Source: Clostridia bacterium (lineage in GTDB: Bacteria; Bacillota; Clostridia; Christensenellales; Aristaeellaceae). Taken from it: a DNA stretch of 64,000 nt. This document shows positions 1 to 64,000 of this stretch, piece by piece. The notes below the pieces were generated by a model. The model was not told the origin of the DNA. It did no database searches and saw nothing but the letters and a program-made list of their open reading frames with translations. Location of the stretch: assembly GCA_017501255.1 (NCBI GenBank), contig JAFVXE010000018.1:49950-113949 (forward strand), in the 5' to 3' direction. Each line of letters starts with the position of its first letter. Position 1 is the first letter of the stretch. The position numbers were made by a program, and so were the translations under genes.

Positions 1-129
1 CGCATCCGTCAGGACGGCGCCGTGCTGCGCTGTATTCACAAGCCCCTCTGCCCGGGTCTCATCCATGCTCATCAGCATGATACCCAGCCCGGACAGGGCC
101 ATCACCTCATCCAATAAACGAAGCTCCAT
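1..129 (-). CDS. hypothetical protein, N-terminal part (runs off window)
   Basis: ATG at 129 preceded by GGAGG 7 nt upstream. It sits 12 nt downstream of the MBL hydrolase stop (same strand). In-frame open to position 1. Confidence 0.4.
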   Translation of the reverse strand, partial: MELRLLDEVMALSGLGIMLMSMDETRAEGLVNTAQHGAVLTDA

Positions 130-140
130 GGGTCTGCCTC

Positions 141-938
141 CTATGCCATCCGGTACAGATAGCCGGTTTGATACCGCCCCGCCACGTGCAGGGTCACATC
201 CCGGCCCACCACTGCGCCTGCATGGGTCAGCGCGGCGTGGGTGGTACGGTACGCCAGATCCGGGTCGTTGTTTTCACTGCTGAGATGCCCCAGCAGCAAA
301 TGCCGGGTACCGCTGGCAACCAGCTGCAGCGCCGCCTGTGCGCCGCTTTCATTGCTCAGGTGCCCCTTCTTGCCCAGAATGCGGTTCTTCAGCGTGGCGG
401 GATAATGGGGATTCTGCCGGAGCATATCCGGGTCGTGATTGCTTTCCAGCAGCACCAGCTCCGCCCCCTGCACCGCAGCCTGCACCCCGGGGGCAAAATG
501 CCCCAGATCGGTGGCGATGGCAATGGAGGTTTGGGGCAGGAAGAAACGGTACCCCACCGGCTCATTGGCATCGTGGGGGATGGCGAAGGATGCCACCTCC
601 ATGCCGCAGAGGAAAAAGCTCTCGCCGGGATCAATGCGCATCCGCTGGGCCTGAGGAATCGCCCCCACCGTCTGCTCCATGCCTGACCAGGTGCCTTCCG
701 TGGCGCAGACCGTCAGCCCCAGCTTGCGGGCCATCACGCCCACGCCCTTGGTATGATCGCTGTGCTCGTGGGTCACCAGCACCGCTTTCAGGCTGGCGGG
801 GTTCAGATTGGCATTTTGCAGGGATTGCAATACCTGTTTGCAGCTCATGCCGCAGTCGATCAGCACTGCGCCTTGGTCGGTTTCCAGATAGGCGGCGTTT
901 CCGCTGGAGCCGCTGAACAGGGTACAGAATGTGATCAA
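141..938 (-). CDS. MBL-fold metallo-hydrolase (YycJ-like)
   Basis: 265 aa ORF with the HxHxDH motif (THEHSDH) and typical beta-lactamase-fold sequence. Confidence 0.85.
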   Translation of the reverse strand: MITFCTLFSGSSGNAAYLETDQGAVLIDCGMSCKQVLQSLQNANLNPASLKAVLVTHEHSDHTKGVGVMARKLGLTVCATEGTWSGMEQTVGAIPQAQRMRIDPGESFFLCGMEVASFAIPHDANEPVGYRFFLPQTSIAIATDLGHFAPGVQAAVQGAELVLLESNHDPDMLRQNPHYPATLKNRILGKKGHLSNESGAQAALQLVASGTRHLLLGHLSSENNDPDLAYRTTHAALTHAGAVVGRDVTLHVAGRYQTGYLYRMA

Positions 939-964
939 GGTGTATTCCTCCTGTGTATGGGTAT

Positions 965-1258
965 GGGGGGACGAGCGGGGCGCTGCCCCGAACCCCGGCA
1001 GGAGGCAGTGCCTCCTGCACCTCCGAACTGCGCCGTTTTACGGCGCAGATATTTTATGGATGTATGAAATGAGTTGCTGCCGTGTGCTGCACCTCGAATT
1101 ATTTAGTGCTATTGCGTTTGTACACAAAGAAACAGCAGCATGAAAGCGCAGACCCCCCGGACAATCATTCTGCGCCCGTGAAACGGGCGCAGTACCGGGA
1201 TTCTCAAGGGATGAAATCCCTTGAGCGGGGTGCGGGGCAGAGCCCCGCTCGTCTCCCC
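965..1258. repeat. ~294 bp symmetric palindromic intergenic module (MITE/REP-like)
   Basis: 33-nt terminal inverted repeats 965-997 and 1226-1258 match 30/33. Inner mirrored hairpins at 1028-1048 and 1170-1192. AT-rich centre. Confidence 0.6.
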
Positions 1259-1262
1259 ATCC

Positions 1263-1970
1263 TCACAACTTCCGGTTCATAATGGCAATGATCAGGCTTC
1301 CATTGGTAAAATACCCGGCCAGCACGCTGGCATCCACCGCTTCCCGGAAGGCGGGCAGGGGCACCACGCTTTCCAGAAGGGGCAGAAGGGTCAACAGGGC
1401 AAAGCAGACCAGCACGCCGGTCAGAAGCCCGAACACGCCGCCCACAAGGGTATCCAGCTGCTTGAGCACCGGGAAGCGGAACACCGCCCGGATCAGATTG
1501 GAAAGAATGGTCAACAGCACAAAGCAGGCAAGGAAGCACACCAAAAAGCACAGCACATTGATGGAAACGCTGATGACGGTCTGGTTCACATAATCGCCCA
1601 CATTGGTGGCCAGGTTGCCCAGCGGGCTGAACACCTGCCCTGCCAGATTGTGGCCCAGCAGGGTGCCGATGGGCTCCGGCAGGGCGGCTTTTTCCACAAT
1701 GGCGGAAATATTCTCCGGGTTCAGGCCGGAAACCAGCCGGTTGCTCAGATCCAGATCGCCCAGCAGGCTTTCGGAATCGGTGAAGGAGGAAATCATACGG
1801 ATCACGTCCGGGTTGCCGCTGACCACATCCGCCAGCTTGGGATAGAGGGCAAAGCTGATCAGGAACGACAAAAGCCCGCTGCCCAGATTGAGCACCGAAT
1901 GGATGAAGCCCCGGTACAGGCCGCTGAGCAAGCCGCAGCCCAGAATGAGCAAAATGATAATATCGACCAC
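1263..1970 (-). CDS. cvpA: CvpA family membrane protein
   Basis: 235 aa multi-TM ORF with a CvpA-like N-terminus (GLLSGLYRGFI). GTG start. Confidence 0.75.
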   Translation of the reverse strand: MVDIIILLILGCGLLSGLYRGFIHSVLNLGSGLLSFLISFALYPKLADVVSGNPDVIRMISSFTDSESLLGDLDLSNRLVSGLNPENISAIVEKAALPEPIGTLLGHNLAGQVFSPLGNLATNVGDYVNQTVISVSINVLCFLVCFLACFVLLTILSNLIRAVFRFPVLKQLDTLVGGVFGLLTGVLVCFALLTLLPLLESVVPLPAFREAVDASVLAGYFTNGSLIIAIMNRKL

Positions 1971-1982
1971 GTTCAGGGTGCA

Positions 1983-3134
1983 TTACCTCCCTTCGTTGCT
2001 GACGGTATAGCCCTGAGGCAGCGTCAGCACATACACTTCCTCGCCGCAGGCCACGATGGCTTTGCCGTCGGTGAGGGTGCCGATCAGCTCGGTGGCGGGG
2101 TTTTCCAGCGGCAGGGTGAAAGCGGAAAAACGGGTATCATTCAGGCCCGCCCGGAACATCTGATCCTTGGAAAACGCATAGATGGTCTTGTTCCACACCG
2201 TTGCGCCCACGCAGTTGGCGGGCATGGTGAAGCGCTTGTCCTTTGCGCCGCTGAGCAGGCGCAGGGAGGTGATATCGAACAGGTTCTCCGTCTGGCTGGT
2301 GGGAGCAAAGAGCAGCAGCGCATCGCCCCGCTCCGGCACCTCGGTATCCAACAGCCGCCAGCCGTACACCAGCACGCTGGCGCTCAGATCCTGGGCACCA
2401 CGGTAGTCAAAGGTGAGCATCTTGCGGGTGTTGATGACCCGCAGCTTGTTGTTCTCATACAGCACCGAATAGGTGATGGGCTCGCCCAGGGACACCTGAC
2501 CGGTATTCATCTTGCCCACCTCAAAGGTGTTCATCACCGTATTGGCGGCTGTGCCGAACACATCCAGCGCCAGGGTCCACATATACTGGCCGTTGGGGCC
2601 GTAGAAGCCCAGATCCAAAAGGATCAGATTGTTATAGGCGTCGGCTTCCTCGTCCATGTGAGCGCCCTGATGATCCTTCACCACCAGACGGGGCGTTTCC
2701 GTCTTGCCGATGACAGCGCCCACATACTGCTTGCCCACCCGGGCAAACTGGATCTCCTCGCCCAGACTGTCGTTGTAGCTGGAATCGCCGTTCTGATCCA
2801 GAATGTAGATGGTGCTGCCCGTCCAGGCGGCAACGGTGGTATCGTCGCAGTCAAAGCCGGCGTTGGGGCCTACCTGAAACGACCAGCGCACCGTACCGGA
2901 GGACGAGATGCAGTGGATGTTCAGGCCGTCGTAATACAGCAGGTTCTTGCCAAAGGCACGGATATTGTCGCTGTAGGGGCAGGGCATTTTGGCAGCGGTC
3001 ACCACGGTGGTGGGCTTTTCCCGGAAAAGGCTGGATACCAGCCACACCAGCGAACCAATGGCCGCCAGAATCAGCACAAGAATCAGGATGGCTGCCCGCT
3101 GGCTCAGTTTCCGCTTGGGTTTCACTCTTTGCAT
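1983..3134 (-). CDS. membrane-anchored hypothetical protein (possible beta-propeller ectodomain)
   Basis: 383 aa ORF. RBS GGGAG before the ATG. Basic N-terminus plus one TM helix. No motif I can name with certainty. Confidence 0.65.
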   Translation of the reverse strand: MQRVKPKRKLSQRAAILILVLILAAIGSLVWLVSSLFREKPTTVVTAAKMPCPYSDNIRAFGKNLLYYDGLNIHCISSSGTVRWSFQVGPNAGFDCDDTTVAAWTGSTIYILDQNGDSSYNDSLGEEIQFARVGKQYVGAVIGKTETPRLVVKDHQGAHMDEEADAYNNLILLDLGFYGPNGQYMWTLALDVFGTAANTVMNTFEVGKMNTGQVSLGEPITYSVLYENNKLRVINTRKMLTFDYRGAQDLSASVLVYGWRLLDTEVPERGDALLLFAPTSQTENLFDITSLRLLSGAKDKRFTMPANCVGATVWNKTIYAFSKDQMFRAGLNDTRFSAFTLPLENPATELIGTLTDGKAIVACGEEVYVLTLPQGYTVSNEGR

Positions 3135-3197
3135 ATGGTTTCTCCCTCTCTGTGGGACTGTTGGGGCAGCGAATGTTGCAGCCCCGGCTTTCTTGGA

Positions 3198-4955
3198 TCA
3201 GCGATCGGTCACGTATACAGTGGCGGGGGTGGGTTCCGGGGTCATGGTGGGCACAGGGCTGGGGGTGACCGCCGGATCCGGGCTGGGCGTGGGCGTATTG
3301 GCTGCCAGCACATCGGCATAGATGCTTTCCAGCGTCTTGATGCCCGCCTTGCCATCCGGGTACAGGTCATGATCCTTCTGGTATGCCTTGACGGCATTGG
3401 CAGTGCCCTTGTAGTAGCTGCCGGTAACGGTGCCGGTATAGTACCCCAAATCCCGCAGCTTGCACTGGAGCCAGTACACATCCTCACCGGTGGACTCCCG
3501 CTGAAGCTGCCGCAAGGGCATGGGCGGCAGCGCATCCGGCTGATAATCCGGCGCAACGGTGGGCACCGGGGTGGTGGCGGGCCACATCAGCTCCTTGTTG
3601 AGCCGGGGCTGCTTGATGGCATAGCGCAGTTCCTCATCCACGGGCAGATCCTCGGTAATGTGGATGGTGGTGCCGCCCCGGATATTCTCATACACCCACT
3701 TGGCATCGTGAACCATGAGGCGGATGCAGCCGTGGGACGCCCGGGAACCCAGCTTGTTATACGATTTGACACTGAGGGCCATGTTATCCACTTCATTATA
3801 GATCACGCTGTGGAAGGCGATATCCTCGTTGATCTTGGTCCAGTAGCGGGCGTGGCTGCCGTACAGGCTGAAATAGGCCCACTGGGCACGCCGCCCGTCG
3901 GTGACCCAGTCGCCCACATCGCTGGGGGTGCCCACCATGCCGGTGGAGCAGATCATGGTGCGGACGGGGATGGTATACTCGCCGTTTTCATCGATGCCGT
4001 AAACCTTGGTGGCCTGATTCTGCACATCCACCACCACATAATAGGGCACCATGGTGGGTACCGGGGTGGGCCGGGGCGTGCATTCAGCGCTGACCACATC
4101 AGCGGCGTTGAACAGGGCGTTCCAGGTTTCCTCGTCCATTTCGCCATCGCTGACTTTCAGGCCGTTGTATTCCTGAAACACCTTTACCGAAGCCATGGTC
4201 TGGTTCATATAGTAGCCGCTGATGGGGCCGTCAAAGAAGCCCAGTTCGGTGAGGCGGGTCTGCACCCGTTTCACATCCTCGCCTTCGGAGCCGCGGATGA
4301 GCCGCTTCCGGTAGGCCACATTATCCCGGCTGTCGGCAGTGCCCTGACCGTCCTCCACCATCACCACATCGTTGATGTCGCCCACATCGCTGTCCGGGCC
4401 GGGGGTGGGGGTGGGCTGTGCGCCCTTGGCCAGCGCCCGGGTGGAAAACAGCAGCTGCTGGGTGGTCACATCGGCAACGCCGGTCACTTCCAGCCCGTTG
4501 TGCTGCTGAAAAGCCCGCACCGCTGCCTCGGTGGCAGAGCGGAACTTGCCGGTGGCCTTGGTGTTCAGATAGTCAAGGGAAATCAGGTTTTCCTGCAGGC
4601 GGGTCACATCGTCGCCATCCGTGCCGTTGCGCAGCACCCTGTACTGGGCGGTCATCAGAAGGCCGTAGGTGCTTTCATCCACCTGCCCGGTTTCCTCAAT
4701 GCCGTAATCCTTCTGGAAGCGCTTCACCGCTGCAAAGGTACCATCCAGAAAATTGCCGCTGACCTTGCCGGTATAATAGCCCAGATCCTTCAGCCGCTGC
4801 TGGATTTCCGTCACCGGATCACCCTGCATTCCGTAGACAATGCTTTCAAAAGGCGGGGCCGTCTCTGCGCCCACGGTGACCACGCACAGGGCCATCATGG
4901 CGCACAGCAGGGCGCACACCGCTGCCAGCATTAGCAGGGATTGTTTCTGCCTCAT
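3198..4955 (-). CDS. L,D-transpeptidase with repeated peptidoglycan-binding domains
   Basis: 585 aa with a signal peptide. Several PG_binding_1-like repeats (GxxVxxLQxxLxxLGYY). YkuD catalytic motif SHGCIRL. Confidence 0.85.
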   Translation of the reverse strand: MRQKQSLLMLAAVCALLCAMMALCVVTVGAETAPPFESIVYGMQGDPVTEIQQRLKDLGYYTGKVSGNFLDGTFAAVKRFQKDYGIEETGQVDESTYGLLMTAQYRVLRNGTDGDDVTRLQENLISLDYLNTKATGKFRSATEAAVRAFQQHNGLEVTGVADVTTQQLLFSTRALAKGAQPTPTPGPDSDVGDINDVVMVEDGQGTADSRDNVAYRKRLIRGSEGEDVKRVQTRLTELGFFDGPISGYYMNQTMASVKVFQEYNGLKVSDGEMDEETWNALFNAADVVSAECTPRPTPVPTMVPYYVVVDVQNQATKVYGIDENGEYTIPVRTMICSTGMVGTPSDVGDWVTDGRRAQWAYFSLYGSHARYWTKINEDIAFHSVIYNEVDNMALSVKSYNKLGSRASHGCIRLMVHDAKWVYENIRGGTTIHITEDLPVDEELRYAIKQPRLNKELMWPATTPVPTVAPDYQPDALPPMPLRQLQRESTGEDVYWLQCKLRDLGYYTGTVTGSYYKGTANAVKAYQKDHDLYPDGKAGIKTLESIYADVLAANTPTPSPDPAVTPSPVPTMTPEPTPATVYVTDR

Positions 4956-4966
4956 GGCTTCTCACC

Positions 4967-5770
4967 TCACAGATAGGGGTTCATATCGCTGAGCCGTTCA
5001 AAAATCAGGTCGGGTTTCACGGGGCTTGTCTCCACATCCTCCCGGGAGCTTTCACCGGTCAAAACCAGCACGCTGAGCATCCCGAAGTTGACCCCGGTGG
5101 CGATATCCGTATACAGCCGGTCGCCCACCATGGCCAGCTGGCTCTTGTCAAGGCCGGTCAGCGCCAGCGCATCCTCCACGATGCCGCTGTAGGGCTTTCC
5201 CAGAATCAGGTCGGGTCTGCGCCCGGCGCTGGCTTCAATAAACGCTATGATGGCCCCGATATCCGGCGCAAAGCCCGTCTCGGTGGGGCAGTTGAAATCC
5301 GGATGGGTGGCGATATAGGGCAGCCCTGCCCGGACAAAGTCGCACACCGCCGTCATTTTGGCATAGTCCAGCGAGGTATCGTAGGCGATGAGCACATAAT
5401 CAGGGTTTGTATCATCCATAGGAAGGCCCAGCTGCGCAAGCTCCGCTTTGTACAGGTCATTGCCCAGCACAAAAGCCTTCTTGCCGGGGAACTGTTTCAG
5501 GCAGTACCGGGCCGCCGTCTGCCCGGAGGTGAGCACGTTGAGGAACGGCTCCGTCACCCCCATGCGGCGCAGTTTTTCCACATACACCTGCCCGGACTTG
5601 GAGGAATTGTTGGTGACGAACAGGGCGCTGCGGCCGGTTTCCCGGAGCTTGTTGAGAAAGGCGAGGGAGCCTTCCAGCAGCTGGTCGCCCAGATAGAAGG
5701 TGCCGTCCATATCCAGCATAAAGCAGCGGATGGGGGCAAGGGTATCGTGGAGGTTGGCCGGGGTGGGCAT
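4967..5770 (-). CDS. HAD-IIA family hydrolase (NagD-like sugar phosphatase)
   Basis: 267 aa with the DMDGT motif, then VTNNS, and a C-terminal GD motif. RBS AGGAG. Confidence 0.85.
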   Translation of the reverse strand: MPTPANLHDTLAPIRCFMLDMDGTFYLGDQLLEGSLAFLNKLRETGRSALFVTNNSSKSGQVYVEKLRRMGVTEPFLNVLTSGQTAARYCLKQFPGKKAFVLGNDLYKAELAQLGLPMDDTNPDYVLIAYDTSLDYAKMTAVCDFVRAGLPYIATHPDFNCPTETGFAPDIGAIIAFIEASAGRRPDLILGKPYSGIVEDALALTGLDKSQLAMVGDRLYTDIATGVNFGMLSVLVLTGESSREDVETSPVKPDLIFERLSDMNPYL

Positions 5771-6096
5771 GGCAGATGGCTCCTTTGATATTGGATGTGA
5801 ATGACGGAGGGATTGCCTGCCGCTAATGCAAAGATGCCAAATGCAGACAATTCACCCATCTTATTTGCTATTGTAGCACAGGGAGGGTTGAGGGGGCAAG
5901 GGAGGGGAGGGAGAATGTTACAGATAGAATATTCCAAAAAATTAGAACAACAAGAAAACAAACGGTTCATCACCCACCTCCGCCCACCGGCGGGGTCCGG
6001 GGTGTCCCCGGCGCGGGAAGGGGGTAAAGAATTCTCAAGGGGATAGGGGGACCGGTGCGGGGTCCCCCTTCCCCTTGAGCCTGCGGAGCATTTCCC

Positions 6097-6125
6097 TTGA
6101 CATCCCCCCGTCTTTCCCGTACAAT
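6097..6125 (+). promoter_or_regulatory. sigma-70 type promoter for the riboswitch/ATPase transcript
   Basis: TTGACA (6097-6102), 17-nt spacer, TACAAT (6120-6125). About 200 nt upstream of the ATPase ATG. Confidence 0.6.
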
Positions 6126-6186
6126 ATCCAGTGGTATCCAAGTCTTCCCATGGCAATGGATACCATCCCAACAACCGAAGAAAACT

Positions 6187-6320
6187 CTTGAGGGAGTAGT
6201 TCGCGCACAGCGTGGCTGGTCAACACACGGCCCCCATTGTGGGTGTCCTGGCCTGCCTTAATGAACGAGACTCAGGTACACGGGAAGCACGCTTCTCCTG
6301 TGCCCGGGTTTTCTTTTTAT
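6187..6320 (+). promoter_or_regulatory. yybP-ykoY (Mn2+) riboswitch with expression-platform terminator
   Basis: CUUGAG-GGAGUAG at the 5' end and GAGA-CUCAGG at the 3' end form P1, like the L. lactis yoaB element, with a UCAACACA L3-like segment. The terminator stem (6271-6308, then a T-run) uses the P1 3' strand. Confidence 0.7.
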
Positions 6321-6331
6321 AGGAAAGGAGT

Positions 6332-9001
6332 TTGGAAATGAAACCCTATCTCACTTCTGCTGAAGAAACCCTGCGGGAGCTGGGCGCTACCCCTGAAGGC
6401 CTCAGCACCGAGGAAGCCTCCGCCCGCCTTGCCAAAAACGGCCCCAACAAGCTGGCTGAGGGCAAGAAAACCACGCTGATGCAGCGCTTCCTGAGCCAGC
6501 TGGCAGATCCCATGATCATCGTGCTGCTGGTGGCCGCTGCCCTCAGCGCCGTCACCGCCATCTACTCCGGCGAAGGCCTTACCGATGTGTTCATCATTCT
6601 GGCCGTGGTCATCCTGAACGCCGTGATGGGCGTGGTGCAGGAAAGCAAGGCCGAGGAAGCCATCGAAGCCCTCAAGACCATGACCGCCGCCACCTCCAAG
6701 GTAATGCGCGACGGCAAGCTGCATTTCCTCAAGAGCGAAGAGCTGGTGCCCGGCGACGTGATCCATCTGGAAGCCGGCGACAGCGTGCCTGCGGATGCCC
6801 GCATCATTGAGTGCGCCAGCCTCAAGATCGAAGAAGCCGCCCTCACCGGTGAAAGCGTGCCCGTCCAGAAGGAAGCCGATACCCTCACCGGCGACGAAGT
6901 GCCGCTGGGCGACCGCAAGAACATGATCTACATGGGTTCCACCGTGGTGTACGGTCGCGGCAGCGCCGTGGTCACCGGCACCGGCATGAACACCGAAATG
7001 GGCAAAATCGCCGACGCCCTCACCCAAGCCGAGGACGAAGCCACGCCTTTGCAGCGCAAGCTGTCCGCCCTGAGCCGCATCCTTACCTGGCTGGTGCTGG
7101 GCATCTGCATTCTCATTTTCGTGGTGGGCATCGTCCGGGAAGGCAAGCTCACCTTCGATGTGGCCATCAACACCTTCATGATGGCTGTTTCCCTTGCCGT
7201 TGCTGCCATTCCCGAAGGTCTGGCTGCGGTGGTGACCATCGTGCTTTCCATCGGCGTTACCAAGATGTCAAAGCGCAACGCCGTCATCCGCCGCCTGACT
7301 GCCGTGGAAACCCTGGGCTGCGCGCAGGTCATCTACTCCGACAAGACCGGCACCCTGACCCATAACCGCATGACCGTGGTGGACAGCTACACCGCCGACA
7401 AGGCGCTGCTGGCCCGTGGAATGTGCCTGTGCTCCGATGCGGAACCCGATGAAAACGACGAAGCCGTGGGCGAGCCCACCGAGTGCGCCCTGGTGAACTT
7501 CGCCACCGCCGAGGGTCTGCGCAAGGCCGACATGGTCAAGGAAACTCCCCGTATTGCCGAAGCTCCCTTCGACAGTATGCGCAAGATGATGTCCACCCTG
7601 CACCAGACCGGTGATACCGTGACCCAGTACACCAAGGGCGCTCCCGACGAAATCCTCGCCCGCTGCACCAAGATGCTCACTGCCGATGGCGTAAAGCCCA
7701 TGGAGCTCAGAGACAAGGCCGAGGTGATGGCCCACAACAAGGCCATGGCGGACAAGGCCCTGCGTGTGCTGGCCTGCGCCATGAAGGAATACGATGCCCT
7801 GCCCGGCAATGTGGAGCCGGAAGCCATCGAAAACGAGCTGGTCTTCATCGGCCTTACCGGTATGATCGACCCTGTGCGCCCCGAGGTGAAGGACGCTGTG
7901 GACAAGTGCCGTGACGCCGGCATCCGTGCCGTGATGATCACCGGCGACCATATCGATACCGCCATTGCCATCGCCCGGGATCTGGGCCTGCTCACCGAGC
8001 CGGATCAGGCCATCATGGGCAGCCGTCTGGACGACCTGTCCGATGATGAACTGGACATGGCCATCGAGCATTATTCCGTTTACGCCCGTGTGCAGCCCGA
8101 GCATAAGGTGCGCATCGTGGACGCCTGGAAGCGCAAGGGCAAGATCGTTGCCATGACCGGCGACGGCGTCAACGACGCTCCCTCCATCAAAGCCGCCGAT
8201 ATCGGCGTGGGCATGGGCATCACCGGCACCGACGTGACCAAGAACGTGGCCGATATGATTCTGGCGGATGACAACTTCGCCACCATCGTTTCCGCTGTGG
8301 AAGAAGGCCGCCGCATCTATGCCAACATCCGCAAGGCCATCCAGTTCCTGCTTTCTTCCAACCTGAGCGAGGTTATCGCCATCTTTACCGCCACCATGAT
8401 GGGCTTTACCATTCTCAAGCCCGCCCACATCCTGTGGATCAACCTGATCACTGACTCTCTGCCCGCCCTGGCCCTTGGCATGGAGCCCGGCGAAGAGGAC
8501 AGCATGAAGCGCAAGCCCCGCTCCTCCAAGGCCGGTGTGTTCGCTGGCGGCGTAGGCGGCGATATCGCCTATCAGGGCTTCTTCGTTGCTTTGATCACCC
8601 TGGTTGCCTACTTTGTGGGCCACTTTATCGAAAGCGGCGTGCTGGAAGTGCCCACCGCCTTCAGCCCCGACGGCGTGACCATGGCCTTCCTGACCATGAG
8701 CATGGCGGAGATCTTCCAGTCCTTCAACATGCGCAGCCGCCGCGGCAGCATCTTCACCATGAAGACCACCAACTGGTGGCTGTGGGGCGCTGGCATCGTG
8801 GCCTTCCTGCTGACCACTGCCGTTATCTATGTGCCCTTCCTGCGCAACCTGTTCGGTTTCACCACCATTTCTCTGGCTGAATACGGCATCGCCATCGGTC
8901 TGGCCTTCCTGATCATCCCGCTGGTGGAGCTGGTCAAGCTGATTCAGCGCAAGACCGGCCACGGCGAAAAGGACGAGGACGAAAAGGAGCTGGACAAGTG
9001 A
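6332..9001 (+). CDS. cation-transporting P-type ATPase (P2-type, Ca2+/Mn2+ family)
   Basis: 889 aa with DKTGTLT phosphorylation motif, TGES, GDGVNDAP and 10-TM architecture. Strong RBS. Confidence 0.9.
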   Translation: MEMKPYLTSAEETLRELGATPEGLSTEEASARLAKNGPNKLAEGKKTTLMQRFLSQLADPMIIVLLVAAALSAVTAIYSGEGLTDVFIILAVVILNAVMGVVQESKAEEAIEALKTMTAATSKVMRDGKLHFLKSEELVPGDVIHLEAGDSVPADARIIECASLKIEEAALTGESVPVQKEADTLTGDEVPLGDRKNMIYMGSTVVYGRGSAVVTGTGMNTEMGKIADALTQAEDEATPLQRKLSALSRILTWLVLGICILIFVVGIVREGKLTFDVAINTFMMAVSLAVAAIPEGLAAVVTIVLSIGVTKMSKRNAVIRRLTAVETLGCAQVIYSDKTGTLTHNRMTVVDSYTADKALLARGMCLCSDAEPDENDEAVGEPTECALVNFATAEGLRKADMVKETPRIAEAPFDSMRKMMSTLHQTGDTVTQYTKGAPDEILARCTKMLTADGVKPMELRDKAEVMAHNKAMADKALRVLACAMKEYDALPGNVEPEAIENELVFIGLTGMIDPVRPEVKDAVDKCRDAGIRAVMITGDHIDTAIAIARDLGLLTEPDQAIMGSRLDDLSDDELDMAIEHYSVYARVQPEHKVRIVDAWKRKGKIVAMTGDGVNDAPSIKAADIGVGMGITGTDVTKNVADMILADDNFATIVSAVEEGRRIYANIRKAIQFLLSSNLSEVIAIFTATMMGFTILKPAHILWINLITDSLPALALGMEPGEEDSMKRKPRSSKAGVFAGGVGGDIAYQGFFVALITLVAYFVGHFIESGVLEVPTAFSPDGVTMAFLTMSMAEIFQSFNMRSRRGSIFTMKTTNWWLWGAGIVAFLLTTAVIYVPFLRNLFGFTTISLAEYGIAIGLAFLIIPLVELVKLIQRKTGHGEKDEDEKELDK

Positions 9002-9978
9002 GCCGCTCCCTGCGGGCTGCGCTGCTGCTGCTTTTGACCGCTATGATCTGGGGCGCAGCCTTTGTAGCCCAGGATGTGGCTGCCGATGCGCTGGAACCCT
9101 TCACCTTCAATGGTCTGCGCATGGCGCTGGCAGCCCTGACCCTTGTGCCGCTGATTGCGTTTCGGCACACGGCAGCCCGGAAAGCGGCAACAGCTTCGCC
9201 CGACACCGATTCCCAAATCCAAAAAACCACGCTGATTCCCGCAGACCCCACCCAGCGGCGCTACCTGCTGCTGGGCGGTCTCTGCTGCGGTGTGATGCTG
9301 TCCATGGGGTCCGGCTTTCAGCAGCTGGGCATCAACGCCGGCGTACAGGCCGGCAAGGCTGGCTTCATCACGGCGCTGTATATCGTCCTGGTGCCTCTGA
9401 CCGGCCTCTTTTTCAAAAAACGCCCCGCCCCGCTGGTCTGGGTGGCGGTGGCGCTCAGCGCCATTGGTCTGTACCTGCTGTGTATGCAGGGCGGTTTTGT
9501 GCTGGAAGGCGGCGATATACTGCTGCTGATCTGCGCCCTCAGCTTCACCGGGCATATTCTGGTGATTGACCGGGTCATTCCCCATGTGGACGGCGTCAAG
9601 CTCAGCTGCATCCAGTTTGCGGTGACTGCCGTCATCTGTCTGACCCTTGCGGCTTTCACCGAGCATCCCACCTGGGATGCGGTCAAAACCGCTGCCATTC
9701 CCATCCTGTATGCGGGCATCCTGTCCGGCGGCGTGGGCTACACCCTGCAAATCATTGCCCAGAAGGATATCGACCCCACCATCGCCTCCCTCATTATGTG
9801 CCTGGAAAGCGTCTTTGCCGTGCTGTTCGGCTGGCTGCTGCTGGGCGACCAGATGACCCTCCGGGAGTATCTGGGCTGCGCTGTGATGATGCTTGGCATC
9901 GTGCTGGCACAGCTGCCGGGGGAAAAGGACGTGGAGGGAAACGTTGAGGTTCCGCCCCAAACCCCGGCAAGGAGCTGA
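8998..9978 (+). CDS. DMT superfamily (EamA) transporter
   Basis: 326 aa, 10 TM, two EamA-like halves. GTG start overlaps the ATPase stop. Confidence 0.8.
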   Translation: MSRSLRAALLLLLTAMIWGAAFVAQDVAADALEPFTFNGLRMALAALTLVPLIAFRHTAARKAATASPDTDSQIQKTTLIPADPTQRRYLLLGGLCCGVMLSMGSGFQQLGINAGVQAGKAGFITALYIVLVPLTGLFFKKRPAPLVWVAVALSAIGLYLLCMQGGFVLEGGDILLLICALSFTGHILVIDRVIPHVDGVKLSCIQFAVTAVICLTLAAFTEHPTWDAVKTAAIPILYAGILSGGVGYTLQIIAQKDIDPTIASLIMCLESVFAVLFGWLLLGDQMTLREYLGCAVMMLGIVLAQLPGEKDVEGNVEVPPQTPARS

Positions 9979-10048
9979 GCTTCCCGCATTTGCGCCCGAC
10001 TCACCGGTGCAATCCTGATACAAACAAACACTCAAAGGAGGTTTTCCC

Positions 10049-10810
10049 ATGGCTGAACAGCGTGCCATCATCAAACAGCTTCTCCCCCACCTCTACCTGA
10101 TTGACGACGCAGGCGAAAGCACCTGCTATCTCATCGAAGGACAGACCCACGCCATGCTCATTGATACCGTCAACGGGCAGGAGGATCTCCGTGCCATCGT
10201 GGAAAAGCTCACCAAGCTGCCGGTGATCGTGGTCAACACCCACGGCCACGGCGACCACATTTTCGGCAATGTGTACTTTGACGAAGCATGGATGCACCCG
10301 GCAGATTTCCAGCTGGCGGAAATGTTCATGGATTACGCCAAGGAAGAAATGGCCAAGCAGGGCCTCAAGCCCTGCCCCCTCAAGCCCCTTGCCATCGGGC
10401 AGGTGTTTGATCTGGGCGACCTTGCGCTGGAAGTGGTGGCGCTGGACGGTCACACCCCCGGCTCCATCGGCATTCTGGACCGCAAGGACCGCATTCTCTT
10501 CACCGGCGACGGCGTCAACACCCACCTGTGGATGCAGCTGGAAGGCTGCTCCACTTTGGCAGAGCTGCGCCAGATGCTCATCAACCTGAAAGAGCAGCAC
10601 GGCAGCGAGTTTGACTACATCCTTCACGGCCACGATAAGGGCCTGCGGGAGGCCGTGGTGGTGGACTGGCTTATCAAGGGCTGCGATGACCTTCTGGCTG
10701 GCCGCACCGAAAACGACAAGCCCTACCACTACTTTGCCGGGGAATGCTTGCAGCATCCCATCAGCGATGTGGAGGGACAGGTGATTGTGTATAACAAGGA
10801 AATGCTGTAA
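10049..10810 (+). CDS. MBL-fold metallo-hydrolase
   Basis: 253 aa with the HGHGDH motif. RBS AGGAGG. Confidence 0.8.
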   Translation: MAEQRAIIKQLLPHLYLIDDAGESTCYLIEGQTHAMLIDTVNGQEDLRAIVEKLTKLPVIVVNTHGHGDHIFGNVYFDEAWMHPADFQLAEMFMDYAKEEMAKQGLKPCPLKPLAIGQVFDLGDLALEVVALDGHTPGSIGILDRKDRILFTGDGVNTHLWMQLEGCSTLAELRQMLINLKEQHGSEFDYILHGHDKGLREAVVVDWLIKGCDDLLAGRTENDKPYHYFAGECLQHPISDVEGQVIVYNKEML

Positions 10811-10891
10811 GGGTATTTCCCTGAAAATAAGAATGATTCTCTGCAAAAGCACCGTTGCCAAGCAATCTGGTAACGGTGCTTTTGTCATCCA

Positions 10892-11623
10892 TTATTCTGT
10901 TTCTTTCTCAAACCGCTGAATCCAGCCCACAATCTGCCCGGACAGAACCACCGTCAGAAGGCTCCAGGCGATTCGCCGCAAGGGGATATACGTCAGCGAC
11001 ATCAGCAGAACCGTCAGGTCGCTGACCAGATAGATATTCTGAACGCTCCAACCAAAACGCTTGTTCAGGCTCATAGCCAGGGCGTCATCCCCGCCGGGTG
11101 CGCCGCCGCCCAGCACGCTGAGCCCTGCGCCAACACCCACAAACACCGCCCCGATCAGTGCGCACCAAAGCGGTGAGGCAAGCATTCCCGGCCACAGCGG
11201 CGCAAAGGGCTCCATCAGGCGGTAGCACAGGGAATAAAAACACACCGAAACTGCCGAATAGGCCAGAAAGGTCTTGCCCAGCATACGCCAGCCCAGCAGG
11301 TAGCACCCCGCATTCAGCAGAAGGCTCGTCACGGCAGGGGATATGCCTGTCCAGTGATAGATCAGCAGCGTCAGACCCAGCGTGCCGCCCTCGGTCACAT
11401 CCGAAAAGGCGTGAATATTGCAGATCCCCACCGCCTGAATGAGGCTGCCTGCCAATACCAGCAGGATATTCCTTCCCTTCAGCAGCCGGAGGATTTCCCC
11501 TGCTGCCGCAAACAAACGTCGCAAATGTCTCAGTCCCTGTTTCCGTATTTGGCTGGCGTACTGGCTCAGCGTCCGCCTCTCCACTGCTTCTGCACCATCA
11601 GTACATCCTGCAATTTCACGCAC
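10892..11623 (-). CDS. YitT family membrane protein
   Basis: Multi-TM ORF with YitT-like sequence. The start is uncertain: the longest ORF overlaps the upstream gene by 58 nt, and an internal TTG is possible. Confidence 0.65.
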   Translation of the reverse strand: MREIAGCTDGAEAVERRTLSQYASQIRKQGLRHLRRLFAAAGEILRLLKGRNILLVLAGSLIQAVGICNIHAFSDVTEGGTLGLTLLIYHWTGISPAVTSLLLNAGCYLLGWRMLGKTFLAYSAVSVCFYSLCYRLMEPFAPLWPGMLASPLWCALIGAVFVGVGAGLSVLGGGAPGGDDALAMSLNKRFGWSVQNIYLVSDLTVLLMSLTYIPLRRIAWSLLTVVLSGQIVGWIQRFEKETE

Positions 11624-12156
11624 CGGCCGTCATCCTCAAAATCCAGCCGCACCACATAGGGCATCACATCCAGAATGCGCATGAAATGCTGGTAACCGAT
11701 GCTCCGGTCATAATAGTTCAGGATGGTGCTCAGGGCTGTGCCATGGGTGCCGATGGCGATGGTCTGGCCCCGGTATTTCTTCAATGCCCGTTCCAGCGCC
11801 GCCACATTGCGCTTCTGCACATCCGCCAGGCATTCCCCGTCCATGATGTGATAGGAGAAATCCTCCCACTGGGCACGGATGAAGCTGAGAAAATTCTCCC
11901 CGTGCCAGCCGCCGGCTTCCCGCTCCCGGAAGTCTGCATCCGTCTCAATGGGCAGCCCCAGCGTCTCCGCCAGATGGGTAACCGTCTGAATGGTGCGCTG
12001 GTACGGGCTGGACAGAATGTGGCTGATGCCCTTGCAGGACAGGCAGGCGGTGACCAAGTGGCTGTCCTTGAGCCCGGCTTCCGTGAGAGGACGGGCACGG
12101 TCATCATGGACGGTGGAATCCGATTGAGCGTGACGGATGAAGTATACCGTGGTCAT
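11566..12156 (-). CDS. histidine phosphatase family protein (phosphoglycerate mutase-like)
   Basis: RHAQS catalytic motif near the N-terminus. Start moved to ATG 12156, which has RBS AGGAGG. Confidence 0.8.
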   Translation of the reverse strand: MTTVYFIRHAQSDSTVHDDRARPLTEAGLKDSHLVTACLSCKGISHILSSPYQRTIQTVTHLAETLGLPIETDADFREREAGGWHGENFLSFIRAQWEDFSYHIMDGECLADVQKRNVAALERALKKYRGQTIAIGTHGTALSTILNYYDRSIGYQHFMRILDVMPYVVRLDFEDDGRCVKLQDVLMVQKQWRGGR

Positions 12157-12243
12157 GGTTTCGCCTCCTTGCTTGGGGTGGGTGAGAGATGGCAATCCAA
12201 TTGAGCAAAGCCGGAGGGATTATCCCCCCGGCCTTTGATTGTC

Positions 12244-13632
12244 TTACTTTCCAGCTTCCACCATAAAGGCACGGTAAGCCTTCACAGCTTCGTACAGGTC
12301 AGCCTTGCTGATGATCTCCTCGGGGGCGTGCATACTCAGCACTGCCACGCCGGAGTCCACCACTTCCATGCCGTAGAGGGCGCAGATATAGGCGATGGTG
12401 CCGCCGCCGCCCACATCCACCTTGCCCAGCTCGGCGGTCTGCCAGCAGACGTTGTTATCATCCATGATCTTGCGCAGACGGGCCAGGTATTCGGGGTTGG
12501 CATCATTGGAGCCGGACTTGCCGCGGCTGCCGGTGAATTTGTTGTAGCACACGCCACGGCCCAGCATGGCGGCGTTCTTCTTTTCAAAAGCAGCGGCGTA
12601 GAGGGGATCATAGCCGGCGCTTACATCGCAGCTGAGCATACGGCTGCTGGCCAGCGCACGGCGCAGGCGCAGGTCGCTGTAGTTGCCGGTGAGGGCGATC
12701 ATCTCAGCCATGGCATTTTCGAAATAGTGAGCCTGCATACCGGTGGCGCCCACGCTGCCGATCTCTTCCTTATCGGCAAAGAGGCAGCAGCAGGTATAGG
12801 CCGGGGCTTCGGTGATGGACAGGATGGCTTCCAACGCAGCATAGGCGCACACACGGTCATCGTGACCATAGCCCATGATCATGCTGCGGTCCAGACCGAA
12901 ATCCCGGGCCTTGCCAGCAGGCACAGCCTCGATTTCCGCAGAGAGCAGATCCTCTTCCTCAATATCGTACTTTTCCTTGAGGATCTTGAGCAGGGTTGCC
13001 TTCACCGGCTCCTTTTCCTCATCCTTCAGGGGCTGACCGCACAGGATGATATCCAGCCCTTCGCCGGTGATCACCTCGGAGGCCTTCTTGCCCATCTGCT
13101 CGGCGGCAAGGTGAATCAGCAGATCGCTGACGCCCACCACCGGGTCGTCGGGGTCTTCACCGATGACGATGTTCACCTTGGTGCCGTCCTTCTTGCACAC
13201 CACGCCATGCAGCGCCAGCGCACGGGCCACCCACTGGTACTTCTTGATGCCGCCGTAGTAGTGGGTATCGGCATAGGCAAAATCGGTATCCTCATAGAAG
13301 GGGTTTTGCTTCAGGTCGATGCGGGGGGAGTCGGTGTGGGCGCCCACGATGTTGATGCCCTCATCCAGCGGATGCTGGCCCAGCAGGAACAGCATCACGG
13401 CCTTGTCCATGCAGTTCACATACACCTTGTCGCCGGGGTTGAGGGGCTTACCGGCCTTGATGGCATCCTTCAGGTCGATATAGCCGGCGGCCTTGGCCAT
13501 ATCAATGGCGGTCAGGGCGCATTCCCGCTCGGTTTTACCGGCGTCCAGAAAGGCTTTGTAGTTTCTGCTGGTATTCTCCACAGCCGCCAGAGCGGCTTCA
13601 TCATAGGTTTTCCATGCGTTGGGGCGTTCCAT
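12244..13632 (-). CDS. M18 family aminopeptidase
   Basis: 462 aa with the GAHTDSPRIDLK motif and overall aminopeptidase-1-like sequence. Confidence 0.85.
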   Translation of the reverse strand: MERPNAWKTYDEAALAAVENTSRNYKAFLDAGKTERECALTAIDMAKAAGYIDLKDAIKAGKPLNPGDKVYVNCMDKAVMLFLLGQHPLDEGINIVGAHTDSPRIDLKQNPFYEDTDFAYADTHYYGGIKKYQWVARALALHGVVCKKDGTKVNIVIGEDPDDPVVGVSDLLIHLAAEQMGKKASEVITGEGLDIILCGQPLKDEEKEPVKATLLKILKEKYDIEEEDLLSAEIEAVPAGKARDFGLDRSMIMGYGHDDRVCAYAALEAILSITEAPAYTCCCLFADKEEIGSVGATGMQAHYFENAMAEMIALTGNYSDLRLRRALASSRMLSCDVSAGYDPLYAAAFEKKNAAMLGRGVCYNKFTGSRGKSGSNDANPEYLARLRKIMDDNNVCWQTAELGKVDVGGGGTIAYICALYGMEVVDSGVAVLSMHAPEEIISKADLYEAVKAYRAFMVEAGK

Positions 13633-13738
13633 ATGCTTTTTCCTCCATATTGATGCGCCGTAGGGCGCTTTGTTCTGGTTCTATGATACCGCTGTTTGGG
13701 AGTACCGTCAAGCCGGGGCTGCACAGAGGAAACGGCCT

Positions 13739-14122
13739 TCACTCCGTCAGCTCGATCAGGTTGCCCTCCACCGCCACCACGCAGCTTTCGTAGTAGCCGT
13801 CGCCGGTGGTACGAGGGCCGCTGATGACCTGATAACCGTCTTTTTGAAGCTGCCGGGTCAGTTCATCCACCATCATCCGGCTGCCAAGAGAAAAGGCCAC
13901 ATGTGCGTAGCCGGTGCGGTTCTGGGGCTTGGGCAGATCGTCCATGCCGGGCTTTTGCATGATTTCCAGCTGTGTACCACTGCCAAAGGTGAGGAAATAG
14001 GAACGGAAATCCGTGCGGGGGTTGTGGTAGCCGTCGTTGGATACTGCGCCCAGATAGGTTGTGAAGAACAGGCGGGCGGCTTCCAAGTCGTTGACGTAGA
14101 GGGCGGTGTGGTGGATGCGCAT
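13739..14122 (-). CDS. VOC (glyoxalase/bleomycin-resistance) family protein
   Basis: 127 aa with an N-terminal MRIHHTALYVNDLE, typical of VOC proteins. Confidence 0.8.
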   Translation of the reverse strand: MRIHHTALYVNDLEAARLFFTTYLGAVSNDGYHNPRTDFRSYFLTFGSGTQLEIMQKPGMDDLPKPQNRTGYAHVAFSLGSRMMVDELTRQLQKDGYQVISGPRTTGDGYYESCVVAVEGNLIELTE

Positions 14123-14154
14123 GGTGTTGCTCCTTTCAGTGCCATTACAGAAAA

Positions 14155-14355
14155 GGGGATGGGTCGCCCCATCCCCCGCAGACTGTCAAAGAACCCCTCG
14201 GAGGTATCGGAGGGGCGCACCCCTCCGATGGTTTTCCGAAACCGGCGGCAAACGGCGAGCCGAAGGCTTGTAGGCAAACGGTGCAAACCTCGTCAAAAAA
14301 GCCGCCGAAGGCGTGTTTTTTGACGACCTGAAGGGGATGGGTTGCCCCATCCCCC
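14155..14355. repeat. paired GC-rich palindromic hairpin module
   Basis: GGGGATGGGTCGCCCCATCCCC (14155-14176) and GGGGATGGGTTGCCCCATCCCC (14333-14354) flank ~155 bp that holds a 24-nt palindrome (14205-14228). Confidence 0.55.
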
Positions 14356-14362
14356 GATCGAT

Positions 14363-15694
14363 TCAATTGGTGGTTTCAGCAGCGGCTGCATCCTCCGGTG
14401 CCGCTTCCTCCAACGCCCGGATATGCCGGATATTCCGAAACACCACACACACCGCCACTCCGGCAAAGCCGATAATCATATACAGCAGCGCTGCGCCGCT
14501 GCCCTTGCCGGTTCCGAACAGGCTCACCAGCAGCCGGGAATCCGTCCGGGCCATCAGCGGCTCGAACACATTGTCCACCAAGACGCCGCCCAGCAGGTAG
14601 CCCAGCGGGATGGTGAAGAATTGCAGGCTGTTGCGCACCGAGTACACCCGGCCCTGCAATTCCGTGGGAATGTGGCTGCGCATGATCACATTCAGGTTGG
14701 CGTTCATCAGAGGAATCACCAGCCAGCCCAGCACAGCGCCCACATACCAGACCCACGGACTGCGGCCCAGCGCCAGCAGGAAGTTTTCCGTGCTCATGGA
14801 GATGAACAGGGTGTTGCAGACGGTTTTCACCCGGCTTTTGGGGGCGGGCAGCAGGGTCACGATCAGGCTGCCGATCAGCGTGGCGATGCCGGTGATGCTG
14901 TTCAGGGTGCCCAGCACCATTTCGCCGCCAAAGGGGCGGGAGAGCACCAGTGCAGGCAAAGCTGCATTGAAGATCGAAGCAATCAGATTGATGCCTGCCA
15001 GAAAGAAGATCAGCCACAGAATGCCGGGATTCTGGAAAAGCCAGCTGAGTCCCGCTTTGGCCGAGGTCAGAATGCCCTCCTTCTTTTCCTGCGGCTTTTC
15101 CACCTCCGGGATGCGGATGAGGAACATCAGCGACAGGAAGGCTGCCCCGAAGGTGATCAGGTCAAAGAAGATGACCGATTCCACCCCCAGCAGCGTCACC
15201 AGCGCCGTGGCGAATACCGGCGTCAGGATGGTGACCAGCGAGTTGGAGAAGGACCGAAGCCCGCTGACCTTCTGAAAATGCTCCTCCGGGGTGAGCAGAT
15301 TCACCGCCACATCCGCCGCAGGGGACTGAACGGTGTTCATCAGGCCGTTGAGGGCATTGAGGGCGTACAGATGCCACGCCTGAAGCTGCTGTGTGCGAAG
15401 CAGGTACAGCACCGCCACCGTACACACCGCCGCCAGGGTATCGCAGACCAGCAGCACGGTTTTTTTGTTCCACCGGTCGCTGATGGCTCCGGCAAAGATG
15501 CTCATGAGCACATAGGGCGCATAGGAACAGACCGTCAGCAGCGCCGTTGTCAGGGCAGAGCCGGTACGGTTGTACAGCCAGATGACCAGCGCAAAGTTGG
15601 TCATGGCGCTGCCCAGCGCAGAAAAGGACTGGGTCAGCCACAGGATGAAGAATTGTTTCAGATCAGAAAAGGTTTGTTTGAATGAGTTTTTCAT
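14363..15694 (-). CDS. MFS transporter (drug/macrolide efflux-like)
   Basis: 12-TM ORF. Start moved to ATG 15694 (MKNSFKQ), which has an RBS. The N-terminal extension in the track lacks support. Confidence 0.8.
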   Translation of the reverse strand: MKNSFKQTFSDLKQFFILWLTQSFSALGSAMTNFALVIWLYNRTGSALTTALLTVCSYAPYVLMSIFAGAISDRWNKKTVLLVCDTLAAVCTVAVLYLLRTQQLQAWHLYALNALNGLMNTVQSPAADVAVNLLTPEEHFQKVSGLRSFSNSLVTILTPVFATALVTLLGVESVIFFDLITFGAAFLSLMFLIRIPEVEKPQEKKEGILTSAKAGLSWLFQNPGILWLIFFLAGINLIASIFNAALPALVLSRPFGGEMVLGTLNSITGIATLIGSLIVTLLPAPKSRVKTVCNTLFISMSTENFLLALGRSPWVWYVGAVLGWLVIPLMNANLNVIMRSHIPTELQGRVYSVRNSLQFFTIPLGYLLGGVLVDNVFEPLMARTDSRLLVSLFGTGKGSGAALLYMIIGFAGVAVCVVFRNIRHIRALEEAAPEDAAAAETTN

Positions 15695-15767
15695 GGTTTT
15701 CCTTGCTCCTTTGGTTTCAGGGTTGACCCTTCTCACACGGGGCAAGGCAGACGGCCTGAATCAGGGT

Positions 15768-15806
15768 CTCCATGCAATGCCGCCTTATGCCTTGCATGGA
15801 GTTTTT
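15768..15806 (+). terminator. orphan intrinsic terminator-like hairpin
   Basis: 10-bp stem CTCCATGCAA/TTGCATGGAG followed by TTTTT. There is no plus-strand gene upstream. Confidence 0.4.
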
Positions 15807-16022
15807 GCAGTGGTCAACATCATCTGCTCTCAACTCCTTTGAATGGAATACTTTTATAGTATAGTAACAGCTGAGTTTTCTGTCAACGCAGCATGGGGCA
15901 GTTCACCAGCCTCCGTTCATCCCCGATCAAATAAACGCCGTTTTTCATTCTTTTTCACTGGACATCCACCCGTCTTTTGGGTATGATGAAGCTACCAATC
16001 CCCCAGTAAAGGAGAACAAACG

Positions 16023-17156
16023 ATGAAATACGTACCTTTCGGCAAGCACGGTTTTGATGTATCCCGGCTGGGCATGGGCTGTATGCGCCTGCCCACCACA
16101 CAGCAGGACGGCAAGACGGTCATCGACCGGGAAGCCGCCATCGCCATGATCCGCCACGGCATTGATCAGGGCATCAACTATGTGGATACCGCCTACCCCT
16201 ACCACGACGGCGAAAGCGAGCTGGTGGTGGGTCAGGCCCTGAAGGACGGCTACCGGGAGCAGGTGAAGCTGGCCACCAAGCTGCCCATCTGGCTGGTGAA
16301 GGAAGAGAAGGACATGAACCGCCTTCTGGACGAGCAGCTGAAAAAGCTGGATGTGGCGTATATCGACTTCTATCTGCTCCACGCCATGAACAAGGAGCGC
16401 ATGGAATTGATGCGCTCCCTGAACTACAAGAAGTTTTTCAAAGAAGCCATCGCTGACGGACGCATCCGCCACGCCGCCTTCTCCTTCCACGATGACAAGG
16501 ACTGCTTCCTGGACATCCTCCACGATTACGACAACTGGGGTCTGGCCCAGATTCAGTACAACTATCTGGACGATGACAAGCAGGCCACCGAGGAAGGCCT
16601 GAAAGCTGCCGGTAAGGCGGGTGTGCCGCTGGTGATCATGGAGCCCCTCCGTGGCGGTGCGCTGGCCAATCCCCCTGCCGATGTGAAGCAGCTGATGGAT
16701 TCCACCGACCGCAGCCCCGTGGAATGGGCCTTCGCCTACATTGCCGACTATGCCGAGGTGGCCACCATCCTCAGCGGCATGAGCAGCATGGAGCAGCTCA
16801 ATGACAATCTGGCCATTTTCGACCGCCTCACCGTGGGCGGCCTGACCGAAGCGGATAAAGCCCTCGTCAAGCAGCTGAAAGAAACCTATCTGGCCCGTGT
16901 GCCCATTGGCTGCACCGGCTGCCGCTACTGCGTGCCCTGCCCCAACGATGTATTCATTCCTTCCATTTTCCACTCCTACAACGAAAACGCCATGCTGGGT
17001 CAGGATTGGAAGCACAGCTGGGGCTACGGCAATCTGGTGAAGGATGGTCACGATGCCTCCAAGTGCGTTGGCTGCGGCGCCTGCGAAGCCCAGTGTCCCC
17101 AGAGCCTGCCCATTATGGAGCTGCTTGCCAGGATTGACGGGGAATACAACAAATAA
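16023..17156 (+). CDS. aldo/keto reductase with C-terminal 4Fe-4S domain
   Basis: 377 aa with an AKR N-terminus (GMGCMRL). Two CxxCxxCxxxCP ferredoxin-type motifs at the C-terminus. Confidence 0.85.
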   Translation: MKYVPFGKHGFDVSRLGMGCMRLPTTQQDGKTVIDREAAIAMIRHGIDQGINYVDTAYPYHDGESELVVGQALKDGYREQVKLATKLPIWLVKEEKDMNRLLDEQLKKLDVAYIDFYLLHAMNKERMELMRSLNYKKFFKEAIADGRIRHAAFSFHDDKDCFLDILHDYDNWGLAQIQYNYLDDDKQATEEGLKAAGKAGVPLVIMEPLRGGALANPPADVKQLMDSTDRSPVEWAFAYIADYAEVATILSGMSSMEQLNDNLAIFDRLTVGGLTEADKALVKQLKETYLARVPIGCTGCRYCVPCPNDVFIPSIFHSYNENAMLGQDWKHSWGYGNLVKDGHDASKCVGCGACEAQCPQSLPIMELLARIDGEYNK

Positions 17157-17180
17157 TCCAAAACGGTTACTTTGACTGCC

Positions 17181-17221
17181 GGGAGCTGCCCAAGAAGAAT
17201 TTTTGTGGCAGCTCCTTTTTC
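17181..17221 (+). terminator. rho-independent terminator
   Basis: GGGAGCTGCC/GGCAGCTCC stem followed by TTTTTC, just after the AKR stop. Confidence 0.7.
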
Positions 17222-17453
17222 TGTCCGTGCCCTCTCCCCCTTCTCTCCTGTTCTCCCATTGCTCGCCCAAAAATCCTCCCCGGTACTCTTGCCAAATGTG
17301 CCACAAAGCGGTACAATAGCTTTATGCACAGGCAGCGAAACCGGCTGCCTACCGATCATCAGGCAGGAAAATTCAGCCGGATGCAGCATCTGCGCCTGCT
17401 TTTTCCCCACAAATCCAACGGCTCCCATGCCATTATTGTAAGGAGGAACCGCT

Positions 17454-18011
17454 ATGTATCGTCAGGTCATTGATACCGCTGCTGAAAAAATGCAGAAAAC
17501 CACTTCCGTTCTCCAGAGCGACCTTCGCACCATCCGTGCCGGCCGCGCCAATCCCCAGCTGCTGGAACGTGTTGTCGTAGACTACTACGGCGTGCAGACC
17601 CCCCTCACCCAGATGGGAAACATCACCGCTCCCGAACCCCGTATGCTGGTTATCAGCGTTTGGGATCAGAAGGCGCTGCCCCTGGTGGAAAAGGCCATCA
17701 TCAAGAGCGATTTGGGCCTGAACCCCTCCAACGACGGCAAGATCATCCGTCTGGTGATTCCCGAACTGAACGAGGAACGCCGCAAGGAGCTGACCAAGTT
17801 GGTCCGCAAGACCGTTGAGGAAGCCAAGGTGGCTGTCCGCTCCATCCGCCGCGATGCCATGGATCAGATCAAGAAGCTGGAAAAGAACAGCGAAATCACC
17901 GAGGACGACCGCACCAAGGCCGAGAAGAAGATGCAGGACAAGACCGATGAGGCCATCAAGGGCATCGATGCCATCGGCGCCCAGAAAGAAAAGGAAATCA
18001 TGGAGGTGTAA
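17454..18011 (+). CDS. frr: ribosome recycling factor
   Basis: 185 aa, unmistakable Frr sequence. RBS AGGAGG. Confidence 0.95.
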   Translation: MYRQVIDTAAEKMQKTTSVLQSDLRTIRAGRANPQLLERVVVDYYGVQTPLTQMGNITAPEPRMLVISVWDQKALPLVEKAIIKSDLGLNPSNDGKIIRLVIPELNEERRKELTKLVRKTVEEAKVAVRSIRRDAMDQIKKLEKNSEITEDDRTKAEKKMQDKTDEAIKGIDAIGAQKEKEIMEV

Positions 18012-18109
18012 GCCTTCTCTTGTCCCAAAGAGCCAAACGTGCTCTTTGGGACAATCTGCATTTCCGGCTTTTTCCATATTTTCATTTTCAATAAGGAGCG
18101 TAACCCATT

Positions 18110-18388
18110 ATGCAGCAAACCTTTGAGCATCTGCTGGGGCTGCCCACCCAGGCTGCGCTGGCCATTTTAGCCTCCAGCGGCATCACCGGCGTGGATGTGG
18201 TGCCCACCGCTGCCCCGCCCAAGCGTCAGCCCGGGCCGGATGAGCTTCTGCGCAGCGATGCGGGCGAAATGCAGGGATACGCCTCCACCCGGGTAGTTGC
18301 CGTGGAGGAGGACGGGCGGCGGCTGATCGTTTCCCGTTTTCTGGTAGCCGTCCGCACCGATACCACCCCCAAGGAGGCAAAACCATGA
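18110..18388 (+). CDS. small hypothetical protein
   Basis: 92 aa. RBS AGGAG before the ATG. Its stop overlaps the uppS start (ATGA) and the uppS RBS lies inside it. Confidence 0.5.
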   Translation: MQQTFEHLLGLPTQAALAILASSGITGVDVVPTAAPPKRQPGPDELLRSDAGEMQGYASTRVVAVEEDGRRLIVSRFLVAVRTDTTPKEAKP

Positions 18389-19131
18389 CCGCCATTCGAT
18401 ACCCCCTGCCGGAAACCATCGACCCGGAACGTCTGCCCCGGCACATTGCCATCATTATGGACGGCAACGGCCGCTGGGCCAAGAAAAACAAGCTGAAAAT
18501 CGCGCTGGGTCACCGGGCGGGCACGGAAAACCTCCGTGAGATCATCCGCAATTGCAGCGATATCGGCGTGAAAGCGCTGACCCTGTACGCCTTTTCCACC
18601 GAAAACTGGAACCGTTCCAAAACCGAAGTGGACGCTCTGATGCAGCTGATTCTGGACTTTTTCCACAGCGAGATTGATGAGTTGGATGAAAAGGGTGTGC
18701 GCATCCTGATTCTGGGCGACAAGTCCGGTCTGCCGGAGCCTCAGCGGGTGGTGCTGGAGGAAGCGGAAAACCGCACCGCTGCCAACACCGGCCTGAGCCT
18801 GAACATCGCCGTCAACTACGGCGGCCGGGCGGAGATCGTCCGGGCTGCCCAGCAGCTGGCAGCAGAGGTTGCCGCCGGTGAGCGCACCGTGGAAAGCATC
18901 GACGAAGCCGCCATTGCCGACCATCTCTACACCAAGGGTCTGCCGGAAGTGGATCTGCTGATCCGCACCAGCGGCGAGATGCGACTGAGCAATTTCCTTT
19001 TGTACCAGTGCTCCTATGCGGAGTTTGTGTTCCCGGAGGAACTCTGGCCGGATTTCCACGTGCCCCAGCTGCACGCCTGCATCGAAACCTTCCAGAACCG
19101 TTCCCGCCGGTATGGCGGCCGGGAAGAATGA
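18385..19131 (+). CDS. uppS: isoprenyl transferase (undecaprenyl diphosphate synthase)
   Basis: 248 aa with the IIMDGNGRWA motif. Confidence 0.95.
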   Translation: MTAIRYPLPETIDPERLPRHIAIIMDGNGRWAKKNKLKIALGHRAGTENLREIIRNCSDIGVKALTLYAFSTENWNRSKTEVDALMQLILDFFHSEIDELDEKGVRILILGDKSGLPEPQRVVLEEAENRTAANTGLSLNIAVNYGGRAEIVRAAQQLAAEVAAGERTVESIDEAAIADHLYTKGLPEVDLLIRTSGEMRLSNFLLYQCSYAEFVFPEELWPDFHVPQLHACIETFQNRSRRYGGREE

Positions 19132-19222
19132 TGGATAAAGAGGCCGGGCGCAAGGGAAGTACCTCCCTGCCGGGGTGCGGAACAGCGCCCCGCCATTTTC
19201 CCCTTTCAAAGGAGAACCGAAG

Positions 19223-20098
19223 ATGAGCGAAACCAAGACCCCCGAAACCATCGGGGCCAACGAAAAAAAGAAAAAAAGCGGCTTTGTGCAGCGGGTGATC
19301 ACCGGCGTGATTCTCATTGCCCTGCTGACGCTGATCCTGTGGGCCGGCGGCTGGGTGTTTGCGCTGGTGGCCTGCGTGTGCGTCGGCATTGCCATCCATG
19401 AAATGCACAACGCCCTGCGCACCGGCGGCTATCATCCGGTGAGCTGGGTGGCCTATGCCGGCCTTGTTTGCAGCATTCCGCTGATGATGTTCTACTCTGC
19501 CCAGGCCATGATCCCTGTGCTGGTTACGCTGTGTTTCTGCGTGCTGTTTCAGGTGGTGCGCCGGGAGGAACCCAATCTGCCGGATGTGCTGGTCAGCGTG
19601 ATGCCCCTGATGAGCATCGTGTTCCCGGCCATGTGCCTGATCGGCCTGTTGGATACCCAGCCCCGCGGCTTGCAGCTGATGATGCTGATCATGGTATTTG
19701 GCATTGCGGTGGGCGGCGATACGCTGGCCTATTTTGTGGGCAGCAGCGTGGGCGGCCCCAAGCTGTGCCCCAAGGTAAGCCCCAACAAGACCATTTCCGG
19801 CTCTGTGGGCGGCCTTTTTGGCAGCGTGGTGGTGGCGTTCATCGTGGGCCGTATCTTTGCGGCGGCTGTGCCGGATATGGCGGTGAAAGCGCCTATCTGG
19901 GGCGATCTGCTGGTGGGTCTCATCGGCGGCGTTGCCGGTCAGCTGGGCGATCTGTTTGCCTCGCTGGTAAAGCGCCATTGCAAGGTGAAGGACTACGGCA
20001 CCATCTTCCCCGGCCACGGCGGCATGATGGATCGTCTGGACAGCATTTTCTTTGTGGCGATCATCGTGTACTGCTACCGGGTCATCCTGCTGGCATAA
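19223..20098 (+). CDS. cdsA: phosphatidate cytidylyltransferase
   Basis: Multi-TM with the C-terminal CdsA signature (KRxxxxKDxGxxxPGHGGxxDRxDS). Start at ATG 19223 with RBS GGAG. Confidence 0.9.
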   Translation: MSETKTPETIGANEKKKKSGFVQRVITGVILIALLTLILWAGGWVFALVACVCVGIAIHEMHNALRTGGYHPVSWVAYAGLVCSIPLMMFYSAQAMIPVLVTLCFCVLFQVVRREEPNLPDVLVSVMPLMSIVFPAMCLIGLLDTQPRGLQLMMLIMVFGIAVGGDTLAYFVGSSVGGPKLCPKVSPNKTISGSVGGLFGSVVVAFIVGRIFAAAVPDMAVKAPIWGDLLVGLIGGVAGQLGDLFASLVKRHCKVKDYGTIFPGHGGMMDRLDSIFFVAIIVYCYRVILLA

Positions 20099-20116
20099 CG
20101 GAAAGGAGTTGCTCCT

Positions 20117-21280
20117 ATGGCTATGACGAAACGGCGCATTGCCGTGCTTGGTTCCACCGGCAGCATCGGCTCTCAGGCGCTGATGGTGGCCCGCCTCCAT
20201 GCGGATCGCTTTCAGGTGGTGGCGCTGGTGGCCAACCGTTCCAAGGAACAGTTGTTTGAGCAGGTGCGGGAGTTCCGGCCCCAGATTGCCGGTCTGTGCA
20301 CCCCCATCTCCATGGATGAAGTTCCCCAGGACCTGCGTTTCTGCCAGTGGGTGTTCGGCAAGGAAGCCCTGACGCTGGCTGCCCAGTGCGACTGTGATGA
20401 CGTGCTGGTGTCCGTGGTGGGCATGGCTGGCCTCAGCAGCGTACTGTGCGCCCTGCGCCACCAAAAGCGGGTTCTGCTGGCCAACAAGGAGGCCCTTGTA
20501 GCTGGCGGTCAGCTGGTAACGAAGGCCGCTGCTCAGGCAGGCGAAAATATGCTGCTGCCTGTGGACAGCGAGCACAGCGCCATTTTCCAGTGCTTGCAGG
20601 GCGCAGGCGGCAACCCGGTGGAGCGCATTGCCCTCACCTGCTCCGGCGGCCCCTTCCGCACCTGGGAGGCAGAGGCCATCCGTGCCGCCACCCGGGATGC
20701 GGCGCTGAAGCATCCCAACTGGGTCATGGGCCAGAAGATCACCATCGACTCTGCCACCCTGTTCAACAAGGCGCTGGAGATGATCGAGGCCAAGTGGCTG
20801 TTCGGGGTAACCCCGGAGCAGATTCAGGTGGTGGTGCATCCTCAGAGCGTCATCCACAGCGGCGTGTTCTTCAAGGACGGCGCACTGCTGGCGCAGCTGG
20901 GCACACCGGATATGCGGCTGCCCATCCTCTATGCCATGAGCTACCCGGAGCGCCTGCCCACCGGCGGCGAGGAGCTGGATCTGTTCAAGCTGTCCTCCCT
21001 CACCTTTGAAGCCCCCGACCCCATCCGCTTCCCCTCCTTGCGGCTGGCCCAGGAAACCATGGCAGCTGGCGGAGCAGCCTGCTGCATCCTGAACGCCGCC
21101 AATGAAGAAGCTGTGTTCAAGCTGCTGGGCAAGGGCGGCGAGACCATGCCCATCGGCAGAATTTTTGATGTGGTGGAGGAAACCCTCCAGCGCATGGGCA
21201 ACCGTCCTGCGGACACCGAGGAGCAGGTATTCGCTGCCGATGCGGAAGCCCGGCAGGTGGCACGGAGTCTGCTGGGATAA
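20117..21280 (+). CDS. dxr: 1-deoxy-D-xylulose 5-phosphate reductoisomerase
   Basis: 387 aa. GSTGSIG NADPH motif and conserved Dxr core. Confidence 0.95.
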   Translation: MAMTKRRIAVLGSTGSIGSQALMVARLHADRFQVVALVANRSKEQLFEQVREFRPQIAGLCTPISMDEVPQDLRFCQWVFGKEALTLAAQCDCDDVLVSVVGMAGLSSVLCALRHQKRVLLANKEALVAGGQLVTKAAAQAGENMLLPVDSEHSAIFQCLQGAGGNPVERIALTCSGGPFRTWEAEAIRAATRDAALKHPNWVMGQKITIDSATLFNKALEMIEAKWLFGVTPEQIQVVVHPQSVIHSGVFFKDGALLAQLGTPDMRLPILYAMSYPERLPTGGEELDLFKLSSLTFEAPDPIRFPSLRLAQETMAAGGAACCILNAANEEAVFKLLGKGGETMPIGRIFDVVEETLQRMGNRPADTEEQVFAADAEARQVARSLLG

Positions 21281-21411
21281 AGCGGTTTCAGCCACGGATT
21301 CATCAACACTTTTGCCGGCCGGGTGCGTGAATCGCTGCCCGGCCGCATATGCTATGGGGGAGAACTATTCCTTCCCTCACGGTTATTTCAAAGAAAGGAT
21401 CTGTCAACCTG

Positions 21412-22473
21412 ATGACCATCCTCTACGTTTTTCTGGCCCTCCTGATGCTGGGCGTGCTGATCACCATCCATGAGTTCGGTCATTTTGCCATGGCACGGCT
21501 GTGCGGCATCGAGGTCAAGGAATTTTCCATTGGTTTTGGCAAGCAGCTCTGGGGACGCATGGGCCGCCGGGGAACTCAGTTTTCCCTGCGGTTGATTCCG
21601 CTGGGCGGCTATTGTATGTTCTACGGCGATACCGATGACGACCCCAAAGGGGAAAAGCAGGACGATCCCCGCAACTACAACAAATCCCCCTTCTGGAAGC
21701 GGATGCTGGTGACCATTGCGGGCCCCGCCATGAACGGCGTGCTGGGCTTTGTGCTGGCGGTCATCCTGATGGCCGGTTACGGCGCAGAGGCGGATACGCC
21801 CTTCCTGTACAGCGTGGAGCCCGGTCTTCCTGCCTATGAAGCAGGAATGCAGGCCGGTGACCTCTTTGTGCGGGTGGGCGATGTGGAACTGACGGACGCT
21901 ACCGCCCAGGATGTGAGCAATGCCATCGGCGCCTATGCGGACGGGCAGGAGATTCCCATCACCTTGCTGCGGGACGGGCAGGAACTGGATTTCCTCATCA
22001 CCCCCTACTATAATGAGCAGGAGAAGCGGTACATGATCGGCATCACCATTCAGCAGGGCGCAAAGCGTCTGCCGGTGGGACGGATCATTCCCGAAGCCTG
22101 GAACCTGACCAGCGATGCCGCCGTTGCCATTGTGGAGGCCCTCGGCAAGATGGTCACCACCGGCGAAGGGCTGGACCAGAGCGCCGGCCCGGTGGGCATT
22201 GTATCCATGGTGGCGCAGGAAACCCGCACCGGCGGCCTGCCCGTATATCTGCAACTGGCCATGTTCATCTCCGTCAATCTGGGGCTGATGAATCTTCTGC
22301 CCATTCCCGGGCTGGATGGCAGCCGCCTGATTTTCCTGGCCATTGAGGGCGTGCGGGGCAAGCCGGTGAACCAGAATGTGGAGGCCATGATCCATCTGGC
22401 AGGTTATGTGCTGCTTCTGGGACTGATGGTATTCTTCACTTTCCAGGATGTCAGCCGGTTGTTTGGCGGTTAA
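21412..22473 (+). CDS. rseP: RIP metalloprotease (site-2 protease)
   Basis: HEFGH zinc motif in TM1, PDZ region, and the NLLPIPGLDG motif. Start at ATG 21412. Confidence 0.9.
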   Translation: MTILYVFLALLMLGVLITIHEFGHFAMARLCGIEVKEFSIGFGKQLWGRMGRRGTQFSLRLIPLGGYCMFYGDTDDDPKGEKQDDPRNYNKSPFWKRMLVTIAGPAMNGVLGFVLAVILMAGYGAEADTPFLYSVEPGLPAYEAGMQAGDLFVRVGDVELTDATAQDVSNAIGAYADGQEIPITLLRDGQELDFLITPYYNEQEKRYMIGITIQQGAKRLPVGRIIPEAWNLTSDAAVAIVEALGKMVTTGEGLDQSAGPVGIVSMVAQETRTGGLPVYLQLAMFISVNLGLMNLLPIPGLDGSRLIFLAIEGVRGKPVNQNVEAMIHLAGYVLLLGLMVFFTFQDVSRLFGG

Positions 22474-22616
22474 GAACAAGATGTAAAAATTGCCGATTAC
22501 ACTTAAAGTGGTGTAATTATTTCACGCTTGGGCTTGACAGTCCACTTTTTACCCTGTTAAAATATACTAACAACGTGAAAACGTTTTCTCCATTCTAAAG
22601 AAAGTGGTGCGCGGCT

Positions 22617-23516
22617 ATGCCTACAACGATTTTTCAGCCCATCCATACCTGCAATACCGACCCGGATGTGGTGGTGCAGGGAACGCATACTCCCGCAGAG
22701 TTGGTGCGTCAGTCCGGCGTGTGGATTGATACTGCTGGCAGCGCCTTCCTTTCTCAGGAGGAATATCAGCTGGCGCCCTGCGATGCGCCTCTGTGGCTGG
22801 TGGTGGAGGATGACAGTTTCGACTTCTGCCACGGCGATATGAAGCTGACCCTGCAACGGGGTGAATGCGTGATCGTGCCCGCCCACACCCAGGGCTGCAC
22901 CCTGCGCAAAGCCAAGGATGCCCGCATTTTATGGCTGATTCTCACCGGCCCGCTGATGGAAAACTTCATGCGCCAGATGAACGCCTACAACCGTCTGCCC
23001 GCCCGTCAGGGAATGCTCCCCACCCAGGTGGGACTCATCCGGCAGATTGTGCAGGTGGTGGTGCGCCATATGGATACCGCTGATGCCAGCTTCCAGCTGC
23101 AGCAGCTTCTGTGGGCGCTGCTGGCTGCCCACTGCGGCCAGAGTGTTGCCAACAGCGCTACCCTCAGCTACGAAATCGCCCGTGTGGTGGACGCCATGCG
23201 TGCAGGCAGCTACAAGGATTCCTTCAGCCTTGCTGAAATGGCGGCCATCAGCCGTATGCCGGTGGAAACCTTTCGCAAGCGCTTTACCGCCGAGCTGGGC
23301 ATTCCCCCGCTGGGTTATCTGCAATTCCTCAAAATGGAGCGGGCCAAGAGCCTTCTGCGCAGCGGTGTGGGTGTTCGCCAGACCGGCGTGGAGATCGGTA
23401 TGCCGGATCCCTATCACTTCAGCAAGCAGTTCAAGCACGTGGTGGGCATGAGTCCCACCGCCTACCTCAAGCACGTGGGCGGCAAGGGCGACGCCGCCGA
23501 CCCGGCAGACGTCTGA
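22617..23516 (+). CDS. AraC family transcriptional regulator
   Basis: 299 aa with a cupin-like N-terminus and a C-terminal AraC HTH pair. Promoter TTGACA-18-TAAAAT upstream. Confidence 0.85.
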   Translation: MPTTIFQPIHTCNTDPDVVVQGTHTPAELVRQSGVWIDTAGSAFLSQEEYQLAPCDAPLWLVVEDDSFDFCHGDMKLTLQRGECVIVPAHTQGCTLRKAKDARILWLILTGPLMENFMRQMNAYNRLPARQGMLPTQVGLIRQIVQVVVRHMDTADASFQLQQLLWALLAAHCGQSVANSATLSYEIARVVDAMRAGSYKDSFSLAEMAAISRMPVETFRKRFTAELGIPPLGYLQFLKMERAKSLLRSGVGVRQTGVEIGMPDPYHFSKQFKHVVGMSPTAYLKHVGGKGDAADPADV

Positions 23517-23678
23517 CCCAAAAAAATTCACAAGCGAAAAAACAGGAAAAATGCAGAGGTGGAAATGCTTACATGAGCATTTCCACCTTTCGAAACTCTT
23601 GCGAAAACAGAAACCTGTGCTATACTGATGGTTGCGGCACCATTGCCGCATGGAGAATTGTGTTAAGGAGAGAACACG

Positions 23679-24731
23679 ATGATTAAGAAGATTGGCATTC
23701 TGACCAGCGGCGGCGACAGCCCCGGAATGAATGCGGCGGTTGTGGCCGTCGCCCGTTGCGCTGCCATGTATGATATCAAACTGATGGGCATCAAGCGCGG
23801 CTACAACGGCCTGCTGGGCTTGAGTGACAACCCCGAGGACGATATTGCCGAGCTGAACCTGGAAACGGTGCTGGATATTGCTGACCAGCGCGGCACCTTC
23901 CTGCGTACTGCCCGCTGCGACGAATTCAAGAAGCCCGAAGTGCAGCGTCAGGCTGCCCAGACCTTGCGTGAGCTGGGCGTGGACGCTCTGGTGGTCATCG
24001 GCGGCGATGGCAGCTTCAACGGCGCTATGCGTCTGTGCGAGCTGGGCATCCCCTGCGTTACCATCCCCGGCACCATCGACAACGACCTGGGCTACACCGA
24101 GCAGACCCTTGGTTTCGATACCGCTGTCAACGTCTGCGTGGAAGCCGTCCGTTCCATCCGCGCCACCAGCCGCAGCCACGACCGCCCCTCTGTTGTGCAG
24201 GTAATGGGCCGTCATGCCGGCGATATTGCCATGCGTACCGCTATGGCCACTGGCGCTGAAATGGTGGTCTGCCCCGAAATGGAGTGGGATACCGACGAAC
24301 TGGCCGCCCGCCTCAATGGGCTGATCGCCAAGGGCAACACCCGTGCCACTTTGGTCATTGGTGAAAACTGCTGGCACAAGATGAAGGAATTTGACTGGCG
24401 CAAGTTCCTTAACGACAACGGCAAGACCATCTATCCCGGCGAACCCCTCAACGCCGAGCGTCTGGCCAGCATCCTCAAGCGCAAGTGCAACGGCATCGAA
24501 GCCCGTGCCACCGTTATCGGTTACACCCAGCGCGGCGCCGTGCCCAGCGCCTCCGACAGCGCCTTCGCTTTCGAAGCCGGTCATCTGGCTGTGCAGCTGC
24601 TCAACCGCGGCATCGCCAACCAGGCCATCGGTCTGCGCCACGGTCAGGTGTTCAATATGCCCATTGCCGACGCTCTGAGCATGAAGAAGCACTTCAACCG
24701 TGAACTGTATGATCTGATCAATAAGCTGTAA
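23679..24731 (+). CDS. pfkA: ATP-dependent 6-phosphofructokinase
   Basis: 350 aa. N-terminal GILTSGGDSPGMNAA and GGDGS motifs. Confidence 0.9.
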   Translation: MIKKIGILTSGGDSPGMNAAVVAVARCAAMYDIKLMGIKRGYNGLLGLSDNPEDDIAELNLETVLDIADQRGTFLRTARCDEFKKPEVQRQAAQTLRELGVDALVVIGGDGSFNGAMRLCELGIPCVTIPGTIDNDLGYTEQTLGFDTAVNVCVEAVRSIRATSRSHDRPSVVQVMGRHAGDIAMRTAMATGAEMVVCPEMEWDTDELAARLNGLIAKGNTRATLVIGENCWHKMKEFDWRKFLNDNGKTIYPGEPLNAERLASILKRKCNGIEARATVIGYTQRGAVPSASDSAFAFEAGHLAVQLLNRGIANQAIGLRHGQVFNMPIADALSMKKHFNRELYDLINKL

Positions 24732-24746
24732 TGCATCAAACAGCGC

Positions 24747-24786
24747 GCCCCGACAGGTTTGCGTGTCGGGGCGTGCTTTTGCTTTG
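24747..24786 (+). terminator. rho-independent terminator after pfkA
   Basis: GCCCCGACA/TGTCGGGGC stem followed by a T-rich tract. Confidence 0.7.
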
Positions 24787-24809
24787 TCAGGCAAAACGGA
24801 GGATTTCCA

Positions 24810-25376
24810 TTGAAACATACAGGAACCCAAACCATCGAAACCCAACGGTTGATTCTCCGGCGGTTGAAACCCACGGACAGTGAGATGATGTTTCGCAACT
24901 GGACAAGCGATCCCGAAGTGACGCGCTTTCTGCGCTGGGAGGCCCACCAAAGCCTGGACGAGACCCAGCGTATGCTCCAACAATGGTTGGGCCGCTATGT
25001 AGCAGAAGATACCTATTACTGGGCGATCACCCTGAAAGATGGGAAAATGATCGGCTCGATCGGGGTTGAAATCTCATCAGAATGTGATTTGCGGGGGTCG
25101 CTTGGGTATAAGATCGGAAGCCGCTGGTGGAATCAGGGCTATGCAAGCGAGGCAACCAAGGCGGTGATCGATTATCTGTTTCAGTGTACGGATGTGGAGC
25201 GGCTTGATGCCTTTCATTCAGTTCATAACCGGGCGTCCGGCTGCGTAATGGAAAAAGCCGGTATGCAGTACGAAGGATTATTGCGTAATTATTATCGGAC
25301 ACGGGATGGTTTTCACGATTGTGCGTTATATGCTGTCATACGCAGCGATTGGGAGAAAATGAATGGATTGCGCTGA
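24810..25376 (+). CDS. GNAT family N-acetyltransferase (RimJ/RimL-like)
   Basis: The ORF starts after the pfkA terminator, at TTG 24810 with RBS GGAGG. Sequence is RimJ-like (TQRLILRR...WNQGYASEA). Confidence 0.8.
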   Translation: MKHTGTQTIETQRLILRRLKPTDSEMMFRNWTSDPEVTRFLRWEAHQSLDETQRMLQQWLGRYVAEDTYYWAITLKDGKMIGSIGVEISSECDLRGSLGYKIGSRWWNQGYASEATKAVIDYLFQCTDVERLDAFHSVHNRASGCVMEKAGMQYEGLLRNYYRTRDGFHDCALYAVIRSDWEKMNGLR

Positions 25377-25420
25377 AGAAAGATGACTGCCGGGCGATAT
25401 GAACTGGCCCGGCAGTTTGT

Positions 25421-25606
25421 TTACAGATCGTCCTGATCCTGCACTGGCTGACCGCCATCAGCTGGCGTACCGGTATAGCTGCCCAGCACATCGCTGTGAT
25501 CCCGCTGGGACTGTTCCTGCATCACATGGGCAGTGACGGAGGCTTTGGCTGGGTTCTGCGGACCGTCTGCCTGTTTTTTACGATGGAGCTGTTTGGGTTC
25601 ATTCAT
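25421..25606 (-). CDS. small hypothetical protein
   Basis: 61 aa, hydrophilic, with RBS AAAGGA. No recognisable domain. Confidence 0.3.
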   Translation of the reverse strand: MNEPKQLHRKKQADGPQNPAKASVTAHVMQEQSQRDHSDVLGSYTGTPADGGQPVQDQDDL

Positions 25607-25804
25607 GATGTTTCATCCTTTCCCAATGTTTTGCCGCAAGGAGAACCATTGCTCAGGGTATGACATCCATAGTTTGAGCGGGAAGGCAGCTTTTCATGTA
25701 TGATCTATGGGAGTTATTCCGGCAAAAAGAGCAGGAAAAATCGTTGCAGATCAAAGGTTTCGCATCTCTTTGCGAAAAAAAACAGAAAAATTTCAATTTG
25801 GGGG

Positions 25805-25833
25805 TTTACAAACGATAAAACCTGTGTTAATAT
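25805..25833 (+). promoter_or_regulatory. promoter for tRNA-Ala
   Basis: TTTACA (25805-10), 17-nt spacer, TAATAT (25828-33). About 38 nt upstream of the tRNA. Confidence 0.5.
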
Positions 25834-25870
25834 ATATCTCGCTGATGAGGCAACCGCCACTGAAAGCCAT

Positions 25871-25946
25871 GGGGCATTAGCGCAGTTGGTAGCGCACAAC
25901 ACTGGCAGTGTTGGGGTCAGGAGTTCGAGTCTCCTATGCTCCACCA
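25871..25946 (+). tRNA. tRNA-Ala (anticodon GGC), CCA encoded
   Basis: Hand-folded 76-nt cloverleaf: 7-bp acceptor stem with G3:U70, anticodon loop CTGGCAG, T-loop TTCGAGT, discriminator A, CCA. Confidence 0.95.
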
Positions 25947-25953
25947 TACCGGA

Positions 25954-26005
25954 GAAATCCGAACTTGATTCCTGTGGGGAACGGGTTCGGATTTCTTCTT
26001 TATTT
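25954..26005 (+). terminator. terminator after tRNA-Ala
   Basis: GAAATCCGAAC/GTTCGGATTTC stem followed by a T-rich tract. Confidence 0.7.
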
Positions 26006-26103
26006 CAAAGAAATAGAATGCTGATGGAATGTTCCATTGGCATACAGAAAAAGCAGGACTGCGATCCATATCACAGTTCTGCTTTTTTCTATGAAAGAAA
26101 CAC

Positions 26104-26157
26104 TTTACACATTCTTTACCTTCTCAGTATTTGTTTGAAACACTCCGGCAGTATGAT
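26104..26157 (+). promoter_or_regulatory. candidate Pho box plus -10 element for the pst operon
   Basis: Direct repeats TTTACA (26104) and TTTACC (26115) are 11 bp apart. TATGAT -10 at 26152. No good -35. Confidence 0.4.
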
Positions 26158-26194
26158 TCCATCGTACCCGAAAGAAGAAAGGAAGGTAGAAAGA

Positions 26195-27043
26195 ATGAAA
26201 AAGCTGATTTCCATCCTGTTGACCCTGACCCTGCTGATGACCACCGCCTTTGCCCTTGCTGAGGAGATCAATGTCATCTCACGCGAGGATGGCTCCGGTA
26301 CCCGTGGCGCGTTCATCGAGCTGTTCGGCATTGAGCAGAAGAACGAAATGGGCGAAAAGATCGACTACACCACCGACGACTGCGACATCACCAATTCCAC
26401 CTCCGTTATGATGACCAGCGTGGCGGGCAATGACTGCGCCATCGGCTACATCAGCCTCGGTTCCATGAACGATACCGTCAAGGCGCTGCCCATCGACGGT
26501 ACGGAGGCTTCTGTGGAGAACATCAAGAATGGCAGCTACAAGGTGGCCCGTCCCTTCAACATTGCCACCAAGGCTGAGGTAAACGACGCTGCCAATGACT
26601 TCATCGCCTTCATTATGAGCGCAGAGGGTCAGGCAATTGTAGAAGAAAACGGCTACATTGCCGTGGTGGAAGACGCCTCCGCTTTTGAGGGCGGCAAGGT
26701 GTCCGGCAAGATCGTCATTGCCGGTTCCTCCTCTGTCACGCCTGTGATGGAAAAGCTCAAGGAGGCCTATGAAGCCATCAACCCCAATGTGGAAATCGAG
26801 CTCCAGCAGAGCGACTCCTCCTCCGGCATGACCGCCACCATGGACGGCGTGTGCGACATCGGCATGGCCTCCCGTGCCCTGAAGGATTCCGAAACGGAAG
26901 CGGGTCTGGTACCCATGACCATCGCCATGGATGGTATCGCTGTCATCGTCAGCCCCGAAAACCCCGTGGAAGGCCTGACCTCCGAGCAGGTGCGGGATAT
27001 CTACATGGGCGAGATCACCGAGTGGAGCGAGGTTAATGAATAA
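26195..27043 (+). CDS. pstS: phosphate ABC transporter substrate-binding protein
   Basis: Start at ATG 26195 (MKKLISILL, signal-peptide-like N-terminus, no lipobox Cys) with RBS GGAAGG. PstS-family sequence. The long track ORF reads through the tRNA and is rejected. Confidence 0.9.
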   Translation: MKKLISILLTLTLLMTTAFALAEEINVISREDGSGTRGAFIELFGIEQKNEMGEKIDYTTDDCDITNSTSVMMTSVAGNDCAIGYISLGSMNDTVKALPIDGTEASVENIKNGSYKVARPFNIATKAEVNDAANDFIAFIMSAEGQAIVEENGYIAVVEDASAFEGGKVSGKIVIAGSSSVTPVMEKLKEAYEAINPNVEIELQQSDSSSGMTATMDGVCDIGMASRALKDSETEAGLVPMTIAMDGIAVIVSPENPVEGLTSEQVRDIYMGEITEWSEVNE

Positions 27044-27899
27044 GTTCAAGGTTCAGGCTATGAAGGAGGGCGCTGCGAAAGTGGCGTTCACCTTCACGGC
27101 CCTTGTTTCCATTCTGGCGGTAGCGCTGATCTGTCTGTTTTTGTTCGCCAATGGCATCCCCGGCATGGCGAAGATCGGCGTATGGGATTTCCTCTCCGGG
27201 GAAAAGTGGAAGCCCGGGCAGGAGGTATTTGGTATCCTGCCATTCATTCTAGGTTCGGTATATGTAACCGCTGGGGCGCTGGTGGTGGGTGTTCCCGCTG
27301 GACTTCTGACAGCGCTGTACCTGTCCCGTTTTGCTTCCCAAAAGGCTGCCAAACTGCTGCGCCCCGCCGTGCAGCTGCTGGCGGGCATTCCCTCGGTGGT
27401 GTATGGCTTCTTCGGGCTGGTGGTGTTGGTGCCGCTGGTTCGGGAAGTTTTCGGTGGTACAGGCTCGTCCCTGCTGACAGCCAGCGTGCTGCTGGGCATG
27501 ATGATCCTGCCCACCATCATCACCGTGGCAGAATCTGCGCTGAACGCTGTGCCCGCTTCCTACTATGAGGGCGCGCTGGCGTTGGGGGCCACCCATGAGC
27601 GCAGTGTGTTCCATGTGATTTTCCCGGCAGCCAAATCCGGCGTAATGGCGGGTATCATACTAGGCATTGGCCGTGCCATTGGCGAGGCTACCGCTGTGAT
27701 GATGGTGGCTGGCAACCGTACCTCCATGCCCAAGGGCCTTTTGAAGGGCGTGCGAACTCTGACCAGCAATATCGTCATTGAGATGGGCTATGCCACCGAC
27801 CTGCACCGGGAGGCGCTGATTGCCACCGCTGTGGTGCTGTTCGTGTTCATCCTGCTGATCAACGTACTCACCAGTATCCTCAAAAGGAGGTCAGACTGA
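27036..27899 (+). CDS. pstC: phosphate ABC transporter permease
   Basis: 287 aa, 6 TM, EAA-like loop. Overlaps the pstS stop. Confidence 0.9.
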   Translation: MNKFKVQAMKEGAAKVAFTFTALVSILAVALICLFLFANGIPGMAKIGVWDFLSGEKWKPGQEVFGILPFILGSVYVTAGALVVGVPAGLLTALYLSRFASQKAAKLLRPAVQLLAGIPSVVYGFFGLVVLVPLVREVFGGTGSSLLTASVLLGMMILPTIITVAESALNAVPASYYEGALALGATHERSVFHVIFPAAKSGVMAGIILGIGRAIGEATAVMMVAGNRTSMPKGLLKGVRTLTSNIVIEMGYATDLHREALIATAVVLFVFILLINVLTSILKRRSD

Positions 27900-28750
27900 T
27901 GCGTGCAAAGGTTCAAGCCACATTCTACCGGTCCGCCGTGTATGCGGGTACCGTTTTTTCGGTGGGTGTACTGCTGCTGATCGTGGGGTATATCCTCATC
28001 AAGGGCATTCCCAACCTGTCACCGGAGCTGTTTGCATGGAAGTATAACTCCACCAATGTTTCCATGATGCCCGCCATCATCAATACCCTGCTGATGACGC
28101 TGCTTTCCCTGCTGGTCTGCGTACCGCTGGGCATCGGCGCGGCCATCTGGCTGACGGAATACGCCCCGCGAGGCAGCAAACTGGTGAAGCTGGTGCGCAT
28201 GACGGCGGAAACCCTCTCCGGCATTCCCTCCATCATCTATGGCCTGTTCGGTTCGCTGTTTTTCGTGGTTGCGCTGAAGATGGGATTGTCCCTGCTGTCC
28301 GGTGCGCTGACGCTGAGCATAATGGTATTGCCCACCATTATGCGCACTACGGAGGAAGCCCTGCTGGCAGTGCCGGACAGCTACCGGGAGGGCAGCTTCG
28401 GCCTTGGTGCGGGGCGGCTCCGTACCACCTTCAAGGTGGTTCTGCCCAGCGCAGTACCAGGCATCCTCTCCGGCGTGATTCTTGCCATCGGGCGCATTGT
28501 GGGCGAAACTGCCGCCCTCATCTATACCGCCGGTACCGTTGCCAAGGTGCCGGGCAGTCTGCTGGATTCCACCCGCACGCTGGCGGTGCACATGTACACC
28601 ATTTCCACCGAGGGTCTGTACATCGGTCAAAGCTATGCCACCGCCGTGGTGCTCTTGGGTATGGTGCTGCTGATCAACAGCCTGTCTGCGTTCATTGCCA
28701 AAAAAGTCGGACACAGCACAACAGGCAAACAGGAGGAAAAGCACTCATGA
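27899..28750 (+). CDS. pstA: phosphate ABC transporter permease
   Basis: 283 aa permease, translationally coupled to pstC. Confidence 0.9.
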
Positions 28751-29493
28751 AAATAGAGATCAACAACCTTGACTTGCATTACGGCAGTTTTCACGCCCTG
28801 AAAGGCGTGAATCTGGCCATTCATGAAAAAGAGATCACCGCCTTTATCGGCCCCAGCGGCTGTGGCAAATCCACGTTGCTGAAAAGCCTAAACCGCATGA
28901 ACGACTTGGTGGAGGGCTGCAAAATCACCGGGCAGGTGCTGCTGGATGGCATGGATGTATACAAGGAAATGGATGCCGCCCTGCTGCGCAAGCGGGTGGG
29001 CATGGTGTTCCAGAAGCCCAATCCCTTTCCCATGAGCATTTATGACAACATCGCCTTTGGCCCCCGCACCCATGGTATCCATTCCAAGGCCAAGCTGGAT
29101 GATATCATCGAGCGCAGCCTGCGCAATGCCGCCATCTGGGATGAACTGAAAGACCGCCTGAAAAAGGACGCGCTGGGACTGTCCGGCGGTCAGCAGCAGC
29201 GGCTGTGCATTGCCCGGGCGCTGGCGGTGGAGCCGGAGGTTCTGCTGATGGACGAGCCCACCTCCGCCCTTGACCCCATCTCCACCAGCAGGATCGAAGA
29301 CCTTGCCCTGCAGCTCAAGCAGGACTACACCATCGTCATGGTGACCCACAACATGCAGCAGGCTGCCCGCATCTCTGACCGAACCGCCTTTTTCCTGCTG
29401 GGTGAAGTGATCGAATACGACGAGACCGGCAAAATTTTCTCCATGCCCAAGGATCAGCGCACGGAGGACTACATCACCGGCCGCTTTGGCTAA
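28747..29493 (+). CDS. pstB: phosphate ABC transporter ATP-binding protein
   Basis: Walker A GPSGCGKS, signature LSGGQQQR, Walker B LLMDEP. Confidence 0.95.
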
Positions 29494-29506
29494 GGAGGAA
29501 CATCCC

Positions 29507-30163
29507 ATGAGAAACCGTTTTGACGAGCAGCTGAGCCTGCTCAACCACGAATTGCTGGAAATGGGCGCGCTGGTGGAAAGCGCCATCCGCAGCGCCACTA
29601 CTGCATTGGTGAATCAGGATGTGGAGGCGGCCCTTGCCTCCATCACTGCCGATAAGGATGTGGATCAGGCGGAGCGGGATAGCGAATCCCTGTGCCTGAA
29701 ACTGCTTTTGCAGCAGCAACCTGTAGCAAGGGACTTGCGCTTGATCTCCTCAGCCCTTAAAATGATAACGGATATGGAGCGCATCGGTGATCAGGCCTCT
29801 GATATTTCCGAGATTGTCATCTACCTGTCCAGCGAGCCCTATATCAAGCAGCTGGAGCATCTGCCCCTGATGGCGGAAAAGGCTATCCGTATGGTGACGG
29901 CTGCGCTGGATGCCTATGTCCGCAAGGATGTGAAGCTGGCGCAGGAAGTGATGGATATGGATGATGAGATTGACAGCCTGTTCACCACCGTGAAGGACGA
30001 GTTGATCACCCTCATCCGGGGCGATGCGGCAGCCGGCTCCCAGGCCATTGACCTGCTGATGATCGCCAAGTACTACGAGCGCATCGGCGACCACGCCCAG
30101 AACATTGCCGAGTGGGTGGAATACGCCCTTACCGGGCGGCACAAAGGAGTTTTCCTCACATGA
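29507..30163 (+). CDS. phoU: phosphate signalling complex protein PhoU
   Basis: Two PhoU repeats. Start at ATG 29507 with RBS AGGAGG. Confidence 0.9.
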   Translation: MRNRFDEQLSLLNHELLEMGALVESAIRSATTALVNQDVEAALASITADKDVDQAERDSESLCLKLLLQQQPVARDLRLISSALKMITDMERIGDQASDISEIVIYLSSEPYIKQLEHLPLMAEKAIRMVTAALDAYVRKDVKLAQEVMDMDDEIDSLFTTVKDELITLIRGDAAAGSQAIDLLMIAKYYERIGDHAQNIAEWVEYALTGRHKGVFLT

Positions 30164-30837
30164 TCTATTACGTTGAAGACGATGACAACATCCGGGAATT
30201 GGTGGTTTACACCCTTCTGCAGATGAACATGCCCTGTCGGGGCTTTGCAGAGGGCAAGGCCTTCCGGACTGCCATTGCAGAAGAAAAACCCGATCTGGTG
30301 CTTCTGGACATCATGCTGCCCGGGGAGGACGGCATGAGCCTGTTGCAGTTTCTCCGGGAAAACCAGCAGACGGCGGAGATCCCTGTCATCATGCTCACCG
30401 CCAAGGGTACCGAAATGGATAAGGTGCAGGGGCTGGATCACGGAGCGGATGACTACATGACCAAGCCCTTCGGCATGGCAGAGCTGGTGGCCCGTATCCG
30501 GGCCCGCCTGCGCCGCACAGGTACAAAAACAGATGCGGAGACACTTCGTTGCGGTACGCTTTCCATCGACCGCCGTGCCCACAAGGCCTTTGTTGATGAT
30601 GAGGAAGTGCCCCTGACCTTGAAGGAATATGATCTGCTGCTCCTGCTGATGGAAAACAGCGGCGCCGTTTTTACCCGGGAGCAGCTATTGGAGCGCATCT
30701 GGGAGATGGGCTATGACGGCGGTAGCCGCACAGTGGATGTGCATGTGCAGACGCTCCGCAGCAAGCTGGGGCACTGCGCCTGCATGATCGAAACCGTGCG
30801 CGGCGTGGGCTATCGGTTTGGAGGCGATCCGGCATGA
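30160..30837 (+). CDS. OmpR-family response regulator (Pho regulon type)
   Basis: Receiver domain (DD...D...K) plus a winged-helix C-terminus. ATG 30160 overlaps the phoU stop. Confidence 0.9.
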   Translation: MIYYVEDDDNIRELVVYTLLQMNMPCRGFAEGKAFRTAIAEEKPDLVLLDIMLPGEDGMSLLQFLRENQQTAEIPVIMLTAKGTEMDKVQGLDHGADDYMTKPFGMAELVARIRARLRRTGTKTDAETLRCGTLSIDRRAHKAFVDDEEVPLTLKEYDLLLLLMENSGAVFTREQLLERIWEMGYDGGSRTVDVHVQTLRSKLGHCACMIETVRGVGYRFGGDPA

Positions 30838-32492
30838 CCAGACGCATTTTCCGCAGCATCGTTCTGACGGCGGTGCTGGCACTGCTGCTGACCTCCGCGC
30901 TGCTGGTAGGGACGCTGTACAATGTGTACGAAGACCGCATCTCTGCCGAGCTTCGGACGGAGGCGGCGTATATTGTCCGCGGTTTGGATATGACGCAGGA
31001 TGATTTGAGCTACTTCACATCATTCAAGCCCCAAAACCGTGTAACGCTCATTGCCCCGGATGGTTCGGTGCTCTACGACAGCGATACCGATGAGACCCGC
31101 ATGAGCAGCCATGCCCAGCGTCCGGAGGTGCTCGCGGCTATCGAAAGTGGCACCGGTGAAGCCACCCGCTATTCCGATACCCTTTCTGAAGTGACGATCT
31201 ACTATGCCCGCCGAACGGCTGACGGCAATGTGCTGCGTATCGCCAGCACCCGCTCTTCTGTGCTGGGTGTCTTCCTGAGCGTGGCCCCGCAGATCATCGT
31301 GATGCTGCTGGCGGTGGCAGCCCTGTCGCTGCTGATCGCCCAGCATTCTTCCCGCCAGATCGTGCAGCCCATCAACGAGCTGAATCTGGACGAACCCCTT
31401 GAAAACGACGTGTATGACGAACTGGCCCCGCTGCTTACCCGCATGGACAAGCAGCATCATCAGATCCGCCAACAGATGCAAGATCTCGCCCGCGCCCACG
31501 CTGATCTCAACGCCATTATGGAAAGCATGCGCGAGGGTCTGATCCTGTTGGACAGGGAGAGTCGCATTGTTTCCATCAACCACAGCGCGCAGACCATCTT
31601 TGGCGTAAAGGATTCGTTTGCGCCGGGAGCTGACCTGCTGACCATCTGCCGGGATGCTGACCTGCTGGAAATCGTCAAAGCAGCGCAGTCGGGCGAAGCC
31701 GGCGATGCGATCCTGCCCCGTGACAGCCGGATGTACCGCATCTTTGCCAGCCCTGTTCTGCGGGAGGAAAAGGTGCGCGGTGTGGTGCTGCTGGCGTTGG
31801 ATATCTCTGCCCGCTATGCTGCTGAAGCCAGCCGCCGGGAGTTTACCGCCAACGTCTCCCATGAGCTGAAAACGCCGCTCACATCCATTTCCGGCTACGC
31901 AGAGATCATCGAGAGCGGCATTGCCCGGCAGGAGGATGTGCCTGCCTTTGCCGGAAAGATCCATGCAGAGGCAAAGCGGTTGGTAGCACTGGTGAACGAT
32001 ATTCTTGAGCTGTCCCAGCTGGATGAGAAGCAGGGTCTTGGGGCGAAAGAGCCGGTTGCCTTGCTGCCCATGCTGAATGAACTGGCTGACCGTTTCCTGC
32101 CTGTTGCGCAGGAGAAAGGGGTTGAGCTGTCCGTAGAAGGCAGCGAGGCTACCGTGGATGGCTATCCGATGCTTCTGCGGGAACTGTTCCACAACCTGAT
32201 GGACAATGCCGTCAAGTACACGCCTGCAGGCGGCAGCGTGACCGTTCGGCTGTCACAGCAGGATGGACGCCTCTGCTGCTCTGTACAGGACACCGGTATC
32301 GGCATCCCCAAAGAGCATCAGGCCCATGTGTTTGAGCGTTTCTACCGGGTGGACAAGAGCCACTCCAAGCAGACCGGCGGCACCGGGCTTGGGCTGGCGA
32401 TCGTGAAGCATGCGGCGCAGGTGCATCAGGCACAGGTGGAGCTGGAAAGCCAGCCGGGGGAAGGCACTACGGTTTCTGTGCTGTTTCATTGA
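30834..32492 (+). CDS. sensor histidine kinase (PhoR-like)
   Basis: 552 aa with 2 TM, a PAS region, H-box SHELKTPLTSI, and N/G boxes. Confidence 0.9.
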   Translation: MTRRIFRSIVLTAVLALLLTSALLVGTLYNVYEDRISAELRTEAAYIVRGLDMTQDDLSYFTSFKPQNRVTLIAPDGSVLYDSDTDETRMSSHAQRPEVLAAIESGTGEATRYSDTLSEVTIYYARRTADGNVLRIASTRSSVLGVFLSVAPQIIVMLLAVAALSLLIAQHSSRQIVQPINELNLDEPLENDVYDELAPLLTRMDKQHHQIRQQMQDLARAHADLNAIMESMREGLILLDRESRIVSINHSAQTIFGVKDSFAPGADLLTICRDADLLEIVKAAQSGEAGDAILPRDSRMYRIFASPVLREEKVRGVVLLALDISARYAAEASRREFTANVSHELKTPLTSISGYAEIIESGIARQEDVPAFAGKIHAEAKRLVALVNDILELSQLDEKQGLGAKEPVALLPMLNELADRFLPVAQEKGVELSVEGSEATVDGYPMLLRELFHNLMDNAVKYTPAGGSVTVRLSQQDGRLCCSVQDTGIGIPKEHQAHVFERFYRVDKSHSKQTGGTGLGLAIVKHAAQVHQAQVELESQPGEGTTVSVLFH

Positions 32493-32527
32493 TCCATTCC
32501 ATGCAACCAAAACATGCCTAACAAGAG

Positions 32528-32582
32528 AACAGGCCATCAGGAAGGAAAGCCGAAGCTTTTCTTCCCGATGGCCTGTTTCATT
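32528..32582. terminator. bidirectional terminator between the kinase gene and cstA
   Basis: 11-bp stem AACAGGCCATC/GATGGCCTGTT between convergent genes. Confidence 0.65.
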
Positions 32583-32604
32583 TCACTGGGGGAAAACCGG
32601 GCAG

Positions 32605-34293
32605 TTAACCCTGCACAGCCTCCGCAGCCGTTTCCTTGCCAAAGAGCTTCTTCACGCCCTGGACGGCAACGATCACGCCCAGCACGAACAGCGCAACGGC
32701 AAAGCTGCCCTGCAGCAGGTCGCCGCCCAGATTGGCGGTGGTGCCGGTAAAGATGCCGCCGAACTTGCCAAAGATGGTCATGCCCAGAGCGGTCAGGGTC
32801 ACAGCCAGCATGATGGCCATGGGGGCCCACAGCATCCAGCCCTTGCGCTTGGTGCGCTTGAGGAATACGGCGCAGGCGATGAGGGCCAGTGCGCTGAGCA
32901 GCTGGTTGGCAGAGCCGAACAGGGGCCAGATGTTGGCATAGCCCGCCTTGGCAAGGGCGTAGGCCATCACCAGCGTAGCCACGGTGGCGGTGTACTTGTT
33001 GGTGAGGAACTTCTTGACCGGACTCATGTTTTCATCGGTGTCGGTGGAATCAAGGAAGAACTCCTGGAAAGCCAGACGGCCTACGCGGGCAACGGAGTCC
33101 AGCGAGGTGAGGGCGAAGGCAGATACGGACAGGTTGATCAGCGTAAAGGCCACGTTCTCGGGGATGCCGATCTTGCCCAGGAAGCCGGAGATGGCAGAGG
33201 CAAACACCACAGCCGGAGTACCGGAAGCCACCTGCGCGCCACTGGACACAGCGCCCACAGCGATCAGGGCGATCACGGCCAGCAGGCTCTCCAGCAGCAT
33301 AGAACCGAAGGAGATGGGCAGCATGTGCTTCTCATTCTGCACCTGCTTGGAGGCGGTGCCGGAGGAAACCAGCGAATGGAAGCCGGAGACAGCGCCGCAG
33401 GCGATGGTCACAAACAGGATGGGGAACATATGCTGACCGTTGACCGTAAAGCCATTGAAGGCGTTCAGGTTCATCTGGGGATTGGCCACCAGCACGCCCA
33501 CCACAGCCGAAACGATCATGGCTACCAGCAGGTAGCTGTTCAGGTAGTCACGGGGCTGGAGCAGCGCCCACACCGGCACGATGGAGGCAACAGCGATGTA
33601 CAAGAATACGATCAGGTGCCAGGTGCCGGTGGGCACATACATGGGCAGCGCCATGCCCAGCACGATGCAAAGCACCAGCAGGCCCACCGCGATGGCGGTA
33701 TTCACCAGCGGTTTGAAGCGGCACACCTTCAGCACCACGCCCAGCGTGACCGCTGCAAGGATGAACAGCATGGAGGTGGTAGCCACCTGACCGTTCGCCA
33801 GCGAGACATCCGGAGTGGCGGCAAAGCCGTTGAAGGTATTGGCAACCACGTCCGCAAAGGCAGCAACCACAAGGATGGAGAATAGCCAAACAAACAAGGT
33901 AAAGAGCTTTTTACCGATCTTGCCGATATACAGCTCAATGATATAGCCGATGGTGCGGCCCTTATTGCGAACAGAGGCATACATGGAAACAAAGTCCTGC
34001 ACAGCGCCGAAGAACAGGCCGCCTACCAGCACCCACAGCAGCACCGGCACCCAGCCGAAGATCGCCGCCTGAATGGGGCCGTTGATGGGGCCAGCGCCGG
34101 CAATGGAGGCAAACTGGTGACCGAATACCACACCGGGGGTGGTGGGGGTATAGTCTACACCATCCTCCATTTCATAAGCAGGGGTCTTTGCCTTGGGGTC
34201 GATGCCCCAGGTCTTGGCCAGCCAGCGTCCGTAGAGAAGATATCCTGCGCCCAGCACAACCAGTGCGATGAGCATAATGGTGATTCCATTCAT
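32605..34293 (-). CDS. cstA: carbon starvation protein A family transporter
   Basis: 562 aa multi-TM with a CstA-type N-terminus (MNGITIMLIALVVLGAGYLLYGRWLAK). Start at ATG 34293 with RBS AAAGGA. The upstream part of the track ORF is the T-box leader. Confidence 0.9.
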   Translation of the reverse strand: MNGITIMLIALVVLGAGYLLYGRWLAKTWGIDPKAKTPAYEMEDGVDYTPTTPGVVFGHQFASIAGAGPINGPIQAAIFGWVPVLLWVLVGGLFFGAVQDFVSMYASVRNKGRTIGYIIELYIGKIGKKLFTLFVWLFSILVVAAFADVVANTFNGFAATPDVSLANGQVATTSMLFILAAVTLGVVLKVCRFKPLVNTAIAVGLLVLCIVLGMALPMYVPTGTWHLIVFLYIAVASIVPVWALLQPRDYLNSYLLVAMIVSAVVGVLVANPQMNLNAFNGFTVNGQHMFPILFVTIACGAVSGFHSLVSSGTASKQVQNEKHMLPISFGSMLLESLLAVIALIAVGAVSSGAQVASGTPAVVFASAISGFLGKIGIPENVAFTLINLSVSAFALTSLDSVARVGRLAFQEFFLDSTDTDENMSPVKKFLTNKYTATVATLVMAYALAKAGYANIWPLFGSANQLLSALALIACAVFLKRTKRKGWMLWAPMAIMLAVTLTALGMTIFGKFGGIFTGTTANLGGDLLQGSFAVALFVLGVIVAVQGVKKLFGKETAAEAVQG

Positions 34294-34371
34294 TCCAAAA
34301 CATCCTTTCTTTTTTGTTTCGCTTATCTCTGGCATTTGCGCCGCGGTCGCATCCGTCGGGGAAAGCGTGCT

Positions 34372-34676
34372 ATATATAAAAGCCCGTCCCTCACCGATCC
34401 TGAAAAACGATCTGTAAGAGACGGGCTGTATATCCCGCGATACCACTCTTGTTGCCGCATCCAGTGCGGCCTGCTCTGCCACATCGACCGCAAGGGGTGA
34501 ATGTGCTCTCCTGTAACGTGGAGACGACGGTCTGACCTATCGTCCTCCCGATCCCGGGGGGAGGTTTCAGCGGACTGCTCATGAGGGATACGCTGACCTT
34601 TCATGCTCGTCATGCCTCGCACCAACCGGCATTTCTCTGGGGACGCTGTGAAAGCGCGCTTGTCTCAATCACTGCA
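34372..34676 (-). promoter_or_regulatory. T-box riboswitch leader of cstA
   Basis: Minus-strand RNA features: K-turn (UGC-AGU-GA.../...GA-GCA), AG bulge AGAGA, distal loop GGUUGGUGCGA, F-box-like ACGUUA. T-box AGAG-UGGUAUC-GCGGG with antiterminator partner CCCGU-CUCU. A competing terminator follows, then UUUUAU. Confidence 0.8.
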
Positions 34677-34699
34677 TTGAATATGTGGCTTACGCGAAT

Positions 34700-34729
34700 A
34701 AAATACGCCTGCTTTGCCCAATTTGTCAA
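34700..34729 (-). promoter_or_regulatory. promoter of the T-box/cstA transcript
   Basis: On the minus strand: TTGACA (34729-34724), 18-nt spacer, TATTTT (34705-34700). Confidence 0.45.
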
Positions 34730-34829
34730 CAGGAATCTGCCAGAAAAACAATGCAAAAACATTTTGCAATGGGTGCTTTTCCGGTGCTAAAATGCATACG
34801 AAAAAATCTGATTCCATCGATTGGCGGTG

Positions 34830-35996
34830 ATGCTCTTGGACGAAACCCACGAATTTTTGGTGCCTGATTACTACGAACATTTTGCCTGTAAAATGGGCGC
34901 GTGTCGCTCAGCCTGCTGCGAAGGCTGGCCCATCTCTTTTTCGCTGGATGACTATTATCACCTGATGAGTCAGGAATGCTCCCCGGAGCTGAGGCGCAAG
35001 CTGGATACCGCTTTGCACATCAAGCTGTCGCCCACGCCGGATGCCTATGCGGAGATCGCGCCCCGGTTTGACGGAGCCTGCCCCATGCGCATGGAGGACG
35101 GGCGCTGCGCCCTTCATGCTGAAATGGGCGAGGGAGCGCTGAGCTATGTTTGCAGGCTCTATCCCCGGGGCGTACGCACGGACAATGGATTTGAATGTTC
35201 CTGCGCCAACAGCTGCGAAGCGGTGTTGGAACTGCTTTTTTCCCGGGATGAGCCCATCGAGTTTGTCGAAAGGGAGCTGTCCTTTAACTTGCCACGGCAG
35301 AGTCAGCCCACCATCCGGTTTGAAACCATGGGCAAGGAACAGGAGATCCGCCTGTGGCTGATCCGGCATATGCAGAACCAGACTCTGCCCATGCCCCAGC
35401 GGATGATGGCCATGGGTCACGCACTGGCAGCGCTGGATGATGCTCTTGTTGCCCGCGATGCACAGCAGGTGGAACGCCTGCTCCGTGGTCAGCAGCGGAT
35501 CCAGCCGCTTGGGCCCAAGGAACTGTCTCAGGGGCATTTGGATTTCGGTCTCTGCTTCGCTTCCGGGCTGATCGAGCTGCTGGATCAGCGCAGTGACAGC
35601 ATCCGTGCCTACGGTGAGGATGCGCTGGCTTATTTTGACGGTTCTTTCGACCGATATGTGGAAGCCCGCGACCATTTTGAAACGGTGCTGCCAAAGTGGG
35701 ATATCTGGTTTGAGCACATGATGGTGAACCATATGTTCTTCGCCCGCTTTCCTTTTCAGGATCGTCCCGTCAGCCTGCCGGACGAGTTTATCGCCCTGTG
35801 CGCTGTTTTTGCCATGCTGCGCTTCCTTGGTATCGGGCATATGCGGGATCAAGCCGATCCCAGCCACTTTGTGGATGTGGCGGCTGCTGTGTTCCGGCTG
35901 GTGGATCACACCGCCTTTGACCACTATGCAGCCGGTATGATGAAGGAGCTGGGCTGTGACGACTGGGACCGGGTACATGATCTGATCAGCCTGTAA
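34830..35996 (+). CDS. FliB-like (flagellin lysine-N-methylase family) cysteine-cluster protein
   Basis: N-terminal CxxxxCxxxCC cluster (FACKMGACRSACCEGW), as in the FliB/YkgJ-type family. Start ambiguous: TTG 34821, GTG 34827 or ATG 34830. Confidence 0.65.
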   Translation: MLLDETHEFLVPDYYEHFACKMGACRSACCEGWPISFSLDDYYHLMSQECSPELRRKLDTALHIKLSPTPDAYAEIAPRFDGACPMRMEDGRCALHAEMGEGALSYVCRLYPRGVRTDNGFECSCANSCEAVLELLFSRDEPIEFVERELSFNLPRQSQPTIRFETMGKEQEIRLWLIRHMQNQTLPMPQRMMAMGHALAALDDALVARDAQQVERLLRGQQRIQPLGPKELSQGHLDFGLCFASGLIELLDQRSDSIRAYGEDALAYFDGSFDRYVEARDHFETVLPKWDIWFEHMMVNHMFFARFPFQDRPVSLPDEFIALCAVFAMLRFLGIGHMRDQADPSHFVDVAAAVFRLVDHTAFDHYAAGMMKELGCDDWDRVHDLISL

Positions 35997-36104
35997 ACTG
36001 ACCCGGATCCGCAAAGGGCAGGAGAACAAAATCAGCTGGATGTAAACAAACAGAAGAACCCCGGTATCCATAGGCCGCTATGACCTGTGAATACCGGGGT
36101 TTGC

Positions 36105-37277
36105 TTATTCATGCCGCAATGCCTCAATGGGTTTCAGCCCGGAGGCTTTGGCTGCCGGATACAGACCGAACACCACGCCGATGAACACCGAAAACCCGAT
36201 GGCCAGCAGCGCGACCGATGGCGAGAACACCATGGTCATGCCGATGACTGGGGCCAGAAACTTACACGCTGCCCACGAAAGCCCAAGGCCGATCAGACCG
36301 CCCATCAGGCTGACAGTAAGCGCCTCGATCAAAAACTGGCTGAGGATATTGCCGCGGGTGGCGCCAATGGCTTTGCGGATGCCGATCTCCCTCGTGCGTT
36401 CGGATACGGATACCAGCATGATATTCATGATGCCGATGCCGCCCACCAGCAGGGAGATGGCGGCAATGCCCGCCAGCATCAGCGTCAGCTGGGAGGTGGA
36501 CTCGTTGAGGGCTTCCAGCATGGCCGACTGGTTGTTGATGCGGTAGCTGCCGGAGGTGGTGGATTGGCTCATAAGCTTTTCCATGTAGGCTTCCACTTCG
36601 CTCTGGGCCAGATCGATGGTATCGGAGCCGGTGGCGGACACATAGAAGCTGCTGATGCCCTTGGAGCGGAACAGCCGCTCGCCCAGAGAGAAGGGGATCA
36701 CGATCAGGTTGTCACCGCTGCCGGAAACGCTGTTGCCAATTTCGTCAAGCACGCCCACCACGGTGAAGGTATACCCCTGATAGGTAAAGGTACAGCCCAC
36801 CGCATTCACCGAGCCGAACAGCTCCACCGCCGCCTCCTGCCCCAGCACCGCCACAAAGGAACGGTTGTCGTGATCCGGTTCCGCCAGAAAGCGGCCATAG
36901 CGCAGCGACCAGTTGCGGATCTTGTCATACCCCGGCGTGGTGGCGATCAGGCTGCCATCCTCGTACTGGGTCAGCCCAGCTTTGACCGTGCCGGAGGACG
37001 TGAGCACCGGGGCCACATGAGCGATGGTTTCACTGCTCATCGTCATCTGGCGCAGGCCTTTCAGGGTAACCGGGTTGTTGCGCCGCACATTCACGCTGAC
37101 GCTGAGCAGATTGGTGCCCATGCCCTCGATGTTGCTGACAACAGCAGCATTGGTGCCCTGACCGATGGCGGTGAGCACCACGATGGATACCACGCCGATC
37201 ACGATGCCCAGCATGGTCAGGAAGGAACGCATTTTATTGGATAGAATGGCCTTGAAGGCCATGGACATACTTTCCAT
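36105..37277 (-). CDS. ABC transporter permease (MacB/FtsX type)
   Basis: 390 aa: N-terminal TM, large extracytoplasmic domain, C-terminal FtsX-like 3 TM. Confidence 0.85.
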
Positions 37278-37279
37278 GC

Positions 37280-37990
37280 CTATGCCTCCTTTGCCAGCGC
37301 GGCTTTGTCTGCGGAAGCGGATGAGGTATGCTCATGCACCCTGCCGTCCACAATGCGGATCAACCGATCTGCCCGGGCTGCCACATCGCTGTCGTGGGTG
37401 ATAAGCACGATGGTATTGCCAGCGGCGTGCAGCTCGTCCAGCATGGCCATGATCTCCTGCCCGGTACGGCTGTCCAGATTGCCTGTGGGTTCATCGGCGA
37501 GAATCAGCTTGGGTCTGGTCACCAGTGCCCGGGCAATGGCGCAGCGCTGCTGCTGACCGCCGGACAGTTCCGTGGGCTTGTGGCCCATCCGCTGACCAAG
37601 GCCCACTTTTTCCAGCGCCGCTTTGGCCCGCTTGCGCCGCTCCCGCCTGCCCACCTTCTGGTAGATCAGCGGCAGTTCCACGTTTTCCAGCGCGGTCAGC
37701 TTTTGCAGCAGGTGAAACCCCTGAAAGATGAACCCGATGTGCCTGTTGCGCAGCCGTGCCAGCTGCCGGGAGGAATAGCTGCCGATCTTCTTGCCTGCCA
37801 GCTGGTATTCGCCGCTGTCGGCGGTATCCAGACAGCCGATGATGTTCATCAGCGTGGACTTGCCGCTGCCGGAAGGCCCGATGATGGCCACATACTCACC
37901 CTCGCCCACATGCAGGGACACATGATCCAGCGCGTAGATGCTCTCGCCACCCAGCTTGTATTGCTTTATGATGTTATTCATATAGATCAT
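37280..37990 (-). CDS. ABC transporter ATP-binding protein (MacB/LolD type)
   Basis: Walker [17 protein letters not shown], Walker B ILADEP. Confidence 0.9.
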
Positions 37991-38015
37991 AGCGGTACTC
38001 CTTTCAGCACCGGCA

Positions 38016-39713
38016 TCAATTGCCGCTTATGCCGCCAGGAGCGGTACGCCCGCCGCCGGAGCCGCCCGAGCCGCCGCCCTGATTGGTGCGTCCACCACCG
38101 GAGCCGCCTGTTCCGGTGCCGGTGCCGGTGCCGGGACGGGTAAAGCCTCCCTCAGGACGATCCATCATGCCGCCGGGCATCTGCAGTTCGCTGCCGGGCA
38201 TTTGCATGCCAGCACCGCCCTGCTGATCCGTGGTGTTGGTCGTAGCTGCACTACGCACCACCAGCACCTGATCCCCAGCCCGGAGGCCGCCGGTCACAGC
38301 TGCGTAATCCTCATTGGACAGGCCGGTATTCACATAGGTTTTCACGCCCGGTTCCTCTTCCGTGGCAACAAAATCCGGACTGTACAGCCACACATAGCTG
38401 CCCCGGGCATCGCTCTGCAAAGCTGCCAGCGGCACCAGCAGAACATTTTCCTGCTGACCCACGGCAATGGTTACCGTGCCGTTCATGCCAAGCTTCAGTT
38501 GCTCATCCGCTTCCAGCTGAATGGTTACATCATAGCCGGTAATGCCGCTGGAGGCTGTGCCCAGCGTGGAGATATAGGTAACCGTCGCGTTGTAGGTCTT
38601 ATCGGTGATGGCATCCATGGCAACGGTGGCGCTTTGCCCGGTCTGGACATGGATGATGTCCAGCTCATCCACGCTGATGGTCATCTGATCCGGCATGCCC
38701 ACATAGAGGGTCATCAAGGCCTCATCCTTGGCAACCGTCTGCCCATCGGTCATGGTCACGCCGCTGACGATGCCGCCCTGATCCGCCCGCAGCACAGGGT
38801 CTGCCTTCAAAGCGCGCAGGGTAGCCAACTGTTCCACCAGCGATGACCGCTGGGCAAGGGTGTCCCGATATTCCTGAGTAGGCTCCAGATAGCTGACCAC
38901 AAAGGCACTGTCCTTCTTGTCGCAGTACTTATTGATCCGCAAAAGCTCTGTGGTGATGATGCCATGGGCTGTGCTGAACACTTCCAGCGGCATATGAATG
39001 GCGCATTCAGCGGTGATGGTACTGTCATCGGGCAGCAGCACCGTTACCGTATCGCCGGGATTGGCCGCCAGATCGGAAAAGGTCAGCGTGACGGTTTCAT
39101 CCTTCACTTCTGTAACAGCCGCAGAATACACATTCTCTGCGGCGTTGGTCACTGTCAGCCGGTCACCCAGAGCGATGCCTTCTGTTACAGGGATCTCCGC
39201 GCTCATCTTGCCATCCAGCGACAGCACATACAGGCAACCGTGCTCTGCCACCACATCCTGTACCCGGTCACCTTTGAAGCCGTACAGTTCCTTCACACGG
39301 CCCTTGATGGGCGTGTAAAGCGTCTGCTGGCTTTCATAGCTGGCAGCGAGGCTTACCAGCGTGTCATCCACTGCCTCCAGCTCGGTTTGCAGCGTATAGA
39401 TAGCCGTATCCAGAGAAGCTGTATCCACTGTCGCCAACGGGTCGCCCGCCGCAACCTGCTGGCCTGTCTTCACCTGCACGCTGTCCAGTGTCATAGCAGC
39501 AGGGGCGCTCCATGTGGCAGTCTGCGCAATGGTCAGCGAGCCGGTGCTGATGACCTCCTGGGAAATACTGCCGTTGGTTACGCTTACCGGGGTATACCGC
39601 AGGGATGGAGCAGTGGTCGCTTCCGTCTTCTGCTGTTGGTAAAGATAGTATCCGCCATAGGCCAGACCTGCTAAAACCAGCAGGGTAAACAAGGTTTTCA
39701 AAAAACGCTTCAT
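38016..39713 (-). CDS. HlyD-family efflux adaptor with Gly-rich C-terminal tail
   Basis: N-terminal TM anchor and adaptor-like barrel/lipoyl regions. ATG 39713 lies 7 nt after GGAGG; the track start, TTG 39719, is too close to the RBS. The tail is GTGTGTGTGGSGGG-rich. Confidence 0.8.
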   Translation of the reverse strand: MKRFLKTLFTLLVLAGLAYGGYYLYQQQKTEATTAPSLRYTPVSVTNGSISQEVISTGSLTIAQTATWSAPAAMTLDSVQVKTGQQVAAGDPLATVDTASLDTAIYTLQTELEAVDDTLVSLAASYESQQTLYTPIKGRVKELYGFKGDRVQDVVAEHGCLYVLSLDGKMSAEIPVTEGIALGDRLTVTNAAENVYSAAVTEVKDETVTLTFSDLAANPGDTVTVLLPDDSTITAECAIHMPLEVFSTAHGIITTELLRINKYCDKKDSAFVVSYLEPTQEYRDTLAQRSSLVEQLATLRALKADPVLRADQGGIVSGVTMTDGQTVAKDEALMTLYVGMPDQMTISVDELDIIHVQTGQSATVAMDAITDKTYNATVTYISTLGTASSGITGYDVTIQLEADEQLKLGMNGTVTIAVGQQENVLLVPLAALQSDARGSYVWLYSPDFVATEEEPGVKTYVNTGLSNEDYAAVTGGLRAGDQVLVVRSAATTNTTDQQGGAGMQMPGSELQMPGGMMDRPEGGFTRPGTGTGTGTGGSGGGRTNQGGGSGGSGGGRTAPGGISGN

Positions 39714-40032
39714 TTCCAATCCTCCTTTTGGAATTTTCGCGTTGTCAGTTTAGCACCCGCCTGTGACCAAAGTATGAACTTTTGAAAAAGGATAGGATAA
39801 TTTTGTGCAAAGGAATTAATTGCTATATAGGGTGGCTGATTGTATTGCTTTGTTGTTGAAAAATGATCATTGTTGTTATGGGATATTATCGTGCTGGTAT
39901 GGATTTATTACAATCCGAACGATGCCCAACGAAAGGAAATACAATTCGCATTGATACACAGTGTGGCAATGTGTTTTTGCCATATACAGAAAAAGGCCAG
40001 CCCCCTATGTGAAATAGAAGGCTGGTCTTGCA

Positions 40033-41655
40033 TCAAAGTGTTTCGTTTCGTTGGTGTTGTAAAGAATGTTGTGTTTCTACTTGATTTGGAACAACAACTT
40101 GTTTTGCAGTCCGATCCAGTAAAACAGACAAGTCATTTTTGTTCTGGGCTGTTTCCATTGTTTCATACAGAGAGGACTTACCGTTTTCGGCTGGGCTGGG
40201 CAGCGCGTCTGGAATAACTTTGCGCACCCAATAACGAACAGTTTTCAGCTCGTCCAGCTCAGCTTGTACTGCATCCACATCGGGCCGCAGAGCATCGATT
40301 TCCTGTTCAAGCCGTGTCTTTTCTGCCCGCAGTGTTTTGCGGTCAATGGGATGTGACAGCCCGAACTTATGCAGCAGCCGTTGGGCTTTCATGTATTGTT
40401 CCAACTCGTCAGCATGTGCAGTAGCGAACCGTTCCTTTGCACTCTTCCAACGAATGTAGCTGTATTCGCTGTACAACGGCTGCAAGTCATGCACGGTCTT
40501 ATCTGCGTTCAACAGCGCATCAATGTCCCGAATACGCTGTTCCTTGCTGCGCACTTTCTTACGCAGATCGTTCATTTGTATGTCGATAGGAGACAGGTAT
40601 TCGCCAAGCGAATACACCGTATCAAGCTCCCGTTCTTTCAGGAAAGAGATGGCATTGAGAATCGCCTGCAAGTCCTTCAGCGAAGCCTTCGTCTGTGCCC
40701 GATGATCCCAGAACTCCCGGTCAGCCTTGCGCAGTTCCAGGTAACTGAGCAGCACTTCACCAAGGTTGTAATCATCTGGATTGGAGATAGTTTCGTGCCG
40801 AGACAGCGTTTCCTTAATGCCTTGCAGCCACTCACCCAGAGCAGCAATCGCCTTCTGCAAACCACGGATGAGGGTATTCACATGCTTGATCTCCCGGTTG
40901 CGTTCGCCGCGGGTAGTGAACACACCCTTTCGTTTCAGCGCAGCTGCTGCCGGGCCGAGATGAATCTGCGGTTCCAGATCGGTGATGCCCTGACGCTCAT
41001 AGAAACGCATATCAATACGCTCGGTACGACCAGCAGCTTTCAGCGCATTGTTCTGGGCTATCTCCCACTCATGCCGCCAGATCTCAGCGTATTTCTGATC
41101 GTTCCAATCGACGGTATCCATGCGTTCCCGCAGCCATTTATCATTGGCACCCCGGATACGCTCGCCGTTTTCATCCAGCACATAGGCCGTCTTTGTTTTG
41201 GGAAGCCAGCGTCCATTTTCATCCATGGCGCGCATGGTCAGCATCAGATGAACATGAGGATTGCCGTTTCCTGAGTCGTGGTAGTACAGATCACAGATCA
41301 TGCCTTTGTCCACGAATTGCTTGGCACAATACTCACGGATCAGGGCAAGATTCTGTTCAAAGGTCAATTCCCTTGGCAGAGTGATGGTGAAGCGTCTTGC
41401 GGTTTGGGCTTTGCTGCTTTTCTCAGCAGCGTCCACCGCATTCCATAAAGTCTGCCGGTCGGCATACACAGGCGGTGCATTGTATGGCAGCATCACCTCC
41501 GTGTACTGCACACGTCTCGGATCACTGTGCGGGTATTTCCATTCGTGGTCATACTCGGAATACAACTTCTGTCCGAGATAATAAGAAGCACCAGCCATGG
41601 CAGATTGACCTTTGCCTCGGCTGGTGATGGATATGGAGAAATGAGGACAAGGGAT
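40033..41655 (-). CDS. MobA/MobL (MobQ-type) relaxase
   Basis: N-terminus HFSISITSRGKGQSAMAGASYY (catalytic Tyr region) and the metal motif HDSGNGNPHVHLML. The start is uncertain: GGAG lies 8 nt before an in-frame ATC at 41655; the longest ORF starts at TTG 41802 without an RBS; the first ATG is 41598. Confidence 0.8.
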   Translation of the reverse strand: MPCPHFSISITSRGKGQSAMAGASYYLGQKLYSEYDHEWKYPHSDPRRVQYTEVMLPYNAPPVYADRQTLWNAVDAAEKSSKAQTARRFTITLPRELTFEQNLALIREYCAKQFVDKGMICDLYYHDSGNGNPHVHLMLTMRAMDENGRWLPKTKTAYVLDENGERIRGANDKWLRERMDTVDWNDQKYAEIWRHEWEIAQNNALKAAGRTERIDMRFYERQGITDLEPQIHLGPAAAALKRKGVFTTRGERNREIKHVNTLIRGLQKAIAALGEWLQGIKETLSRHETISNPDDYNLGEVLLSYLELRKADREFWDHRAQTKASLKDLQAILNAISFLKERELDTVYSLGEYLSPIDIQMNDLRKKVRSKEQRIRDIDALLNADKTVHDLQPLYSEYSYIRWKSAKERFATAHADELEQYMKAQRLLHKFGLSHPIDRKTLRAEKTRLEQEIDALRPDVDAVQAELDELKTVRYWVRKVIPDALPSPAENGKSSLYETMETAQNKNDLSVLLDRTAKQVVVPNQVETQHSLQHQRNETL

Positions 41656-41846
41656 GGAATCGTCTCCTTTCTTCAGCGCCGCAGCGCTGTCATGGTGGGT
41701 AACCGATGGAATCGGCGCAGGGAGGCAAGCCCTCCCTGATGCTGGCAAAGGGGAACTACCCTCTGACAGCGGGCTGCATGCAATGCCCCTCAGAGAGCGC
41801 AATGCACGGGCACCGTGCGTATAATTGCGCCCTCACAAGTGAGGGG

Positions 41847-42233
41847 TCAGCTTGTCTGAACATCGGCACTCCGGATCGGTACCCGTTTGTCCCCGGACGC
41901 TATGCTGCTCAACAGCTCTTCCACGGTGCCCTCGGCATCCCCTCGACGAATCGCCAACATCTCATTGACAATCTTCTGGACACCGCCAAAGCTGAACACA
42001 TAGTTCAGGAACAGCTTGATATCCTCGTCGCTCAGCAGTTCGGCTTTGTCCCCGAGGTGATGGGTCAGTTCTCCACCACGGAAGTAGATATGGGCGTTGC
42101 GCTCCCGGCGGGCAGCCTCGCTGATCTGTTTGTGCAGCTCTTTGATGAGGGCATTCTTTTCGTCTCGTTCCCGCAGAGCTTTGGCTTCTGCGGCACGAAG
42201 TTCGTCTACGGTTTTGTTCTTTCTTCTGCTCAT
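41847..42233 (-). CDS. relaxase accessory protein (DUF3847-like, from memory)
   Basis: 128 aa with a coiled-coil N-terminus. RBS GGAGG. Immediately upstream of the relaxase, as in clostridial mobilisable transposons. Confidence 0.55.
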   Translation of the reverse strand: MSRRKNKTVDELRAAEAKALRERDEKNALIKELHKQISEAARRERNAHIYFRGGELTHHLGDKAELLSDEDIKLFLNYVFSFGGVQKIVNEMLAIRRGDAEGTVEELLSSIASGDKRVPIRSADVQTS

Positions 42234-42290
42234 TGTGGTTCCTCCTTTTCGTTATCTGGTTTTGGTTGAGTGTGACTTTGCTGCCCCGAA

Positions 42291-42476
42291 TCAAGCGACA
42301 CGAGATGGCTGATTCGGGGCGGCCTGGCTGGCGCTGTTTTCTTCTGCGGACGCTTGCTGAGCAGCATCGGCTTCGAAGAAAGCCTGCATCCTGGGGAGAA
42401 GACAGCGTGCGATTCGTTCGATGGCATGATCCGGAATGCGCATCTCACTGTTTGGGATGGGATGGTTCTCCTGCAT
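42291..42476 (-). CDS. small hypothetical protein (first gene of the mob operon)
   Basis: 61 aa from ATG 42476 with RBS AAAGGAG. Sequence MQENHPIPNSEMRIPDHAIERIARCLLP... resembles small proteins of clostridial transposons. Confidence 0.5.
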   Translation of the reverse strand: MQENHPIPNSEMRIPDHAIERIARCLLPRMQAFFEADAAQQASAEENSASQAAPNQPSRVA

Positions 42477-42567
42477 GAAACTCCTTTCTGCCTGCCGCTT
42501 GGGCAAGCGAATTGTGTTGTTCCATTGCAAACAAAAAGACCGCATTGCTGCGGCCTGTCTGAACGGA

Positions 42568-42588
42568 ACAGATGATGAAATCATCTGT
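42568..42588. promoter_or_regulatory. candidate oriT inverted repeat
   Basis: Perfect 9-bp inverted repeat ACAGATGAT-GAA-ATCATCTGT upstream of the mob operon. No T-run on either strand. Confidence 0.3.
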
Positions 42589-42728
42589 GTGAATATACGG
42601 AGAAAAACAGGAGAAACGAGATGTGGACGCAGGATTGCAAGGCATCTGCGAGAACCCAAGAGCTGGTTGCAAAAATGCAACTATATTTTTGTAAGCGGGT
42701 CGAAAAAACGAAAAGTATGTCGTTTTGG

Positions 42729-42778
42729 TTGACAGCAAATGCAATCAGATATAGAATACATATAAGAACATATGTTCT
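42729..42778 (+). promoter_or_regulatory. promoter and palindromic operator of the XRE-sigma operon
   Basis: TTGACA (42729), 17-nt spacer, TAGAAT (42752). A 14-bp perfect palindrome AGAACATATGTTCT (42765-42778) lies just downstream. Confidence 0.55.
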
Positions 42779-42805
42779 GATATGATTTGTGCAGGAGGTG
42801 CTAAA

Positions 42806-43678
42806 ATGACCCAGCAATGGCTTCCGGGGGACATCCGGGATAGAATACGCGACCTGTACCGTGCGGCAGGGATGAAACAATCCGACTTGGCAGACGCCAT
42901 TGGCATTGACAAAAGCACCCTCAGCCGTTTCATGACAGGGAAAACCGATAAGCTATCCGACAGCAACATCCAAAAGATCGCGCAGTACTTTAAGGTCTCC
43001 ACCGATTTTTTACTGGGCATCACAGAAGTTTCGGATCGAAAAAACTATGATGTTGGTGAACTGGGACTCACAACACAGGCAGCAAGAAATCTGTTCACCC
43101 GGAAAGTGGATCCGGGGATCGTATGCGAGCTGTTGGAACATCCCCGTTTTGCAGATCTGACCCACATGATTGCAGCCTACAAAGAGGAACTGTTTTCTTC
43201 CGGCGTTGCCGTTCAGAATCAGATGCTCAGTTCTCTGAGTGGCATGGTTCTCGCACAGGGAAAGCTGCATCCGGAGGATCAGAATGCAGCACAAGATACA
43301 GCGGGTTTACTGCAATCCTTCCGTCAGCCGCTTCACTTAGCAGAAACGGACGGCATTCAGCAAACATTCATGCAGATTCTTCGGGATATGAAAGCAAGCG
43401 GAACGGAGAATGCCAAACAAACGGCTGCTCTCACCAAGGCCTCCATGCAGCAGATCACCGAAACAACGTGCAAGGGTGAGAATGCAATCGACCTCCATAC
43501 TGTCTCACCTGAGCAGATCATCGGCGGCATCATGGGCGCAATGAAGCTACCGGATGTACCAGAAAAATATCATGCCTCAATGGCTGCTGCCATGCAGCAA
43601 TTCCAGCTGGGTTTGCTTCAATACTTCGCTGTTCTGGAACAAATCAAACTTGACGAAGGATTCAGCAATGACCAATGA
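42806..43678 (+). CDS. XRE-family HTH regulator with long C-terminal domain
   Basis: N-terminal HTH (MKQSDLADAIGIDKSTLSRFMTG). Start at ATG 42806 with RBS AGGAGG. Confidence 0.8.
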   Translation: MTQQWLPGDIRDRIRDLYRAAGMKQSDLADAIGIDKSTLSRFMTGKTDKLSDSNIQKIAQYFKVSTDFLLGITEVSDRKNYDVGELGLTTQAARNLFTRKVDPGIVCELLEHPRFADLTHMIAAYKEELFSSGVAVQNQMLSSLSGMVLAQGKLHPEDQNAAQDTAGLLQSFRQPLHLAETDGIQQTFMQILRDMKASGTENAKQTAALTKASMQQITETTCKGENAIDLHTVSPEQIIGGIMGAMKLPDVPEKYHASMAAAMQQFQLGLLQYFAVLEQIKLDEGFSNDQ

Positions 43679-44294
43679 GGAACTGTGCATTGCCTGTCAG
43701 GCAGGAGAGACAAATGCTGCGGAGGAACTCATAGCAGTCAACTTCCCTTTCATTCGCTCGGTTGCCCTGGGCTTTGAAAGAGCTTTTCCGGGACTATGGT
43801 TGGATGCGGATGATTTCACACAGGAAGGTGCGCTGGCGTTGCTGCGTGCTGTGCAGTACTTTGATCCTGATGCTGGGGCGGGCTTTCTGACTTATGCAGC
43901 ATCAGCGATCCGCAACGGCATCCGAGATTCAATTCGTGCTGCACGCCGAAACGTGCAATCGGCACAAGGGAACGTAACATATTCAGATCAGCAATCAGGT
44001 ACTCAAAGCCAACGTGGATTCGCTTCCTTGAGAACAGCCAGTCATGCGAACGATCCTGAGCATCTGTACCTGAGAAAAGAGCTGTTTCAGCAGCTTCATA
44101 CCACGATGCAATCTCTGCCGAAACGGGAACAGGTCTGGCTCAGAGTGAGGTTTGGATTTGACGATTGCGAACCGATGTCATTGGCTGAAACTGCCAGACA
44201 GTTTCAAATGAGTATCAGTCGGGCAAAACGATTGGAACAGCAGGCAATCACTCATATGAGAAGCAGTCGCTTGCTTGAAAAAGATGCCAATTGA
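43668..44294 (+). CDS. sigma-70 family RNA polymerase sigma factor (regions 2 and 4)
   Basis: Region 2 (DDFTQEGALALLRAVQYFD) and region 4 HTH (SLAETARQFQMSISRAKRLEQQA). The ATG overlaps the XRE gene end by 11 nt. Confidence 0.8.
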   Translation: MTNEELCIACQAGETNAAEELIAVNFPFIRSVALGFERAFPGLWLDADDFTQEGALALLRAVQYFDPDAGAGFLTYAASAIRNGIRDSIRAARRNVQSAQGNVTYSDQQSGTQSQRGFASLRTASHANDPEHLYLRKELFQQLHTTMQSLPKREQVWLRVRFGFDDCEPMSLAETARQFQMSISRAKRLEQQAITHMRSSRLLEKDAN

Positions 44295-44342
44295 CACCCC
44301 TAAACAGACGTGGTATTATTATCCCACAAGGAGGTGCAACTT

Positions 44343-44600
44343 ATGAGTCAATGTATTCCTATCCGTGATTTGAAAGATACCACAAACATTTCCCAGATGT
44401 GTCATGCCAGCAAGGAGCCGATCACCATCACCAAAAACGGCTACGAAGACATGGTGATTATGAGCGCAGAGGTGTACAACCGCATTCGTCTGTACAGCGT
44501 ATATGAAAAACTGGTGGAGGCGGAAAACGAAATTGCCGAGGGCAAAGTCACAGACGCATTTTCTGCCATGAGCGCTATGAGGAGCAAGTATGGCTTATAA
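44343..44600 (+). CDS. Phd/YefM-type antitoxin
   Basis: 85 aa. RBS AGGAGG. Promoter TTGACA-17-TATTAT upstream. Overlaps the toxin start. Confidence 0.8.
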   Translation: MSQCIPIRDLKDTTNISQMCHASKEPITITKNGYEDMVIMSAEVYNRIRLYSVYEKLVEAENEIAEGKVTDAFSAMSAMRSKYGL

Positions 44601-44889
44601 CGTTAAGATCACCGCATCGGCAGAGAAGGATCTGGATGAGATTCTTACCTACATTGTGGAGGAATTAAGTAATCCACAGGCAGCCGGGCATCTGCTGGAT
44701 GAAATCACCAAGACCGTTCATGTGCTTGCGGAGAATCCCATGATCTATCCGGCGTGCACTCAGCCCTTGTTGCAACGATTCCGCAAGGTTGTGGTGATGC
44801 GGTATGTGATCATCTACCGGGTTGACACTACCACCGTTTATGTGGAACGTCTGTTCAGCCAGCTGGAGGATTATGTGCACAAGCTGTAA
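44590..44889 (+). CDS. RelE/ParE family toxin
   Basis: 99 aa with ParE-like sequence (ITASAEKDLDEILTYI...YRV). Overlaps the antitoxin stop by 11 nt. Confidence 0.8.
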   Translation: MAYNVKITASAEKDLDEILTYIVEELSNPQAAGHLLDEITKTVHVLAENPMIYPACTQPLLQRFRKVVVMRYVIIYRVDTTTVYVERLFSQLEDYVHKL

Positions 44890-44919
44890 TCAGCCATATG
44901 AAGCAGATGGGAGGTGAAG

Positions 44920-46401
44920 ATGATGACTGGCGTTATTTATGCCCGCTATTCTTCGGATAATCAACGTGAAGAAAGTATTGAAGGTCAGCTGCGTGAATGC
45001 ATGGCTTATGCAGAGCGCAACGGGATCACGGTGATCGGTAACTATATCGATCGCGCCATGTCCGCAAGAACGGCAGACCGTCCTGATTTTCAGCGAATGA
45101 TTAACGACAGCGAGAAAAAGCTGTTCGATGTGATCATTGTTTGGAAGCTGGATCGTTTCTCCCGTGACCGCTATGACAGCGCCACCTACAAGCATATTCT
45201 GAAAAAGAATGGCGTGAAGGTGATCTCTGCCACAGAAAACATCACCGACAGTCCCGAAGGCATCCTTCTGGAATCATTGCTGGAGGGTTTGTCCGAATAT
45301 TATTCTGCGGAACTTGCTGTGAAGATTCAGCGTGGACAGACAGAAAACGCACTCAAAGGCAGAAACAATGGCGGAACGATCCCGATGGGCTTCCGCCGTG
45401 GCGCGGACGGTGTATTGGAGCTTGATCCTGCCACTGCTCCCATTGTTCAGGAAATCTTCCGCCGTTATGACAACGGCGAATCGCTTACAAGCATAGTAGA
45501 TTTTCTGAACAAGCAGGGTGTTCGCACTTCCAAGGGGAAGACCTTCCGCATCGGCAGCATGGAAACAGTGTTGAAAAACCGGAAGTATATCGGTGAATAT
45601 CGCTATGGTCAGATCGTCATCCCCGGCAAGCTGCCTGTCATTGTTAACGAAGCGCAATTCAACCGGGTACAGCAGCGGATGGAAGCCAACCGTCGTGCCC
45701 CCGCAAGAGCAAAAGCCACGGAGGAATATCTTCTGACCACCAAATTGTTCTGCGGCAAATGCGGGCGAATGCTGGCAGGTGAAAGCGGACGGAGCAACAA
45801 TGGCGATGTGTACCATTACTACAAATGCGGCGGCGCCAAGCGCAAGCTGGGCTGCAATCTGAAAGCACTCAAAAAGCATTGGATCGAACGGGCTGTGGTT
45901 CAGACAACCGTATCACGCGTCATGAACGACGAGGTCATCAGCCGCATTGCCGATGCGATCATTGCTTTGCAGGATCAGAAAAATACGATGCTTCCCACGC
46001 TCCGTCAGCAGTTGAAGGAATGCGAAAAAGCCATTGAAAACATGCTGAGCGCCATCGAAGCCGGCATCATTACGCCTTCCACTAAGAAGCGGCTGGAAGA
46101 GCTGGAAGCCCGCCGGGAAGAACTGAACATCAGCATCCTGCAGGAAAAGCTGGGCAAGCCAAAGTTCACCAAAAAACAGATCGTTGGATGGATCGAACGG
46201 TTCAAATATGGCGATCCCAACGATCTGGAATATCAGAAGCAGATCATCGATGTTTTCGTCAACAGCATTTATGTGTTTGAAGACAAGCTGGTGATGACCT
46301 ATAACTACAAAGACGAATCGGAGACGATTTCTCTGGATGATGTCCAGCAGGTTTTCGGTTCGGATATTGCCGGTAGTGCTCCACCAGTAGAAAACGCTTG
46401 A
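44920..46401 (+). CDS. large serine recombinase
   Basis: Resolvase catalytic N-terminus (YARYSSDNQ), recombinase domain, zinc ribbon (CGKCG...YYKCGG), coiled coil. ATG 44920 follows GGAGG. The last 8 codons run through the tRNA-derived 11-mer. Confidence 0.9.
   Translation: MMTGVIYARYSSDNQREESIEGQLRECMAYAERNGITVIGNYIDRAMSARTADRPDFQRMINDSEKKLFDVIIVWKLDRFSRDRYDSATYKHILKKNGVKVISATENITDSPEGILLESLLEGLSEYYSAELAVKIQRGQTENALKGRNNGGTIPMGFRRGADGVLELDPATAPIVQEIFRRYDNGESLTSIVDFLNKQGVRTSKGKTFRIGSMETVLKNRKYIGEYRYGQIVIPGKLPVIVNEAQFNRVQQRMEANRRAPARAKATEEYLLTTKLFCGKCGRMLAGESGRSNNGDVYHYYKCGGAKRKLGCNLKALKKHWIERAVVQTTVSRVMNDEVISRIADAIIALQDQKNTMLPTLRQQLKECEKAIENMLSAIEAGIITPSTKKRLEELEARREELNISILQEKLGKPKFTKKQIVGWIERFKYGDPNDLEYQKQIIDVFVNSIYVFEDKLVMTYNYKDESETISLDDVQQVFGSDIAGSAPPVENA
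46377..46387 (+). repeat. remnant of the tRNA-Ala 3' end (candidate attL core of element B)
   Basis: TGCTCCACCAG is identical to the last 11 nt of the attR block (57790-57800) and to tRNA nt 67-76. A tRNA-style terminator follows it. Confidence 0.5.
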
Positions 46402-46430
46402 TCCATAAAGGATTGAGCGTTTTTCTTTTT
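46393..46430 (+). terminator. rho-independent terminator (element-borne, positioned like a tRNA terminator)
   Basis: 12-bp stem 46393-46404/46410-46421 (2 G:U pairs), loop ATAAA, then TTTTTCTTTTT. Confidence 0.7.
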
Positions 46431-46457
46431 GCCTGTTGTAGCCTGCTGGATGGACGC

Positions 46458-46605
46458 TGACAGTAATATTGACAGTAACCAGCATTTTGAGGAACAAAAA
46501 GGAGTTTTCATCTTCTATATTCATGACAAACATGACAGAACGGTGCAAAACATTGAGGTGCAATAGAATCAGCCACGCCAAATCCTCCGCCACACCCATG
46601 ACAAA
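46458..46605. repeat. integrase arm-type site cluster (left arm)
   Basis: TGACAGTAAT/TGACAGTAAC at 46458 and 46470 (12-bp period). CATGACAAA-type sites at 46522, 46531 and 46596, which are the reverse complement of TTTGTCATG. Confidence 0.6.
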
Positions 46606-46648
46606 CCATGCCAAAATAAAAAACTGCTCTCGCAGTGGAGAGCAGCCA

Positions 46649-47803
46649 TCAAATAATATCCGACATTGCGGCCATGCCGCGTTTTTTTGTTTCCGTGTCG
46701 CTGTGCACATATTTTTGCATGGTAAAGGCAACGTTGGTATGCCCAAGAATCTCAGAGAGGGTACGGATATCTTGTCCACGCTGAACCCAAAGCGTAGCGA
46801 ATGTGTGGCGGAGGGCATGCACACCACGGCGTTTCAGCTCTGCCTGATCCAAACAGTTGCGCAGCGTGCGGCCCAGATTGTGCCGGTCAGCTGCCTTGCC
46901 GGTGGATGTCGCAAATACATACTGTTTGCCCCTGCCTGGATCTTTTCCTTCCCATGCTTCCCCTGCGCGCATGCGGTCTAGTTTCTGAGCAATGCGCTGT
47001 TCTTCCAACAGTTCGAGCATCTTCTGGTTGAAGGGAATGAAGCGCTTACCCGCTTTAGTCTTTGGTGCAGTACAGACACGGATGCTCTCCTTCCCATCCT
47101 CGGACAGAGCCTTGCCGTTGATGATATAGGTGATCTGATTGACGTTGAAACCGTCGGCTTCGATATCACACCAGCGCAGACCGCACAATTCGCTTACGCG
47201 CAAGCCGGTACCGAGAATGAAACACAACGCACGGCCGTTGGTGGTCATGGGCAGCACATTCAGCAGCTTGGATACCTCCGCCGCCGTGAGAAATTCGATT
47301 TCTTTTTGCTCCATCTTCGGAAGTTTAGCGGCGTCCGCGGGGCTTTGGCTGATCAGGTGGTTTTCCTTAGCCTGCTCCAGCGCACGCTTGAGGACAACAA
47401 CATGTCGTTTCACGCTGGAAGGTGCGCAGCCTTCCTTAACCTGCTTGTTGATGAAACTTTGCACCTGATCCGGGCGGAGGGCTTGTAGGCGTGTTTTTCC
47501 AAGTGCCGGGATCAGATGGTTATCTACGACACTTTTATAGCTGGCTAAGGTGCTTTTTCGTACTGCCGGCGCCGCATATTCTTTCAGCCAAAGCGTGAGC
47601 CAACCTTCCATAGTGATCTTACTCGGATCAGTATATGTGCCTGCCAGTATCTTTGCCCTGGCTTCCTGAAGACGGCTTACTGCTTCAGCTTGTGTTTTGG
47701 CTGCACGGCTGATTTGTTTGCCATTCACTGTGTAGGCGTATCCCCAGCGACCATCTTTTCGCTGGTATATGGAACCTTCGCCGTTGGCACGTTTTTTGGG
47801 CAT
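46649..47803 (-). CDS. int: tyrosine-type site-specific integrase
   Basis: 384 aa with an N-terminal SAM-like domain. Catalytic R...HxLRH...Y (ALRHTFATL, GHTNVAFTMQKYVH). Own terminator at 46622-46648. Confidence 0.9.
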   Translation of the reverse strand: MPKKRANGEGSIYQRKDGRWGYAYTVNGKQISRAAKTQAEAVSRLQEARAKILAGTYTDPSKITMEGWLTLWLKEYAAPAVRKSTLASYKSVVDNHLIPALGKTRLQALRPDQVQSFINKQVKEGCAPSSVKRHVVVLKRALEQAKENHLISQSPADAAKLPKMEQKEIEFLTAAEVSKLLNVLPMTTNGRALCFILGTGLRVSELCGLRWCDIEADGFNVNQITYIINGKALSEDGKESIRVCTAPKTKAGKRFIPFNQKMLELLEEQRIAQKLDRMRAGEAWEGKDPGRGKQYVFATSTGKAADRHNLGRTLRNCLDQAELKRRGVHALRHTFATLWVQRGQDIRTLSEILGHTNVAFTMQKYVHSDTETKKRGMAAMSDII

Positions 47804-47805
47804 TG

Positions 47806-48369
47806 TTATTTCTCCTGACTTACGTATTTTTGAATCAGCTCTTCTTCAAATCCAGATGCAAGCCTGTGACAGATCCATCTGATTTGTTCGTTAGGATCCA
47901 TGATTATTTCACATTCGTTGTGGTCGTTGAATTTGAACACAAAGTAAAAACCTTTTGATTGTACCTGATGGGAACCATGTATGAAGCCTGTCATTTGAAT
48001 GCTTTCTTTTTTGCATATGTATTGGATGAAGTTATTGATTATTTCGCGTGATGCTGGCGCCTGATACTTTTCAAGAAGTTGAAGACTTTTTCTATTTAAT
48101 CCAGTAGCTTTGCTTATGGCTTTTTTCTCAATATTTATTTCTTCAACTGGAGTTTTGCCTAACAAATAATCAGCTGAAACATCGAAAAAATCAGCAATTA
48201 GTGAGAATTTGTCTATTGTAGGTTGAGCTTTACCATCCATGTATTGAGAAATTGTTTGTCGGGCAACACCGACAGCCTCAGCAAGAGTTTGTTGTGAAAT
48301 TCCTTTTTCTTTCATAAGTCCGCGTAAGATCGATGGGAATGGCTTGTCATATCGGTTTTGACCGTTCAT
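47806..48369 (-). CDS. CI-like XRE-family repressor
   Basis: HTH (ISQQTLAEAVGVARQTISQYMDG). ATG 48369 with RBS GGAGGG. Stop abuts the int start. Divergent from the xis-like gene. Confidence 0.8.
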   Translation of the reverse strand: MNGQNRYDKPFPSILRGLMKEKGISQQTLAEAVGVARQTISQYMDGKAQPTIDKFSLIADFFDVSADYLLGKTPVEEINIEKKAISKATGLNRKSLQLLEKYQAPASREIINNFIQYICKKESIQMTGFIHGSHQVQSKGFYFVFKFNDHNECEIIMDPNEQIRWICHRLASGFEEELIQKYVSQEK

Positions 48370-48389
48370 ATTCGCATCCCTCCATGTTA

Positions 48390-48455
48390 AAAATACTTGC
48401 ACTTTAGTTTTCTTGGTAAATAGCACTTGCATCGCGTTGTGATTTATGATACTGT
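48390..48455. promoter_or_regulatory. lysogeny switch region with repeated operator-like sites
   Basis: ACTTGCA at 48395 and 48425, each preceded by AAATA. Rightward promoter TTGCAT-17-(TG)nTACTGT. Leftward promoter TTACCA-18-TATTTT. Confidence 0.45.
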
Positions 48456-48512
48456 TACAGTGTAGCAGATAACCATAACAAACGTCAAGTAAATGCAGGA
48501 GGTGTTAACAAA

Positions 48513-48698
48513 TTGAGTACGGTTTATACAATTCGTCAGGTATCACAGATTTTGGGTATTGCTGAAGCTACTGTTCGCCGATTGGTTCGGGAAGGTGATA
48601 TACCATCATTTCGACCGTCGCCTAGAAGGATTCTCGTACCGGTTGCAAGCTTTGAAAAATGGCTGGCAAAGAGAGCGGGCGTAGACAGTGAGCCTTGA
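48513..48698 (+). CDS. excisionase-type helix-turn-helix protein
   Basis: 61 aa with TIRQVSQILGIAEATVRRLVREGDIPS (MerR/Xis-like HTH). TTG start after AGGAGG. Confidence 0.7.
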   Translation: MSTVYTIRQVSQILGIAEATVRRLVREGDIPSFRPSPRRILVPVASFEKWLAKRAGVDSEP

Positions 48699-49227
48699 TT
48701 CTCTTAGTGTGGCACAGAACTATGGCATATATGTGAAACAAAAGGGAAACCGCTACTGGGCATGCTGTCCGCTTCACGGGGAAAAAACGCCGTCTTTGTG
48801 TTTCTTTCCTGATGGGAAATGGCATTGCTTTGGTTGTGGTAAGCATGGCGATGCGGCAGATCTGTATGCAGCCTTGAGAGGTGTTCCATTGGGTGAGGCA
48901 CTACAGGCGGTAAACGGTGGGACGTATAGGCCAAAGTTAAAAGATGGAATCACCGCTGCTGAACTCAAGAGAAGAATCGATGGATGGAAGGGACGGTTGT
49001 GGGCAATAGCGTGCATGTTGCTCCATAGAGCTAATTCAATCATTGACGATCCGGCGACTTCGGAGGATGCTCTTTGGAATGCGGTCGATCTGAAGGCAAA
49101 AGCAACAGATTTTCTAAATGCTTTAGAATGTGCACAACCTGCAGAACTGGTGAGATGGTATCTGGATAGAAAGAACAGGCAGGAAGGGCATGATGATGGA
49201 CTACAATACCGAGATTCAGGAATATGA
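48688..49227 (+). CDS. CHC2 (primase-type) zinc-finger protein
   Basis: CCPLHGEKTPSLCFFPDGKWHCFGCGKHGD matches the DnaG-type CHC2 zinc-finger pattern. GTG start. Confidence 0.7.
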   Translation: MSLDSLSVAQNYGIYVKQKGNRYWACCPLHGEKTPSLCFFPDGKWHCFGCGKHGDAADLYAALRGVPLGEALQAVNGGTYRPKLKDGITAAELKRRIDGWKGRLWAIACMLLHRANSIIDDPATSEDALWNAVDLKAKATDFLNALECAQPAELVRWYLDRKNRQEGHDDGLQYRDSGI

Positions 49228-50683
49228 AAGGCTTGCGTCAATGCCGGAGGTACAGCAGGCATTCGCTCAGGATAAAGGCTGGGAACCTTTGCCTGCTGCG
49301 CCGGTTGCTCCGGCCTTCGACCCAGATTGGCTTCCTCCTGTGCTATCAGAATTCTCTTGCGCTGTGGCGGCAAATCTGTCTGTTCCGCTGGACCTTCCTT
49401 CTATCGTTGGTTTGGGTGCGGCTTCAGCCTGCGCATGTAGTCGAGCCAAGGTGGTCATTTGTACGGATTGGGAAGAACCTTGTCAGTTGTTCCTGATGGT
49501 TGTCATGGGGTCTGGCGAAGGAAAAAGCCCAACGTTTACCCGAATGACAAAAATGCTTTTTGAGAAGCAGGCGGAGGAAAATCGTCGTAGGGCTGTACAG
49601 ATTGCAAAGGATGCAGCAGCAATTGATACACTAACTGCAAAGAAAGCGCAGGCCGTCAAAAAAGGCCGGACAGAGGAAGCGCAGGCGCTTGCGCAAGAGA
49701 TTGCAGGAACTCCAATCATGCATCCTATGCGGCGGTTTGTTGGTGGCGATGTTACCCCAGAAGCATTGCCAGAGGTAATGGAAGAGAATGGTGGGGCCAC
49801 ATCTATTCTTGACGATGAAGGTGAATTGCTGGAGCTTTTGTCGGGTAGATACCAAGAAAGACCGAATCTGGACGCTTTGCTGAAAGGGTACACAGGATCT
49901 GTGCTGTCAATCACCCGGCGTGGGCGTTCCGTGGTGGTTAACCATCCTTCGCTATCGGTGATGCTTCTGGCACAGCCATTCATCCTGCATACATTGCTTA
50001 ATGATGAGCGCATGACAGGCAAAGGACTGTTAGCTCGTTTTCTGATCTCAGAGCCAGAACCTTTAAGGGAATATCCAAATGAAGAACCTGCTGTTCCTGA
50101 GGCATTGGTGCAGAAGTATAACGCCATGCTGACACGGTTGATGAACATGGAACATAGAACACTGCATCTTTCTACAGAAGCAAGAGAGGTATTCTTTGCG
50201 TTCCGGGATGAATGGCGGCGTCGGCAATGGGAGGATTGGGACCTCCTGAAAACGAGGGATTTCATCGGCAAACTGGCAGCCAATACAGCTCGAATTGCCG
50301 GGCTATTGCATCTAATGGGCGAAAATGGCGATGAGATCAGTGCTGGAACTATGCGCAAAGCTGTTGAGATTGTACGCTACTTTGTTGGACACACCCTCCG
50401 CCTATTGGATGAGGGATGCAAGATGTCGAAGCCTGCCAAAGAAGCTCTTCAGCTGCTTTTGAAGAATGCAGAGCCAGTACAAAAGGAACGGGATCTGAAG
50501 CGTAAACTTCAGCAGCGAAAGTTGTTCCGAACAAGCGAGGCTGTGGATGCGGCACTTTCAGAATTGGAGAAACTGGGCTACATCAGAAAAGAAAAAGAAC
50601 CGGGAACAGGTCATACTGCCACTATTGTGAAGGTTCATCCGGATCTACTTCGACAGAAGGAAGGAAAGGTGCGCTACATATGA
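49190..50683 (+). CDS. DUF3987-type replication ATPase/helicase-like protein
   Basis: 497 aa with a P-loop-like GSGEGKS. Size and position after the primase zinc finger match satellite/prophage pri-rep modules (family name from memory). Confidence 0.7.
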   Translation: MMMDYNTEIQEYERLASMPEVQQAFAQDKGWEPLPAAPVAPAFDPDWLPPVLSEFSCAVAANLSVPLDLPSIVGLGAASACACSRAKVVICTDWEEPCQLFLMVVMGSGEGKSPTFTRMTKMLFEKQAEENRRRAVQIAKDAAAIDTLTAKKAQAVKKGRTEEAQALAQEIAGTPIMHPMRRFVGGDVTPEALPEVMEENGGATSILDDEGELLELLSGRYQERPNLDALLKGYTGSVLSITRRGRSVVVNHPSLSVMLLAQPFILHTLLNDERMTGKGLLARFLISEPEPLREYPNEEPAVPEALVQKYNAMLTRLMNMEHRTLHLSTEAREVFFAFRDEWRRRQWEDWDLLKTRDFIGKLAANTARIAGLLHLMGENGDEISAGTMRKAVEIVRYFVGHTLRLLDEGCKMSKPAKEALQLLLKNAEPVQKERDLKRKLQQRKLFRTSEAVDAALSELEKLGYIRKEKEPGTGHTATIVKVHPDLLRQKEGKVRYI

Positions 50684-51222
50684 CCGTATGGCAGGCCATG
50701 GCAAGAATAGAAGCGCTTGGTTATTCTCTTCGATTAGATGAATCTGGGCGGGTTGCCGCACGGATAGCTGGTAGTGAGCCAGAAGAAGCTGAGGTGCTAT
50801 TCCAAATTGCCAGTACTGATCGGATCGCTGCAGCTGATTATGTGAGAATGAGGCAAGAAGGGACTTCTGTGGTTGATGCTGGGCAGAATATGTCCCTTCT
50901 GGATGCGCTGGCGATTGGTCAGGCAATAAGGAAGCATGAGGCGGAAATGATGGGAACCGTGCGGCTGATGACTGCTGATATGTCTGTTTGTCTTTGGTGG
51001 TATCCCATCAATGGGGAAACAGCCTCATCTTTGCTGGAGCGCCACCGAGAAGCTCTTGTTACTGCCATCCAAAGAAGGTTGGAAAAGATGGATAACAGCG
51101 AATGGTGGAATCTGTCGCCCACGGAATATGATGCGTTTTGCCAGAAATACGGTTTTTTGTGTTGGTTGATAGGAAAGCAGGAGGGAAGACATGGCATTGA
51201 CACACTGGAAGAAGCTCGATAA
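50680..51222 (+). CDS. hypothetical protein
   Basis: 180 aa. ATGA overlap with the upstream gene. Coding-like composition. Confidence 0.6.
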   Translation: MTVWQAMARIEALGYSLRLDESGRVAARIAGSEPEEAEVLFQIASTDRIAAADYVRMRQEGTSVVDAGQNMSLLDALAIGQAIRKHEAEMMGTVRLMTADMSVCLWWYPINGETASSLLERHREALVTAIQRRLEKMDNSEWWNLSPTEYDAFCQKYGFLCWLIGKQEGRHGIDTLEEAR

Positions 51223-51697
51223 TCCGGACTACATTGGCGCTTATGCTTTCCAGCCCGGGGAAAAGAAAACTGTTACCATCGATCGGATCAGACGCGAGAT
51301 GGTTAATGGTCCAGATGGCAAACGAGAGGAATGCACGGTCGTGCATTTTCGTGAAAAGGAAAAGCCTTTGATCTTGAATGCCACCAATGGAAAGATGATC
51401 TCCAGACTGGCAGGCAGTCCCTATGTTGAGGACTGGGTTGGCTTGCGGATTGTGCTGGGTGTTGAGAAAGTAAAGGCCTTTGGAGACGTAGTAGATGCAG
51501 TGCGGGTGAAAAACGAAAGGCCGGCGGAGGAAACGAATGCGCCTGCGCTTCCTCTTTGTTCAGATTGTGGCAATGTGATAAAGGCGTTCGGTGAATGGTC
51601 TGCTCCCCAGATCGCAGCTTCAACGAAGAAACGTTTTGGAGCACTTTTGTGTATGGACTGTGGCAATAAGAGAAAGGATGCGCAGCAGAATGAATGA
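51191..51697 (+). CDS. phage-type hypothetical protein with C-terminal zinc ribbon
   Basis: RBS GGAGGG. C-terminal CSDCG...CMDCG pair. Confidence 0.65.
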   Translation: MALTHWKKLDNPDYIGAYAFQPGEKKTVTIDRIRREMVNGPDGKREECTVVHFREKEKPLILNATNGKMISRLAGSPYVEDWVGLRIVLGVEKVKAFGDVVDAVRVKNERPAEETNAPALPLCSDCGNVIKAFGEWSAPQIAASTKKRFGALLCMDCGNKRKDAQQNE

Positions 51698-51881
51698 TGT
51701 TTACTGTAGCTTTCTTATGAAAAGCGAAGATGTGGGACCAACGATTGAGGCATTGCTGGCTAGCCAGCGTGAAGCAAGAATGACAATCCGGCAGCTCAGA
51801 GCAGACAATGCTCGGCTTATGCGAGAATTACAGGATGAACGCAAGAAGCACGATGGGCAAAGCGGGGAGGAGCAATTATGA
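51690..51881 (+). CDS. small coiled-coil hypothetical protein
   Basis: 63 aa. ATGAATGA overlap with the upstream stop. Its stop overlaps the next ATG. Confidence 0.4.
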   Translation: MNDVYCSFLMKSEDVGPTIEALLASQREARMTIRQLRADNARLMRELQDERKKHDGQSGEEQL

Positions 51882-52705
51882 TACTGACACCTGAGAACTA
51901 CTACAGCCTGCGGGCCAATCAAGAGTTTTTTAGCGTCAGTCAGGTGAAACAGTTTGATTCTTGCGAAGCATGCGCTATGGCAGAACTTGCTGGGGAATAT
52001 GTGCGGGAAAAGACAGTAGCGCTTCTTGTGGGCGGATATGTAGACGCCCATTTCAGCGGTGAACTGGAGGTGTTCAAGAGTGAGAATCCCGAGATCTTCA
52101 CCAAGAAGGGTGAACTGCGCAGCGAGTACCAGCAGGCCGAAAACATCATCGCCCGTATAGAGCGTGATGCCTTGGCTACGCGTATGCTCTCTGGAGAAAA
52201 ACAGCAGATCCTTACGGGCCAGATTGCTGGATTTCCATTCAAAGCGAAGCTTGACTGTTGGCTGGATGAAGCCTCCGCCCATGAGATTGCCAAGTCGTTT
52301 CCGGAGATGGGAGAACTGTTTTTCTCCGCTGGCGCCATTGTTGATCTGAAGATTGTGAAAGACTTCGTGCCGCTGTACCGTGATGGAGAGGGACGCTTGA
52401 ACTTCATCGAATACTGGAGCTATGACCTGCAGATGACTGTCTATCAGGAACTGAAGCGGCAGCAGATCGGTGAACAGGTACCGTGCTTCATTCTAGCGGC
52501 AACCAAGGAGCATGTGCCTGATTTGGGGTTGTTCCAAGTGCCTCAATCCCTGATGGATGCCAATCTTGTGCTGCTGAAAGACCGGCTGCCCCATTTGGCG
52601 GATGTGAAGGTCGGCAGAGAGCCGGCGGAGGCATGCGGTAGCTGCGATCATTGCAAGACCGTGAAGGAGTTGACAGGTGCGGTTTGGCTGGAGGAATACG
52701 TTTGA
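51878..52705 (+). CDS. PD-(D/E)XK nuclease (phage exonuclease / Cas4-like cysteine pattern)
   Basis: 275 aa. An IVDLK motif, N-terminal CxxC and C-terminal CGSCDHC suggest an Fe-S cluster. RBS GGAGGAG. Confidence 0.7.
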   Translation: MILTPENYYSLRANQEFFSVSQVKQFDSCEACAMAELAGEYVREKTVALLVGGYVDAHFSGELEVFKSENPEIFTKKGELRSEYQQAENIIARIERDALATRMLSGEKQQILTGQIAGFPFKAKLDCWLDEASAHEIAKSFPEMGELFFSAGAIVDLKIVKDFVPLYRDGEGRLNFIEYWSYDLQMTVYQELKRQQIGEQVPCFILAATKEHVPDLGLFQVPQSLMDANLVLLKDRLPHLADVKVGREPAEACGSCDHCKTVKELTGAVWLEEYV

Positions 52706-53172
52706 CCATCTACGTTGATACCAGAGAAAAGCCGCGCGCTATCCGCGGTACTCTGGCGGAATTTGACCGGCAGGGCGTGACGGTGATCCACCAGAAGCTG
52801 GAAGAAGGAGATTACAAAACAGCGCCTGACGCACTATTCACCATCGATCGCAAGCAAAGCCTGGGCGAACTGTGCAGCAATCTGTCATGGGAAAAAGGAC
52901 GGTTCCAGCGCGAGCTTGCCCGGGCGAAAGCCAAAGGAGAAAAGCTTTGCGTGTTGGTTGAGAACTGCGGCGGGATCCGCACACTGGCTGATGTGGCTGC
53001 GTGGCACAATCCTCGTCTGAAGGAATCGCCCAGGGCTCTCAATGGGCCGCAGCTGTACAAGCTGATGCTGGTATACGCCGCGCAGTATGGCGTGGAATGG
53101 CGTTTCTGCGATGCGAAGGACACAGGCCGGGAGATCGTCAGGCTTCTGGCAGAGCATATGGAGGATGAATGA
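52702..53172 (+). CDS. ERCC4-type nuclease
   Basis: VDTREK...GDY...DRK motifs. TTG 52702 overlaps the upstream stop, with RBS GGAGG. Confidence 0.7.
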   Translation: MTIYVDTREKPRAIRGTLAEFDRQGVTVIHQKLEEGDYKTAPDALFTIDRKQSLGELCSNLSWEKGRFQRELARAKAKGEKLCVLVENCGGIRTLADVAAWHNPRLKESPRALNGPQLYKLMLVYAAQYGVEWRFCDAKDTGREIVRLLAEHMEDE

Positions 53173-53486
53173 ACAGCAAGAAAAAGGGAAATGCAGGCGA
53201 ACGTGAACTGTGCGCCATATTGGCGGAGGCTGGTGTCGCGCACAGAAATGACCAGCGCTATGTTGGCGGTATCGATAATCCGGATATCAGTCTTGATGTA
53301 GCCGGAACCAAATATCATGTGGAGTGCAAACGAGCAGAGCGCTTCAACGCCTACGAGGCTATGGGACAGGCTGAGAGGGACGCCAATGGTCACGCTGTAC
53401 CGCTGGTTGTGCACCGACGCAATCGCAAGCCGTGGCTTGTGGTAATGAAGCTTTCTGACTGGCTGAAGCTGATTGGTCGCAAATAA
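53169..53486 (+). CDS. Hjc-like PD-(D/E)XK Holliday-junction resolvase
   Basis: 105 aa with GNAGERE...D...ECK. ATGA coupling to the upstream gene. Confidence 0.65.
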   Translation: MNSKKKGNAGERELCAILAEAGVAHRNDQRYVGGIDNPDISLDVAGTKYHVECKRAERFNAYEAMGQAERDANGHAVPLVVHRRNRKPWLVVMKLSDWLKLIGRK

Positions 53487-53548
53487 GAAAAAGCCCCGCA
53501 TCCGCAAGGGCTGTCTGTTGAATTCATTATAAGGCGGGTGCGGGGCAT

Positions 53549-54196
53549 ATGCAAGACTTGGGCTTGGTGATTTGTGTCGCAAAAAGGTATCTTCCCTACT
53601 GTGACAGAGCTAGTGACTTTGATGATCTGGTACAGGCTGGCCTGTTGGCTTTGATTCGTGCAAAGGCTTCATATCGGGCTGATAAAGGCGCTTGGTCAAC
53701 ATGGGCAGTATATTATATGCAGAATGAAATGCGGGCTGCAATTGGCTTGCGCGGCACAAAAAGAAGGCCTGAAAGAGATGCTGTTAGCCTTGATGCGCCT
53801 ATTTCAGAAGATGGTCTCACCTTGTTGGATACATTGGAGGCAGGATCGGTAGAACTGCAGGAAGGGATCGACCGTGATCAATTGCGCCAGCTTGTGAGAG
53901 AACGTGTGGCTGCACTAAAGAATGAGCAGCAACGGCAGGCTGTTGTTTTGATCGATCTGGGTGGCTTGAGTATCAATGCTGCAGCTGAACTGTCGGGAAC
54001 TACTGTAGCGAGGATGAGAACGGCCAGAGGGCATGCGTACAACAGGTTGCGTGCTGATCCTGTTCTGAGAGAACTGGCGGAGGCTTACGGATTGTGGCGG
54101 CGTAGTTATGAGCATTGTGGATTACGATCATTTCTCTGCAACTGGACAAGCAAAACGGAAGCGGAAGCTTTGGATCATATTGAACGAGGACAATGA
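53549..54196 (+). CDS. sigma-70 family sigma factor (late-regulator position)
   Basis: Region 2 (FDDLVQAGLLALIRAKASY) and region 4 HTH (SINAAAELSGTTVARMRTARGHAYNRL). Confidence 0.75.
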   Translation: MQDLGLVICVAKRYLPYCDRASDFDDLVQAGLLALIRAKASYRADKGAWSTWAVYYMQNEMRAAIGLRGTKRRPERDAVSLDAPISEDGLTLLDTLEAGSVELQEGIDRDQLRQLVRERVAALKNEQQRQAVVLIDLGGLSINAAAELSGTTVARMRTARGHAYNRLRADPVLRELAEAYGLWRRSYEHCGLRSFLCNWTSKTEAEALDHIERGQ

Positions 54197-54769
54197 TAGT
54201 CGACTGATTGGATACGGTGTCCCCCCCCTCCTGCGGTGACAAGGACGGGGAACCACCAACCGGCGAGGGGCACCATTTACACACGCGGGAGTTTTTTCGG
54301 GGGTTGGGGGATAGCTAACAAACGAAGTAAATTCAACGAAAGTGCCTTGATTGATGTTGAATCTGATACCAAAATGTACCTGGAATAATCCGATTGTTTA
54401 TGGTATTTAGATGGCGAGCGTGATGCTCTCAACAGTAAAAAATCAACCTGACAGAGAGTAGTAGCTATCTTTTCACGCGCATAACCACATTCCTTTGAAT
54501 AGGTGGAATACAAGCAAACCAACAATGAATTGATGCTTGGAGTGTTGAAAATGATAACAAAAAGCTCGCATTTGAGTGGAACGTTGCAAGAATGGCTTGC
54601 CTCTGGGAAGTGTCCTCCGCCTCACATTGCAAGAAGCGCCAAGTTTTCGAGAGAAGATGGGGCGCTTTTCTTGATGCTGAACAAATCACAGGTTTGCTCT
54701 ACCTAGATCATGTCCATGTTTGCATCTGGTGAAAAATCTGCTGTGGTACATGCTTTGTATGAGAGAAGC

Positions 54770-55130
54770 TGTGTGGGGAGGACGGGCCCACCCGCTGCCC
54801 AGAGTGGCACCGTCTGAACGGTGATCAAACGGTGGTTGTACTTTAGGAAATCCCACAAAAAGGAGGGGGTGACGGCCTGCCCGCTGCTTTGGTCGCTCTC
54901 CCGGTAAGCATATACCGGGGGAATGCACCAGTTGTTTCTATATTATCAAGAGAGACTTAGGCACCCACTGGAGCGGCCTCAGAATCGCCGGAAACAGCCT
55001 CCGCGGGGCAGATCCGAGCAGCAGGAAGGGTAGCCAATCTCCGGCTTCCCAGAGTGCCCTTACGCCGCGGTGGAGCCGTTGGGCAAGTGGGCGGGCCGAC
55101 GTGAAGACCTGTTCACGGTAGTTGAAGAAA
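54770..55130 (+). ncRNA. candidate large structured RNA (core of a 1 kb ORF-free region); class unknown
   Basis: No credible ORF between 54197 and 55213. GC-rich core with nested helices: 54785-800/55081-97, 54960-71/55049-58, 54987-92/55040-45. Hairpins at 54808-23, 54900-19 and 55100-17. Strand is tentative, based on G:U pairs. Confidence 0.35.
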
Positions 55131-55170
55131 AACCATGCTCATACAGTTCTCTGTTAATATCAGTCGCTGA

Positions 55171-55207
55171 TTGAAAATCCCGGAAGGCCAATCTGCCCTC
55201 CGGGATT
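55171..55207 (-). terminator. terminator of the minus-strand three-gene operon (hairpin usable on both strands)
   Basis: 11-bp stem AATCCCGGA(A)GG/CCTCCGGGATT, followed by TTTT on the minus strand. Confidence 0.7.
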
Positions 55208-55213
55208 CTTGCT

Positions 55214-55342
55214 TTATGGTTGCTTCTGGTAGGCCCGCTCTAGGATCAGCCACACACGGGTCAGTACCTTTTCGTCTTCCACCTTCTGCGCCAGCTTGGC
55301 GATCTCTTTTCTGGTATCTTCTTTGGTGGTCTTCTGTTCCAT
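55214..55342 (-). CDS. very small hypothetical protein
   Basis: 42 aa from ATG 55342 with RBS AGGAGG. Confidence 0.45.
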   Translation of the reverse strand: MEQKTTKEDTRKEIAKLAQKVEDEKVLTRVWLILERAYQKQP

Positions 55343-55416
55343 GAAAGATTCCTCCTGTTGTATTGTTGTGATGGTGGTTCTATGTCCTTTGTATAATGCT
55401 CCATACAAGGGACTCA

Positions 55417-55680
55417 TTATACAATGACCAGCCTGTGGACTATGGTGGTTTTTGTGAAGCGCTCAGCCAACTCGGGCAGTTCTTTGCGCAGCGCATTGGT
55501 ATCAAGACGACTGCTGGTGATTGCCTTGTTGGTAATCCTGTATGCTCCAACGGTGACTTCCTCACGATCGCCAATGGCGGTGCGAATGTCATTCTTGAGG
55601 GCATCCATTTCGGTATTCAATTCCTCCGCCATTCGTTGCAGCTCTTTTAGTTCGTGGACTTTCGCTTCTAGTTTCTTCAT
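55417..55680 (-). CDS. hypothetical coiled-coil protein common in Firmicutes mobile elements
   Basis: 87 aa from ATG 55680 with RBS AAAGGAG. Confidence 0.6.
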   Translation of the reverse strand: MKKLEAKVHELKELQRMAEELNTEMDALKNDIRTAIGDREEVTVGAYRITNKAITSSRLDTNALRKELPELAERFTKTTIVHRLVIV

Positions 55681-55694
55681 GCCGACTTCTCCTT

Positions 55695-56012
55695 TCAGAT
55701 GTTGCGACAGGCGTACTTGCACAGACCTACAGTCTTGCCTTCCATGACAGCCAGCCCGTCGGCATCGCAGGGAACCAAGAGAGCAGCATGGAGGATGTCG
55801 TATTTATGCTGTTGATGGATGTCTGTGATACTCTGAGCCAGATTAAGCAGATAGGTTCTGATAGCAGCTTTAGCATTTTCCAGATGGAAGGTGTAAACCT
55901 TCTTGCCTTTCGCCTCCGCCCAGGCCAGGCGCAGAGCGGTAGTCATGGTGTAGCCCTTGGATTTGCGCAGTTGCCATGCACGGTTCATGATCATCACCAT
56001 ACTGTACTTCAT
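55695..56012 (-). CDS. hypothetical protein
   Basis: 105 aa. RBS AAAGGAGG before ATG 56012. First gene of the minus-strand operon. Confidence 0.6.
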   Translation of the reverse strand: MKYSMVMIMNRAWQLRKSKGYTMTTALRLAWAEAKGKKVYTFHLENAKAAIRTYLLNLAQSITDIHQQHKYDILHAALLVPCDADGLAVMEGKTVGLCKYACRNI

Positions 56013-56200
56013 TGAGTAGGCCTCCTTTGTTAGGTTTCCCCGCAGCGGTGGTGGGCTTTAAGCATCTAGTCTCTGCTGGACGTCTCAGTCTCCCTTATCC
56101 GATACCACTCTTACCTTGCGTTCTTGGTTTCCCTTGCGGTACTTTCGTCCGCCTTGGCTGCGGGGTTCAGCTTGGGGGATCCCCTTGCTGTGATTGTATG
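56013..56200 (-). promoter_or_regulatory. GC-rich structured leader (or ssDNA element) upstream of the three-gene operon
   Basis: On the minus strand, CCCCGCAGC pairs with GCUGCGGGG and encloses ~115 nt holding further helices. A 23-nt imperfect palindrome around GGGGGATCCCC lies at 56168-56190. Confidence 0.35.
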
Positions 56201-56205
56201 ATAAC

Positions 56206-56303
56206 ATATAGCTAGCTATATTGCAATTGACACACCACACAAATTAGCTAGCTATATTTTGTGCAAATCGTATATTGCTAGTTATATATTTCTGGTGTAG
56301 AAT
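56206..56303. promoter_or_regulatory. three operator-like palindromes plus promoter of the RHH gene
   Basis: ATATAGCTAGCTATAT (56206-21, perfect), TAGCTAGCTATAT (56245-57), ATATTGCTAGTTATATAT (56272-89). Promoter TTGCTA (56275), 17-nt spacer, TAGAAT (56298). Confidence 0.55.
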
Positions 56304-56335
56304 TATTGTTGTGGTGGAAAAGGAGGTAATAACCA

Positions 56336-56551
56336 ATGGCCTACAACGAGGCGCAGAAGAAGGCAACCATGAAATATCAAAAAGAAAAACTTGAGCAAAT
56401 TGCAATTCGTGTCCCCAAGGGAGATCGAGCCGCCTTGAAGGAAGAAGCCGAGCAGCAAGGCCAAAGCATGGCACAATATATCATTCAGGCTGTCAACGAT
56501 CGTGCTGGAAGGCAAGTACTTACTCCGGCTGAAACCAAAGCAGAGGATTAA
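56336..56551 (+). CDS. ribbon-helix-helix (Arc/MetJ-like) DNA-binding protein
   Basis: 71 aa. KLEQIAIRVPKGDRAALKEEAEQQGQSMAQYIIQAV fits a beta-alpha-alpha RHH. RBS AGGAGG. Confidence 0.65.
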   Translation: MAYNEAQKKATMKYQKEKLEQIAIRVPKGDRAALKEEAEQQGQSMAQYIIQAVNDRAGRQVLTPAETKAED

Positions 56552-56704
56552 AGATAAAACAGGCTCTAAGCGACCGTAGAGGCTGCTGCAAAAGAGACTG
56601 GGGAAAGATCAACCTGTACACGCAAAAGGCTTTACTGGCCCGTATGGGGCTTCCTGAGTGGCCTCCTGTGGAAGAAAACGACTAAATTACGAAAGGATCA
56701 CGAG

Positions 56705-56733
56705 TTGACAATATATCATCCGTGATATATAAT
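56705..56733 (+). promoter_or_regulatory. consensus promoter with embedded palindrome for higBA-like operon
   Basis: TTGACA, 17-nt spacer, TATAAT. The palindrome ATATATCA-TCCG-TGATATAT (56711-56730) spans the spacer and runs into the -10. The ATG is only 5 nt after the -10. Confidence 0.6.
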
Positions 56734-56737
56734 CGAG

Positions 56738-57091
56738 ATGGAGAAATGGCGCATACTATTTTATGAGACGCCTGCGGGCAATTCGCCAGTAAAGGATTTC
56801 ATTCGTGGGTTGAGTGCGACCAAGCGTGCAGCAACCATCGAAGAAATTGATTTGCTGGAGGAGTTCGGTATTGAGCTGGGCATGCCTCATGCACGTCCTT
56901 TGTCAGATGGTATATGGGAGCTTCGTGGCAGGGCGGAGGATGGCTTGATTCGTATTCTGTATTTCACACCTAGCAAGGAGCGCCGTGCATTTGTGCTTCT
57001 GCATGGTGTTGAAAAGGATCAGCGCACAATCAGTGACACAGACCGAAAGACAGCCCTCAAGCGCAAGAAGGATTATGAAAGAAGGAGCTGA
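56738..57091 (+). CDS. RelE/HigB (phage Gp49-like) toxin
   Basis: 117 aa with the MEKWRILFYETPAGNSPVKDF...ILYF...VLLHG pattern typical of Gp49/HigB-type toxins. Confidence 0.8.
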   Translation: MEKWRILFYETPAGNSPVKDFIRGLSATKRAATIEEIDLLEEFGIELGMPHARPLSDGIWELRGRAEDGLIRILYFTPSKERRAFVLLHGVEKDQRTISDTDRKTALKRKKDYERRS

Positions 57092-57095
57092 TAGC

Positions 57096-57389
57096 ATGAC
57101 CGACTGGAAAGAGTTTCGGGAAGAACTACTCCAGGATCCCGAGGTGAAGGAGGCATATGAGGCTCGCGCCGTAGAACGTGAGCTCGCCCGTGCAGTGCTT
57201 CAGCAGCGGGTTGCCCAGAAAGTAACCCAAAAGGAGATGGCTGAAAAGATGGAGGTCCCTCAGGGGAACGTATCCCGTCTGGAGAGCGGAACCCGTGTTC
57301 CGACTATTGGAACATTGCAAAAGGCAGCTCAGGCGCTCAACGTGCCACTTGAGATCCGTTTTGGCAATCAGGTGGTTCGTGTAAATTGA
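57096..57389 (+). CDS. XRE-family HTH antitoxin (HigA-like)
   Basis: 97 aa from ATG 57096 with RBS AAGGAG. HTH VTQKEMAEKMEVPQGNVSRLESG. Confidence 0.8.
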   Translation: MTDWKEFREELLQDPEVKEAYEARAVERELARAVLQQRVAQKVTQKEMAEKMEVPQGNVSRLESGTRVPTIGTLQKAAQALNVPLEIRFGNQVVRVN

Positions 57390-57396
57390 ATACTTT

Positions 57397-57418
57397 GCAG
57401 GCTTCGGCCTGCTTTTTC
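57397..57418 (+). terminator. rho-independent terminator after the antitoxin
   Basis: GCAGGC-TTCG-GCCTGC followed by TTTTT. A second hairpin plus T7 lies at ~57441-57468. Confidence 0.75.
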
Positions 57419-57476
57419 TTTATCCTCCGCCGTCACTTCCGCAAGCGCTTGCGCTTTTTTTCAGGGAAGGACGGTA

Positions 57477-57649
57477 TTTGTCATGGTTTGTCATGGGTTT
57501 GTCCGGTGATTTGGCATGGGCCTAAATCATTGTGGAACAAGGGATTTCTTTGATTCGTCATATTTGTCATGGAAACGATAAAGCTAATTTTGAAGTCATT
57601 TATTCTTTATTTTGAAACATAATATTATGACAGTAACAATGACAGTAAC
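57477..57649. repeat. integrase arm-type site cluster (right arm)
   Basis: TTTGTCATGG at 57477, 57487 and 57563. TGACAGTAAC at 57628 and 57640 (12-bp period), matching the left-arm sites. Confidence 0.6.
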
Positions 57650-57749
57650 GGTGATGAGACTAGATGTTCTTTGTTACTATTTTAGAGGCAGAAACACATT
57701 GAATTTATGGACTTGATGGTGCTGGATGATCCTGCATAAAACTACTGTT

Positions 57750-57799
57750 CAACACTGGCAGTGTTGGGGTCAGGAGTTCGAGTCTCCTATGCTCCACCA
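57750..57799 (+). repeat. attR: exact 50-nt copy of tRNA-Ala nt 27-76 (anticodon stem to CCA)
   Basis: Checked base by base against 25897-25946: identical 50/50. The base before the block differs. Confidence 0.9.
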
Positions 57800-57800
57800 G

Positions 57801-57832
57801 AATCGGAAATTCGTAAGGATTTCCGATTTTTT
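57801..57832 (+). terminator. native-looking tRNA terminator downstream of attR
   Basis: AATCGGAAAT/ATTTCCGATT stem followed by TTTTTT. Confidence 0.7.
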
Positions 57833-57875
57833 CATTTATCCGGACAGATGCGGAAGCAGTCCTTAGATCGGGAGG

Positions 57876-58283
57876 ATGGAGCATATGGGAAAGGAAAGAC
57901 AATCCAATTTCGAATTGCTGAAAATCATTTCGATGCTTGGCGTTATTGTTCTGCACTATAATCACCCGACAATTGGCGGGGCCTTTCAGTATGTATCCTT
58001 TTATTCTACAAAAGGTATGGTGCTGTACTTTCTGGAATGCGCTTTTGTTTCTGCCGTCAACGTGTTTATGCTGATCTCCGGCTACTTTATGGGCGGATCC
58101 AAATCCAGCGGATTGATGCTATTGATCCATTTGGCGGCAACCTGTGTGGCGATCTGTTTTGTCTGCTGGGTTGCCCAGATACTCTTTGACTGGATCACTG
58201 CGCCGCTGTACCGTTGGATTGACCAGCGGACAAAAGCGATCATTCACATCGAAAACTGTCTGCAAAACGATGCACAATCATGA
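57876..58283 (+). pseudogene. acyltransferase-3 family remnant (internally deleted)
   Basis: The N-terminus (NFELLKIISMLGVIVLHYNH...MLISGYF) is typical of ~350 aa membrane acyltransferases, but this ORF is only 135 aa. Confidence 0.45.
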
Positions 58284-58288
58284 ATGTT

Positions 58289-58326
58289 CACCAGAATCTT
58301 TTCAGATTCTGGTGATTTTCTTTTTT
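58289..58326 (+). terminator. rho-independent terminator
   Basis: CACCAGAATC/GATTCTGGTG stem followed by ATTTTCTTTTTT. Confidence 0.7.
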
Positions 58327-58505
58327 CACAAGCGCATATCTCCTCTCCCCACGGCATCTGTCATCCTGCGCCGGATATTGCGACAAAACTTGCGTTTTTC
58401 ATCAGAAAACCTTTGCGCAAAATCTTGCCATTTTGATGATTTGATAGTATAGTACAGGGTGAAAACCCCACTGCATTCAAGCGTGATAACAAGGAGGATT
58501 CTCTT

Positions 58506-60086
58506 ATGATCGCCTGGAAGAACTTGGACACTCTGGCTTCCTATCAGGAGCTTCAAAAAACCGAACCCATCGCTCTGGCCGCCGCCATGGCTGGCGAAGC
58601 CGGTGCCGAGCGTGTGAAGGGCTATACGGTTCCCATGGGCAAGGGTCTGGATTTCAATTTTGCCGCCCGTCCCGTAAACGATGAGATTCTGGAAAAGCTG
58701 GCTCAGCTGGCCAAGGAAGCCCAGCTGACCGAAAAGTATGCCGCTCTGTACAACGGCGCTGTGATCAACACCGGCGAAAAGCGCATGGTGCTGCATCACC
58801 TGACCCGTGGTCAGCAGGGCGATGACGTGGTGGCCGATGGCGTCAACAAGCGTGCTTTCTATCTGGAACAGCAGAAGAAGGTTGCCGAGCTGGCGGGCAA
58901 GGTGCACGCCGGTGAAATCACCAATGCTGCTGGCGAAAAGTTCACCACGGTTGTGCAGATCGGTATCGGCGGCAGCGATCTGGGCCCCCGCGCCATGTAT
59001 CTGGCGCTGGAAAACTGGGCCAAGGTCAACGGCACCCACAAGATGAAGGCCGAGTTCATCAGCAATGTGGACCCGGACGATGCTGCCGGTGTGCTGAGCA
59101 AGATCGATGTGGCTCATTCCATTTTCGTGCTGGTTTCCAAGTCCGGCACCACGCTGGAAACCCTGACCAATGAATCCTTCGTGAAGGATGCTTTGGCCAA
59201 GGCCGGTCTGGATGCTTCCAAGCACATGATCGCCGTCACCAGCGAAACCTCTCCCCTGGCCAAGAGCGCTGATTATCTGGCTGCTTTCTTCATGGACGAT
59301 TACATCGGCGGCCGCTATTCCTCCACCTCTGCGGTGGGCGGCGCTGTGCTGAGCCTGGCTTTCGGCCCCGAAGTGTTCGAGCGCTTCCTCAATGGCGCTG
59401 CTGAGCAGGATGCGCTGGCCAAGAACGAGGATCTCCTCCAGAACCCCGCCATGCTGGATGCGCTGATCGGCGTGTACGAGCGCAATGTGCTGGGCTATCC
59501 CACCACTGCCGTGCTGCCCTATTCTCAGGCGCTGAGCCGCTTCCCCGCTCATTTGCAGCAGCTGGATATGGAATCCAACGGCAAGAGCGTCAACCGTGAC
59601 GGCGAGCCCGTTTCCTACCTGACCGGCCCCGCCATCTTCGGCGAACCCGGCACCAATGGTCAGCACAGCTTCTATCAGCTGCTGCACCAGGGCACCGATA
59701 TCGTGCCGCTGCAGTTTGTGGGCTTCCGCCGCAGCCAGATGGAGTCCGACGTGGTCATTCAGGGCACCACCAGCCAGCAGAAGCTGTGCGCCAACGTGGC
59801 TGCTCAGATCGTGGCCTTCGCCTGCGGCAAGGATGACGAAAACCGCAACAAGTACTTTGCCGGCGGCCGTCCCTCCAGCATCATCATCGGCGATCAGCTG
59901 ACCCCCGAAACGCTGGGCGCTCTGCTGGCTCACTTCGAGAACAAGGTGATGTTCCAGGGCTTCCTCTGGAACCTGAACAGCTTTGATCAGGAAGGAGTGC
60001 AGCTGGGCAAGGTGCTGGCCACCCGTGTGCTCAAGGGCGAAACCGACGGCGCTCTCAAGGTGTACAGCGATCTGCTGGGCATCTGA
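58506..60086 (+). CDS. pgi: glucose-6-phosphate isomerase
   Basis: 526 aa with conserved PGI motifs (IGIGGSDLGP, SKSGTTLET). Promoter TTGCCA-17-TATAGT upstream. Confidence 0.95.
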   Translation: MIAWKNLDTLASYQELQKTEPIALAAAMAGEAGAERVKGYTVPMGKGLDFNFAARPVNDEILEKLAQLAKEAQLTEKYAALYNGAVINTGEKRMVLHHLTRGQQGDDVVADGVNKRAFYLEQQKKVAELAGKVHAGEITNAAGEKFTTVVQIGIGGSDLGPRAMYLALENWAKVNGTHKMKAEFISNVDPDDAAGVLSKIDVAHSIFVLVSKSGTTLETLTNESFVKDALAKAGLDASKHMIAVTSETSPLAKSADYLAAFFMDDYIGGRYSSTSAVGGAVLSLAFGPEVFERFLNGAAEQDALAKNEDLLQNPAMLDALIGVYERNVLGYPTTAVLPYSQALSRFPAHLQQLDMESNGKSVNRDGEPVSYLTGPAIFGEPGTNGQHSFYQLLHQGTDIVPLQFVGFRRSQMESDVVIQGTTSQQKLCANVAAQIVAFACGKDDENRNKYFAGGRPSSIIIGDQLTPETLGALLAHFENKVMFQGFLWNLNSFDQEGVQLGKVLATRVLKGETDGALKVYSDLLGI

Positions 60087-60107
60087 TCAACAAACGGATA
60101 TTCAAAA

Positions 60108-60323
60108 GGGGCGATTGCTTGTGCAACCGCCCCTTAGATCGTTGAAAAAGGGGAAGGTGCAGGAAACTCAGTTTCCTGCCGGGTGTGGGCGGAGCCCACA
60201 TTCCTTACGCCGCAGCGTTTTCAAGCAAGCACAGCGAGCGCCAAAGGCGCAAGATGTGCGGCTTCGATCAAATCGTATGGGTTTATCGACAGTCTGAGGG
60301 GCGGTTGCTTGTGCAACCGCCCC
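60108..60323. repeat. paired GC-rich hairpin module
   Basis: GGGGCGATTGCTTGTGCAACCGCCCC (60108-33) and GGGGCGGTTGCTTGTGCAACCGCCCC (60298-323) flank 164 bp containing three further hairpins. Confidence 0.55.
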
Positions 60324-60337
60324 TTTGCTTATTCCAT

Positions 60338-62572
60338 TCACAGATGGCTCCTGTACCGGCTGACGAACCAAACCGCTGCCAGCAGTACCACCAGACTGAT
60401 GCCCACCAATCCCCAGCCGGTTCCATCCGCTGGTCCATCAGCCGGGCGGAAATCCTCCGGGAACATCCTGCCGGTATCAACGGGCGAGGATGTGAAAGCA
60501 TCCCCTTTGGCATGATCTCCTGCCTGTTCACCAGAACCGGGACGGCTGCCGGTCGGAGCGCCGCCACCCATGGGGCCTCCGCCGCCCATACTGCCCATGC
60601 TGCCCATCTCGGACAGGTTCAGATGGGAGGCATCCACCAGCGTATCCGCATTGCGTTGACCCTCGCTGGTGGCGGGAATGGTGCCGTCCAGCTGCCCACG
60701 GACGCTCTGCGCCCGCAGCAGGCAGAATTCCCGGAGCGTTTCCACACCGGTCTGGAATTCTTCATAGGAGCAGAATGCAGTGGGGTCGCTCTCCACATAG
60801 GGGGCAATCAGGTCCACCACACGCTGAAGCTCATCGGCAAACCAACCGCTTTCAAAAGCCTCGCTGATAAACTGGGAGTAGGCGTCATGATAGGCTGCCA
60901 CGGTTTCCTCGCTGTCAAAAATCCAGGAAACCATGGGACGGGAGGCCAGATTGCCACCCGTCACCGGGCTGTCGATGGGCTGGTTGACGGTGCTGGTTGC
61001 ACCGCTTCCACCAAAGCCGCCGCCCATGCCGAAGCCGCCAAAGGCCAGATTGTTGTCCCAGGGCAGCATGGACAGTACGCCGTCCTTTTCATGCAGATAG
61101 TAATTGTGCACCATCATGCCGGTATAGCTGTCATCGTTGCACAGGAAGCTGTGCACCGCCAGATACCGGATGACCGCATCCGTATCCACCACAGAGGTAT
61201 CGCCCTGGGACAGGGCTTTCAGCGAAGCGATCAACCGCTGCTGATCCGCATCCGTCACATCTGTTTTGGCGTTATTAAAGATATTGCTGTAGCTGTCGGG
61301 ATCATCATCGGAGTATTGCAGCTGTACATCGGAGCCACCCATACCGCCAAAACCGCCGAAGCCACCGAAACCGCCGAAATCGCCGGAGGGACGGCGGGAC
61401 TGACGGTCTTCGTTGCTGGTTTTGGTTGCACCGCTGACTGCTTCGCCGGTGGATTCCGAGCCTGCCGTATTGTCGCTGGGGACGAATTCGCCGGGCATTG
61501 CCATGCCACCCTCCGGCGGGGTGAAGCCACTGGGCATTGTTGCGCTGCCCTCCGGCGGGGTGAAGCCGCTGGGCATTGTCATACCACCCTCAGGGGGGGT
61601 GAAGCCGCCGGGCATTGCCATGCCACCCTCAGGGGGTGTAAAGCCGCCGGGCATTGCCATGCCACCTTCAGGCGTGGTGAAACCACCGGGCATTGTTTCG
61701 CTGCCCTCCGGCGGTGTAAAGCCGCTGGGCATTGCTGCTTCACCCTCAGGGGGCGTAAAACTACCGGGCATTTCCATGCCACCCTCAGGTAACGCAAACC
61801 CTTCCGGCATCTGCATCCCCTCAGGCATCATCCAGTCCCACTGCCCGCCGCCGGGAATATCGCTGCTTTCTTCACCAGCTTCGGTATCCTGCTCCATCCG
61901 CTGACGGAAATCATCCATATCGAAGCCCTTGCCATTGCCCCGTCCGCCGCCGAAGGACATACTGTCCGGCTTGTACAGGTCGCCGGTATCATTGCCGTAG
62001 TTGCGGCGCAGGAAGCTGTCTTCCACGCCCTCCACCGCCAGATACAGGCCCCAGGGCTGACTGTTCACGTTGATCTGCACAAAACTACAAAGGGGCGCGG
62101 CTGCCCCGCCCTTGTGCATCAGGGTATAGGCCAGATAATCCTTGAGATAGGTGTTGTCCTGAATCAGATTGTTCAGGCTCAACTTGTCCAGCCCGTGATA
62201 GCTGCTGCCGGGCTGATAATGGTCAAACTCAATTTTGAAGGAATACCGGTTGTTACCGTATTGCTGCACCGAGGACAGGGAGGTGTTGCCCTTGGCACGA
62301 ATGGCTACATTCTTGTAGCTTTCCCCGTCGATGACCACGTGACAGGGCACGTATTCCTCATCGGTACAGGTGGCCAGAAAGCCTTCCCAGTCCTCCATGA
62401 CGATGTCAATGGTATGCACCCGGGCGGTATCGAACAGTCGGTTTTCATAGCCCAGGGTGCGCTGGGAGGCAATCAGCCCCGATGCGCCTGCGCCCAGATA
62501 GCCGCAGGTGATCAGCAGCACAAGGGCCAGCACGATGCAGCAGACCCGGTCAATGTTTCTGTGCTTGAGCAT
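60338..62572 (-). CDS. CotH kinase-family protein with Pro/Gly/Met-rich tandem repeats and C-terminal TM anchor
   Basis: 744 aa: N-terminal TM/signal, CotH-like N-terminal and C-terminal halves interrupted by the repeats, then a C-terminal hydrophobic helix. Confidence 0.85.
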   Translation of the reverse strand: MLKHRNIDRVCCIVLALVLLITCGYLGAGASGLIASQRTLGYENRLFDTARVHTIDIVMEDWEGFLATCTDEEYVPCHVVIDGESYKNVAIRAKGNTSLSSVQQYGNNRYSFKIEFDHYQPGSSYHGLDKLSLNNLIQDNTYLKDYLAYTLMHKGGAAAPLCSFVQINVNSQPWGLYLAVEGVEDSFLRRNYGNDTGDLYKPDSMSFGGGRGNGKGFDMDDFRQRMEQDTEAGEESSDIPGGGQWDWMMPEGMQMPEGFALPEGGMEMPGSFTPPEGEAAMPSGFTPPEGSETMPGGFTTPEGGMAMPGGFTPPEGGMAMPGGFTPPEGGMTMPSGFTPPEGSATMPSGFTPPEGGMAMPGEFVPSDNTAGSESTGEAVSGATKTSNEDRQSRRPSGDFGGFGGFGGFGGMGGSDVQLQYSDDDPDSYSNIFNNAKTDVTDADQQRLIASLKALSQGDTSVVDTDAVIRYLAVHSFLCNDDSYTGMMVHNYYLHEKDGVLSMLPWDNNLAFGGFGMGGGFGGSGATSTVNQPIDSPVTGGNLASRPMVSWIFDSEETVAAYHDAYSQFISEAFESGWFADELQRVVDLIAPYVESDPTAFCSYEEFQTGVETLREFCLLRAQSVRGQLDGTIPATSEGQRNADTLVDASHLNLSEMGSMGSMGGGGPMGGGAPTGSRPGSGEQAGDHAKGDAFTSSPVDTGRMFPEDFRPADGPADGTGWGLVGISLVVLLAAVWFVSRYRSHL
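61487..61830 (-). repeat. in-frame 39-nt tandem repeat (~9 copies) inside the CotH gene
   Basis: GGGCATTG recurs at 61493, 61532, 61571, 61610, 61649, 61688, 61727 and 61766 (exact 39-nt period). Encodes PEGGMAMPGGFTP-type units. Confidence 0.85.
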
Positions 62573-62578
62573 TCATCC

Positions 62579-63253
62579 TCACCCCAGATAGTCGCCGTTG
62601 TAGCTGACCAGCACTGCGCTGCGCACGCCCTCCTGCTGGGCCAGCAGTGAGATGAAATCGGTGTTTTCATCCTTGAGGCGCACCTCGTAGTTCAGCTCAA
62701 TCAGTCCATCCTGCACGGTTTTGCTCTTGATGACCGCCTTCTGGGTCTGCTGGGTCAGGGTGTCCACCACCCGCTTCTCGGCCTCAAAATCCTGGCAGGA
62801 AATAACGGCAATATAGGGGTTGGCGGCTGCCTTGCGGTTGAGGAACAACAGCAGCACCACGCCAATGGCCACGCTGCCGAACACTGCCAGTGGAATCATC
62901 CCGGCTGCCAGCACAATGCCTGCGGCGATGGACCAGAACAGGAAGGCGATCTCCATGGGTTCCTTGATGGCGGTGCGGAAACGCACAATGGACAGGGCGC
63001 CCACCATGCCCAGGGACAACACCACATTGCTGGTAACTGCCAGAATGGTCATGGCGGTAATCATGCAAAGGGCCACCAGCGTGCCACCGAAGGAGGAGGA
63101 ATACATCACGCCGGAGTAGGTTTTCTTGTAGACAAAGAAAATGAACAGGCCCAGTCCAAAGGCAAGAACAAGGGTGATGAGCATATCCAGCAGGCTGACG
63201 CTGGTTACGTTTTCAAGAAAGCTGGATTTGAAAATATCATTGAAGGTAGTCAT
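62579..63253 (-). CDS. DUF4956 family membrane protein
   Basis: 224 aa, multi-TM, with SLGMVGALSIVRFRTAIK, which I recall as the DUF4956 signature. Confidence 0.75.
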   Translation of the reverse strand: MTTFNDIFKSSFLENVTSVSLLDMLITLVLAFGLGLFIFFVYKKTYSGVMYSSSFGGTLVALCMITAMTILAVTSNVVLSLGMVGALSIVRFRTAIKEPMEIAFLFWSIAAGIVLAAGMIPLAVFGSVAIGVVLLLFLNRKAAANPYIAVISCQDFEAEKRVVDTLTQQTQKAVIKSKTVQDGLIELNYEVRLKDENTDFISLLAQQEGVRSAVLVSYNGDYLG

Positions 63254-63315
63254 GGCGGTTCGTTCCTTTCATGCTTGATTTTCAGAGAAAGTGTCTCCTG
63301 TTTTGATCCGGTATT

Positions 63316-63987
63316 TTATCCGTAGATCCGGCAGGCTGCGTACTTGGAAAAAGCGGTGGCCCGCCGGTCGCCCAGCTGAATGGCCCGCTTGATGGGCGTG
63401 GGCAGGAATTCATCCCACTTCACTTCCAGCACGATGGCGTTGCCTGTGGGAATGGTGGGACAGGCGGGGTTGAGAAAATCGGTGCAGCGCAGGCCGGTGC
63501 GGATGTTCTCATCCACCGTGATGCGCACATTGCCGGGGCCGTAGACAAAGGGGGTGCGGATGTAGTCCACAATGGTGGAGGGACGCAGACCCTGCGCCTT
63601 CATCTTGCTGTACAGCTCAATGAGCAGCGGGCGGCCGCTGGATGCCATCCAGAGGGTATCCCCCTCCACGATGCGCTGGGCCTCCTGAGCCGTCAGCGGT
63701 GCGGATTGCTTGCGGGACAGGCCGTTTTCCTTCTCCTTCTTCTCCAGATGAATCAGAGAGGGATCGCCGTTGTAATAGCGGATGCGGAACTTTTCCCGGT
63801 GATTGACCCCATCCAGCTTTTCCCGGAGGGCTTTGTCGTACAGATTGTCAAAATACAGGCTTCGGATGGTATATTGTCCGCCCGGTCCGGCGTGGGGGTC
63901 GGGACGGGCGACGACCCGGAGCCTTGCACAAAGGGCGGCTTTATCTGCGGGGTTGATGATGTGCTTTACCTCGTTGCGGTAAACCAT
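63316..63987 (-). CDS. VTC-domain (polyphosphate polymerase / triphosphate-tunnel) protein
   Basis: 223 aa. YRNEVKHII...IRSLYFDN...REKFRIRYY matches the bacterial VTC-domain pattern. Confidence 0.75.
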   Translation of the reverse strand: MVYRNEVKHIINPADKAALCARLRVVARPDPHAGPGGQYTIRSLYFDNLYDKALREKLDGVNHREKFRIRYYNGDPSLIHLEKKEKENGLSRKQSAPLTAQEAQRIVEGDTLWMASSGRPLLIELYSKMKAQGLRPSTIVDYIRTPFVYGPGNVRITVDENIRTGLRCTDFLNPACPTIPTGNAIVLEVKWDEFLPTPIKRAIQLGDRRATAFSKYAACRIYG

Positions 63988-64000
63988 GTGCCTGATAACG

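Follow-up and report, generated by a model that had tools for sequence, protein, structure and literature searches.

Probable nesting of a serine-recombinase element and a tyrosine-integrase island in a single tRNA-Ala(GGC) gene

The 3' halves of tRNA genes are the classic hotspot of tyrosine-integrase islands and satellites, and the stacking of elements at one tRNA is well known. The stretch of Clostridia DNA analysed here (64,000 nucleotides; hereafter, the window) holds an island of this kind, referred to as island B, which ends in a copy of part of a tRNA-Ala gene and has no tRNA beside its integrase. The question raised by this locus is how the only intact tRNA came to lie so far from the island, and the following features define it.

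25871..25946, forward strand: intact tRNA-Ala(GGC) (ARAGORN, Rfam), the left junction common to both elements
25897..25946, forward strand: the left 50-nt identity block of island B, corresponding to tRNA nt 27-76 and repeated exactly at 57750-57799
46387..57749, forward strand: island B (Pfam, arm repeats; GC about 0.50 versus 0.59 for the core genome)
46387..46431, forward strand: a G and a terminator hairpin, the start of the left arm of island B (homology to post-tRNA terminators)
46649-47803, reverse strand: tyrosine integrase (PF00589, PF14659)
57750..57799, forward strand: right junction of island B, with the original tRNA nt 27-76 (repeat comparison)
57800..57835, forward strand: native terminator of tRNA-Ala(GGC)

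Based on ARAGORN and Rfam, tRNA-Ala(GGC) is the single tRNA in the window, and no further Ala(GGC) gene was found in the 61-contig assembly, in agreement with a sequence-only reading that had named 25871-25946 as the sole full copy and called for a genome-wide check. The exact 50-nt copy at 57750-57799 and the tRNA-style terminator past 57799, both reported in that reading, were likewise confirmed: the copy is a direct repeat of 25897-25946, and the same hairpin stands directly 3' of the intact tRNA-Ala in a related genome (G021), whose flank upstream of the tRNA is 93% identical to that of the window up to the exact tRNA end. A 22-nt piece of the repeat occurs in these two places only, even with up to three mismatches allowed (none expected by chance), and a search across the window for further fragments of tRNA-Ala(GGC) found none.

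Island B is about 11.4 kb long and satellite-like, encoding the tyrosine integrase, a repressor-like HTH protein, a CHC2 primase, a DUF3987 protein, three nucleases, a sigma factor, and a HigBA-like pair; no virion genes were found by Pfam in 46387..57749. With its Phage_integrase-family gene on the tRNA-proximal side, inverted repeats in its arms (46573-46615 / 57477-57519), an exact 50-nt tRNA 3' repeat at the far end, and the native terminator beyond it, it is an ordinary example of a tyrosine-integrase tRNA island. As the earlier reading had noticed, no tRNA adjoins 46649-47803, and we attribute the 20.4 kb between the tRNA and the integrase-side arm to a later insertion, not to the absence of a site.

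The intervening DNA probably constitutes a second element, running from about 25947 to 46386 (20.4 kb as bounded by its sites), in which a left arm is followed by 14 kb of cargo and then by a conserved core of 6.4 kb for mobilisation and recombination.

25937..25946, forward strand: left copy of the 10-bp common core TGCTCCACCA, a direct repeat with 46377-46386
25947..26010, forward strand: left arm (P') of the serine-recombinase element, an inverted repeat with the right arm, with the half-site TACCGGAGAAATCCGAAC
40024..46386, forward strand: conserved core, 6.36 kb (Pfam), 93-97% identical in metagenome contigs, G024:C4, and G043
40033-41802, reverse strand: MobA/MobL relaxase (Pfam)
44914..46401, forward strand: large serine recombinase, 495 aa (Pfam PF00239, PF07508, PF13408)
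46354..46376, forward strand: right arm (P) of the serine-recombinase site, containing GGTTCGGAT, the invariant G-S-D codons
46377..46386, forward strand: right copy of the common core TGCTCCACCA, which ends every element copy at any flank

The open reading frame at 44914-46401 carries the domains of a large serine recombinase (Resolvase, N-terminal and catalytic; Recombinase; Zn_ribbon_recom) and is a member of a large Oscillospirales family. Among 80 retrieved loci that encode a homologous recombinase, 22 have a tRNA on the plus strand upstream of that gene, and at least nine repeat the tRNA's last 8-11 nt at the recombinase end, with a spacing of 6-10 kb. The family layout places an intact tRNA on the left and repeats its last 8-11 nt within the final codons of the recombinase, with ATCCGAAC directly past the tRNA and GTTCGGAT in the recombinase G-S-D codons (10/10 family loci examined), the former half-site mirroring the latter. 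In the window, a half-site at 25947-25964 lies directly 3' of the intact tRNA-Ala(GGC), and the 25947-26010 arm matches 46354-46375 as an inverted repeat at 16 of 22 bases (p about 3e-5), so that the locus shows the inverted half-sites, short overlap, and direct repeats at the junctions of a large-serine-recombinase attachment site. The same half-site and hairpin follow tRNA-Ala(GGC) at L080, a locus with an 80%-identical recombinase, and the inner arms covary (GGTA/TACC in the window versus GTGA/TCAC in L080). The apparent pst terminator at 25947-26010 is the ATCCGAAC half-site region of the element, and TACCGGAGAAATCCGAAC serves both as a half-site and as the 5' stem of the hairpin at which tRNA transcription now terminates.

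The remaining genes of the 6.36 kb core are a gene of no known type, an HTH gene, a sigma-70-like gene, and Phd/ParE, and similarity among copies stops exactly after CCACCA on the right, with a left limit that shifts over 40024-40100, within the relaxase gene's 3' end. The element fits the definition of an integrative mobilisable element (IME) in having its own integration module and a relaxase without mating-pore genes, with its oriT not located; neither VirB4 nor a coupling protein turned up between 25.9 and 46.4 kb. The relaxase would serve mobilisation by means of a helper conjugative element, and MobA/MobL relaxases with DUF3847 also occur in relatives.

We propose, with a probability of roughly 0.78, that the locus arose by nested integration, in which the sole tRNA-Ala(GGC) gene was hit by island B and then by the 20.4 kb serine-recombinase element. 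In the first step, the island would have used the anticodon-loop region of the one tRNA gene for recombination. It would have rebuilt the gene with an island-borne copy of nt 27-76 and an island-borne terminator, so that the original nt 27-76, with the native terminator, now stand at 57750-57835. In the second step, the serine-recombinase element would have recombined with the last bases of the rebuilt tRNA, using an attachment site in which the half-sites GGTTCGGAT...CCGGTA and TACCGG...ATCCGAAC flank the 10-bp core TGCTCCACCA, itself a copy of the tRNA 3' end. Strand exchange, probably at the central CC, would keep the tRNA intact and put the element's left arm and terminator 3' of it, and the recombinase gene at the right end would then read over the junction into the displaced terminator of island B. 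On this account, tRNA nt 27-76 at 25897-25946 are the contribution of island B, the last few nucleotides of the intact tRNA and its present terminator come from the serine-recombinase element, and the start of island B's left arm has been displaced from the tRNA by the second insertion.

In outline, this is one of two accounts in the sequence-only reading: one tRNA hit twice, an element of about 25.94-46.38 kb flanked by TGCTCCACCA, and pst through macAB inside it all stand, but its crossover site and its origin for the 11-nt match do not. The crossover, previously put near tRNA nt 65/66, is confined to the final six bases (CCACCA) and probably takes place at the CC of TGCT-CC-ACCA, although we infer the exact position. 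The 20 kb insertion would part island B's core site in the tRNA from the integrase-binding repeats of its left arm and, with these 20 kb apart, island B is probably locked until the serine element exits. The order of the two insertions, like any present-day mobility, is something we infer from the locus.

The cargo lies between the left arm and the core.

26120..32492, forward strand: pstS, pstC, pstA, pstB, phoU, a response regulator, and a PAS histidine kinase (Pfam)
32605-34482, reverse strand: cstA (Pfam CstA)
34821-35996, forward strand: a 391-aa gene
36105..39719, reverse strand: MacB-type permease, ABC ATPase, and HlyD-type adaptor (Pfam)

A family search with the 391-aa gene (34821-35996) gave no match; the block formed by cstA and this gene stops at 35997 in several relatives, and the MacAB-like pump genes occur within the genus in G015 only (69-81%). 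The cargo has a host-like GC content (0.58, versus 0.50 for the core) and contains the only pst-phoU operon of the genome, both of which would suit ordinary chromosomal DNA and count against nesting. The sequence-only reading had made cargo GC its argument against a double hit, and had leaned away from the account supported here on that ground.

Comparison of 43 genomes of the genus located the left-arm hairpin in five, always directly past a tRNA end, and the three genomes with the core at ≥90% identity are all among these five. Three contigs carry hairpin and core in one orientation, the hairpin 14-24 kb to the left and the stretch between them filled by different cargo; G024 and G043 repeat the architecture with other cargo and have no tRNA adjoining the relaxase. 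In two other species, the pst block recurs with an identical left-arm junction behind partial tRNA-Ala(CGC) in G043 (93% identical) and partial tRNA-Val(CAC) in G024 (89%), and divergent members of the genus have pst without an upstream tRNA. The earlier reading had asked whether pst is fixed beside tRNA-Ala(GGC) in relatives lacking the element; it is found after other tRNAs or none. The sites, their conservation across the family, and the occurrence of the element and of its left arm with pst at other tRNAs are thus directly shown. Judged from sequence, the presence of one element at six different flanks shows past mobility.

Other observations in relatives count against nesting: in G024, the pst block retains the left arm, but the recombinase core is missing on its right, and in G042 and G014 a related hairpin follows tRNA-Ala and no recombinase is encoded less than 14 kb away. 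Family elements whose length could be measured are mostly 6-10 kb long, versus 20 kb here, and no circle or empty site was seen, the relatives compared being too distant to show a clean empty site. These cases, together with the host-like GC and single-copy pst, would be accommodated if the hairpin were a native terminator of this type, or a left arm that remained when an older member of the family was deleted, pst to macAB were chromosomal, and the 6.4 kb core were a second insertion whose left junction was lost. We consider this unlikely, as it requires that a tRNA and a left arm were precisely deleted beside the relaxase, and that the same deletion also took place in G024:C4 and G043:C39, where other cargo separates the hairpin from the core. 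Moreover, the variable left boundary of the core (40024-40100) has the look of a mosaic boundary, not of a lost site, and the one genome G043 has an identical hairpin behind three different tRNA species.

The right end of the element bears on a further alternative. As had been reported, TGCTCCACCAG at 46377-46387 lies inside the 3' end of the recombinase gene, which reads through it (...G S A P P V E N A stop) into the next hairpin, so that the final four codons and the stop are island B DNA past the junction. Homologues of the recombinase (488 to 859 aa) are alike as far as ...A-P, beyond which their tails differ and translate terminators or host genes. By itself, the 11-mer is weak evidence, and its letters also match coding sequence elsewhere in the genome by chance; it gains meaning because every element copy ends in TGCTCCACCA followed by a tRNA-type terminator. 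Six near-identical copies each have TGCTCCACCA and then a different terminator, one of which is of the native tRNA-Ala(GGC) type, the type that the P0001 copy adjoins. Hence, the supposed 11-nt remnant did not arise by decay of a tRNA: its first ten bases (46377-46386) are the recombination core that all copies share, mostly element-borne, with only about 4-6 tRNA-derived bases, and the last G of the 11-mer falls outside it, the G at 46387 matching 57800. The hairpin at 46393-46430, a terminator of a type common after tRNA genes in the genus, belongs to the left arm of island B; its homologues follow tRNA-Ala in G017 and tRNA-Val in six other loci.

The other account in the sequence-only reading has a second tRNA-Ala locus whose 5' part was deleted or rearranged when the relaxase-recombinase module arrived; this gene would have stood at about 46.31-46.39 kb, and the part affected would be its 5' 65 nt. 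Tandem tRNA-Ala(GGC) genes do occur in relatives (two 211 nt apart in G017, two 3.8 kb apart in G001), and the terminator at 46393-46430 resembles those of tRNA-Ala in G017. Nevertheless, this account is very improbable, because the 10-mer is part of every element copy and requires no local tRNA, a correct left junction is present at 25937-25964, the window has no other tRNA fragments, and the same deletion would be needed three times given G024 and G043.

Nested integration also agrees with the read data. Contigs from independent run assemblies cover 38600-41128 and 41975-57779 without a mismatch and at even depth, and no excised circle, empty site, or excision joint was seen in these assemblies. 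These assemblies break at the tRNA, therefore the path from flank through tRNA to left arm rests on the original assembly. Although the genome derives from gut metagenomes, and short-word contigs break at the tRNA with both continuations as loose ends, it is hardly credible that a misresolved 50-nt repeat conceals a tRNA joined to 57800 onward and a 31.8 kb circle or segment from elsewhere, given the even depth over flank, cargo, core, and island B in four runs, the only pst operon within the cargo, and the same architecture on single contigs of two other genomes; that resolution would, moreover, be the excised form of the same nested pair, leaving the biology unchanged. One X5 contig passes from 46386 into a related left-arm hairpin and may be the circle or tandem junction of a variant.

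Compared to tandem arrays of tyrosine-integrase islands, the second element uses a recombinase of the other superfamily and acts at the CCA end; the two elements occupy different sublocations in one tRNA and therefore nest instead of competing for one site. Reviews of mobilisable elements place serine recombinases within genes and treat tRNA 3' ends as the domain of tyrosine integrases (PMC5704250), to which the present family is a clear counter-example. More tentatively, gut Clostridia may host a widespread serine-recombinase family that uses CCA-proximal tRNA ends with relaxed tRNA choice (Ala-GGC, Ala-CGC, Val-CAC), of which one lineage could move the host's only pst-phoU-phoBR between tRNA loci and species and could lock a satellite by splitting its left attachment site. 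If the cargo reading is true, a housekeeping-type phosphate regulon travels on a mobilisable element. Nesting gives exact boundaries for two elements and would explain the apparent orphan junction; island finders that pair a tRNA with the longest repeat would report one 31.8 kb island and miss it, and tools that expect serine integrases in protein genes would overlook the second element. The site grammar is readable (a 10-bp tRNA-end copy between GTTCGGAT and ATCCGAAC) and could serve as an integration tool for gut Clostridia.

Two known systems resemble the serine element. [quoted passage not shown] 2016, PMC4701971) likewise have a large serine recombinase at one end and short direct repeats in the target gene and the integrase 3' end; with the repeat inside the 3' end in both cases, integration swaps the C-terminal tail of the integrase. 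Unlike the rumA type, the target here is the last bases of a tRNA gene, not the interior of a protein gene, it is restored and not disrupted, and copies 93-97% identical sit at tRNA-Ala(GGC), tRNA-Ala(CGC), and tRNA-Val(CAC) ends. The clostridial mobilisable transposons Tn4451/Tn4453 (large serine recombinase TnpX and a Mob relaxase; reviewed by Guedon et al. 2017, PMC5704250) also have a recombinase and relaxase core of about 6 kb and are helper-mobilised, but Tn4451 inserts with low specificity and a 2-bp overlap, whereas the family described here has a 10-bp tRNA-end core and conserved half-sites, and 14-24 kb of cargo lies between left arm and relaxase. Assignment to the Tn4451 type itself, defined by a GA dinucleotide and the recombinase as first gene, was rejected: all copies end in TGCTCCACCA and a tRNA-type terminator, with intact tRNAs on the left. 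Loci related to this element carry TnpV and TnpW genes.

The only tRNA gene in the window, tRNA-Ala(GGC) at 25871-25946, has no second Ala(GGC) copy in the assembly (2.9 Mb, 61 contigs), and its 3' part recurs further right. Nucleotides 27-76 are duplicated exactly at 57750-57799, and TGCTCCACCAG lies at 46377-46387, within the large serine recombinase ORF (44914-46401), whose terminal codons read G-S-A-P-P-V-E-N-A-stop. The gene, the 50-nt copy and the 11-mer described in the sequence-only reading were all located, and the genome-wide search it had called for returned no second tRNA-Ala(GGC). The flanks and the 26-39.7 kb stretch have a GC content of about 0.59, against about 0.50 for 39.8-58.4 kb.

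Segments of the window to the right of tRNA-Ala
25947-26010: hairpin, putative left half-site of the serine-recombinase element
26.1-39.7 kb: putative cargo; pstSCAB-phoU, response regulator, PAS histidine kinase, cstA (minus strand), 391-aa unknown, MacB-type permease, ABC ATPase, HlyD adaptor
40.0-46.4 kb: core module of the serine element; MobA/MobL relaxase (minus strand), unknown gene, HTH, sigma-70-like, Phd/ParE, serine recombinase
46.6-57.4 kb: genes of the tyrosine-integrase island (island B); tyrosine integrase (minus strand), HTH, CHC2 primase, DUF3987, PD-(D/E)XK, ERCC4, a further nuclease, sigma factor, Gp49/HTH pair
58.5 kb on: region of pgi, which starts at 58506

The hairpin 3' of 57799 is the same as that directly following the intact tRNA-Ala of a relative (G021), whose upstream flank matches the window at 93% identity as far as the last tRNA base. 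Because of these matches, we regard 57750-57835 as the original 3' part of the tRNA gene with its native terminator, and this is where island B has its right junction. Both arms of island B, a standard tRNA island, are marked by inverted repeats (46573-46615 and 57477-57519). No usable empty site was found in species-level relatives, which are too rearranged, and the proposed alignment, asking whether tRNA-Ala sits directly upstream of pgi, met a different upstream region in every relative. The tRNA contig of G021 breaks off 145 nt beyond the tRNA, within an IS200 copy. Elements of IS200/IS605 type (Y1 transposase start MDKNTLAHTTWECKYHVVFAPKYRRQ) lie immediately 3' of tRNA terminators in two relatives: G021:C69 (locus L019, 1-112), where the contig ends in the element, and G024:C74 (locus L051, ~1530-1742). 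Between the native terminator and the pgi promoter, 57876-58283 holds a fragment of 135 aa, low in GC, that weakly matches acyltransferase-3. This fragment is missing from every relative and was probably left behind by a further island.

Searched against 5.8 billion proteins, the recombinase returned thousands of homologues, the best 120 of which are 488-859 aa long with 99% query coverage. When 32 homologues were aligned, the last invariant residues were A489-P490 (GCT CCA), with divergence beyond them, and the tails were translated terminator hairpins or host genes. The latter are fusions to RuvC (PF02075) or low-molecular-weight phosphatase (PF01451) domains (P0037, P0043, P0065 [787 aa] and P0048-P0055 [680 aa]), and probably represent read-through into a host gene past the junction. 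At the DNA level, 40024-46386 (6363 nt) matches metagenome contigs with 93% identity, and the similarity ends exactly after CCACCA. Each of six near-identical copies (this window, L058, L079, G024:C4, G043:C38 and G043:C12) ends with TGCTCCACCA followed by a differing rho-independent terminator, that of L079 sharing the native tRNA-Ala(GGC) type with G021 and with window position 57800. A BLAST match extending the G024 copy into the 46393-46430 terminator was rejected, the sequence there being another hairpin. The G024 repeats are partial tRNA-Val(CAC) copies rather than tmRNA ends. No empty site was found on the methyltransferase side, as all contigs with that protein also carry the element. 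A second recombinase of this family lies elsewhere in the genome (C37:32066-32507; 70% DNA identity).

No copy of the serine element has a tRNA adjoining the relaxase, and the left end was sought in 80 loci from species-representative genomes. Many carry an intact plus-strand tRNA 6-10 kb left of the recombinase end, and the last 8-11 nt of these tRNAs (including Ala-GGC, Ala-CGC, Val-GAC, Val-CAC, Met, Leu and Ser) are repeated in the final recombinase codons. In L080, whose recombinase is 80% identical, tRNA-Ala(GGC) is followed by ...GGAGAAATCCGAACC...GGGTTCGGATTTC, and the post-tRNA hairpin is the same as that at 25947-26010. In all ten loci examined, ATCCGAAC occurs on the tRNA side 8-12 nt after the repeat, and GTTCGGAT (invariant G-S-D codons) precedes the repeat on the recombinase side. 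The two arms in the window match at 16 of 22 positions (p ~3e-5, nine registers allowed for), and the inner arm bases covary (GGTA/TACC in the window, GTGA/TCAC in L080). Taken together, the hairpin behind the L080 tRNA, the half-sites, the arm match and the covariation identify the 25947-26010 hairpin as the element's left half-site, replacing its earlier interpretation as a pst-side tRNA terminator. The junctions of the serine element would then be 25937-25964 and 46354-46386, to which we assign a probability of about 0.8.

The dyad centre of CCGGTA-GTGCTCCACCA-TACCGG is the CC of TGCT-CC-ACCA. In the G024 and G043 copies at tRNA-Val(CAC) ends, the left junction retains AGCACCACCA whereas the right retains TGCTCCACCA, which places the exchange 3' of position 4 of the repeated 10-mer (46377-46386 in the window). 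We infer that crossover occurs at this CC; the supposed 11-nt tRNA remnant would thus be mostly element-borne, with only about ACCA + G derived from the tRNA rebuilt by island B.

The left-arm hairpin is present in 5 of 43 genus genomes, always immediately after a tRNA end, and the only genomes with the core module at ≥90% identity, namely this one, G024 and G043, are among these five. Where both share a contig, the hairpin is on the left in the same orientation and the cargo between them varies.

Cargo between hairpin and core module
This window: 14 kb, GC 0.58; pst...macAB
G024:C4: 24 kb; CoA-enzyme activase, kinase, ABC exporters, FtsH-like, MacAB-like
G043:C39 (L202, 2000-17300), at tRNA-Ala(GGC): ~14.8-15 kb, GC 0.41; MORN-repeat, PP2C phosphatase, VWA, protein kinase, FtsK-like, ADP-ribosyltransferase

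The G043:C39 cargo resembles a gene set for conflict or defence. Core similarity has no fixed left edge (40024-40100), as suits the boundary of a cargo region rather than a recombination site. The hairpin, ~60 nt and pst recur with an identical junction behind a partial tRNA-Ala(CGC) in G043 (93% over 4 kb), and G024 has them after a partial tRNA-Val(CAC), together with an additional gene for a Na/Pi cotransporter; in more distant genus members, pst is 65-71% identical and the upstream tRNA is absent. We consider it fairly likely that the 20.4 kb moved as a single unit. The alternative that pst...macAB lies outside the serine element draws on the host-like GC of the cargo, on the pst-phoU operon being single in the genome and on the G024 pst block, which has no core to its right. 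Pst-flank synteny in divergent relatives gave no usable pattern. Metagenome contig L059, with pst and the two-component system directly beside the relaxase, was rejected as solid evidence for pst cargo: in its sister contigs the corresponding position is occupied by a different TnpV/TnpW element with a relaxase, and L059 may be a hybrid or misjoin. At the G024 tRNA-Val(CAC) locus, a ~300-nt unit (terminator, 200-nt spacer and partial tRNA-Val 3' end) flanks a 31 kb element on both sides (L170/L171; G024:C4:5870-6280 and 37015-37290), which suggests an array of old junctions.

Had the serine element arrived first, island B would be expected to separate the tRNA from the left arm. It sits instead to the right of the recombinase, and the 10-mer is followed at 46387 by the same G as CCACCA is at 57800, which together argue that island B inserted first. 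Under the proposed mechanism, island B would have rebuilt the tRNA end, and the serine element would then have entered that rebuilt end. The earlier proposal of one tRNA-Ala gene hit twice in nested fashion is supported, with the crossover position and the origin of the 10-mer corrected by the half-sites and the G024/G043 junctions. A second tRNA-Ala locus that lost its 5' part is disfavoured.

Island B's left-arm repeats (46458-46605) now lie 20 kb from its tRNA core site, so its excision should be impaired. A 20.4 kb serine-element circle would carry the predicted joint ...GCCGGTAGTGCTCCACCATACCGGAG... The genome derives from gut metagenomes, and contigs of the run assemblies span 38600-41128 and 41975-57779 with zero mismatch and even depth over all parts; they break at the tRNA and thus do not bridge the left junction. 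Excision joints were sought in these assemblies and none was found, with read placement covering at most 20 kb at a time, slightly less than the distance between the two junctions. In one contig from sequencing run X5, 46386 is followed by AGCAAGAGAAATCCGAACCTGATTCTGGTT, which is related to the left-arm hairpin; this contig may represent the circular form of a variant or related element, or a tandem junction.

Like the serine integrases targeting rumA, in which the repeat lies within the 3' end of the integrase gene and the C-terminus is exchanged (PMC4701971), the serine element carries its repeat inside the 3' end of its own recombinase gene. It targets a tRNA end, unlike the serine-recombinase mobilisable elements reviewed as integrating within genes, tRNA 3' ends being used by tyrosine types (PMC5704250). 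We found no description of a tRNA-end-targeting serine-recombinase family in the searchable open-access literature; similar cases may already be present in large catalogues of islands predicted in silico. Two elements nested at one tRNA are nothing unusual for an integration hotspot, and it is the recombinase family, its site grammar and the pst cargo that are notable.

Upstream of the tRNA, ~75 nt at 25422-25496 match many genus genomes (77-85% identity); the stretch is neither a tRNA nor a known RNA, and a small conserved gene on the minus strand probably has its 3' end here. Genome G017 (L052, contig C161) has two identical tandem tRNA-Ala(GGC) genes (20-95 and 231-306, 211 nt apart), each with a separate promoter-like flank and with a terminator resembling in type that at window 46393-46430. 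A short relaxase-like match (C10:118278-118332) lies ~4 kb beyond the window's right end, and in coding sequence downstream of pgi (61450-61839) a 39-nt unit is repeated in tandem seven times or more, its copies being 63-83% alike.

Follow-up and report, generated by a model that had tools for sequence, protein, structure and literature searches.

A very probable isoleucine-specific T-box leader ahead of a CstA-family transporter gene in Clostridia

Described T-box and CstA systems

T-box leaders of the Bacillota (Rfam family RF00230), for example that of ileS with the codon AUC, are built from a common set of elements: a K-turn, an AG bulge, a distal loop, an F-box and a Stem III, together with a codon at the 3' end of the specifier loop, a UGGN bulge and a terminator that excludes the antiterminator. 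The transporters surveyed behind such leaders belong to the ABC, APC, DAACS, LIVCS, MFS, NHAC and NSS families; CstA is not among them (PMC2494555). The brnQ-type carriers (LIVCS) resemble the case described here in that a single transporter gene stands behind an Ile/Leu/Val T-box, which is turned on with uncharged cognate tRNA. Their protein family is unrelated to CstA.

The CstA family (Pfam PF02554) includes the Escherichia coli pyruvate/H+ symporters CstA and BtsT (TC 2.A.114), secondary transporters with many membrane helices that are controlled by CRP and CsrA or by BtsSR. The members characterised so far are narrowly specific for pyruvate, a 2-oxo acid (PMC7730263). These are the pyruvate carriers of E. 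coli and Salmonella only, and we found no solved structure for the family.

For a carbon starvation protein gene, a T-box immediately upstream has been mentioned once, ahead of cstA1 of Bacillus methanolicus MGA3. It occupies one table row and one paragraph, where the specifier is not given, and the authors doubted that it controls cstA1 (PMC4342826). This was the sole mention in the searchable literature of a T-box with cstA, carbon starvation or isoleucine. In the preliminary description of the present locus, too, cstA was not known as an established T-box target.

Here we describe a complete transcriptional T-box leader at positions 34375-34684, on the minus strand, of a window of 64,000 nucleotides (the whole stretch of DNA that was analysed) from a Christensenellales-like gut bacterium, directly ahead of a CstA-family gene. 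It has the elements of the Bacillota leaders listed above and the codon, AUC, of the ileS leader in its own genome. It differs from the Bacillota leaders in its target, which is neither a synthetase gene nor a biosynthetic operon, in a score below the Rfam gathering score, and in a minimal specifier loop that has no S-turn consensus and carries C in place of the purine after the codon. The RNA mechanism is ordinary. We conclude that this is, very probably, a genuine isoleucine-specific transcriptional T-box acting on a CstA-family transporter.

The leader, its specifier codon and its conservation

All features below lie on the minus strand. Stem I (34576-34676), defined by direct reading, Rfam alignment and covariation, contains the K-turn, the specifier loop, the AG bulge and the distal loop. 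Reading the sequence directly, the 5' side of the K-turn consists of UGC (34676-34674) and AGUGAU (34673-34668), and its 3' side of UGA (34581-34579) and GCA (34578-34576). The lower helix pairs UGAG (34667-34664) with CUCA (34585-34582). The AG bulge is AGAGA (34638-34634), and the distal loop GGUUGGUGCGA (34627-34617) is closed by AUGCC (34632-34628) and GGCAU (34616-34612). The Rfam alignment places the Stem II region, with the F-box ACGUUA (34519-34514), at 34514-34575 (model positions 104-147) and Stem III (GCCGC/GCGGC) at 34454-34470.

The T-box sequence and antiterminator (34417-34449) were delimited by folding and covariation. The 5' arm is formed by AGAG (34449-34446), a seven-base bulge UGGUAUC (34445-34439) and GCGGG (34438-34434), the 3' arm by CCCGU (34425-34421) and CUCU (34420-34417). 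The fold has an energy of -10 kcal/mol and forms the expected seven-base bulge. The intrinsic terminator (34375-34427; fold and terminator scan) consists of a 14-pair stem and an inner 4-pair stem followed by UUUAUAU. Its hairpin (34427-34381) folds with -30.8 kcal/mol (z -8.66), an energy that none of 200 shuffled sequences equalled. The short U tract comprises UUUU, or just UUU when its first base is paired. Terminator and antiterminator are mutually exclusive because both need the strand CCCGUCUCU (34425-34417), where the 5' arm of the former overlaps the 3' arm of the latter. The leader folded as a whole does not clearly beat shuffled sequences (z -1.7), as alternative folds are expected of a switch; its parts were therefore folded separately. 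The preliminary description had listed K-turn, AG bulge, distal loop, F-box, antiterminator and terminator and had read them as a transcription-termination switch. Each was found where it had been placed, and the two competing folds bear out the switch.

The Rfam match is full length (34414-34681; model positions 1-219) with 71.4 bits and an E-value of 2e-15 under permissive filters. RF00230 has a curated gathering score of 93, which this match does not reach, and a scan of the whole window at gathering scores accordingly listed a tRNA alone and missed the cstA T-box. The gathering score had been proposed in advance as a test of the leader, one that the leader formally fails. It proved a poor rule in this lineage. 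In the host genome (2.89 Mb in 61 contigs, 95.8% complete) we found 12 RF00230 matches, six above 93 bits and six below: ileS (81.9), serS (80.6), metG (76.5), pheS (75.1), cstA (71.4) and proS (54.5). The low-scoring metG T-box is the leader of one of two metG genes. Since half of the T-boxes of the genome fall below 93 bits, the score does not refute the cstA T-box, and since these low scorers include synthetase leaders, genuine T-boxes of the lineage must often lie under the cut-off. In another genome of the same genus the leader ahead of the cstA orthologue reaches 93.2 bits, above the gathering score. The small specifier loop without an S-turn, the C after the codon and the short U tract probably explain part of the low score. 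The low score itself, the missing S-turn consensus and the C after the codon make the word 'canonical', used in the preliminary description, too strong.

The specifier was located by a positional rule. On the 3' side of Stem I, between the upper and lower helices, an unpaired triplet is followed by one unpaired base and then by the lower helix. When applied to the seven synthetase T-boxes of the genome, the rule names the correct amino acid in all seven (ileS AUC, valS GUC, metG AUG in both copies, serS UCC, pheS UUC and proS CCC). In the cstA leader it gives AUC, isoleucine, at 34587-34589 (alignment columns 104-106), followed by C34586 and the CUCA of the lower helix. The specifier loop is minimal, with about four bases on each side (ACAA opposite AUCC, the codon plus one base). 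The AGUA/GAA S-turn consensus is absent from it, as it is from the ileS leader of the same genome. Among 51 model-aligned leaders ahead of cstA genes, a few of which are the same locus fetched twice, the specifier is AUC in 44, CUC in four, CUG in two and GUC in one. The link to branched-chain amino acids drawn in the preliminary description is upheld, and no other codon is read. The sister leaders of locus L036 (CUC) and of the Limiplasma loci L084 and L097 (CUG) differ synonymously, all specifying leucine. The base after the specifier, usually a purine, is C in the window and in 22 of the 51 leaders and A in 29. A second isoleucine T-box of the genome also has C after its codon.

The bulge UGGU matches a tRNA 3' end ACCA and implies the discriminator A73, as had been proposed; UGGU is invariant in all leaders. 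A73 fits tRNA-Ile. It fits the Val and Leu tRNAs of this genome equally, since both have A73. ARAGORN found 42 tRNAs in the assembly, none of them for isoleucine, so that tRNA-Ile(GAU) is absent from it; its gene is probably part of an rRNA operon that the assembly lacks. With Val and Leu tRNAs sharing A73 and tRNA-Ile missing from the assembly, the discriminator is uninformative here.

Regulation would follow the known T-box mechanism. Transcription would start near 34690. A promoter-like site (TTGACA, an 18-base spacer and TATTTT; 34700-34729, minus strand) lies about 20 bases upstream of the leader; it comes from a consensus scan (10 of 12 matches) and represents consensus only. Stem I would hold the tRNA at two points: the AG bulge and distal loop would contact its elbow, and AUC would pair with its anticodon GAU. 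With uncharged tRNA-Ile the free ACCA end would pair with UGGU and stabilise the antiterminator, allowing read-through into cstA. With charged tRNA-Ile the stronger terminator (-30.8 against -10 kcal/mol) would form and transcription would stop near 34378. The net effect would be production of the transporter under isoleucine shortage.

Conservation was examined at three distances. Within the genus (36 other genomes) cstA is present in five, with a T-box directly upstream in four; the exception is an orthologue of 66% identity. A scan of species-representative genomes yielded 80 cstA loci with protein identities of 64-97%, mostly from gut or rumen metagenome-assembled genomes, the closest being labelled Christensenellales or Clostridia. 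Of the 80 loci, 73 offered enough sequence upstream of cstA to be judged, and in 47 of these a motif search combined with a Stem I covariance model identified a T-box. The genera include Blautia, Dorea, Oliverpabstia, Eubacterium, Faecousia, Cellulosilyticum, Holtiella, Anaerocolumna and Limiplasma. The remaining 26 of these 73 close orthologues have no T-box, and 12 of them, rechecked with Rfam at an E-value of 0.001, gave none. Weak motif matches near the start codon at two loci (L090 and L094) are not T-boxes. On the question raised in the preliminary description, whether orthologues keep the leader and its specifier, the leader is frequent and patchy, and AUC predominates beside CUC, CUG and GUC. 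On the protein tree the T-box is scattered over both main clades, which implies at least 10 gains or losses. Finally, 400 genomes were sampled evenly across the phylum, and 127 of them carry a CstA-family homologue. None of the best 29 homologues (47-65% identity) gave a match to Stem I, and Rfam detected no T-box in the 15 that were rechecked. T-boxes on cstA are therefore a patchy feature of one clade of short CstA proteins.

Covariation was assessed in 35 non-redundant leaders from several Clostridia families, aligned independently with MAFFT. From the 35 Stem I regions RNAalifold, unguided, recovered the K-turn closing helix and the lower, upper and distal helices. Compensatory changes occur in 18 of 21 RNAalifold pairs and in 18 of the 20 pairs kept. 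For these 20 pairs 91.3% of cells are paired, compared with 34-47% after the partners were shifted by 1-3 columns, and the covariation score is 0.627, compared with 0.10-0.14 for the shifted controls (0 of 500 shuffles reach it). In Stem III all five pairs show compensatory changes, and 67% of cells are paired in a region where the MAFFT alignment is poor. In the antiterminator, pairing across the same 35 leaders reaches 97.9% in helix A1, where one pair is AU in 17 and GC in 17, and 88.6% in helix A2. The pairings on which the preliminary description had staked its case (K-turn, distal helix and antiterminator) are thus both conserved and covarying. The 3' arm of the terminator was out of register between groups in the MAFFT alignment, and each leader was therefore folded separately. 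In 31 of 35 this gave a hairpin with an energy between about -7 and -33 kcal/mol that overlaps the antiterminator and precedes a U tract. In the other four, including that of the window, the folded segment ended prematurely, at a U run within the hairpin; the window's terminator is the one folded whole separately, as given above.

The transporter and its possible substrate

The gene behind the leader (32605-34293, minus strand; ATG at 34293, stop at 32605) encodes a protein of 562 aa, P0001, with a ribosome-binding site GAAAGGA about 8 bases upstream of the ATG. It is assigned to PF02554 with 484.7 bits (cut-off 27; E 5e-145) and is the sole CstA homologue found in the genome. From the terminator to the start codon there are 82 bases on the same strand and no intervening gene, which agrees with the preliminary description in placing the leader directly ahead of a CstA-family gene. 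Beyond cstA lies a convergent gene for a PhoR-like kinase, so cstA is monocistronic. In two metatranscriptome runs, contigs with 95-100% identity match parts of cstA, one of them spanning 34178-34399; they show neither starts, ends nor strand and may be DNA.

P0001 has the family domain in common with E. coli CstA and BtsT and is shorter than these (701 and 716 aa). The NCBIfam equivalog model for the E. coli pyruvate symporter CstA (NF011590) gives it 229.3 bits against a cut-off of 1188, in a match that spans positions 33-403 of the 701-position profile. P0001 is not an orthologue of the E. coli protein. Its predicted control, by a tRNA-sensing RNA, also differs from the protein regulators of the E. 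coli genes.

Gene context is silent on the substrate because no operon partner is conserved: the downstream same-strand ORFs vary among the loci compared. By eye, those elsewhere include phosphofructokinase-like, MATE-like and lipoprotein-like ORFs. In this 95.8% complete genome neither ilvB nor ilvC has a match, leuC gives only weak aconitase-like matches, brnQ has no match, and an ilvD-like gene is present with a score below its cut-off. The cell is probably unable to make isoleucine from pyruvate. There are two Aminotran_4 genes and two LIV-type binding proteins; because of the latter, isoleucine uptake need not depend on CstA.

Several T-boxes of the genome stand ahead of genes other than synthetases. 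The second isoleucine T-box (AUC-C) precedes a gene for a fusion of HTH, cupin and AMP-binding (acyl-CoA) ligase domains. A CUG T-box precedes a gene for a TIM-barrel-AMP-binding fusion; about 700 bases further along the same strand is an NhaC-type transporter gene. A Phe T-box precedes a phenylacetate-CoA-ligase-like gene, which is accompanied by an ACT-pair gene; close to this locus there is also a gene for a 2-oxoacid:ferredoxin oxidoreductase subunit. A Tyr T-box precedes an aminotransferase gene. Rumen bacteria make amino acids from fermentation acids by reductive carboxylation, a classic trait that is genetically poorly mapped, and the pattern of non-synthetase T-boxes is suggestive of such synthesis from imported acids.

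Judged from the codons, the transporter would be tied to isoleucine supply, and to leucine or valine in some relatives. Its substrate is probably isoleucine or an isoleucine precursor. A precursor acid (2-methylbutyrate or 2-oxo-3-methylvalerate) could quite plausibly be the substrate, a suggestion that falls short of an even chance; isoleucine or the branched-chain amino acids themselves are a possible substrate, which we hold more tentatively. More speculative still is the proposal that this CstA clade imports neither pyruvate nor peptides but branched-chain acids (2-methylbutyrate, or the 2-oxo acids of Ile, Leu and Val) in a T-box-controlled salvage route of gut anaerobes that lack the ilv pathway. 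After uptake by CstA, the T-box-controlled acyl-CoA ligase would activate the acid, a 2-oxoacid:ferredoxin oxidoreductase would carboxylate it reductively, and transamination would yield isoleucine. A parallel route to phenylalanine may be represented in the same genome by the Phe T-box on the phenylacetate-CoA-ligase-like gene.

The switch could operate as described and serve a different substrate. Peptides are the historical annotation of CstA, and cstA mutants of E. coli, Campylobacter and Salmonella do make poorer use of them (cited in PMC7730263). We consider peptides unlikely here, since their uptake is not specific for a single amino acid and yet the leaders read Ile, Leu or Val codons alone; moreover, E. 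coli CstA itself is specific for pyruvate in direct assays (PMC7730263). Pyruvate, imported to provide carbon skeletons for branched-chain synthesis, is less likely again. In its favour, Ile, Val and Leu all derive from pyruvate, and the family members characterised biochemically are all narrow pyruvate/H+ symporters (PMC7730263). A pyruvate carrier is disfavoured because isoleucine synthesis from pyruvate is probably absent: with ilvB and ilvC not found, the standard route would be closed. In addition, the protein scores far below the E. coli CstA equivalog cut-off (229 against 1188 bits), and control through individual branched-chain codons is not what one would expect of a pyruvate supplier.

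Alternative readings of the leader and its significance

Three other readings concern the leader itself, and we regard each as highly improbable. The T-box might be a remnant, or part of another transcription unit, and not control cstA. The B. methanolicus authors suggested as much for the T-box ahead of cstA1, where transcriptome cover breaks between T-box and gene (PMC4342826). A closed switch would look alike. In our locus the T-box is on the strand of cstA with only the 82 bases between terminator and start codon, and the linkage recurs in about 50 leaders from several families, with compensatory changes that preserve the helices. A decaying remnant is not expected to covary, and there is scarcely any room for this reading.

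The preliminary description preferred a valine T-box, with the specifier GUC followed by A, and gave AUC as the alternative. It is the alternative that stands. The candidate GUCA (34597-34594; alignment columns 96-99) is unpaired in Stem I of the window and does have a purine after the codon. It lies outside the specifier loop, as an internal bulge within the upper part of Stem I, 8 bases upstream of the codon position. Columns 95-97 pair with columns 34-36 in most other leaders, the bulge being restricted to Christensenellales-like leaders, and GUC-A was accordingly rejected as specifier. One Cellulosilyticum leader (L029) carries GUC, though at the true specifier position. The rule that is valid for the seven synthetase T-boxes yields AUC, and a valine specifier at this bulge has very little chance of being correct.

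A codon one base later (UCC or UCA, serine), with the variable first base left outside the codon, would give UCN in 49 of the 51 leaders, and the serS T-box of the genome also has UGGU despite the G73 of tRNA-Ser, yet this shifted frame is excluded because it leaves no unpaired base before the helix, unlike the seven synthetase controls, would misread the ileS leader of the genome as serine, and would split the sister leaders into UCC (Ser) for L036 and UGC (Cys) for L084 and L097, which in the standard frame are all leucine. Isoleucine is therefore retained as the amino acid specified in the window.

The main value of the cstA T-box is as a functional clue for one clade of CstA proteins. CstA-family proteins are common in bacteria, and a T-box reports the amino acid that its gene serves. 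Some 50 leaders with Ile, Leu or Val codons only provide a testable substrate range for this clade, which occurs in Christensenellales and in Blautia, Dorea and other abundant genera of the gut. Because no standard branched-chain pathway was found in the genome, the switch would mark part of essential amino-acid acquisition. Together with the T-box-controlled acyl-CoA ligases, it points toward amino-acid synthesis from fermentation acids.

Specifier and following base in the cstA leaders

In the alignment of 51 model-aligned cstA leaders (A3), the base 3' of the specifier is C, and not the usual purine, in 22. This is the case for 18 of the 44 leaders with AUC and for all of the six with CUC or CUG except two, which read CUC-A. 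A leader with a specifier other than AUC is also found within the genus: at locus L018 (genome G010, C86:2604-4607) a cstA homologue with 55% identity is preceded by a T-box whose specifier is CUC (Leu). Although this homologue carries an in-frame TAA, its T-box is intact, with a score (93.2 bits) above the gathering score.

Neighbours of cstA

The 3' end of cstA is convergent with the PhoR/PnpS-like histidine kinase gene of a phosphate-regulation cluster (window 28747-32492, plus strand), which also includes a PstB-like ABC ATPase, PhoU and an OmpR-type response regulator. The leader is preceded by a MacB-type efflux set (34908-39719, minus strand), in which an HlyD-like adaptor is encoded together with an ABC ATPase and a permease of the MacB/FtsX type. 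Within this region, a 387-aa ORF (34908-36071, minus strand) has no Pfam match and is overlapped by a 391-aa ORF on the opposite strand. The only Rfam match at gathering score within the window is a tRNA-Ala(GGC) (25871-25943, plus strand; 65 bits).

Other T-boxes of the genome and amino-acid supply

A second non-synthetase Ile T-box (C14:36334-36568, minus strand, locus L006; 94.7 bits) reads AUC at the specifier and shares the C after it with the cstA leader. It is predicted to control a gene (L100:3014-5278, minus strand) whose 754-aa product joins an HTH and a cupin domain to an AMP-binding (acyl-CoA ligase) domain. Directly 3' of this gene, on the same strand, is a MaoC-like dehydratase gene; a short-chain dehydrogenase gene is found farther on. 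A T-box with CUG (Leu) at the specifier position (C40:7800-8045, minus strand, locus L003) is likewise predicted to control a ligase fusion, here an 843-aa xylose-isomerase-like TIM barrel with an AMP-binding ligase (L101:1202-3733, minus strand); about 700 bases beyond it, on the same strand, is an NhaC-type transporter gene (L105:2580-4493).

The genome also has two Met (AUG) T-boxes (C60:130427-130624, L004, and C11:31288-31569, L009), one for each of two separate MetRS-like genes (673 and 547 aa, identified by their first residues).

Whole-genome searches of this 95.8% complete assembly gave no match to ilvB, ilvC or brnQ and only weak aconitase-like matches to leuC. An ilvD-like gene (C3:28487-30136) scores 525.6 bits against a cut-off of 618. 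The standard route of branched-chain amino-acid synthesis is probably unavailable to the organism.

A Phe T-box (specifier UUC; C54:1255-1517, plus strand, locus L005) is predicted to control a phenylacetate-CoA-ligase-like gene and the ACT-pair gene that follows it (L103:1541-2878 and 2895-3329, plus strand). A POR_N gene (2-oxoacid:ferredoxin oxidoreductase alpha subunit) lies 2 kb beyond them on the same contig. This gene set is compatible with phenylalanine being made from phenylacetate.
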